64,000 nt of DNA from Bispira polyomma (Eukaryota): NCBI GenBank assembly GCA_965649765.1, contig OZ287758.1:11966001-12030000 (forward strand), given 5' to 3'. The position numbers were made by a program, and so were the translations under genes. Positions 1-64,000 of this stretch are shown in pieces; positions within the stretch are counted from its first letter, which is position 1, and each line of letters starts with the position of its first letter. The notes beneath the pieces were generated by a model. It saw only the letters and a program-made list of their open reading frames with translations. It did not search any database and was not told the origin of the DNA.

Positions 1-14271: not shown

Positions 14272-16428
14272 ATGGATGAGTTAAATACAGGAAGTTTACA
14301 GGAAAGGTTGAAGCCTATCATTACTTGTGATATTTGTGAGGAACTGTTAGATAGGCCGCATGAATGGCCCTGTTTACACCATTCTTGTTTCAAGTGTATA
14401 CTACCACCACAAAATGGTGAAGAAACTAGTAACCTAAATGGGGACTTGTTGTGTCCCAAATGCCAGTGTAAATGCAGCAGAGATGAGGTTAAGAGCAAGA
14501 CCCTGCTGGAAACCATCATATCAACTGTGACACAACATGATGATGTCAAGCTTAAAATGGCAGATGCAGCTGAAGTCTCTGAAATAGTTGAAGAAAGTTC
14601 AAGGTCAGAAGGGGTGGATGGTGGCACAAAAGATTCTTATACTAACAATGACTGTCGAGAGAAACACTCAAAAAGGAAACTAGCCCTAGGTGTATCGCTA
14701 ACAGAAACTGATCTATCATCGGCGACTTTGAGGCAAACCGTGAAAAGTTCTCAAGTCCTTTCACGGTATAATACTCTGCCAGTCGCTGTCTCCACTGAAG
14801 ATGACAACACTGACAGAAATGAGATGGTATTTGATGAAATCGATGAAAACAGCGGTGCTACCGATACTTCGGTACTCATGGTGAATAGCTTTTGTGAGAC
14901 TCACAAGGATAATAAGGTGATTTACTTCTGTGTGACATGCAAGGACGTGATCTGTGCCAAGTGTCGCTTTGTCAGCCACCCGAAACACTTTGTTTTGTCC
15001 ATCAAAGAAGCCTTTCAGAAAGAGAAGAATTCTATGATGGATAACTTGCAGTGGATCCAAGCATATAATGAAACCCTGGCCAAACAAATTTCAGAGATTG
15101 AGAATCTTGAAGAGAAGAAAAGAAAGAATCGAGAGACGATGCTAACCAGTGTTATCGCTGCAAAGGAAAGAGCATTGGAAAGGGTCGAGAGTGATTTTAT
15201 AGCCTTATGTACAGAAATAGAAGAACGGTTCAACTCTCATCACAGCGAATTAGAACTTGCAAAGTCTGATATGTGTAAGTTTGCAGAATCAAATAAAAAC
15301 ATCTGCAGGTGGACCAACGGTCTATTGAGTAAAGTTGGGGGTTCAGAAGTGCTCCGTGAAATTAAAGGTGAGCTGAATGAAAAGATTACGTCAAAGATAG
15401 ACAGCCTAGGAGTCTCATATGTAGATAATATTGACATATGTGACAAGGATTTTAAATTTATTTCACGTTCAGACGAGTCTAATCTTATTGGCTCTCTGAG
15501 TGATGTTGCTGTTTCGGAAGTGGATTTTGAAATTGCTTCAAATGGAGAAGCACCTGGTGTTCAAAATCAGGATTCATCACAGAATGTTGAAGTTGCCGTA
15601 AGAATTCTACCAACCTTTTCTTTAAGCCACCTGTTCAAAGACAAGGGTACGCAGGTTAGATCCTTCAAGCTCAACAAGTGGTGCCACAGGTTCTGTTACT
15701 TCGAGGGGAAAATATGGTGTCCCAGTTGTTTTTCCAATGTCATAGATATCTATGAGGTAACAGGCAAATTTGTTCGCTCCATCGTGTGCAAGGATGCAGA
15801 CAGCTGTAGGGCAGTGCACCCTGTCAAAAGACACCAAATGGCTGTTGCGGCAAAGAAAGGACTGTTTGTTGTGGACACTAATGGGAAGCAGCAGCAGAAA
15901 CTATACAGTGGAAGCTTCAGAGATGTCACTGCTAATCAGGAAATTCTTGTTGGCATCAGAGAAAGGGGGACTTATTGTGACACAATACATGTACTCAGTA
16001 CAGTTGATTTTTCAATTAAGCACACATTCACACTGAAGGGTTCCTTCTGCAAGCGACTGATTGTTAAAGGAGATAATTTGTTTGTCAGTTTTCATGAGCC
16101 TTACAAACAGTCGTACGTGTCGGTGTATCAACTATCTGGGTTCGAGAAGTTTAAATCTGGTATCCATGGGCGAGGCACCAACAAGGTTGATTGTCCACTT
16201 CTTGGCTGCATTGATGGTGATGACAATGTTCTTATTGCAGACGTGTACAATAGTTGCATACAGGTGCTGGATAGCCAAGGAAAATGGACACGGGTGAAAC
16301 AGCAGAGCAAGCATCCATATGATGCCTTGGTTATAGAAGGGGACCAGATGTTGATTCTATGTAATGACAATGCCAGTACTAGATTCAATGTGGTTGGAGG
16401 AAGCCTTGTGTATGTGTACCAGTTGTGA
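14272..16428 (+). CDS. TRIM/RBCC E3 ubiquitin ligase-like protein (RING, one B-box2, coiled coil, NHL-like beta-propeller), single coding exon, 718 aa
   Basis: Uninterrupted ORF. RING CDICEELLDRPHEWPCLHHSCFKC...CPKC; B-box CETH...FCVTCKDVICAKC...HPKH; heptad-rich helical middle; beta-strand repeats with NHL-like 'IDGDDNVLIADVYNSCIQVLDSQG'. Confidence 0.9.
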   Translation: MDELNTGSLQERLKPIITCDICEELLDRPHEWPCLHHSCFKCILPPQNGEETSNLNGDLLCPKCQCKCSRDEVKSKTLLETIISTVTQHDDVKLKMADAAEVSEIVEESSRSEGVDGGTKDSYTNNDCREKHSKRKLALGVSLTETDLSSATLRQTVKSSQVLSRYNTLPVAVSTEDDNTDRNEMVFDEIDENSGATDTSVLMVNSFCETHKDNKVIYFCVTCKDVICAKCRFVSHPKHFVLSIKEAFQKEKNSMMDNLQWIQAYNETLAKQISEIENLEEKKRKNRETMLTSVIAAKERALERVESDFIALCTEIEERFNSHHSELELAKSDMCKFAESNKNICRWTNGLLSKVGGSEVLREIKGELNEKITSKIDSLGVSYVDNIDICDKDFKFISRSDESNLIGSLSDVAVSEVDFEIASNGEAPGVQNQDSSQNVEVAVRILPTFSLSHLFKDKGTQVRSFKLNKWCHRFCYFEGKIWCPSCFSNVIDIYEVTGKFVRSIVCKDADSCRAVHPVKRHQMAVAAKKGLFVVDTNGKQQQKLYSGSFRDVTANQEILVGIRERGTYCDTIHVLSTVDFSIKHTFTLKGSFCKRLIVKGDNLFVSFHEPYKQSYVSVYQLSGFEKFKSGIHGRGTNKVDCPLLGCIDGDDNVLIADVYNSCIQVLDSQGKWTRVKQQSKHPYDALVIEGDQMLILCNDNASTRFNVVGGSLVYVYQL

Positions 16429-17934
16429 CTGTTACTGTATCTTAAAATTAGACAAAGGAAGCTTCTCTATAAAAGTTGTTTGTGCTTTGTATTTGTAAGA
16501 TAATTCAAACTTTGCTAAGTGATAAAGGATAAAGGTTTGGACGTGTGATGCAGAATCAAATGCATAAGTATTTTAACACAATGTATCATGTACATAGTGT
16601 GACAGCTTTGTAATTAGTGAGTATGCATTCTGGCTATTGTATATTTGGCTGATTAGCTGCTTCTGCTAAGATATTTTTGGCTATTCTACCACACTGTTGT
16701 ATATATATTTGTGAAGAATATTTAGTAAATGTATCATTCGCAGGTGGATTTAAACTTGTACAGAATTCTAACTCTCTTCCTTATTTGGCAATTTTAAAAA
16801 CTTTTCGTCTAGCTGGCTTTCTATAGTTTCTCAAAATCTTAAAGCTGGTTCACCATTTTAAATATTTATTTGATCATACATCAATTGTCTGGACATTGAT
16901 TATGGTGTTCTAGAAGTAAAAGATTGAACTGTTATTGCCCTGTTATTGCTCATGCACACCTCAACCCTGTCCTGCCTTCCTCATCCAACCTTACAGAACA
17001 ACAAATTATGTAGTCTCAGCCGATATTAAGGTTAAGACACCACCTTGCTTGCCTGTCTTAGCCCAACAGGCTACTTAGTCCAGTAAATTTGTCTGACATT
17101 ACATCATTTCAGATGATAACATTGGTCAGTCTGTGATTTTGGGCTTTCAACATAGCCTTGCTTCTTAATTTACACTTCTCCTGATCTATATTTTCTGTTA
17201 CCCTTGTTACGTCTATTTACATTTAGAGTTTGACTCCCCTTGTTTCTGGTGAGAATCTGGAAAGAGTTTGACATAAACAAAAATTAACATGAAGGTTATA
17301 TCAGTTTGTAATGCCAAATGGCTGACTATATTTGTGGAGAGGATGTAACCGATGACCTGTGTCGCAGAGAATTTTTGACAAATATTACCTACTTTATAGT
17401 TCATGCTTGAGATTTCCAATGAGTCACGAGGTATAAACATAAGGATGTACAGCACCAAAGTAATAATGAGTTACAATATTATTTTCATTCATATTCCATC
17501 AGTTTTACAGCAAAATTTCAGCAATATTGTCTGTGGACCTGTTCGGCCTAGTGGTTTTTGAGTTCATTTGGTGATCAGGAACCCTCTGGTTCGACCCTTG
17601 GTAATGTCATATCCTTAGGTTGTATGAATATATTCCATATCCTACTTGTGATGACCAAGGCTATGTTGTAGGACTAACCCCTTCTGGGAGAACAAATGGC
17701 TTGGAGGACGCTATATAAAATCTTTAAATATAAATAATACACTGCGTATGGGATGTGACCAAGACTTATAAATATCAATAAGATATTGTGTGTGTACACA
17801 GAAGTCATTTGTGACCTTATATTTGCATTGTGTTATTGGTTTGGTACTTGGGACATAGTCCGGCCAATTTAGGCCAAACAATAGGTCAACCTAGAAATAA
17901 TTGCAGAATTACAGAATTTTTTTTATGTTGCATA

Positions 17935-19345
17935 AGAGAGAAAGAGTAAGAGAGAGACAGGAGGGTAGGAGGGGTAAGGGGACCGCGGTGGCCTAGTGGT
18001 TAGGAAGTATTGCGTTTCACAATCATTGGTCTCTCACCTCTCGGATCAGCTAGCGTGGGTTTGACTCCCGTCAATGCCTTTGTGGAAAAGGTGGTAGTTC
18101 CTTACTATAGGCCGCTGGTTTCAGTGTAGAACCTTGATCAATTGTATGCAGTGTTTCCTCCAGCATTTCCAACTACCCGTCCCTATATAACCTTAACAGG
18201 TACTGGAGGGGACGTTAAATATGCAAATTTTAAAAAAAAGAAAAGGAGGGGTAAGTGAAAAAGGGGGTTAAGAGAGAAACAGGGGGTAGGAGGGGTAAGA
18301 GAGAGAAAGAGGGGGGTAAGAGAAAGAAAGAGGGGGGTAAGAAAGAGAAAGAGGGGGGGGTAAGAGAGAGAAAGAGGGGGGTAAGACAGAGAAAGAGGGG
18401 GGTATGAGAGAGAAAGAGGGGGTAAGAGAAAAAGGGGGTAGGAGAGAGAAAAAGAGGGAGGGTAAGAGAGAGAAAGAGGGGGGCAGGAGGGGTAAGAGAG
18501 AGAAAGAGGGGGTAAGAGAAAGAGGGGGGGTAGGAGAGAGAAATAGGGGGGTAAGACAGAGAAAGAGGGGGGTAAGAGAAAGAGGGGGTAAGAGAAAAAG
18601 GGGGGTAGGAGGGGTAAGAGAAAGGGGGGGGTAAGAGAGAGAGGGGGGTAGGAGAGAGAAAGAGGGGGGTAAGAGAGAGAAAGAGGGGGGTAAGAGAGAG
18701 AAAGAGGGGGGGGTAAGAGAGAGAGAAAGAGGGGAGGTAAGAGAGAGAAAGAGGAGGGTAGGAGGGGTAAGAGAGAGAAAGAGGGGGGTAAGAGAGAAAA
18801 GAGGGGTGTAAGAGAGAGAAAGGGGGGGTTAAAGGGAGAAAGAGGGGGGTAGGAGGGTTAAGAGAGAGAAAAAGGGGGTTAAGAGAGAAAAATGGGGTAA
18901 AAGAGAGAAAGCGGGTAAGAGAGAGGACAGAGGGGGGGGGGGATAGGGGTAAGTGAGAGAAATGGGGGGGGTTAAGTAAGAGAAATATTGGGGGTTGAGA
19001 GAAAGGATGGGTAAGAGGGGTAGGTCAGAGACAGGTTAGGTAGAAGGTGGTGAGAGAAAAGAGGGGGGTAGGAGGGGTAAGTGGGAGAAAGAAGGGGGGG
19101 GGCGTAGGAGGGGTAAGTGAGAGGAAGAGGGGGGGTAGGAGGGATAAGTGAAACATGGGGTGGAGGTAAGAGAGAGAAATATGGGTGGGAGGGGCAAGTG
19201 AGAGAAAGAGGGCGGGATAAGAGAGAGACAGGGGAAGGAAGGGTGAGTGAGAGAAAGGTGGGGTAAGAGGATTAAGTGAGAGAAAGATAGAGGGTAAGTG
19301 AGAAAGACTGAGGAAAGGGTGAGAGGTCAGGAGAGGGGCCAAGAG
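17935..19345. repeat. Purine-rich minisatellite (about 20-bp unit GGGGGGTAAGAGAGAGAAAGA)
   Basis: Directly visible; homogeneous over 18280-18900 and degenerate beyond. Confidence 0.95.
17979..18238 (+). mobile_element. tRNA-headed SINE family A, inserted in the host minisatellite
   Basis: A box GGTGGCCTAGTGG, B box GGTTTGACTCCC, A-tail; high similarity to 44151-44393 and 4835-5409. Confidence 0.85.
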
Positions 19346-19699
19346 AATGATAGGGTAGGTAGTATATTTCAGCTTTCAGTATATTTCTCCCTTTACCCTT
19401 CACCTTCCTTACCAAAGCAGTAGAGAAACTGTTTATGTAATATGCCGCACTAGTTAACTTATGGTTCTTAATGTCGCAATAATTTAGTTGTTTTGTGCTT
19501 TACATAAAACATTTAATCCATAGGTCAGGAAAGGCACAGAAAATAATAGGGTGATGGGGGCAGGCAGTATATTTCAGCAACTTTTTTTCTTTTTCATAAA
19601 ATTTATTCAGTAATATATATATATATAGAGAGAGATTACATCTAGAAATACCTAATCAAACTAAACAAAATCTATATCTAAATCATCCATACTGAAAAT

Positions 19700-22077
19700 C
19701 TGAATAAACAAAAAAAATCTTACAATATACTTAAATATGCCTAGGGGATTTCTCGTATACATATTTAATATTATTACTATTAATAAGTTTCTTTTTGAAT
19801 TTATGTTGATTCCTACATATCCAAATTACCCATCTAGCTTCAGCCATCAACAAAATTGACAAAGTATTTACATTTTAAACTTAGACTTTTTTAAAGCACT
19901 AAAAAGAACATTACAACAAATAATACTAACCCTTGATCTTGAAACTCTTGATAAAATATCTTCAATATACCTCCACAAAGAAATTACCACATTACAATGA
20001 TGAAACAAATGCTCTAAAGTTTCATTACCATTACAACATAATTCACAACCAGGATTTTTAACAATTCTATTCAAAGTATAAAGATAATAATTTCCTGGTA
20101 AAATCCTATGCACTATCCTAAACGTAATATCCCTACTTTCAGAAGATAATAAACTTGAACTTGTATTGAAAAAACTTCACTCTAATCAATATGAACAAAC
20201 CTTAAACACACTCTAGGCAACTTAATAATTTTCTGTACAAGTACATTATAAATTTTCCTAACTGTTGTAGTTTGAAGATCAAAACTAGGATTCATTGAAA
20301 GTAATTCTTTAAAATTTTTAACAGCAATTTTATACTATTTAGGTTTCACCATACTATAAGGAACATTGTTAAAAGAAAGTTTTTTTAATTTTAAAAAATC
20401 ACCCAAATAATCTCTCAAATCAAAATTTAACCAATGTAAAACCAAATCCTTCCACTTTTTATAACCCCCAAAAATAAAAATCACAATTGCATTACAGTGA
20501 AATTGGTCTCCAATAATTTAACAAATGAGAATTCTCAGAATTCTTAGAAATTAAAGTAATTACCCTCAACTTTTGACTTTCCGACAAAGATTCCCCCGAT
20601 AATAAGTATTAGCCATATTAACAAAATAATCCCCAACAACATCCCAGTTAATCTCATAAAATTAGGCAACCCATCAATCCTTGGTCATTTCTCATTTTTC
20701 ATACCCTTTAAAGCCTTTAAACATTCCCCCTTTGTTAAAACCCCCTCACACGTGAGCTGCTGTTGTATACTTAAAGTGGATAAATCTTTAATAAAATAAC
20801 CGACCAAACTCTGATCCACTTCCTCCTTCAAGAAAGATCCCTACAAAACTTTCTAACATGCTTTAAAATGTCATCCCTCTCACTAACTACAACCCCATTC
20901 CCTACCTCTAATTTCTGTATATTTTTCTTTTCAGCCCTCTTAGTTTCCATCTGTAAAAATACCTTGAAGGTTTTTCATTCCCATCCAAACTCACCTTTGA
21001 CCTAACCCTTGACCCCTCCCTACAACAATCCAAAAGATTATTTATTTCATTTTCAACCCTATGAACATCATCCTTATACACACCAGAATTAACCTTAGAC
21101 AAATCCCAATACTTAAAATACTCTTTTTGCAAATCCTTATATTTTAACCGAACAATTTGATTCAATCTTTTTGAATGAACTTGAATTAAACTTTTACATT
21201 TCTTTTTAAAATCATCCCACATACTAGGACATATATCAATTACATCTTTAAATTCTTTATTACAAAGAGCTGTTGAGTCAGTTTTTAAATTCACATCTTT
21301 CAAAATGGAGGTATTACACTTCCAAAAACCTGGTCCCACAATACACCCCAAATCTGAAATATTCACCTCTAATTTCACCATATTGTGATCACTAATATTA
21401 AATGGTACAGGAATATTTTTAATAGAAGAAATTGTTTTCAAAACTTTCCTTTTCACATAAAATCTGTCAAGCCTATATAACACCTTTCTGCCAACTCCCC
21501 CACCTTCCCAAGTGAATTCCCTCTTTGTTCTATTCAAATGTCTAAATAGGTCTACTAAATTGAAATCACACTTTAACTTGCTAAGCTCCACACCAACTAT
21601 ATCCCCCAGTTCCTGATTTCCACCTTTTTTTATCTAAACTAACATTTTCTACAAAATTAAAATCCCCTCCTAAAACTAACAACTTTTTTGTCACTAAATA
21701 TTTTGATAAACTAACTATAAATTTCTTTTTCTAGCAATATTTAGCATATATACATTTATAAATCTATACTCAACATCATTCATTTCTAAATCCAACACTA
21801 AATACCTTTCCTCATAATCAAAATTCAAACTTTTATATTTAAGACTATGGTTTAGTCAAATACCAACTCCACAATGTTTTTCCCCAAAAGCCCACAAAGT
21901 CTTTTCTCTATATTGTTTACCCCAATTTATCCCCTCCCTTATAATTAAACAATATGTCTCTTAAAGAAATTTTATATCAAAACCTTCCTAATTCACCAAA
22001 TTAAATACATTAACCCGTTTATTTATATCCCTAAAACCCCTGACATTAAATGAAATATTTAAAGTATTCACTGCCAT
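19700..22077 (-). pseudogene. Tx1 copy A ORF2 (APE endonuclease-RT), RT core deleted
   Basis: Starts MAVNTLNISFNVRGFRD; pieces 20908-21591 and 19868-20113; no YADD visible. Confidence 0.8.
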
Positions 22078-22319
22078 AATAAAACAATATTAAAAATACA
22101 CATTATTACCAGAAAAAAAAACCTGCTATATACACAGGTACCTGTCCATTTAACATCCATCAACGTCATAATCCACAAACCATTGTCCATATCCAGTGGA
22201 AAAGTCCAAATCCAATAAACAGTGTCCATCCCATTGTCCAAAACCATAATCCTCAAAAGCACACAAAAAGCCATTGGTTCATATAAAAAGAATACACTAG
22301 TTTGTCCTAACTTTCTTTC

Positions 22320-23452
22320 TCTTAGCCTTGTCCTCCTAATCCTTCTGATCAATTGGCTTTTTTAATGAAATACTAGCCACCTCCATCACATCTTCATCTA
22401 TTACAAGATCCCCCTCACTATCTGTCCAATTATCCTCAACACCAGCATCCTCCTTATCCACCACTCGCTCCTTACTAGTATTAGTATTCTTCGATTTATT
22501 GTCTGATTTAGTATCCGATTGCTGACCCTTCTTAGGTACCACCCTGAAGCACTTGATTTACTCTGTGCTGCTTCATTACCCTTCTGTACCTCCTCCGGCT
22601 CATCCATATCCACTTCCTGTTCCGGCTCCTGCCCCTAAGAATTGTCTCTGGCTTTATTTGCATAGGATTTACGGAATGAACAATCTTCACTTGAATGATC
22701 TTCCAGCTTGCAGTGTCTACAAAAATTTGAAGTGCATTGTGCTCTCACATGTCCAATCTTCTTACATTTAAAGCACACCGGCCTTCTCCCTGGAATAGTT
22801 AATAAAGCCGGCTTTGTTATATTCTTGAAATGGATAGAATCCAAACTAGGTATCTCCACATCCTCATCTACTTCTAACACTATTGTTCTTACAGACGTTC
22901 GAACATGTTGATAATGTGGCACCCAAAACCAACACCCCTCACCAGTCCAAACTGCGATATATGAGCCAAAACATGGGTCATTGGCACATAAACTGGTAAC
23001 CAGTGAAGTCTCACCATTACTACCTCCTTGCACATACAAACTTTCCTAGCTGCAGAAGTCCTAGTTCTGAAAGTTGTAGCCAAACAAGTAGCTGCAGACT
23101 CTGCAGTAGTAAAAGTAGCCAACCATACATTGTTCTGATTCAAAAACCACAGTGCTAGCAAGTCCTTTAAATCCATTGAATCTGAGAGACAACTTATCAT
23201 TTCATCCCTAATAAAAGGTTTACCCTCTCTAGGGAAAATAACCTTGACTGTATACTATTTCCGTGGCCTATGAAAATCCATTTCTAAAAGTGACTGACAC
23301 AAAGATAAACTTTTTATAGCCTTTTTGGCATTTGAAATAGCCTTCTCCACTAAAGCACGCTCATGAGTTGAATGTAAAGTTTTGAAGTCTCTAAATGAGT
23401 CATCCATTAATTGTGACAACGGATCCCTTTATATTTCCTTTCCTTTTGCCAT
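22320..23452 (-). pseudogene. Tx1 copy A ORF1 (gag-like, CCHC knuckles), frameshifted
   Basis: ORF-track pieces 22889-23200, 22635-23039 and 22336-22542 align with ORF1 of copies B and C. Confidence 0.8.
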
Positions 23453-23509
23453 CCTCACTGAATCACTATCACAAAATCACAAACTACTATATTTCAGCAA
23501 CTGCCTTTT

Positions 23510-23941
23510 TTAATTTTTATCATATTTATTCAGTATATACATGTTAAAAAACAGTATCACAACAAAACATACAAAAAAAACATCAATCAAAATTAACTGA
23601 AAAAGAAAACCAAAGTTTTCAAAATCAAACGTATAAATTTTCTAGTAAACTATATACAGAAAAATAACTATAAGGCACAAAAAATATATATTTAATTTTC
23701 ATAAAATTTATTTAGTATATACATATTAAAAACAGTACCACAACAAAATATATAAGAAAAACATCAATCAAAATTAACTGAATAAGAAAACCAAAGTTTT
23801 CAAAATCAAACGTATCAAAATTCCAGTAAACTATATACAGAAAAAATATCTATGAGGCACAAATAATATATATTTTTTAATTTTCATAAAATTTATTCAG
23901 TATATACATATTAAAAACAGTACTACAACAAAATATACAAG
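23510..23941. repeat. About 183-bp tandem repeat (2.4 units) made of the Tx1 copy B 3' terminus
   Basis: Units start near 23510, 23692 and 23877, each beginning TAATTTT...ATTTATT(C/T)AGTATATACAT.TTAAAAACAGTA. Confidence 0.85.
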
Positions 23942-24243
23942 ATTTGGCCATTTAAAGACTAGCAAGAAAACAAAATTATGGTGGCCCAGGTTTGAATAAT
24001 TAATAGTGACCAAAAATAATTTGCATTAAAAATTAAATTATAGACAATACATTAAAGAGCAACAATTAAAGAACAAAAAACATAATCCGGATCAAAGCCA
24101 TATATATAGTCTATCAAAAAGGAAACCAAACACAAAAGAAAAATAATGTTTCTATACAAAAAACAATAGCCATGTACATGCCCAAACAAAAGGACACATA
24201 ATAAAAACACTACTCACTAATTATGGTTACAAAACGATGAATA

Positions 24244-27025
24244 TTACCACTTTAAAAACATCAAATTAAGACTACCAACTTATTATCTACAACTGTACAC
24301 AAAATATTATTATATGCCCATAAATTTTTTAATTTTACTCTAGTTAATCTCTGAAAATCCGATTTAATCCTAACTTTAACATTTTTTTTATAAATTTACA
24401 TTTCAAATAATTTGAATTAATATACTGTTCCTCAAACTTATGTAAATTTCTAAAATACTAAATAACCAACCTCCCCTCAGCAATTAATACAATAAATAAA
24501 TTATTAAGATTTTTAAATTTAGCTTTTGAAAAAGTGTTAAAAATAATATCTCTTGATGTAATCTTAACTGTACATTAAGAAATCTTCGATAGTAATTCAG
24601 AAACATGAACCCAAAGTGGATGAGCAACCTGACAATAATAAATAAATGAAACAAACTTTCTGCAGCTATATTACAAAATGTACACTTTGGGATTTTAACT
24701 ATTTTATTCAATCTGTACAAGTAATCATTTATGGGTAATATGAGATGCGATATCCGGAAGGTCACATCCCTACTTTCAGGCGACATCAAAGGGCAATTCA
24801 AATTTGAAAAAGCACCTGGAAAATTTATATTTGGATAAACACCTATTATTCTTGGAATAATTAAAACTTTTTGATTCAAAATACTATAAACCTTTTTTTA
24901 GATCTAAATCAGGATCAATTTTCAACATATTTTTCAGGCTGGACATTGCATTCAAATAAAAGAGAGGTTTTGAGAGACTATAAGGTTTATTATTATGAGT
25001 GAAATTAGGAGACAAATATTTCCTTAAATCCAACTTAAGCCAATATAATGCCAAATCTTTCCATTTCCTATACTCCCCATATATAAAATCACAAAGGTGT
25101 ACTATTTGGAAAGCCTTAATCTTTAATTCAATATTCACTAAATTAATTCCCCCTTCTCCATAATCCAGATATAAAACTTCCATTTTTAAACATTCAGTTT
25201 TATTCCCTCATACAAAAGAAAACATTTCAGATTAAAACTTATTCAAAGTATAAGAATTTCGAGGAATTTAGCTGAAAAACAGATCCAGATTTACACGATC
25301 TAAAGCTTTGGACTGATCCAGCGACAAAACAATGCACTTTAACCGCATTTGACTATTATAATCAATAATATTTCTCAATAAATGAATGTTGTCCTGAATA
25401 GATCTCCCAACTACAGCGGATGTTTGGTCAATGTTTACTAAAAAACCCATTACTTTTTTAACCCTATTTGTAATACATTTACTTATTATTTTATAATCAC
25501 AGCATAGCAAAGAGATGGGACACCAATAATTAAGAGGATGTGCTTTCTCATTATCTTTACAAATCAAAGTAATAACCCTAAGTTTTTGTGTATCCAAAAG
25601 AGTACCCTCCCTAAAACAGGTATTGGCCATATTTACAAAACTATCCCCTAAAAGATCCCAATTTAACTGATAAAATTCTTTTGGCAAACCATCAATACCT
25701 GGAGATTTATCATTTTTCATACCTACAACTGCCCTATAGCACTCCGCTTTAGTTAAGCGACCTTCACATAACTTTGCTTGTTCATTAGTTAAAAGAGCCA
25801 AATCTTTAAAAAAATAATCTACTAAATTCTGATCTATTTCTGTTTTATTAAAAAGTTGCTCATAAAATTGCCCTACATGTTTTAAAATATCATCTTTATT
25901 TTGTACAAATTTCCCATCCCCAATTTCTAACTTTTCAATCATTTTTCGCTCAGCTCTTTTCTTTTCCTTATTCAAAAAAGGTTTCTCATCATAATCCAAA
26001 TGCTTAATTTTTTATCTAATTTTTGACCCTTCAAAACTCTTATCCTAAAGGCTATTAATTTTCCATCTCATATTTTTGAATATCATTTTTATATAACCCT
26101 GGAGTTAATTCTTCTAAATTCTTATATTTAAAATACTTTTTTTGTAACTCCCTGTACTTCAATTTTGTAACCAAATGAAGTCTTTTAGAATGATTTTGAA
26201 TTAATTTCCTACATTTACTTTTAAAAGAATCCCACATACAGGGAGAAATAACTGGTACATTGTGTAACTCTCTATCCCACAAAGCTTTTAAATCTAACTT
26301 GAAGTCATGGTCTATTAAAGTATTAACATTACATTTCCAAAAGCCAGGCCCTAACGTTTCAATAGAGGACAAATTTTGAAAACCCATATTAACAACACAA
26401 TGGTCACTAATATTGGATAAAACAGGGGAATTCTTGATAGTAGAAATTTGGGTAGCAGTTTTTTTTGACACATAAAATCTATCAAGCCTACATTGAATTT
26501 TGTCATGCCCATTACCCGCCTCCCATGTAAACTGTCTTAATGAATGGTTTTTATGCCTGAATGGATCTAAAAGGCCAAAGTCCCTTTTCAAATGATTAAT
26601 TTCTAAAGCACCCACATCACCAGACTTCAAGTTTCCACCCTTTTTATCTAAACTTAAATCTTCAACAAAATTAAAATCCCCTCCCAAAATAATAGTTCTT
26701 TTTGAAATTAAAAATTTTGATAAGCCAGAGATAAAAAGTTTTCTTTCTCCAGAATTATTTGGTGCATAAATATTAATAAATCTAAATTCTGTATTATCAA
26801 TGTCCACATCTAAAACCAAAAACCTACCTTGAAAATCAAACTGAAAATTTACAACCTTAAATTTTAACAAATGGCTGAGCAAAATACCAAACAATGTGTC
26901 TCCTGCAATAAAGTAACATCAAAATTTTCCATATTTACAATATTAAAAACTTTCAAACGCTTATTATAATCCCTAAAACCTCTCACATTTAAAGTGGCAA
27001 TATTAAAAGTTTTATTTACAGACAT
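24244..27025 (-). pseudogene. Tx1 copy B ORF2 (APE-RT-zinc finger), deletions in the EN N-terminus and RT core
   Basis: NVRG, QETH, GGDFN, RLDRFY, SDH, KSPGIDG; sequence jumps at about 25265 past the YADD region. Confidence 0.85.
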
Positions 27026-27610
27026 TATATGTCATGTATTACAAACTTAAAAGTATATATATTGTGCCAAAATGTGCACAAAAACCTGGTTTTCCATACT
27101 AAATAAACCCAAATAAACATATCCTAAACCAAAGAAAGAAATACACAATATCCACAATATAAACCAATACAATATAGCCAAAGAAAAATTAAACATCCAA
27201 TATATCCAAAGTACAAATTAATCAAAATACAAACAAAAAGAAAGAAAATTATAACATAAATTACAAACAAAATCAAAGTCCATAGCCAAAAACAAAATCA
27301 AAGTCCTCAAAAATCCTATTTAAATTTACTTTTTGTCTTTTCTGTTTTCCTTACCCTTTAGTTTTTGGTCCCGTTCTTTCTCTCTCTTCTCCTCTTTCAA
27401 TCTTGTCATCACCTTCTTTCTTTTAACTGCTTGAAACTATGTGTCCTCAGGACGGCTAGCCCCACTGCTGTCCCGCTCATCGATATTGAGGGTATCCGGA
27501 CTAATATCCAGCCTCATGCTGTCAGACAGTGAAACCTTTTGAATAGCTTGGTCCCCCTCCTGACTCCAATCAATTTTACCGTCTTTACCATCCTTAGTAC
27601 ACTGCAACTC

Positions 27611-28626
27611 CTATCCCTTTGAAGTACCAGAAACTACTGCTGCTCCAGATATCCCTGCATCACCCTCCACAGAAACCACCACTGAGTCAGCACCAGCCAC
27701 AGGTCCAGTCACAGAATCAGCATCTTCCCCAGGATCAGCACCCGCCACAGTATCAGCACCCATTAAAGGTTCAGCACCACCAACAGAAACAAGACTAGGA
27801 TTAACCACTACAGACCCGTCTTCAGCACTTGATGTCACTTCTACTTGAAGATCAACTTCTGGTTCATCAGTAACCATCTGATCCTCCTTCGATGGGCCTG
27901 TAGCGGCGACAGTTCTAGCGTAAGTGTTAGATACTGTACATTCCTCCGAGGTATGCATATCATATTTGGCACAATGTCTACAGTAAGATGTAGTACACGT
28001 CTGCCTCGTGTGACCGATCTTGCTACATCTAAAACACACTGGTCCACGGCCTGGCACAGTAATCAGAAATTTCAACTGCTCCTGACTGATGACCTAACAT
28101 GTTCATACCCTTTAACTTTTGAATGATCCCACTTCATAGAATAAACTGCACCAAATCGTGACAGGAAGGCCAGCAAAGATGCCATTGGTACAAAAGGTGG
28201 CAACCAGTGTACCCCGACATGCACTACATTCGGAGTCAAGGAGATAACTCTACCTTCATAGCTTTTTATTCGAGGTATGCTTCTCAGTGCATGTAACACA
28301 GCTTCCTTGGTTGATAGCGAAATCAGCCACTTGCAGTTGTCATTCAATGGCCCAACTGACACCAAATAATTCACATCCAAGCCAATCCCAACCAGGGATT
28401 CCATCACTGTATCACGCAGGTAAGGTATGCCACTTGGCGGAAATTGAACTTTAACTGTAAAATCCTTTTCAGTCAATGCGTTTACATCCTCCAACAAGTC
28501 ACTCAAAATATCACTAGTATTTACACAATGTCTCAAATTGTCCTTTGCTCTGTGATACTCCTCTGAGGTTGTCATTTCCTTCAGACTACTCAAAGCACCA
28601 TTAATCAAATCATTCACTTTATCCAT
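27611..28626 (-). pseudogene. Tx1 copy B ORF1
   Basis: [37 protein letters not shown]; frameshift/deletion near 28075. Confidence 0.82.
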
Positions 28627-29065
28627 TTTTCTTTTTCAAAGCAAAAAAACAAAAAAAAAACACTTAAACTCAAGAATCAACAATCCAATCTCGATTAGTA
28701 AAACTTCTTTACCCTTCCACCTTTACCTTTACATACCAAAGCGGTGCATACATATAAGTTGAGAAACTGTTTAAGTAATATGCCGTAGTAGTTAACTTAT
28801 GGTTGGTAATGTCTAAACAATTGAGTCGTTTTGTGTTTTAGGAAATTTTTTATATTGATCCATTCCTTCATTTTTTTTCTGTTGTATCTTCTGAAAATCA
28901 GTTCAGTCCATAAGATAATATATGAAGTGTGAAGACATATGAAAAAGAATAAATTTTTTCTAATAACAACTTTTATTGTATACACAACTTGTTTGGGATG
29001 ACATAACAATAATGTTAAAAACTACTAAGACAAGTTAGAAACTACTAACAGACACATAACATACT

Positions 29066-29404
29066 GTACACAGCTAAAGAGGTTAAGTAGGAAAGACCTT
29101 ACTTTAAGGTAATCGTATCCTAAGCTAAGTGGAAACTCACAATGAGGTGGCCATAACTTAAACTTCTGAGGGTTCACTTTAAGTAGACCTTAACCTCAAA
29201 CTTCTAGTCACTTCATCTTAACCTCATTTAATTGAGGTAGCCGTAACTTGAACTTCTGATAGTTCACTTTAAGTTGACCTTAAACCCAAACTTCTAGTTA
29301 CCTCACCTTAACCTCACTTTTAATTGAGGTGACCACATTTAACCTTAAGCACCCTTAGTCGACTAAGGTGGGTGTTTTCCTTTAGGATTACTTTACAACG
29401 TGTG
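29066..29404. repeat. Small TIR-like element with about 90-bp internal tandem repeats, abutting the truncated YR
   Basis: Ends TACACAGCTAAAG / CTTTACAACGTGTG; unit TGAGGT.GCC.TAACTT.AACTTCTGA..GTTCACTTTAAGT.GACCTT occurs about 2.3 times; related TAAGGTAACCTTAA motifs at 3935-4182. Confidence 0.55.
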
Positions 29405-30071
29405 AGCCTAAGAGAAAGCTTCAGAAATTTTGTCATTTTCCTGACAGCACTTACAGGACACAACTTTGAACCTTTTAATTCTGGTAATTGTACCACATGA
29501 TATGCACCAGAGGTCTGCATATTCTTTGCATGTTTTTGAATTAAATGTAAGCCTGGTTGACCATACACAATATCCGAAAGTACAGGCAATCTTGATTTAT
29601 CATAGGAAGAGGCCACAGGTGATACCAATGATGCTAACCTAAGAAAGCCAAAGAATGTGACAAGAAACATTGCCTGAAATACAGGAGCATTTGAAAGCAG
29701 ACCAGTTCTACCTATGAGCTCAGTTAACATTTGAATTGAAATGACCCTTTAATTTTAAGTAACAGAGGAGCATTAGTTTGTGTAGATTTAATCATCAGTT
29801 GTAACTTTCTGCTTTTCAAAGCCACAATTGGCCAACCAAACAATTGAAAATAGTGGTTCAAGACTGCTAGTACATTTTGAATAGAAGAAGCTCTAAGTCC
29901 ATTTTTACACAATAGTTGAACATAAGCCAATACAGACGAGTGTTCATAAGGGATAGGCACATCATAGGCAACCACAAAAGTGACAAACTGTCTAAATTTA
30001 GCAGCATAAGCTGCAGCAGTCCTGGGCCTCAGAGCAGCTGCAATCCGCTTGTCCACCTGCTCCAGCAGCAT
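29405..30071 (-). pseudogene. Tyrosine recombinase, frameshifted and C-terminally truncated (HxxR and Tyr missing)
   Basis: ORFs 29724-30071 (SAM-like N-domain) and 29320-29730 (first catalytic Arg, CPV); homology ends at about 29405. Confidence 0.82.
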
Positions 30072-30398
30072 ATCCAGAGGTTTATTTTCTGAAAATACAA
30101 CAGACGGAGAGCAGAATTTTGCTTTATTTCCGCCTGTTGCCTGCTGAACGAAATGAATTCAGACAGCAGGGCAGGCAGTTTTTATGTCAAAGACACTTAT
30201 GCATTTAAACAGTATGAAACCCAGTATATAATGAAATAGGAAACTTCACAAAACCTTGCAGATGGCAATAAAAATTAACTTATTCCCAATTATACAATCG
30301 CCTGCAAGGTTTAAAGGAACAAATTTAGTATCTAAATGAGCCAATTAGGGTATAATTCTGCGGCTTTTGACTGCCACCATTCACATTTATATAAACTT

Positions 30399-32513
30399 CT
30401 AACATGAGTTTTCTAAATTCATACTGTAGTTGCACCAGCGAGATAAAATATCCGCATAAGTGTTACTTTCACCTTTTATATGTTTAAATTCAATCTGTAT
30501 ATCATAAGAGGCCATTAATAACCAGATACTTCTGGCGCATGCCATAAGAAATGTATCTTTAATTTTATGTGAATTTAGCATGTTTACTACTGCCAGATTA
30601 TCACACCAAATTGTGATATGCTTTTTACTAAAATGCTTTACCCATGTTCTTATGGCCAACATGACATTTGCCATTTTGAAATGTACAATTGTCAAATACA
30701 ATTTCACATCTTCTGGTATGTCCAAAGTATACACTTTATTGCCATACTTGGCACCCACAGCAAATAACGACGCATCGACATATACATGCTCTGTACGGTT
30801 ACTTTTGTCAATGTGCATTTCTACTGAACCATTAAATTTCTCCAAAAATACATTGAACCAATTTATATCCCTATACAAATCTGGCGATAATTTAATAGTA
30901 CCTTTTTTAGAGGAGTCCCTAAGAGCTTGTAAAATTCAATTAACAAATAAACGAGCAGGTTTAATACACCTATGCAAATATAATAATTTGCCAGTGAGTT
31001 TTTGCAGTTGATGCTTGGTGGCCGTTGTTTTATAGGTCCACTGTTTACATATTGTTTTAATTTGTCTAATTTTTTCCTGTGGTATGGTTAGCGTACCCAG
31101 AACCGCGTTTACACAGATACCCATACATACTACCTCCTTTTAGGGCTTTCAAGTTTAGAAACGCTAATAGGAATACCAAGTTTTTCCAATAATACACAGA
31201 GAGTTATAAGCACCCTGCGCATGCGCAGGATCCTCTACTCCAATGAAATCGTCAATATAATTTATAAGCCAGTATCTTTGTGTTTCCATAAGGTGTCTTA
31301 TACTGTCCATTACTAATTGGCAAATTCCCGCCCCCGTACGAAATCCAAATGGAAGCGCGATGTCAATGAAGTTTTTATCTTTCCAGATAAGCCCCAAAAC
31401 AGGGTAATCTAATGGATCTATACGCAGGTTTCTAAATGCCCTCTTAATGTCCACCTTATATATGAGTGCATTATATCCTAAATCATTAATACGCTTTACT
31501 ATATGATCTACTGTAGGGTATGATAACTTATATTCCATCCCCATATAAACATCTTTTTGAAGACTGTCGTTAACCGACATTCCATGTGGCCATGATAAAT
31601 CTATGATTACTCTGGTGGCCCCATCTGGTTTAGGTCTAGCCATCATAGGTGAAACATGTGTTTTCTCGAAAGGAAACCTTGAAAATGGCCCAATGATGGC
31701 CTCATGTTTAATTTCCGTTTCAAAATAATTTTCAACTCCTGTTGGTTCCTGGAGAGCAGATTTAGGGTTAACAATAACAGCATTATGGACAAACTTATTA
31801 TAGTTGATGTCAAGAGGGAATCCATATTCCAAAAAGTCACAAATAATTTTATATTTATAGTCTTTTAGGTAAAGACGCCAATTATTTATATTAAGTTGTG
31901 AAGGAACCTTGAGTTGAGCGCCAACATAATTGGGTACATTTGTTCTAGCAACAATTCCATTTGCCTTAGCCACCCATTCCTTTAAGTTATTATATGCAAG
32001 AGCATTGTGTGCAGAACACGTGGCTTCCGGAATTCCATACCAATTGAAACCATAAACGAGATCCTCATGACTTCCATTTTTGCCAAGTACGTCGCAAGTG
32101 GCAGTGTGTGAAGCATCAGTAGCCATAGGTACATTATGATTTGTTGTACAAGTTATAAGTTTTTTGTTTTTGCCATTACTTAATTCATAACCCATGTACA
32201 CATTATGACTTAGTATATTATTAGCCATGTGTGCATTATGACTTATTGCACTCGTGATAGAGTTTCCATTTTCCCCAATTCGTGAGTCACAGCCCATATA
32301 GACCCCATTTCTTGATGTGTCCTTATGGATGTGTGCACTATGACTTGTTATACACGTTTTAAAATTTCTATTTTCTCCATCACGTAAGTCATCATCACAG
32401 CCCATAAGAGCATTATGATTTGCAATCTCAGTAGGGATGTGTACATTATGATTTGTTACACAAACAGTGTACTGTCCATTATTTATTACGTGAAACATTG
32501 GGAATGTGTACAT
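30399..32513 (-). pseudogene. Ngaro-like reverse transcriptase / RNase H, frameshifted
   Basis: ORFs 31164-32513, 30936-31124 and 30399-30878. Confidence 0.88.
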
Positions 32514-33914
32514 TATAAATCACGTTATCACTTGTGTGTATTAAGTTTCGTTTCTTGCTTTTAAAACCCATATGGCCTATAGCATTACTTCTTTTAGTTT
32601 CACGTACATTATTATTTTCAATGTTAACTATATTTTGTTCACTTGTACAACTGGCTTTGTATGTATATATTGTGCCACGTTTGTTCAAAACATGTATGCC
32701 CGTATTGGTAACAGCTTTTGTACTCATGAAGTCATCACTAAGCTCCCACCCTGTAAAATCCTGATCTAAATTGTGCTCGACAATTGTTGAATTATTTGTT
32801 TTGCTTGTATTTATACTAAAATTCAAAGTTTCCATAAAACCACTAAATTCTTTAGTAGTATATATAGTGTACCTTTCCATATCAGTTTTATTTGTAAAAT
32901 CAACATGATTAAAACCATGAGTACTAAAATCTTTAATAGAGTGTACTGCACTATATTCTATACTACTATTGTAGTTTGTGTGTGTAAAATCATTGGTACT
33001 TATACTATAAGAATAACTGGTTATGCCAGTGTGCACTTTATAGGCTTTTAACCCATCATCAGTGTCATTGGTGTAAGTTATGAAAGAAGTATCATAACAG
33101 TTGTTTGCGTTTCCCTTATTGAAAACATATTACTCTTGACACGAGGACATATCCCATGTGTCATAAATACTTGTATATTCTTTATTTAATGTGTTTTCAG
33201 AAAAATCCATATTGACACTAGTTGCTTCACTTGTAGATATATTGGCCATATTTCTACAACCTCCCCGCCTTATAAGGCTGTTCTGCCAAGTAGGGATATT
33301 GCAAAACCTGCACTCAAAATCACGTGTAGAACTATTATGTGTGTGCAATTTTTTTTCCCAAGCCACTGATGTAATTGTGGCAAATACAGAATTTTGTATT
33401 ACTGGTGATGTCCATTTCTCCATAACCTACCACGTGTTTTCCCAAGTTAGAGTTTTTATGTACACGTCTGTCGGCGACAATATTTGTTTGTCTAGCACTT
33501 TGGTAACTGACCTAATTACCCACGTAGGCATACACAGACATATAATTTGTTACATTATAGTCACTACTGCCATATAAATCATTACTGGCCATAAAAGTTT
33601 TTGCTTTATTGCAGGCATGACTGTCATAACCAATACACATGCTTTTACTTTCATTAGTATATACTGTACATGCAAAACTTTCCATATCGAGTACTTTAGT
33701 ATTTCAAGAAATAGTATTTGAATCTACACTCTCTACTACCTTATTAATACTTTCTAAATACGTGCTTTTACTCTTTTCAAAACTAGTAGTTAAATCTACA
33801 TCTTTTGAAATACTGTTTAAATATGCTTCATCATAAACTGTTATACCAACATTTTCCCGTAATCTGTTACACTTTATACTTTTAGTGTTTTCAGATGTTA
33901 GGTTACTACCTTTA

Positions 33915-34789
33915 TTAAACCTGCTGATTAGGCCTGTCTTTGGTTGCGTTAACTACCCTATGCTCTATTTTCCTGCCTACCACTTTGAAACAATACGAAC
34001 ATGCATGATTGAACATGACCCCGTCTTTAACATGATCTTCTGTAAATTTACAAGTATTTTTGTTGTAATACCTACAGATCTCGGCCTTGCTCTCAGTATT
34101 ACTATCTTTTACATGATTTTTTGCAGAAAACCCATAGCTAGCCGGGGTAACTATCCTTTGAGTAGCCCTAGCCCTGACCTTGTCTATTAAATCTGTATTA
34201 TCCCAGTCAAGCTTACCCTTTTCCATTTCCGTTAGGACAAAGGCATGAGCCTTCTTGGCTGTGGGAAGGGATAGTTCTACTGCGTCTTGCATTAAATTCG
34301 TATAATACAATAACATATTGTTCTTTCTTTGACTACTAGTTTCCTCGGGAGGCTACAGTAATTATGAGGCCAGGCAATATTACGTTTAATGACATGCGTA
34401 CCCGCCCTAAATCGCCCTGATTTAATAACCTTGTCTGAATTCGTACCTTTGGCATCAGGACGTGACGTGTACCGATATGCTCTCAGCCTCTTGTCCACCT
34501 CGGCTTGCACACGGGAGTTGGATTTCAACAAATCCAAGGATGGCAACTCAGTCCTGTCTTCCTTCTGACTTCTGTCTGCCTTCGGGGAACTCTGTGCTGA
34601 CGGGGCGGATCTAGACACTTCCTGTAGTACCAACTTCTCTTCCTGGTCCTGTAAACATTTTTCGTGAGAATCTAATCGTTCGGTAATAGCAGCCAGTCCT
34701 TTTAAAATGTCTTGTAATGGATCAACTGTATCAGTGTCCGTTACAGCTTCACTTTGTGAAGTTTGCGTTTTACTACCTACACGTGGCAT
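33915..34789 (-). pseudogene. Ngaro-like ORF1/gag, one frameshift
   Basis: ORFs 34292-34789 and 33915-34316; C-terminal Cys/His finger CRYYNKNTC...H...HACSYC...H. Confidence 0.75.
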
Positions 34790-35932
34790 ATCAGCAGAGG
34801 TCCAGAGAGAAAAACACAGCCTAGAGTTTTATAAAATCTCCCAAGTTAAAATCCCACGTGTTTAAACTGGTTCAATCTGTCTAGTTCTCTCAGGTCACCT
34901 CGCTTCAAGTACACACGGCACAACCAGAATACTCCCAGAATGTAGCAATGCTGAGGATTATATAGACCAAATAATTGCGGGAAAACGTCATATCGTTCAC
35001 CAGAGTTATTCAAGCCCACCCACACAGCAAACGATTCTTGTATTTTAGTTCTAGCAATGCCTATGTCTATGCAAACCTAGCCTAGTACCTAGTCTTGCTA
35101 GGTCTCTTATTACTCTAATGTACTGATATATATTGCTATCTTATACGCATATATTTTCACAAGTATCCAAAATAAAAGGTAAAGCATAGTCAGAAGCATC
35201 AACAGAATATAGTAGGAACACAATCTGAACTTGTAATTGGACTCATTGTGCTGTATGTCCATGTTAAAATGACATCCCTAACTCACATTAAAATACTTGT
35301 ATTAGGTTAACTTAGTCTAAAATTACATGGCAAGTAAATTATTCATACCATAGCCACCATAACTTAATCACTCTAATGAGGTACATAAAGAGTTGGTTAA
35401 ATTTTTTTTTTTTATTGGGCACGGCAGGTTAAAAGAAATTTTAGGAAACCAATAGATCTTTTGTAGGCTACCAATCCTTTTTCTTTCTGTCCTGACTCGG
35501 TTCCCCTGTCTATAATTTTTTGCTCCTTAACTATCTAACCCCTTTTTCCACCGGCCTTCCTCTCTTTTTTCATTTCTCTCTTCATCTTTAGATCCGTACT
35601 CCCTCCACTCTGGAATCTGGTTGCCATGTCAGAAGTGACTGTAGATCACTTAACAAGTGGGATGTCAAAACTTATAACCTATAGATCCTCATATCATGCT
35701 TATTAGTGGTTCTAGACCTTTGGAATGTGACGACAACTTGTGGAAAGTCATTGTTTAAGTGTTCAGGATTAGGCCACAAATGTGATGAGAATAGTGTAAA
35801 GTGCCTTTTGAATGCAACCTACAAAATAAGGCACTTTTTTACATTATGTTATTATTGATCAGAAAAAGGACATACCAGCATTCACCAAATCCTGACTTGG
35901 TAACTGTGATTTGGATGTGATTAGCAACCTTG

Positions 35933-36484
35933 TATTGCAGTCAAAATAGTCACTGACCTATAATTAATTGTAGAAATTAAATTAATTTTGCAGCATACGT
36001 TTACTTAAGGGCCCAATAATAACAATATTAAAAAAAATATAATGGATGAAAATCTAAAAACCACCCCTCTCTCTCACCCCCACCCCCTCCAATTTACACT
36101 CCTCTGTGTCTCACCTTCCCCCATTTACCCTCCTCTAGGTCACACCCCCTCCCCTCCTCTCACTCCTACCCTTCACTTACCCCCTCTAACAAAACCATGT
36201 TATGATGTCATTTGGATGTATTCAATACATAATAATGACATCACTGTAAAGTTATGACATTTTTTTTACCCTCTGATGTCAAAGCTGCGCTTAGTTACAC
36301 AATTAACAGTTGTACATTGTGTAACAATATGAGCCTTTTTAAAAACATGTAAAAATAAATAGATTCACATTCATTACATTTTCTTATATTTTTAATATGT
36401 TATTATTGGACCCCTAAGTAAATGTATGCTGCAAGAGTAATTTCTGTTGCAATTATTCCTATGTCACTATTTTTGACTGGACTA
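35933..36484. mobile_element. MITE-like structure with about 110-bp imperfect inverted repeats, same terminus family as the host repeat
   Basis: 35938-36045 is the reverse complement of 36380-36480 (TTGCAGCATAC.TTTACTTA.GG..CCAATAATAACA); C-rich core. Confidence 0.75.
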
Positions 36485-37602
36485 ACATGCTTAAATTTTC
36501 CCTTTAGCTATCCTGTCTCGTTGTCACACACAACATGATACATTGTGTCAGTATTAACCAAAATAAAGTCACTTCTCTTCAAGTGGGACTGTACAGTAGT
36601 ACATTAGTGACCTAGTGGTTATAACCACCTGCTTTAAAATCACTGGCCTCTTACCTCTGGGGATGCAATCCCACATAGTCCTTCATGTTGGAAAGTTTTG
36701 TTTTTACATTTATAACTATATATATAATAGTATACATATATTACATACGTTTGTATCCATAGTTTTCTCATAAAGACATCAAAATGGGGAAATAACTTTT
36801 TCTTACAAAAGGTGAAACACACAGTTACTGCACTGATACAATATGAAATAAAAAAATATAAGGTTGATAACTGATGCAATATTGGACCCCACTTATCATG
36901 GTAAACTATTGCCATTTCTCTCTTATAAAACCTTTTCCAATTGGGTATGGTGACATATAATTTTAATAACACCTTCTACTTCTAAACATCTTTACTAAGG
37001 ATAATAGCCTCTATTTTCTCTGATAATACTTCTATGTAAGCACAAATATGGCCAGTTGTCTCATGTAACAGTTACAGATCTGTTCGATGGACTTGGGTTT
37101 GACCATTATTATAAAAACTTTATGACTTTCCAATGAGGACTGCACCTATAAGTTGCCATGTGTCTGCCTCTACCTGGCAGATTTAAACTCTGGGCCCGTA
37201 TTTTCTGAAGAAACTCATACTCAAATAAAGGCTATGTGTTGTATATGAGCTTATATGTTTAACAGTTGTGTACATAGTTTTCTCATTTTTTTTATCTGTT
37301 TTGTAAAACTTGAAGTGATACCTATAAATGTATGTAAAGTGCAGAATTTTTGGTGAATAGTGTATTTTTTCATTTTATGTAAAAAGCTAAACTTGGTAGA
37401 CTGGAATAACCTTTGTTGTATAGTGTAGTTTTTCCTCACACTTACACACAGTTCAATATTATCATATGGGTCTAATGTCTGTAAACTGTCAAAGGGTATG
37501 GAAGGGGTATTTGATTTAGGTTTGAAGCTCGAATACAACATTAGTTATCTGTATACTTTCACAAACAAGTAAGGGCAGAATGTTTAGTCAAACCAAAACA
37601 TG

Positions 37603-40201
37603 TGTGGCGAGACGGGGGTACCCGGTTGGGTTATTTGTTGGTGTCTCCCAACACGGGTCCAAGTGTGTATCGTGGCGATTACCCCGCCCCGCACCACCTA
37701 TTGTACCCGCAGAAGTTCGACCCTGTCGTGGAACAGATCGATGGACGGTTGATACTCTACAACCCGACCGCCCCCTTGTCAGGCTTCTGCCATTGCCTGT
37801 TTACTTAGGCCAAACCAATAAAGTATAAGTAGCTGCCACCAGGTTAAGTTATGGCTTAACCAACCATTAGAAATATCTGCCTTATCCCCTGATTTCCGTA
37901 TTATTTAATACCTGGGAATGGCCAAACTCATTGAACCCTTATTGGTGGCTATTCCCCCTTTGGTTCCAGACCAGAAAAACTGTCACTAACCACTGGAGAA
38001 TCCCACCAACCCGGTCCAATTCCAAGTTATACCACCTTACATTCCCAACCTTGGTACTGTCTAAATTATAGGAAATCAGTCTTAATAATAATAATAATAA
38101 AGCTTTATTGATAAAATGGCGTACCCAGTTGGGTGTAACATGGTAAAATGTGTTTAAAATAGATGGGTAATTAAGTGTAAATGGTACACAAGTTGACACG
38201 AGGTATCGTGACATATTAATTTTAAGGTGAACGCCTACCGGTGGACACGGCCAACATACAAACACGGACCGAAAACATAACATGGAACCAAATTAGTCAA
38301 ATGGAATTACATTAATAACACACAATGGTGTATGTAGAAAACAATATACTTTTAACGAAAGGGAAGACAATTTGATATTTACAATAATTTATAACCAAAC
38401 TTGGTGGAAATATTTAAACATTTAGAATTTTGAAAGGGGGAAAATATCATGATAACTCAGGTGACAACAGGAGAGAAGTTCACATATTTAAAACACTAAG
38501 TTATGGAGTAATTGAAAGAATAGTTATATATTTAAAACAGAAACACATATTTGGGACACACTCATTTATAGAATAATTAAAAGAAACACTGAAATAATTT
38601 TACCAGGAAACATAGACAACTCACACACACATAAATTATATCAGCGTGAGTAAATTTAGTAAATGTAACCAAAAGTGCCAGAACGTAATATTAAACCAGA
38701 TTTAAAAGGTACTTACAGTCATGTGATAATCCAAATTGCACATTATACTTTAAAGTTACAATAAACATTTAATTAAAATTGGCTCAGAAATCTATGCAAG
38801 CATTAAACACTTCAAAACTTATTATTATAAACCACTTGAACTCATTACCGTGAAATCATTATGCACACTAGGGTGAATAAACCTCACTTGTGTTTATCAA
38901 TTAACACATTAATATATGCAGGTCTACAATATGTGCACTATATACAAACTATATCCAGCCCTACCGTTACCATAACCATTTCCCAATCCATAATACCCAA
39001 CCTCTAGACTAGCGGTAATAATGTCCCTTTGAGTGGTAACAGGGAGGAGATCACAGGAAGCTGAATCATGGCCAAAGCCGAGACGCAGCCGGCCGAAATC
39101 TACCGGACTGTCCCAACCCAAGGGTTCCCACCGCTAGCACTGTATCCCACTCCGTGGATTTATAAGAGAGACCAAGGAAATAACTCAATGAAATGAATGA
39201 TGAATTAATGAATGATGGATAACTATTGAATGGGTGCAGGGTTCTAATTCTGGGCCAACTGCCACAGAACCCTCATAGGAGATGCTTTTAAGCCAGGGCT
39301 ACCCTGGGTAAACTACCCGAGCCCCGTGACTGTCCAGGTATAATCCCCAGCCAAACCTCCAATGCACCTATCTCCCGGAAGTTAGCAACCAACAGGGGTG
39401 TAGTCACCTGTTTTATATGAGCAATAAAAAAAATACCAAGCCAGCCCATCTGCACTATGGACCTAAGTCCTTCCCCTGGTCTGAACAGGGAAACTGACCC
39501 GCATAGGAAGACCAATCCTAGCCCTTAATATTTTATATGAAATATGAAAATGTATGAAATCAAACTACAGTTTTCAGACATATCGGTCTAGGATGAATAG
39601 AAATAGCCAATGGAGGTCAAGAACCCAAAATAATGGCCATTACCTGAGAAATGTATTCCTCCCCTAACAAATAAAGTTCAAAATACTAATTTTTATAACC
39701 CCCTAGTTTACATGATTTTATTATAATAAATTTAGAATAATGATGAGATGATTCCCTAATATCCTACGGCCCCCGCTATCCCCATCAAACATGATAAAAA
39801 CTCACATATTAAAACTTAAAACCATACCTATGAAGTGATGCAGGTCCTTCCTCACCAAAATCCCAGCACAAAGAGACAGAATGTACCATGAGGCATCTAG
39901 AAGTTCCCCCCAGATCACCCCCCAAAACAGTTACAAACTACCCTATTGGTTTATCTACCCAAAGTTGGGAATCTCTGGGTGTAAGAGGGATTGTCATTGG
40001 TCAAGCACCTAAACTATCTCCCATCCTTTGTCCACGGATCCCTGTGGTTAATCCAAACTTGTTTACTTAGGCTGGCGTCTCGCTGCTATTTTTAGCTTGT
40101 TTACCAAATCTCTGTGACCTAGCGGTGAACCGGAAAACGGGAGGGTACTAAAACTCGGAGCGCCGCGAATCTCGGGATTCGGAAACACCCGGATCGTCAC
40201 A
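37603..40201. mobile_element. 2.6-kb non-coding TG...CA element with 4-bp TSD, probably a Gypsy-type solo LTR
   Basis: Termini TGTGGCGA...TCGTCACA (7/8 inverted), CATG on both sides (37599-602, 40202-205); no retroviral ORF. Confidence 0.75.
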
Positions 40202-40878
40202 CATGTGCAGCTAATTTTTTTATATATCCAAACTATTATCTTACTGTATTTTGAAATCAAAGTCAAGATCAGATAACTGTACATGGTGACCTTGCAATCA
40301 ATCAGTTGCACTAAGGTTGACAGTGGTTAATAAATAAATACTTGAACATGAATGAACCTTTCTTCAGAGAAACCTTTGCCTTTCTTACTTTCTTTGAAGA
40401 GCTCTTGTAAAGTCCTTGATAAATGTACTGTTCACCGACCATATACAATTATAGCCTGTGTAAGGCTATATACATATCAAAAATTGTCATTTTGATCTGC
40501 TTAGAAGCAAACATTTTAGTACTCCCAACAATAATAGTAAGTATAGTATAGTAATAGTACCTTTAGTAATGTCAGTTAACCGTTTTAGCTACACATTGTC
40601 TGCATCCAGTACAGTATTTATTGCATCTGCAGGTGGTGGAAAATGGCTTTTATTCAAATCTATGGAAAAGGGGATCTTCATATGTTACTTACCCAATACA
40701 CATGTGACTATTTACTGCCAGTTTCCTGACTCCAGTTGATCAAGGCTAGCATTAAAAGTATGTGTGTACACTTGGTCTGTAGAAAAATAGGGCACTAATA
40801 CACTGATATGCACAACAGCTGAGACAATAAATTATTTTTTGTTGATCATGGCACAGAAAACGTATATAAAGTTGCAAA

Positions 40879-42855
40879 ATGGCACATTCGCAATTTATTG
40901 ACATTTTAAGGTGTGACTTTTGTGAAAATCCACTGGATAATCCACACGAATGGCCTTGTCTCCACCATTGTTGCCGGAAATGCATACCAGAGGAAGAATT
41001 GTCGGAAAAAGGAGAACGGTCTTATTACCTGTGTCCAAATTGTCAAAAGAAATGTTATCCTGGTGAAATCAAGAAGAAGGTCTTCATCGACAAAATTGCT
41101 GCTTCAGCAAGTAAAGAGACTTCTAGGAGTGATACTAGTGTTGCTATGGTGGATAAAGATGTCATGAAGGTTGCCGGAAAATCTAAACCACAAATATCAC
41201 CCCGCCCAGAATCCTTGAACACAAAAAAGCACAAAAGAGGCCCAAAAAGAGGACCATTGATCAGCAATTTCTCAGTACCTGAATCACCTACTGATCCTTT
41301 ACCTATTTTTAGTGAGTGTTTCTGTTCTACACATGTCAAAGATGAGGCCAGATACTATTGCTTTACATGCCAAGCCGTCCTGTGTAAGAGATGTTTCGAA
41401 GAAAATGAGAGTCACAAATATCATCATATTATGAACACATTCAACGCCATACAAGAGTTAAAACTCAATACATTAATGCCTGCAATAGCTAAGCTTGAGA
41501 CATACAGTGGCAAGTTAATTGAAAAAAAGGAGAAAGTTAGGCTGTCAAAGGAACAAGTCAGAACAAAAGGTAGGCATGCTATGCGGCACTTTTCCAAAGC
41601 CAAAGAGGAACTTCTACGCAAGGTAGATGAGGATTTTAAGTTTCTTCAAGATGAAGTAAACAAGAATGTCACCAGCCAAACTGAGGGTCTTTCTACTTTA
41701 GAATGTCAGCTACAGAGTGAGGTGGATTGCAACAACCAAATAGGCAAGTGGGCCAATAGCTTACTTCAGCAAACCACTGGTTCAGAAGTATTGGTGGAAA
41801 TAGAGACTAGCCTAAGACAAAAGATTACATCTAGATGTGAAACTATGGATAACTTTGATATTAGTGATGCTGTAGCAAAGTGGAGCAAAGATGTAATAAC
41901 ATTTACACCGAGAAAGGGAAGTGGTAATTTGATCGGCTTGATTACCAATGAAAGTGAATCTTTTCATAATGAAGATGAGGCCACCCAGTCTCATGAAAGA
42001 CCAGAAATCGAAAAAACAGATGGCAATACTTTTCGAAGTGTGTCTGTATATCCTGATTCACTTTTAAGCCCACATGAGGTGATTCCACTGAGATCATTTA
42101 GCTTAAAAACTTGGTGTCACAGAATGTGCTATTGGAAGAAACAACTGTGGTGCCCTTGTCGATATTCAAACATTATACATACCTATGACGTCACCTCTAG
42201 CAAACACCTGAGGAGTATCACATGCCTAGGAGAAGGCTGCAGATCTGTCAGTCCTGTCGGTGCTGATAAACTTGCTCTAGCAGCTGGGAATGGGTTATTT
42301 ATAGTAACTACTGATGGTTCAAATCAACAAAAGATTTTAAATGGAAATGTCAGGGATGTCAGTACAAATAAGGACAATATTGTGGCAGCTTGCAGTGGAA
42401 AGACTGGCTCTGATACAATTCATGTGTTAGATATAGACACATTCGTCGAAAGAAATTCCTTCGCTTTGGATAACAACTTTTGCAAGAGGCTTATATTGAA
42501 AGACAGCATTCTCTTTGTAAGCTTCTATGACTCTAGTAAAAACTCATTTATAAGAAGCTATACATTGGAAGGAACAGTAAAGATGAGCTCTAAATTCCCG
42601 AAAGGAGAGAGAGCCAGTATGTTATTTCTGGGATCTGTGGACAAAGATGACAGGCTCTTGACTGCAGATGTACAGAACAGATGTTTACAGCTTCTCGATG
42701 CAGAAGGGCAATGGACAAAGATAATGCAACTCCCCAAATTTCCATACGATGTTATCCTCACTAAAGGTGGTCAGATGATTGTACTGTCTAATGATGCAGT
42801 AAGTTCGAAGGTGAACAAACTTGGTAATGGCTATGTAGACATCTTTCAACTATAA
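40879..42855 (+). CDS. TRIM/RBCC E3 ubiquitin ligase-like protein, paralogue of 14272-16428, single coding exon, 658 aa
   Basis: RING CDFCENPLDNPHEWPCLHHCCRKC...CPNC; B-box CSTH...CFTCQAVLCKRC...HKYH; coiled coil; propeller 'VDKDDRLLTADVQNRCLQLLDAEG'. Shares PHEWPCLHH, GSEVL.EI, WCHR.CY, DTIHVL and FCKRLI with the first TRIM. Confidence 0.9.
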   Translation: MAHSQFIDILRCDFCENPLDNPHEWPCLHHCCRKCIPEEELSEKGERSYYLCPNCQKKCYPGEIKKKVFIDKIAASASKETSRSDTSVAMVDKDVMKVAGKSKPQISPRPESLNTKKHKRGPKRGPLISNFSVPESPTDPLPIFSECFCSTHVKDEARYYCFTCQAVLCKRCFEENESHKYHHIMNTFNAIQELKLNTLMPAIAKLETYSGKLIEKKEKVRLSKEQVRTKGRHAMRHFSKAKEELLRKVDEDFKFLQDEVNKNVTSQTEGLSTLECQLQSEVDCNNQIGKWANSLLQQTTGSEVLVEIETSLRQKITSRCETMDNFDISDAVAKWSKDVITFTPRKGSGNLIGLITNESESFHNEDEATQSHERPEIEKTDGNTFRSVSVYPDSLLSPHEVIPLRSFSLKTWCHRMCYWKKQLWCPCRYSNIIHTYDVTSSKHLRSITCLGEGCRSVSPVGADKLALAAGNGLFIVTTDGSNQQKILNGNVRDVSTNKDNIVAACSGKTGSDTIHVLDIDTFVERNSFALDNNFCKRLILKDSILFVSFYDSSKNSFIRSYTLEGTVKMSSKFPKGERASMLFLGSVDKDDRLLTADVQNRCLQLLDAEGQWTKIMQLPKFPYDVILTKGGQMIVLSNDAVSSKVNKLGNGYVDIFQL

Positions 42856-42965
42856 ATAGTACAAAGTACAATATTTGTTTTTTCGTTTTTTAAAGATTCA
42901 TTTTACTTGTCTGAGAGTGTTTTGGCTGGTTCATAACAAATGACTTGTTCAGTTCTTGTGGCTTA

Positions 42966-43362
42966 TGGCCCGATTACACTGGGCTTCCGTTTCGATTACG
43001 CACAAAAATGAGCAAACAGAAGGTGAAACATAAGTATTTACCTAGTAAACCTATCATGCGTATGTGTTCCATATATAAACATCCATCATTTCAAGCAGCA
43101 CGAAAATATGCTACGTTTTTGCAATATCCACGTATTCAATGTAATAAAAACAAACTTGAAATGCATTTTGTGTACTAAATGTATAAGACGTAAGTGGCCT
43201 ACATAGTTAAAAATTCATATATTGTGCGTTTCAATATGCGTGAAAAACATAATAGAATCGATTATGTTTTCCAAATTTTCACTTCGTTTACTTCTGTTTG
43301 CTTACGTTTCATAAAATAAAAAACAGAATAAACGTAAACCCAAGCATACTCAGTGTGACAGT
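42966..43362. mobile_element. MITE (possibly Harbinger-like); partial related copy at 5700-5930
   Basis: GGCCCGATTACACTGGG...CTCAGTGTGACAG imperfect TIR; shares ATTACGCACAA...GAAACATAAGTATTT with 5712-5930. Confidence 0.6.
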
Positions 43363-43664
43363 GTTTCACCCAAAGACCACTTGCTAATGGTTGTTCTGCT
43401 ATCAGATACGACTGCCATAGTTCATTTAAGATATTATCATTTTTGCACTATTAGTGGGTCTAATACATAATCTATCAAACAATAACAATTTTTTTTTACC
43501 ATTTATTATTCGAATTGGTGTACATTGAATAGTTTCACAATTATATGCTGCAAGTTGAAAAGTATCCAAACTTTATGTGCAATGATTATTATTAATAATG
43601 TCATCATTAGTGACAAATGTTTGGATAATTTCATTATGCTCATGTTGACTTTATTATCGCTATT

Positions 43665-43771
43665 TTAGGCAATATATTCATATACTTTGGGTTGCCCATT
43701 TACAATGTTGATAACCACTGCACCATCTTCAACTGTAATGGTGTCATCTGTAGCTAGGTAGTTCACGTATG
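43665..43771 (-). CDS. alpha-amylase exon 11 (...[11 protein letters not shown])
   Basis: tacag acceptor; G.PKVY C-terminus typical of GH13_1 domain C; TAA stop. Confidence 0.85.
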
Positions 43772-46700
43772 CTGTAAATACAAAAATATGTCACAGTTTG
43801 TCAAAATAGTAATTACTATTATATTTGTATTAATTTAAAAACGTAGGAAAATTTCTTAATTAAGTAGATTTGAATTTGTCTGATGAGATGCTAGTCTCAC
43901 ATAAACAATCTAATCTTCAAAACTATCTGTGTCCAGTCATTCTTCAACTAGGGATTTGTACTGATGTCTCTTCACACCTTAAAAACTACATTGGCTTCCC
44001 ATTCATTATCGTATTTTGTTTGTAATTCATGTATCTACTTTCAAAGATGTTATATCTCAACAGCCCCCTACCTTGATACTAACTTTTCCTTCAGTAGCCT
44101 TAAAAGGGGAAAGAGAATTTCTGTTACCTCTATTACACCTACCAAGAATTGAATTGAATTGGGATATTTCACATCCACTCTAGTACCTGTTTAGGTTATA
44201 TTGGGACGGGTAGTTGGAAACGCTGGAGGAAACACTGCATACAGTTGATCAAGGTTCTGCACTGAAACCAGCGACCCACAGTAAGGAACTACCACCTTTC
44301 CCATCGACGGGAGTCGAACTCATGCCACCCAGAGCTGAGACACCAGTGATTGTGAAGCGCAATGCTTGCTAACCACTAGGCCACCGCGGCCCCTTACACT
44401 TTTCAAGAGGGCTTGATCTATAATGTTCCCTATTGCTGCCACTATGTTATAGAATAGTCTCCCTGTTGAGCTTAGATCACTTGAAACAATTTCTGGTTTT
44501 AGGAAAGATCTTAAAACCCATCTCATCAAACTCGCCTACCCCCCCCCACCCCCACTAGTTCCCTCCCTGTACACCCTCATATCCCTCCATACGACCTTGG
44601 CTGTGTGTTAGGACTTATTCTGTTGTTGCACTTTAAATGATGACTTGCTTAAATAAGGCGGGTTCAAAATCCAAAATCCAATACAACACAAGATGTTAAG
44701 CCTAGTGATGTTAAAGAAGATGTAATGATGTAAATTATTTCGTTTCCATTTGAGCGCCAGCCATGAAACTGTCTATGCTAGTTTGGTTTTGTGAGTAGAA
44801 GAAAGAGACAGATAACCTGTTACAGAGAGTCTGAGGCTTGTAACCACTTGACTATCATATGGTCGTCCTTATGCCAATGGAGTCAGTCAGTCAGTATACA
44901 CTTACTTCTTCCATCCAGGCCTTCTAAATCATCCACTATAAGCATATCTTCCCCTCCAGTCCCCAGTTTATTCATGACCACCATTATCTGAAAATGATAG
45001 TAATTTATATCAGTATTATGTACCAGAAATCAAGAAAAGAATGGATTTGTCTAAATCTATTGTTCTATTTAGCTGTAAATCATGAATGAGTAAAAATAAA
45101 ATTCAAGTAAATATAATATAAATTTGAATATAATATTAATTGATTCATTATCTATAGATTCATCAAAATAGGTATTTGCATCAATACAAATCTGCAACTG
45201 TTGCCTAGTGGGTAACACACTCACTTTGGAATGTAAATGATTTTGGACTAATTTTGGATTGGATCAAACCCGGGACTCATTCTCCCTAACTACAGGAAGA
45301 TACAGAGTGGCTCTTATAAAAACTATATATATGGCAGTCATTATAAGTCTTTTCCCCAGTGACAGGTTACTGGAACCTTGGGAACGTTGATAAATGGTCA
45401 TCCCACATCAGGCTTTAGTTAAAAAATGGTAGTTACTGGTTCTTATTGACTTTACTTCTGCAGTCAATTAAAGATGAATTAACGCTTTGACTCTAACAAT
45501 CCAGGTACATGCTATGCCGAGTATAAAAGTAGAATACAAATGCAGTACAAATAAACAAAACACAATAATAAGCTTAATGTGTTAACCATAATAATATTAA
45601 GTGAAAAGGTAATGGCCATATTATTTGATTGTATTTTGCATTTTTAACATGCCTTAACATAATCAGGTTATAAAGAAGGATGTGGGGTGTACAGGGCGGG
45701 AACTCAGGAGAACACATATTGTTACCACTGTTTCATATGCCATATGTTTCAACTATAAAATGTGCATGCACCTACCCTATTGTCAGCTCGTGTGAACACA
45801 AGGGAAGTGTCATCAGCATACAGTTCCACTTGTCCACTTGCTAGCTCATCTATGTTTGATTTTCTGAAGTCAGCTAAATTTCTTAAAAACTGAAAAGGGT
45901 TTTTATCCAAATAGTTTTGAAGCCATTGTGAAAATAAACATTGCTAAGTTATTACAGAAGTGTCTCAGTTGTGGAAATATTTATTGACTGTGACTACTAT
46001 TGTTAGAGATGTATAGACACATCACATATCAGGACCAAAGTGTTATCATACATTACAAAAGAATTTTAAAGAAACCCAATGATTGCTATGTCGAAATTAT
46101 TTCTCTGTTTTATTATCACTAGTCTCGCCGCTCTAAGGACAGTGATTCTGCTTCCTTCTTGTGCGAAAGTTTATTGAGTACTTGTCGAAGGTCGGTGATT
46201 ATCAGTACACACAGATCTGTCTTCTTCCACTAGTGAATAAGTTCAAAGTGGCGTAAAATGCAAATAATAAAATTCATGTTTTCATTAAATGTGAACTTTA
46301 CCTGATACATCTCATGTTGTTCATTGTAGTGAGGCCATAGTGATTCTCTACATTCTGGGTCAGGTCCTCCATTGAACCCTTGCTCTGTACCATAATAGAT
46401 TAATGGAATTCCCTGTAAGAATACACAGATGCCTGGTGTTTAAAACATACTTGTGATTGCCTGGATTATTACATTAAGTATCCACAATGTCTGCTGCAGG
46501 AAATTAATGTTTCTCCTACCTTGTCATATTTGAGAAGCAAATTAAAAACGCCAAGCGTTTTCCAAGTCTTTCCCTCCCTAGTCCGGCGTCTCATTGAATA
46601 CAACGACATTGCATAGAAGGACGTTACGAGACTTGAATATGATTATCATACATGCACCTTAGCATTCAGTTTAATATAGATTAAGCACTATTAATTTAGA

Positions 46701-49700
46701 TTAGATTCTAAAGCATATCAATCAACCAATCATGTGTCCTACAATATAGCCTGGGTCGTTATCAGTAGGCAATGGTGTGTTCACAACCTGCCCAAGGATG
46801 TTATCCCACCAGTAAACCTAGCGGCGTTAGTAGGAGTCAAACCAGAGTCTTATGACCACCATTGCAACTCCCCCGCCGTGAGTCGAGTCGGACACCTTCT
46901 AAACTCAAGACCAACTCCCTAACCACTCGGCTACGGGACACCACATTTTTGAATTGCAGTTTATTGTTTTATTAGAAATAACCGGGGCTATATTGCTACA
47001 TCAGTGCATTGTTATAAGTGACTTATAACTATACCTCTCCCAGCATGACATAGATCATGGCATTCATCAGCATAGTCTGGTCTTCTGTCTCATGCAGAAA
47101 CCTGGGGAAGTCATGGTTGTCTGCCACTAGACCCAACACTGATACATCTCTGAACTCCACCCTCTGTTGTTGCAGGGTCCTACAAACAAATACAAGGTAA
47201 AATGAGGTGCCAGGTAATATTCTACTGTGATAACCTTCCCCCTTTTGAATATAGAGTTAAATTAATTACTTGGTTCCTCGATAACTGTACTAGTAAAATA
47301 TAAGTACTAATAAATAGGGACCGCAGTGGCGTAGTGGTTATAAGCGTCTGCTTCAAAATCACTGGGATGAATCAAATCTGAGGATGAAATCTAAGAGATT
47401 CCTTCTTCAAGTTTGTCAGCACTTGAGCACTGGTTCCCCCACCACAAATCCTGGCTGTCGCAATATGACCAAAGCTGTTGAAAGCGATGTAAAATCCAAA
47501 AAGATTCCTGTACATTTCTACAAACCAACAATTAAAACTGAATTTACATGTCATCATTACATATTTATATGAATATTGTATGGCATGGATGTATTTACCA
47601 TGTAATATATCCAATTACCAGTCAATGTATTTAGAATTGTATTGCAATTTATTTTGCATTTTTAATGCACCTTAAAAAACACATAACAAGGTCATAAGGA
47701 AAGATGTGGGGTGTCCATGGAGAGAACCAAGTGTTTATAATATAATCTGAGCTAAACTGCAAGACTATTCTATAACATGGGGCACAGATAGAGAAAGCTC
47801 TTGATCCAGCCCCATTGGTGGGTTTGACAGAGGAACCATAAATTCTCTTTTCTCTCTTGATGTTGCTGAATGAAAGACAAGTGGCATGATAATGAATGGA
47901 AAACCAAGAATGCAGAATTATTTTTATTCAAATGATCGCTTTAACAACCGTGTATTAAATTTTGAAGGGTAATTGATTATGGAGAATAGTGCTTAGAAGT
48001 TGTTTCAAGGTGTTCTTCACTGCAACTACCGGCCTTCAGCATGGCCACTGCCAACTTTCTTAGATACATTTATGGGCCGAAACTACAGAGGAGAGGCGGT
48101 AGAATGTTACTTAAATAACATTGAGGCCACAAATTTATTACTTTAAAATTTTGTATTTTGTTACAATATTGTCATTTTAAGAGATAGTATCTTCGTCCGA
48201 TATCTGTTTCAAACATATTCTCTCAACCCTTGGCTGATATAGCACACTATTATGGTGTACTTGGCTGTTCTGTATATGGAAATGCACCATTTTACAGCAA
48301 AATATCAAAAGGTGTGATTTCAAACTTATATCTAGGTATACTAATGTATGCACAGATAACAATTGCCGAGTTTGTATTATATGGATCTGTATTGCAGTGT
48401 AAATATGACCTTTGGTACTTTGTTCTCAAACTCCATGATACATATTGCCTTTTATTATGCATTCAGATATTTATAAATTTTAATTTGAACGTAGACACTA
48501 TCTGGTTCTGAAGATATAGCATGATTTTTTGCCAAAAGGAGTATTCTACTGGTCAATATTAAATAAGTGAGCATTTCATTGCTTGACAACAAGTAGGCCG
48601 TATTTACAAACATTCTTAGAATAGAATGTTAACAAAAAATTTTTGTCAGTCAATTAGATTCTTTGAAAAAATACATATTAAAGACAAAGAATCTTTGTGT
48701 ACAGGATCCCAGGAGCGGTATTCACTAAATGTATTAGCCTTTACTTAATCTTAAAGTTGAGACTTTTGTCTTAACTTTTGAGACAAAAATTTAAGATTTT
48801 TGTCTTATTCTTAGGCGGTATTCACCACAGATCTTGGATTCTGACAGAAGAAATGAAAGAATATTTAGGAGAGAATGGGTATTTCGAGACAGAAGTAATC
48901 CAATTGACATCCTTTCTGATCAAGATCATGTCAAATATGAATTTAATTAATTCAATTAAAACACAACTTTTTGTTTACATCACGGGGTACAAGGTATCAC
49001 ATGGGTAGAGTGAGATAACCACAGTGGCTATTCCTAATCTCATGAGATTATGATGCTTAAGACTAAGTTAAGTAGCCAAATGGTTTAGCTTTGTGAATAC
49101 CAATTTAAGGCAAATCTTAGCAGAGACAAAAGTATAAAATTAAGGTCTTAGCTAAGACTATACTAAGACCTTTGTGAATACCCCCCCCTGGTAAATAACT
49201 TACTCATTCAGATTTGACATCGGTTCTCCATAGTGAAATATCCCATTTGAAGTGAGAAATGAGGGGAAGTTGAAGAGTGAGTCCAGGTATTGTTGATACT
49301 GCCCCACATAAGCTGCACTTTCATGCCAACACTCTCCCATCAAGAAGTTCTGTGCTGCCTCCTGGTACCCTCCCCAAAAGTCTGCAGCAATCTGACAAAA
49401 TGCAACGGGAAATCATTATTGTTTTCCAACAATTTCAAATCCCAATCTTAAGCCATAAACTCTAATAAACAGGACATTTAAAAAAATTCTCTGCAACAGT
49501 TTTGAATGCAAAAAAAATATATTAAAGTAGTTTATCATAATATTGTTAGGATGTGGATATGGATACATTAGATGGTGTGCATCAAATTGTATGCAATTTT
49601 ATTACACGGGTGGTAAGAATTCTGGCTGGTACGAATTTTAGACAATAAATAAAATTATATGGAAATACCAGGAAATACACAGAAACTACCATGTCAAACT

Positions 49701-52700
49701 AACATTATTTTGTAATTTATTGTACACTACTGAATGTCTTCTTACTAAAAAAAGTAACAAAATATATAATTAATCATAATTTTAATGTGTAGATAGAGAT
49801 ACAAATTGGTCCTATATATTGCAGGTGTTTCAAGTACATCTACATATATCTTGTTACGGCAAAGCAGTGCCCGGATAAAATATTGTTTATTTCAGATTTA
49901 ATAATAAAGTTACGGAAAAAACAAATAATAACAGGAAATAGGATGAAGAAGCATACAGAAATGCTATTTCTGCACAATTAAATCCCCAGGTGGCACTCAG
50001 CCTTGCCCTTTCTCCTAGCCACCAAACTGTCTAGAATTCATACCACTTGACTTGACATATAAACAAATTTAAAACCTTATTTTAAAAAATCCGTCCAAAG
50101 ATTTATTATTGATATTGATGCATGACAAGTGTTTCATGTATACCTATTTTAGTACATTTGACTTTTTATTATATCTTATGCGACATACTTAAATTCAAGT
50201 AAAAACATCAAATTCTGTCCAGTGGTATATTTTTTTGGTCAATCAGTTCTTGTTTTTGATTTCCGGTAGATTGCTTTGGAATCCAAAATGAACATTTCAT
50301 CCATTGCAAAAAATCCTGCGTGGTTTATAATTTCAGTTCCATTGGACAAGCTTAAAATATGATTTCTTGAAAAGTAGAAACTGTGTGGAAAACTATATTT
50401 GAAACTTTCCCATAAGCTGACAAAGAAAATCCCTATATTACAGTAAATTATATTTGACATGTTCATCTGGAGCCATATTGATAAACAGTCCTAGACTGTA
50501 ATTCTTAGAATGTTCTTAGCTGCAGCCAATCAGATTGCCTTAGATAGTTTGACCAGCCAATCAAATTCTTGATACAAAAATTAAAAAGCAAGAATCTTTT
50601 GTGAATGGCGTTCAGAGTGACACAAATTTAGATGTTTTAGATACCATTTGACCAACTATTTCAATGTTTAAACAAGAATTTTATTTTGTACTTTCCGACC
50701 TCAGGCCCCTAATACATTCACAGTATGCATGAATGTAACTGGGTGTAACCCATTCTTTACTATGGGTTTGGGGGTACACACATTATCCTGAAGAGTTTAC
50801 TGGATGTTTACATCTTAACATATTTTTTTTATTGACACTGGTAACAAATCTTGCATATACAATTTTTTAATGTTTAAAATGCCCTATGAACATCAATATT
50901 TTGCCACAAAGATATATAGCAGATAGCGCGTTCACATCAGTCATTCAGTAAATTCCTTGTTTCGTAGATAGAATCTCTTTTACTTCACAACTTACATGTT
51001 TCACAGTGTCTACTCTGTAACCATCAAACCCGTAGACTTGTGTCATATTGTATATCCAGTTATGAAGAGTCTCCAACACAAAGGGGTCTGTCTGATTGAG
51101 ATCAGGCAGGTTAGCCAGTCTACAGTACTCCACCTGCCGATGTGTGTAGTATAGTTTTGAATAAACGTTAGATTGATCTCTTTGAAAATAGAATACGGTT
51201 TTTAAAGGTGTAATTTTGAATGGTAAAATAGACACATCTACTCATAAGTAACACTTCAACATTTATTTATTATGTACATTGAATTTAATCAGAAACGGTA
51301 GTATGTTAAGATACAGTTACTTTGATCATCGATATAATTGTTTGGTTTGTTTCTAAATGCATATACTTGATAACTCGCTGGTAGGTGAAGAAATATTCTC
51401 TTGGATGTCTTATCTGATTTAGTTATTTTCAGTTGATCTGAGCTTTAAACAACCGTGTATTGTATCACAAGTTACAATTTGTTTCTTTATTAGGGCAACA
51501 GTACTGGGTAGTTGGTCAAGGTTTCCTAACATGGAAAACCACTATCTTGTAGCAAGTCTACTGTGAACTTTTCCGCATACTGGCCATAGCCACAATGGAA
51601 GACATGGAATCTGAGAGTGTTCCCTCATGTTAATTCATGGTCTTGGTGTGTTACTCTAAAATATAAATAAATAGGCATTGCTCTATAGAGGCTTTACTCT
51701 AATACAATTGGCATAGAAACACAGAAGGTTTAGTTTAATCAAACCTTAACATCGCTTTCAATATCTCTTGTGCAGATCACGAAGAGCACGGTAGTTGGTC
51801 AAGGCTTTTTTCTGCTCTGCCAACTGTCATCCTTCAGCAACTCTACTGCCATATGCTTCACATACATGCTAGGGCCATGATTGCAGAGGTGGGAGTTGTG
51901 TGTGCTACCGCCACACATTCGAGGTCCATGACAACAGAAGGTATGTAAGTCGCTGACTAAACACAAACTATATAAATTTTTCATGTTTGCCAGAAACGTA
52001 ATTGCATGCTGATCGAAAGATGAAGTATATAGAGTTACCTGAGTCTGGTTGTCATAATCCTCTATCTTACAGAGCTTGTGGTAATACTCTGACTGTTCAA
52101 AAGGAACCAGTCCAGTAAAGTTCTGCAGCTGTTGGTCATCGCATTCTGCCCCTGGGGCTTCAGGCCACGAACAACTGTGTGGGTAGCCCATGTGGTTAGG
52201 TACACTGAAGTACAAAAGGGTAATAAAGTCATAATATCATAACAGTGCTTTAAAACCATTTTTCATACATTACAACCACATTTATATTCATTGTGAAATG
52301 TTGCTTTCAACAACTAAGTATACAATTGTGGCTTGGCTGAAAATCAATCCCGGGGTAACATGAGGGAGGTGTGTGTGTTTTTTTACTTCTTTATACAAGT
52401 TCCCTTCTGTGAAATAAGGATCAATGTTATCTATTGTATTGTATTATTGGAGGTGTATTAGAATAAATTTTTGTTTTTTTTTGTAGACGAAATCTCTCAT
52501 TTGTAAGAATGATAAAGTATGCCAGCATATATTTTTATCCCCCTGTCAAAGATGTTAAAACGGATACAGGAATTGTGATAACCCACCAGTCGGTCTGTCA
52601 CTTTATTGGCTAACTACAAATGACAAGTCTGTATTTGGGTAACTATGGCCATCATGACCAGATAGGGGTCTGATGTTTCAGTTCGCCCACCATAAACGTC

Positions 52701-55700
52701 CTTAATCCCTGAGGGCATGGTCAACGGATTTCATTCTGTCCATCCACCTATACAATTGACCATTAGTTACCACAATAGTTTTCTCTCCACATATGTGCCA
52801 CATTAAACTGGACACTGAACAACAAGCACAAAATTTGGTGTGCTATTTACATGAAGTTATACCGTTGGTTTTATGATTTTAGGGTTTTAGTATTCTATTT
52901 GTGTGTTTTACATGATTTTGAGTTTATTTGATTAAACATTATCTGCATCAAGATGGGAAAAACTGGGATCACAGATTCTGCTGTTGTGCTTTAGAAGATG
53001 CCTAGCATCAATAAAGCGTGTTAAAATGCATAATATCAATACTAATAATAACTCACACATCCACCATAACCCAGATGTCCCTTTCATGACAGGAGGCCAC
53101 AAGGTTATGGAGGTCCTCTTCAGTACCATAGTGAGAATTCACTTCATAGATATTCTTAGCCCAGTAACCATGGTAGCCATTGGGCACATTCTCCACAATG
53201 GGGGATATCCAGATAGCATTAGCCCCTAAGTCATCAATGAGAAATATAGTTTTATTAGGATTTACATTTTCATAATGATTTTAAAGTTAAACACATGTTA
53301 TGTTATTTCAACAGCTTTTTTAATTTTAAATTAATTATGCTTCAATAAAATTAAAATAAACCCTGCACTATGTGGAAAAAACCCCATTTAATTTCCTGAA
53401 TGTGTATCGCCCTGTATAATCGGGCAGTGTAATCAGAAATGAACGCAAAATGTCAGGGCTATAGAACAAACTATATTAAGACCTGCATTCAGTTATTCTG
53501 TTATAACTCTTTTTCCAGAAAATATTTTGTCACTATGATTATCTGTATTGTGAAAAGTCTACACTTCCGTTGATAACAATAGAAGACAGACATTGTTTAG
53601 TGAATGTGATTTAGTTTTAAGAAACAATAGATACAATACCTAGGTTTTCTATATAGTCTAATTTGTCAATAATTCCCTGCCAAGTGCCATTACACCATGT
53701 GCTCAAGTCTTCACATTCCGGATCATCAGGACCCCCAGTCTTGGCAAAGCGATCTGTTAGCACCTAAATATTGTATTGTATATATTTTAGTGCACTTTAT
53801 TTAATGCGAGACATCTTTTAAAGTTTAATAACCAAACTGATCAACCAATTATGTATCCTACAACATAGCCTGGGTCGTCATCAGTAATAGTCTAGTGAAT
53901 TTAGGCCCCAAAATAGGTCAACCTAGAAATAATTGCAACAGAATTTTATGGATGACAGAATGGATGGAAATCTATATATGTTTTACATGTTTTAATCACA
54001 TACTAAAAATATAGGAAAATATAATGGATAGAAATCCATATATGAGGGATAGGAAGGATAAGTGAGAAAGAGGGGGAGCCAGTGAGAGAAAGGAGGGGTC
54101 ATTGAAAAAAGGGGGAACTGAGTGTGAGAAAGAGCGGGGTGGTAAGTGAGAAAAAGATGGGGGTAAGGAGCGAGAAAGGGGGGGACGATAAGTGAGAGTA
54201 GGGGAGGGGGGTAAGTAATAGAAAGAGGGAGTAAGTGAGACATGGGGAGGTAAGTGTGGAAAACAAGGAGGGGAGGGGAAAGTTAGAGAAAGAGATGAGT
54301 GGAGCTGGAGAGTGAGAAAAACATGGGATAGGAGGGGTAAGTGATACATAGGGGGAGTGGTAAGTGAGAAAAAGATGGGGGGGGGTTAGTGCACGAAAGA
54401 GGGAATAGGAGGGGTTAGTGAAACATAAGTGTGAAAAAGGTGGGGTTATTCGTGAGAGAAAGATGGGAGTAAAAGCGTGAAAGGGGGGCAGTAGGTGAGA
54501 CATGGGGCGGGGGTAAGTGTGAAGAAGGGGGAAAGTTAGAGAAAGAGGGAGTAAGTGAGAGGTACGTAACAAAAAGAGATGGGGTAAGAGAGAGAAAGAG
54601 TTAGGTAAGGTGACTTAGACAGAGGTAGGAAGGTAGCAGGCGGTAAGTGAGAGAGGGTAAGAGAGAGAGAACGGTGGTAGGGGGAGTTAGAGAGAAAGAT
54701 AAAAGGCAAGGGAGAATGGTGTAAGGTCAGGACAGAGAATGACAGGGTGATGGGGGCAGGCAGTAAATTTCAGCAACTGTCTTACTTTTTTTCATTTTTA
54801 TAAAATTTATTCAAATATACATGTTAAAAACAAGTACAAAATCTCAACAAAAAATACAGACATAGCATACAAAAGATATATATGTACAAAAAACCTGTAG
54901 GATATAATCCCTATAAATTAAAGTTAAGGCTTTCAAATAAAATTTTCAAAATGAAAGGAAAACTGTACTATACTAATACACAAACAACTAAATCAAATTA
55001 TGGTTGTAAAGATTTGAATAATAGAAAAAAAACAAAAGTTATTGTGAAAATTAATAGAAATATGACAAAACTTAAAAGAAAAAAACAATTAGAAAATCTT
55101 ATCTGTGTCAAGTACTTCTAAACATACATCAAAGAAATCAAGCCACAAAGAAAAAAGAAAAGAAAAAACAACAAAAAAACTACAAATACATATAAACATA
55201 AACCATACATATAAAAATAAACTGCTCCACAAAATGGTTGTTAAATGATGAATATTAAATCAAAATAAAAATTCCAAATACCTGTTTCTAACTTTACATA
55301 TAATTGTATTAAAAGCCCATAAATTAAGAAATTTTGATTTTTCTAAACGTAAATAATCTGCTCTAATTCTAAGTTTTAAATTACTAATAAAAATACACTT
55401 TATAAAATTACTATTTACATTATTCTCATTAAATTTTTGTTTATTTCTACAAATCCAAATGACCCAACGTGCTTCTGCTAACAATATAATATACAACTGA
55501 TTAAGATTTTTAAATTTTGATTTTTTAAAAGTATTAAAAACTACATTTTGAGAACTAATACATACATTAGAAGATGAGATCTTTGACAAAAGGTCCTCAA
55601 TAAAAAACCATAAGGCATTGATTAAAACACAGTCAAAAAATAAGTGTTCCAAAGTTTCCACATGAATAGTACAAAAATAGCAATTTGGATTTTTAACAAT

Positions 55701-58700
55701 ATTAAATTTATATAAATAATTATCAACTGGCAAAACTCGATGTAAAATTCTAAATGTAACATCCCTACTTTCAGGTGAAATACTAGATAAACTTAAATTA
55801 CTAAAAGCTTCTTTATAATTGACATGAACATTACATTTAATAATTCTAGGAATACTGACAACTTTCGGTAATAACATTTGATAAACACTTTTAACAGTAA
55901 CACTCTTTAAATCAACAGCTGGCTGTATACTTAACAATTCTTTAAAATTCTCTAAAGCAAACTTATAAAAATCAGGCTTTTCAAAACTACATGGAGTACT
56001 GTTTAAAGAAGAGATATCTGACATATATTCACGTAAATCAAGTTTCAACCAATATAAAGTAAAATCATTCCATTTTTTATAATGACCATGAAGAAAAGCT
56101 TTTAATTTTGTTTCAATATGAATAAGACCTAAACCCCCTTCTAAATAACCATTATATAAAGTACTTCTATTCACACATTCTGTCTTATCCGACCACACAA
56201 AATGAAACATAACAGTAGTAAACTTTTGCAAATAAACAGAACTTAAGTTAAAAACAGAACCACAATACCACAACTTATTCAGAGCCAAAGAGTTTAAAAG
56301 TACACCTTTCCCTTTTAATTTTAAATTCCTATTTTTATTCATATTAATCACCCTTTGAAATTTATCCCAGACTGAATCCCAAGTTTCCATCATGAAATTA
56401 TTATTTCCAAATTTAACCCCACAAATTTTTAAAGAAACCCTTGTCCATTGTAATCCATATAATCTTTCATCCATATCTCCCCAATCACCAATCCAAAGAC
56501 AAAAAGACTTTTCTTTATTTAATTTAGCCCCAGAGGCCAAACCATAAAGTTCTGAAATATTTAAAATTTTTACAACTGAAAGACGATCTAAAATTACAAA
56601 ACTACAATCATCAGCATATTGACTAATCCTTATCTCAGACTTACCCCCTGGAATTTTAAAACCCTTAATATGACCATCATTCCTAATTACATGAGCAAAT
56701 GGTTCTATACTTATAACATATAACAAAGGAGAAAGACTACATCCCTGTCTTACACTACGCTGAACCTCAATAATATCTGTAAAAAAACCATTCACCAAAA
56801 CAGTACTTTTAATATTATGATATAAAATATGTACTCATTTTATTAAGTCAGATCCAAAACCAAATTTCTCTAAAACACTAAACATAAAACTATGATCAAC
56901 ACGATCAAAAGCTTTGGCCTGATCTAAAGATAAAATTATACATTTCATATTTTTTTGATGGGAATAATCAATGACATTTCTCAAAAGGTGAACATTATCC
57001 AAAATTGACCTTCCTAAAACTGCTGCTGTTTGATCTATATTAATAATGTTTCCCAACACAAGTTTAATTCTATTAGTCAAGGACTTACTCATAATTTTAT
57101 AATCAACACATAAAAGAGTTATAGGTCGCCAAAAGTTAAGTAAATGAGGCTTTTCTGAATTTTTACAAATTAAAGTTACCACCCCGAATCTTTGACTTTC
57201 AGACAAAGTTCCCAATTCAAAACAAGTATTAGCCATTTTAAAAAAATAATCGCCCAAAAAGTCCAAAAATTCAACATAAAATTCCTTTGGTAACCCATCA
57301 ATTCTTGGTGATTTTCCATTTTTCATTTTAATTAAAGACTTATATAATTCAAATTTTGTTAAAGACCCTTCACATACTAATTTCTGTTCATTTGTTAAAA
57401 CTGGCAAATCTTTTGTAAAATAATCAATTAAACTCTGATCTACCTCTTCTTTACTAAATAATTCCTGATTAAACTTTTTAACATGCCTTAAAATATCATC
57501 TTTTTTATCAACAAATATGCCATTTTCAATTTCTAACTTTTTAAGTTGCTCCTTCTGGGCTCTTTTAGATTCTAACCTTAAAAAATATCTAGATGGCTTT
57601 TCATTAAAATCTAAAAGCTTAGCCTTTGACCTGACCTTTGCCCCTTCACTCATTGAATTTAGAAAATTATTTATGTCAATTTCTACTTTTTCGTAATCTT
57701 CCTTGTATAAATCTGGGTTTGAGAAATGCAATTTTTTAACTTTAAAGTATTCTTTCTGTAAACTTTTATAATTATCCCTGTTAGCCTGACTTAATCTCTT
57801 GGAATGTAATTTAACCAAAGCCTTACATTTCTGTTTAAAAGTGTCCCACTGACAAGGTTCAATTCTGCTTTTGGAACTAAATTCTTTCTGACATAAATCT
57901 TTTAAGTCCAATCTTAAAAACGGATCTTTCAAAATTAAACTATTACACTTCCAAAAACCTGGACCTATTAAATTATCAAAATTAGACAAATCAAAAACAG
58001 TCTTAACCAAACTATGATCAGTAATGGCAAAAGGCATAGGCACATGCGAAACAGAAGAAACAGAATTAATAAAACTTTTTGAAACATAAAACCTATCTAG
58101 TCTACACAAAATTTTCCTGTCACCAAAAGTTCCCTCCCAAGTAAATTCCCTTTTATTCTTATACAAAGCTCTGTAAGGGTCCCCCAAACAAAAGTCACTT
58201 TTTATTAGATTAAGTTCATTACTACCAATATCCCCCCTACCAATATTACCACCTTTTTTATCCAAAACTAAGTCTTCCACAAAATTAAAGTCACCCCCAA
58301 AAAGTAAAGTTCTTTTAGTAACAAAATATCTTGACAATTTAAAAATAAGACTTTTTCTTTCTTTTTGATCATTCGGCATATATACATTAATCATTCTAAA
58401 TTCTACATTATTAATTGTAACATCTAACACTAAAAACCTCCCCTCAAAATCAAAACTGAAAAATTAAGATTTGAACTTAGCAAAATAGCCACCCCACACG
58501 AGTGTTTTCTGAACCCTCTTACATTTAAAGATCCTATATTTAACCCATTAGAAAAGGCCATTTTGAAATAAAAGTACAAAAAAAATATACAAAAACTTTC
58601 TAATACATGTGAAAAATAACAACATACAGTTGCTTAAACTCACAAAGTATATATATATAAATAGATACAATTTTTGACAATAATACTAATAAAAATCAAG

Positions 58701-61493
58701 CAAACAATGTCTTTAATCATAATCAAAAATCATAATCCAGTCCATAAAATATAATCACAAACCTTGTTCTGTCATGTCCATAATCCAAAAAATCATAAGT
58801 CCATAAACAGTTCAGAAATCAAAACCACGAAATCACTTTAACTTAGCTTTTTTCAGTTTCTTTTCCTTATCTTTATCGTCCTTTATCTTGGTCTTGTTCT
58901 TGGTCTTGGATCCAGACCTTGTGTCTGGTCGTTTTGCAGCCACCTCTACAACACTTTCTACACTCTCACTCCCACTACAGTCCGCCTCTGTATCACTTAT
59001 AGTCCCAAAAAGTCCATCTGCAGAGGGTAAACTTTTGTCTAGTGAATCATCCTGATTACTGTCTACCTTTATAATCTTAGGCTTGTCTGTCTTATCCGTA
59101 TCCTTAGTGCTCTTACTGTCCAGACTGCTCACTGACTGCTCTGCCTTCCCTGCCTTCCTGTCATCATCCACTATCTTCGCTGTCTTCCTGTCATCATCCA
59201 CTGCCTGCTCGTCCTCAGGTACATCCATCTGGGTATCATCCGCTACACCTTGCTGCTGTTGGTCCACAGTTGTCCCCTTTGCCTTTGCTGCATATGAATT
59301 CGCAAGCGAGCACTCCTCTGATGAATGCGTAAACAGCTTACAGAATCGACAAAAGGATGCTGAGCACTGTGCACGTGTGTGGCCAGTTCGCTTGCAGCGA
59401 AAGCACACTGGGCCACGGCCAGGGACAGTTACCAACATCGGATAACTCTTGTTGTCATAAAATATTGATGACAAAGACGGTACCTCAACACCTTCATCCA
59501 ACTCCAAAACAAAAGAACGAACTGATGACTTCACACTTTTGTAACCGTCTATTCTACTGTGGTCCCAGTCTGCTGAATGTACAATTCCATATTGGGAAAG
59601 GCTAACAATTACATTAGACATAAGCATAAACACTGGAAGCCAGTGAATCCTTACAGTAGTAAACGTTTTGTTCATTGAGAAAACCCGTCCTCTCATATCC
59701 CGAATCGTCGGAGTACTTGGAATTAGCCTGACTGCCGCTTCCTTGGTGTTGACAGTCACCAACCATTTACTGTTGTCTGCAATAGGACCTACTGCAGCTA
59801 AATCATCTGCAAACACACCTACCTCTGCCAGAGAATGAAAAATTTCATCTCTCAAATAAGGTTTCCCTTGAGGAGGAAAAGTAACTTTAACTGTATACTC
59901 TCTGTTCATCTCCACAGATCCTGTACAATCGAAATGAAATATTGACTCCAGAATTGATGACTGATGCACTGACTCCCTCATATTAGCTGCAGCCTTCTCA
60001 TACATTTGATTAGTCGAAATGTTTTTGAAGTCTGAGAATGCTTTGTTGATAGCCAAATTAACTACTTCCACATCCATGGTACTCAAAACAAAATTCTAAC
60101 TACTAAATTTTTTAATCCAAACTTTGCAACTGAAACATAAAGTCACCTCCTTCGTGATCAAGGTGTCCTTTGTGCCAGGTAAGTATCAAACAACAACTAT
60201 CTTACTCTTCCATCTTTCCTCTTACTTACCAAAGCAGTGCATACATGAAAGGTTTAGAACTTGTTTATGTAATATGCTGCAGTGGTTAACTTATGGTTGG
60301 TAATGTATGAATAATTTAGTTGTTTTGTGCTTTAGATAATGTTGTTAAATTCATAAATTTATGCATTCCTTCATTATGTCCTGTTGTAAATAATTTATTC
60401 ATAGCATTCCGTAGCCACCATAACTTAATTACTTCAATGTAGTACATGAACAGTTTGTGTATGTTCCTTTGGCATGAAAGGTTAAAGGAAGTTTAATGAT
60501 ATTAACATAATAAATATAATTGGTAGGGGTTCCTCCCCTTTTTCTTTCCTTTCTCACTTTCCGTGTATTTTATTTTATTTATTGAAGCAATGTCCACCAT
60601 ACACAAAGTCATTATGATTCCACTATGTGAATTGGACCAGTCTTCTCTGTGCAAATACGTATCTATTTGCCAAGTCAAACTGCCCTCATATAATGCGTAA
60701 GAGAAAGGGACTTGAAGAAATTGTAGGACAGTGGTGGCCAAGTGGTTTTCAAGTGTTAACTTTAATATACCCAGGTTCCCACATGTATCTGAGAACCGTA
60801 CAGATTGAAGCCCATGCATATGGGAAAGTTTGCGGGTACTTGTCATATGTGGCCATCACTATAGAAACCAAAGATGTTGAAAAAATTAAATTTAAATATA
60901 TCAAATGTAACTATCACTGCTACTGTTAAAATTTTTTAACTGTACTTTTATTTTGGTAACTACACAGTTTTCTGGAAATAAATTTACCCTTTTGTAATGT
61001 CTTTGGATGGTCATACTTCCGCTCCATATATACAAATGGGGGCCGTAGTGCCTTAGTGGATATACGTAGTTTCATTCACAATCACTGACCTCTCACCATT
61101 GTGGTTTTGATTCCTGTTTGTCACTTTATGTGGGAAAGTTTTGCAGGTACTTGCCGCAGGTATGTGGTTTATAGTGCTTCAGCTGTGCTTTCTAGCGATC
61201 TTGATATATTACCTCATCTGTTAAAAGCGACGTAAAACTAAGTGCTAAATTCCATACCATACAAGCGTTATTTTCTGATATTTAAGATTTATGAAAAAAG
61301 TTTCTCTGACAAAAAAAATGGCACTTAAATGGACTAATAAATTTATTAAAGAATAGAATATTCTATGCATCCTATGGAGTGTCTTTACCTGGTATATAAT
61401 TCTAGATTTCCATTCTTCAGGAGTTCTTTGACCTTGAACAACCAAGGCAACACAAAAAACGCAGAAGATTGCAGACTTTAGCATCTTCAGCAT
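43665..61493 (-). CDS. Secreted alpha-amylase, GH13 subfamily 1 (fungal/Taka/Dictyostelium type), 11 coding exons, 482 aa
   Basis: Exons 61389-61493, 53640-53763, 53057-53225, 52039-52204, 50996-51133, 49204-49391, 47035-47179, 46302-46412, 45776-45889, 44906-44987 and 43665-43771; all introns GT-AG with consistent phases, total 1449 nt. Motifs: signal peptide, [74 protein letters not shown]. Confidence 0.93.
44151..44393 (-). mobile_element. SINE family A, full length, in amylase intron 10
   Basis: GGGGCCGCGGTGGCCTAGTGG head, GAGTTCGACTCCC B box, (CAATT)n tail. Confidence 0.85.
44906..44987 (-). CDS. alpha-amylase exon 10 (domain C)
   Basis: tttcag acceptor; gtaagt donor in phase 1, matching exon 11. 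Confidence 0.78.
45776..45889 (-). CDS. alpha-amylase exon 9 ([10 protein letters not shown]...LVFTR)
   Basis: tttcag acceptor, gtaggt donor. Confidence 0.85.
46302..46412 (-). CDS. alpha-amylase exon 8 ([26 protein letters not shown])
   Basis: tacag acceptor, gtaaag donor. Confidence 0.92.
46700..46940 (-). mobile_element. SINE-like repeat; its tail recurs at 53820-53886, cut by the host repeat
   Basis: Reverse tRNA-like head CCCGTAGCCGAGTGGTTAGGG; TCAACCAAT.ATGT.TCCTACAA.ATAGCCTGGGTCGT shared. Confidence 0.65.
47035..47179 (-). CDS. alpha-amylase exon 7 (ADNHDFPRF)
   Basis: tgtag acceptor, gtatag donor. Confidence 0.9.
48709..49191. mobile_element. MITE in amylase intron 6
   Basis: CCAGGAGCGGTATTCACTAA ... 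TTTGTGAATACCCCCCCCTGG TIR, with an inner GGTATTCAC / GTGAATACC pair. Confidence 0.7.
49204..49391 (-). CDS. alpha-amylase exon 6 (DFW...LMGECW, acid/base Glu)
   Basis: gtcag acceptor, gtaagt donor. Confidence 0.88.
50996..51133 (-). CDS. alpha-amylase exon 5 (LPDLN...GYRVDTVKH, catalytic nucleophile Asp)
   Basis: gcag acceptor, gtaagt donor. Confidence 0.92.
52039..52204 (-). CDS. alpha-amylase exon 4 (VPNHMG, domain B)
   Basis: ttcag acceptor, gtaact donor. Confidence 0.9.
53057..53225 (-). CDS. alpha-amylase exon 3 (ANAIWISP...YHGYW...VMVDV)
   Basis: ttag acceptor, gtgagt donor. Confidence 0.9.
53640..53763 (-). CDS. alpha-amylase exon 2 (VLTDRFA...LDYIENLG)
   Basis: tttag acceptor, gtattg donor, GH13_1 motif. 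Confidence 0.9.
54040..54725. repeat. Degenerate purine-rich minisatellite (GGGGTAAGTGAGA...), same family as 17935-19345
   Basis: Directly visible; same position within the host repeat. Confidence 0.9.
55260..58561 (-). pseudogene. Tx1 copy C ORF2 (APE endonuclease, reverse transcriptase), short EN deletion and two frameshifts
   Basis: [19 protein letters not shown] joins directly to CGVAILL; ORFs 56835-58430 and 55260-56798. Confidence 0.9.
58833..60077 (-). CDS. Tx1 copy C ORF1, gag-like nucleic-acid-binding protein (ZCCHC3-like region, 2 zinc knuckles, acidic then basic tail)
   Basis: Open frame from ATG at 60077; [14 protein letters not shown] and [14 protein letters not shown]. Confidence 0.88.
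   Translation of the reverse strand: MDVEVVNLAINKAFSDFKNISTNQMYEKAAANMRESVHQSSILESIFHFDCTGSVEMNREYTVKVTFPPQGKPYLRDEIFHSLAEVGVFADDLAAVGPIADNSKWLVTVNTKEAAVRLIPSTPTIRDMRGRVFSMNKTFTTVRIHWLPVFMLMSNVIVSLSQYGIVHSADWDHSRIDGYKSVKSSVRSFVLELDEGVEVPSLSSIFYDNKSYPMLVTVPGRGPVCFRCKRTGHTRAQCSASFCRFCKLFTHSSEECSLANSYAAKAKGTTVDQQQQGVADDTQMDVPEDEQAVDDDRKTAKIVDDDRKAGKAEQSVSSLDSKSTKDTDKTDKPKIIKVDSNQDDSLDKSLPSADGLFGTISDTEADCSGSESVESVVEVAAKRPDTRSGSKTKNKTKIKDDKDKEKKLKKAKLK
61389..61493 (-). CDS. alpha-amylase coding exon 1 (signal peptide to WKSRIIYQ)
   Basis: ATG at 61493; CAG|gtaaag donor. Confidence 0.88.
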
Positions 61494-62919
61494 TTCTATG
61501 AACTGTATAGTGAATATTTAAAAATCTGTTGAATTAAATTGTATAATTGTGATAATATAAACAAAAATATTTTTTTGACTGTTTATGTAATTATGTACTC
61601 CTAATAGTTTATTCATCATCAATCAACATAGCATTTTTGTGAATTCATTTTAATTAATTTTTTTCTTTGTTATTTTAATATGTAATTAATGTTGTGACCA
61701 TGTTTCAGCCTTAGAACATTTTATGTTAGTAATCATATTTATGTACACAAACTGTGTAAGTGATGAAATTTTAATTCATAAAATTGAGAATCTTACACTT
61801 CTTACCTTACAGTGCTTTCCCTTAGAATATTTCTAACAGTACGCTTATCTTTCTCATATATTCCTGTAACAATTTTAGAAAAGTACAGACCTATTTAGCA
61901 GATATCATGTGGTTATCAGCCATCTGGTTAGTAACATAAAAGTATGCTGGTCACAATATCTCGAGATCTTCATCACTGCTTAAAAAATTTAGATTTGGTG
62001 TATTGCATCTAAACATGATGGTCGATATAATGATTATATAATACCTTTGCCTATTTAAATTAGACCTGACAATTTCCCCATTGACAAAATGTACTCTATT
62101 TTAATTTATATTTTATTATTCGTGTATAAATTTAATATAAAGTACACAAAATTGCAATCTAACCTGTATAAATATATATGCCTTTACTGCACTTGCCCTA
62201 GATTGTTTATTCTTATCTATTTTGCTCATTTGTGTATTTTACATAAGTTATGGCCAACAAAAGAGAAGGTGTGTGTGACAGGACAGGATTCTACTTTTAT
62301 CTCTGTGATAAAGACGAGACCTTTAAACATTATCTATCATCTAAGAACTGAAAACTGTGATGAGACACTCTTGAGTCTTGCCGTGCATTATTTTATTGTA
62401 TTGCACAATTTGGTTTTACTTATTTTTTTATTGATACTGCATAATTTAAACTTAAAACCGACGGAAGAATATACTATTTCTGTGTACTGAAGGAAATACC
62501 CGGATGTAACCAGTTACAAATAGTCATTGTATTCTGTCATCATTTTGTAGCCATCACTAATCGGCCACGGCACAAATAGCAAGCAAAAATAATCGCCTTT
62601 CTACTTAGGTTGTGGCCGTAATAATTAAGACTATAGCCGTACACAAGATTTATGTAAGATTTATACACACAAATATCAAACATTAGACAAAATTCTCATT
62701 TTAAATATTGTATATAACCATAGATCTATGCTGCAACAGACTAGCAAAGTTTTTCCGAAGAGAACCTTTTTCTGGGATGGATGGCTTCAAAAAGCCACAA
62801 AATGGCGACAGAAAATCCGGTCAAGTTCCAGATAGCACTAAAAAGAGACACACCACAGATGACTCCAAGCATTTTATAATGGCCTCATGTATAATTTAAA
62901 CACTGAATTCTGTTGTGCA

Positions 62920-63172
62920 CAGGCGTGCATAATACGGGTCAGGTCATAATAGGGTTTGGGTCATAATACAAGTTAGGTCATAATACCATCCGGCATGATT
63001 TTTTAAGTACTAAACCTCGGAAAATATAAATGCAAACACATTTAACCTAAAGAATATCAATGAGACTACAAAAAAAATAAAATGTGTGTCACATATATCC
63101 ATATATCCATGTTTTATGTCCATTAATATGCGTCAACCCATATTATGACCAGACCGAAATTATGAAAGCCTG
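62920..63172. mobile_element. MITE with CAGGC...GCCTG termini and GGTCATAAT subterminal repeats (hAT-like ends)
   Basis: CAGGCGTGCATAATACGGGTCAGGTCATAAT versus ATTATGACCAGACCGAAATTATGAAAGCCTG; no TSD found. Confidence 0.65.
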
Positions 63173-64000
63173 CGTACAAACATTTTGTTAATGTACTGGA
63201 CCACAGGAAAAGCATTACTTTTAGGGTGTCGACTGCTTGCTGAAAGATACGGTCCTAGTACCAATAACACTGTTGATGACAATGGATGTGAAAAAAGGGT
63301 TAACTAGATTTGTCTGAATGGGCCATTTGATAAGTATTAATGTATTGGGCCCTGTTACCATAACCCAGCGTCCATGTTCTGTTGGATTGCTAAAAGTGTT
63401 AACGACTTTTCAAGAATGTTTGTGCAAGTGTATCCTGTAAACTTTCTAAATGCCAAATAAATAACAACACTGTAGCTGAAGCCATTTAAAACTCAATTGA
63501 TTATAGTTTTATATTTTATTTAATGTAAACATGAATGACACATGGAACAGACATACATACATATATATATACATAGTTCTACACAAGTATTCATGTTTTA
63601 ACTTATGTAACAAATATATAAATTATACACTGTACATAAAACAGCAGTGTACTACTATTTGAACAGTAACATTGGAGGTGACTCAAACCAAAGTTGCTAC
63701 ACAATGCCCTTACTAGGATCACAGATAACAGATCTTAATGACTCTCTAAGATATACACAAAACATGTATCCCTGATATAATATATTACTTCTTCCTAATA
63801 TGTACGTTTAAATACAATAACAAGCATACATTACACATAAAACAGTAGCAACAAGAGTTGCCTTTTAAAAAAGACACAGGCGTACAGTAAGAAAAGAACG
63901 CTAACATTAATATTGCCACTATATACTCCGACTGGCAAGGCATGCCTACAAATATTTACACCCCTCAGTTTGAATCGGTTGATTGTTTCTAACTAGTCCA

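Follow-up and report, generated by a model that had tools for sequence, protein, structure and literature searches.

Three LINE families share a target in an interspersed repeat

The window analysed here, 64,000 nt of Bispira polyomma contig OZ287758.1 (positions 11,966,001 to 12,030,000), carries three defective LINE copies designated A, B and C. They most probably represent three families of one L1/Tx1 lineage with an APE endonuclease and a reverse transcriptase, which is nearest to Keno and was retargeted from the U2 snRNA gene to an interspersed host repeat. The 3' junctions, target-site duplications, empty sites, orientation of insertion, family relationships and targets of the relatives are all direct findings of the analysis.

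A (19583-23487), B (23506-28702) and C (54786-60186) are all minus-strand insertions, and motif search and direct reading found the same host motif adjoining each of them, in agreement with what the sequence-only reading had proposed for their 3' tails. AGGGTGATGGGGGCAGGCAGTA occurred exactly at 19548 and 54744 (chance expectation 0), and ATTTCAGCAACTG at 19571 with one mismatch, at 23491 and at 54767 (chance expectation 0.16). T-runs, which are the poly(A) of the minus-strand elements, start directly after the motif at 19583, 23506 and 54786. Host sequence picks up again beyond the LINE 5' ends, as self-BLAST aligned 28702-28856 with 60195-60351 at 82% identity and also with 19419-19507 at 86-88%. 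This resumption had at first been placed at 28735 and 60227, and the real positions are earlier, at 28703 and about 60192.

The first host copy, read on the plus strand, begins with a GA-rich degenerate tandem array (18231-19305, internal repeats by self-BLAST), and other host copies have a similar array to the left of their target. It is followed by a degenerate empty host unit (19330-19510), in which the target-like GGTAGGTAGTATATTTCAGC runs straight into the right module (19419-19507, matching 28757-28840 and 60258-60339), and by the left half of the occupied unit (19515-19582), including the target motif at 19548-19582. Family A meets this half at 19583, where its 3'-end motif and short A-run join the host at offset 0. 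Comparison with intact ORFs by tblastn identified an ORF1 remnant at 22584-23407 and ORF2 remnants with many stops at 19755-22089, the reverse transcriptase core (ORF2 residues 546-890) being deleted. A is bracketed by a target-site duplication identical at 15/15 positions (19568-19582 and 23488-23502), and the second copy of this duplication also bears the target of B. The region 23488-23505, first listed as a further target, is indeed used by B but is only the duplicated target of A, and A and B are a tandem pair within one host copy.

The family B copy contains ORF1 at 27848-28617, ORF2 remnants at 24264-27025 from which residues 623-833 are missing, and tandem repeats of ~182 bp in its 3' UTR (23506-23942). 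Its 5' end is common to the window copy and two other loci, L014 and L085, and is followed on the plus strand by the right half of host copy 1 (28703-28856). Family C is inserted in a second host copy, whose left part (54046-54785, plus strand) consists of a GA-rich array and the target motif at 54744-54785. This 5.4-kb element has ORF1 at 58833-60086 and ORF2 at 55260-58430. The ORF2 is interrupted by an in-frame stop (56835-56837) and an N-terminal frameshift, so that all window copies are dead, and it shares 96.7% protein identity with the uninterrupted ORF2 of locus L101. The true 5' end of C is at 60186, a correction to the first reading, and the minus-strand segment 60088-60186 is a U1 snRNA-derived head starting from U1 nucleotide 1 (Rfam U1, 32.8 bits, E=5.9e-07 on 261 nt). 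Rfam on the window gave no gathering-level match, and no snRNA heads were found on A and B. The right half of host copy 2 (60192-60351, plus strand) begins with the second copy of the C duplication, 14 nt with two mismatches (54772-54785 and 60192-60205); the duplications of both A and C are as first reported.

Protein domains and classification

Pfam matches in ORF2 were Exo_endo_phos (residues 17-243), RVT_1 (535-746) and zf-RVT (994-1053), corresponding to an N-terminal APE endonuclease, a reverse transcriptase with YADD and GDFN present, and a C-terminal zinc motif. A PDB search matched residues 12-881 to human L1 ORF2p (E=2e-67). The same search returned L1 ORF2p and L1 endonuclease and no match to R1Bm or TRAS1 endonuclease at E<=0.001, and the endonuclease and reverse transcriptase were not nearest to R1/TRAS-type proteins as in the R1 clade. 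On these predicted domains ORF2 is assigned to the L1/Tx1 group of APE-type non-LTR retrotransposons.

Two CCHC knuckles lie in ORF1, at residues 228-241 and 246-259, with a weak Pfam match to zf-CCHC and none to Transposase_22. ORF1 of the Tx1 clade is of the RRM/CCHC (type I-like) kind and not Transposase_22 (PMC5203782), and on its knuckles and the absent Transposase_22 match the present ORF1 fits the Tx1 type. The ORF1 proteins of A, B and C were 33-52% identical over 70-180 residues, which is more than the motif-level identity first noted. Identity in the ORF2 C-terminus was 55% between A and C and ~41% between B and the others, as fits different families and not one duplicated locus.

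The host repeat and its empty copies

At least 436 candidate copies of the host repeat were found in the genome. About 25 of 30 sampled copies were empty and continuous across the site, and the four filled ones held these LINE families only. The insertion target is a separate multicopy interspersed element, of which LINE-free copies occur. Such empty copies bear on the possibility that the shared flank is the LINEs' own UTR, or that one composite locus was duplicated, with no choice of target at all. Segmental duplication clearly did occur once, as five C-in-host copies on contig 9 (L046, L047, L049-L051) have identical flanks. However, as ~25/30 host copies lack an insertion at the site, the flank does not belong to the LINE UTR. 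Furthermore, A and B copies have differing flanks on different chromosomes, the elements are bracketed by target-site duplications, and an A-A tandem (L078) is separated by the 15-bp duplication alone. For A and B the empty sites together with the unique flanks refute the UTR or duplication explanation, and overall we consider it extremely improbable.

The host had been described as DNA-transposon-like. Neither a motif search nor left-versus-right BLAST detected terminal inverted repeats. On the left the host ends in a variable GA-rich tandem array next to unique DNA, the right ends vary among copies, and two subfamilies have only a ~250-bp core in common. The long version terminates in a relic LINE endonuclease start. 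There is no support for the host being a DNA transposon. The motif CCTAGGAATAATTGCAACAGAAAT is frequent nearby, but its position and orientation vary and it resembles another element. The idea of the core as a disguised RNA gene or U2-derived SINE was rejected, as an Rfam E-value scan of 20 empty copies gave no snRNA, tRNA or 5S match. A hairpin or cruciform at the target was unsupported by DNA folding (z-scores of -2.0, +1.9 and +0.6 for three copies).

Insertion-site specificity across the genome

Junction offsets were measured relative to an empty host copy. In family A all 11 of the 11 independent 3' ends, on seven chromosomes, lay at the identical nucleotide (offset 0). For family B, whose flanks were a sample, ~12/16 fell in a ~30-bp zone at offsets 0, 4, 9, 18, 19 and 29, most of them at a pair of CC(TTT)/ACCC hot spots. 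In family C, scored on the best 40 candidates only, ~7/24 lay within the zone (offsets 4, 8, 18 and 26) and the remainder elsewhere. All host insertions were in one orientation, and the zone makes up at most ~3e-5 of the genome. Target specificity is graded, being strict in A and looser in B and C. The proposal of one site for all three families is exact for A, while B and C are spread over the zone and many C copies are off target.

Tandem pairs were also seen outside the window, where A-A, B-B and C-D pairs were found in addition to A next to B. Among C copies at least 96% identical to the window copy 1/8 was in the host, compared with 5/8 of those at 95% or less. Most of the youngest C copies are thus outside the host, so that retention bias may inflate the apparent preference.

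It is possible, if rather unlikely, that the specificity of B and C is only mimicked by a short L1-like TTT/A preference (CCTTT/ACCC) combined with host abundance and faster loss elsewhere. The two CC(TTT)/ACCC copies coincide with the hot spots at offsets 4 and 18, the young C copies are mostly outside and the older ones mostly in the host, and two off-target copies of B and C (L040 and L098) lie at a near-identical position in a different repeat, all as such a preference would predict. However, composition gives ~4000 chance CCTTTACCC sites genome-wide (an estimate, uncounted), so the 12/16 of B in the host would need thousands of host copies or extra recognition. In addition, the orientation never varies, and the 11/11 of A at a site that is not TTT/A are left unexplained. 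The 9-bp preference together with host abundance might nevertheless be the source of most of the enrichment in B and C.

Relatives in U2 and U1 genes

U2 snRNA genes, at one common site, are the target of the nearest relatives, which come from three other assemblies and from the U2 array of the same genome. The U2 residents were L102, L105, L106 and L107, and L104 was a U1 resident. ORF2 identity to relatives from other assemblies was 48-55% (P0001, P0002 and P0005) and 41% for the more distant P0009, and the U2-specific sister family of the same genome was ~70% identical to A in the ORF2 C-terminus. This family and the other U2-specific relatives end at poly(A)|GTATCTGTTCTTATCAG of U2. The own-genome U2 array is broken by 8.3-kb interruptions that carry relatives, with 3' junctions in U2 at L072 and L077 and a 5' junction in U2 at L074.

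In trees built from C-terminal parts and from the decayed copies of the window (breaks coded as X), A and the own U2 family formed a clade (support 100/98) that C joined at 96/94. An AU test of groups named after the tree was seen rejected the host-targeting families as a clade (p=1e-4). Since the own U2 family, the sister of A, falls within the host-targeting families, the target would have changed at least twice. The suggestion that the safe harbour of this radiation is another mobile element is therefore to be revised, since on the trees and the AU test its ancestral harbour appears to be the U2 gene and targeting of the host repeat appears derived.

Membership of the Tx1 clade, as first proposed, is indirectly but strongly indicated by this kinship with APE LINEs specific for U2 snRNA genes, a specificity by which Keno is defined, and the targets of these relatives would place the group in the Keno lineage of that clade. 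U2 insertion itself was found in 0/11 A copies, 0/16 B copies and one of ~24 C copies (L035), and was seen in the sister family (L072, L074 and L077) and outside relatives; on this count the three window families derive from Keno without being Keno sensu stricto.

All these elements, including the U2 and U1 relatives, have one common 3' terminus. This observation bears on another explanation, in which read-through or head sequences of the LINE transcript anneal to the target and RNA-DNA pairing guides insertion. A 7-nt target-like AACTTCT (plus strand) at the B 5' junction of three independent loci (window, L014 and L085) and the U1 head on C could be taken as traces of such pairing. However, from A, B and C to the relatives specific for U2 and U1 the 3' ends are near-identical and yet the targets differ, so the 3' terminus cannot encode the target, and inside the elements the A-run is present without target-derived sequence after it. 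Guidance by pairing is accordingly regarded as improbable. Similarity between the U2 and host nick sites was too weak to be claimed as the cause of the switch, as the median match was 12/24, equalled by 5.6% of random anchors; for the best copies 0.6% of random anchors matched as well.

Proposed mechanism and retargeting

Target-primed reverse transcription is the established mechanism of L1/Tx1 elements. By analogy, the endonuclease of the retargeted lineage would nick one strand of the short host-repeat zone, and the 3' end released in this way (...CAGCAAC(T) in family A, ...CC(TTT) in families B and C) would prime reverse transcription on the short templated A-run that closes the conserved 3' terminus. 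The target-site duplication would result from a second nick at a distance of 10-15 bp. As the target is restored by the duplication, later insertions can occur next to earlier ones, which would explain the tandem pairs.

The ancestral target was presumably the U2 snRNA gene, still used by sister families in the own U2 array. The host repeat would have been gained secondarily, with A turning strict and B and C remaining loose. Occasional use of the U2 site persists in C, whose U1-derived head suggests a former stay in a U1 gene. We tentatively suggest, with some doubt, that A (exact in the host), its ~70% identical sister (exact in U2) and C (at host, U2 and elsewhere, with a U1 relic) form a retargeting series. 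If true, this would be natural material for mapping the residues by which an APE-type endonuclease chooses its site, and would bear on the engineering of site-specific retrotransposon insertion.

Comparison with known systems

Human and mammalian L1 (8sxt, 8uw3) has the same ORF2 architecture over the matched residues and presumably the same priming from a T-ending nick, and the hot spots of B and C resemble its TTT/A preference. In contrast to L1, the present elements have an ORF1 with CCHC knuckles instead of Transposase_22, a short templated A-run as tail, and strong target choice.

Keno elements are APE-type LINEs of the Tx1 clade that insert specifically into U2 snRNA genes (Kojima and Fujiwara 2004, cited in PMC4640811 and PMC4494074). 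The relatives of A, B and C resemble them in their junction with U2, in domain order and 3' terminus, and in forming tandem arrays inside U2 gene arrays. A and B themselves differ from Keno in never being found in U2, and C in being there once in the sample, their main target being an interspersed repeat without detectable RNA-gene homology.

The choice of another repeat as target by a LINE is already published for frogs (Tx1L/Tx1D) and crocodilians (PMC4494074), and the general picture of how such elements work is unchanged. Xenopus Tx1L likewise occupies one site, in one orientation, within Tx1D, a multicopy host that has empty copies and internal tandem repeats (Garrett et al. 1989; Christensen et al. 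2000, cited in PMC4494074). However, Tx1D is of piggyBac type with terminal inverted repeats, which were not found in the present host. In crocodilians, diverged Tx1-Mar families have the common target Mariner-N4_AMi (Kojima 2015, PMC4494074). As here, several diverged families clustering with Keno prefer one other repeat, specificity is graded, and some carry U1- or U2-derived 5' heads comparable to that of C. The crocodilian host differs in being a Mariner DNA transposon, in which two regions are preferred, and both animal lineage and target are other; here there is one ~30-bp zone and one family is nucleotide-exact.

The shift of snRNA-gene-specific Tx1 elements to another repeat, with a landing site common to several diverged families, has so far been documented in Xenopus and crocodilians, and the B. 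polyomma families add an independent instance from another animal lineage. New in comparison are the graded specificity of three families over one zone, a U2-specific family nested among host-targeting ones, and a sister pair with exact yet different targets that is suited to mapping the determinants of site choice.

Arrangement of the LINEs at the two window sites

Each of the three LINE families A, B and C had one minus-strand copy in the window, and the plus-strand layout around these copies was obtained by direct reading and self-comparison of the window. At the first site, a GA-rich tandem array (18231-19305, +) was followed by a degenerate empty unit of the host repeat (19330-19510, +), the left half of a second host unit (19515-19582, +), LINE A (19583-23487, -), the second copy of A's 15-bp target duplication (23488-23502, +), LINE B (23506-28702) and the host right half (28703-28856, +). 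At the second site, array and host left half (54046-54785, +), LINE C (54786-60186) and the host right half (about 60192 to 60351, +) were found in this order. The two motifs that the sequence-only reading had located at the ends of the LINEs were recovered there by motif searches, far above chance, and the target duplications it described were confirmed for A (15 of 15) and C (14 nt with two mismatches). All three window copies were defective, and the RT core was absent from those of A and B. In the 3' UTR of B (23506-23942), a unit of about 182 bp was repeated in tandem about 2.4 times; more such units were present in other B copies, e.g. on contig 1 at 44.757 Mb.

The window also contained a retroelement remnant that is no kin of A, B and C (30399-33036, -), with a weak RVT_1 match and an RVT_3 (RNase H-like) domain, and a run of 163 N (7141-7303), either a gap or masked. 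Two intronless TRIM-like ORFs with RING, B-box and weak NHL domains flanked the region (14272-16428 and 40879-42855, both +).

Independence and nature of the host repeat

A search of the 1.04-Gb assembly with the host right half (157 bp) yielded at least 436 candidates. About 25 of 30 oriented host copies were unbroken from the GA-rich side through GGCAGTATATTTCAGCAACTGCCTTTACCC to the right module, and four were filled: the window copy holding C, L014 (holding B), L026 (holding a 5'-truncated A) and L017, with a LINE 3'-end remnant of about 14 nt. Since the host copies were mostly empty and continuous, the alternative raised with the original proposal, that the flanking sequence is part of the LINE UTRs, was ruled out.

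Host copies shared a core of about 250 bp, outside which two subfamilies differed, and units were at times in tandem (L004, L008, L010 and window 19330-19582). The left end was a GA-rich array of variable length adjoining unique DNA. This variable end, together with the absence of terminal inverted repeats when these were looked for, left the description of the host as DNA-transposon-like unsupported. At the end of the longest host version lay what remains of a LINE endonuclease start, a relic of 45 residues for which no intact reading frame was found anywhere in the genome. This relic N-terminus (..DIDILVIAESWL..), with which the long version ends on its far right, was seen at window 35827-35946 (+) and L005 2420-2557; of its roughly 90 candidate copies in the genome, none had a long open reading frame. 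In addition, CCTAGGAATAATTGCAACAGAAAT recurred in varying position and orientation near host copies L004, L005, L006, L012, L015, L022 and L028, and probably marks one end of a different short, abundant element.

Target specificity of A, B and C

The genome was searched with the 3' end of each family, flanks were read and junctions were measured against an empty host copy, with A's site as offset 0. Scoring covered every candidate for A, a sample of flanks for B and part of the candidates for C. All 11 independent A ends lay in the host zone at offset 0 (after CAGCAAC). These copies were distributed over seven chromosomes with differing flanks, and included sublineages only 72% identical, all at the same nucleotide. 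For B, about 12 of 16 sampled independent ends were in the host zone, at offsets 0, 4, 9, 18, 19 and 29, and for C about 7 of roughly 24, at offsets 4, 8, 18 and 26. Offsets 4 and 18, the hot spots of B and C, corresponded to two copies of CC(TTT)/ACCC. Orientation was identical in all host insertions. One A-A tandem had the 15-bp duplication alone as spacer, and one B-B tandem was found among the B copies. With the host zone accounting for no more than about 3e-5 of the genome, enrichment was very large for all three families. The shared single site that had been proposed was exact for A, whereas B and C were spread over several offsets, and strict site specificity is a property of A only.

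Young C copies were mostly off target and old ones mostly on target; either specificity may have relaxed recently, or copies within the repeat may survive better. Five further C-in-host copies (L046, L047, L049, L050 and L051; contig 9, 24.8-30.3 Mb) had identical flanks, indicating segmental duplication and not independent insertions. A repeat other than the host, ...TCCAATCCTATTT.AATATAGGAT.AGTA, held two off-target copies, L040 (C) and L098 (B), at almost identical positions, and may offer a second preferred site.

Family identity and snRNA-targeting relatives

L101, an uninterrupted C copy elsewhere in the genome, served as search query only. Its ORF2 (1168 aa) contained Exo_endo_phos, RVT_1 and zf-RVT domains with the motifs GDFN and YADD. 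Residues 12-881 aligned with human L1 ORF2p (E=2e-67), and the search that returned this protein gave no R1-type endonuclease match. ORF1 had two CCHC knuckles, a type tied to Tx1 and not to mammalian L1 (PMC5203782). Between families, ORF1 identity was 33-52%; ORF2 C-terminal identity was 55% between A and C, and about 41% between B and the others.

Four relatives from three other assemblies (L102, L105, L106 and L107; ORF2 identity 41-55%) ended in a U2 snRNA gene with the junction poly(A)|GTATCTGTTCTTATCAG, and were often arrayed head to tail. In B. polyomma itself, the U2 array (contig 11, 29.516-29.638 Mb, unit 1.29 kb) was broken by 8.3-kb gaps containing relatives 55-58% identical to C. 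Here, 3' junctions in U2 were found at L072 and L077, and a 5' junction with a 12-bp duplication at L074. Another relative, L104 (ENA assembly ERZ22147071, contig ctg30849l; ORF2 identity 52%), terminated inside the U1 genes of a U1-5S rRNA tandem array, with its 3' junction near 8050. Because the DNA transposon Dada-U1 is the sole U1-specific entry in a 2015 paper (PMC4640811), this U1-specific APE-type LINE may be unreported so far. The 3' terminus AATAAATTTTATGAAAA plus a short A-run was common to A, B, C and the U2 and U1 relatives. U2-specific APE-type LINEs are known as Keno, a Tx1-clade lineage (PMC4640811, PMC4494074), and since the relatives are of this kind, A, B and C were accepted as probable members of Tx1, as had been proposed.

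The 5' start of C consisted of U1 snRNA nucleotides 1 to about 48; a search for an RNA-gene head in A and B found none. At L035, the A-run of a C copy was followed by 14 nt of U2 and then by another family with a U1 head, indicating that C has used the U2 site. The downstream family, 'D' (L035 about 1915-2400; contig 11 near 29.79 Mb), carried an ORF1 of its own, and its U1-derived head was longer; many such elements surrounded the U2 gene array at 29.49-29.84 Mb of contig 11.

Probable order of target changes

In the whole-ORF2 tree, B, the pair of C and A, and the outside U2 pair formed one clade; the next branches below it were, in order, those of the U1-specific element and of another U2-specific element. 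A C-terminal tree of 389 residues, which allowed inclusion of copies from the same genome, placed the U2-specific family as sister to A (100/98), with C joining them (96/94). With groups chosen after the tree was seen, AU tests rejected the grouping of A+B+C without the U2-specific family (p-AU 1e-4) and that of A+C without it (p-AU 0.005). Taken together, the trees and these rejections indicate that U2 targeting was probably ancestral and that the target probably switched at least twice.

Comparison with known systems

The pattern is like that of Tx1L in Tx1D, and is closest to the crocodilian Tx1-Mar families. The latter group with Keno, several diverged families among them target one common transposon, and some carry U1 or U2 heads (PMC4494074). 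The present case joins a pattern already known from Tx1L/Tx1D and Tx1-Mar, and its usefulness lies in a nucleotide-exact family, A, standing beside a U2-exact sister family.
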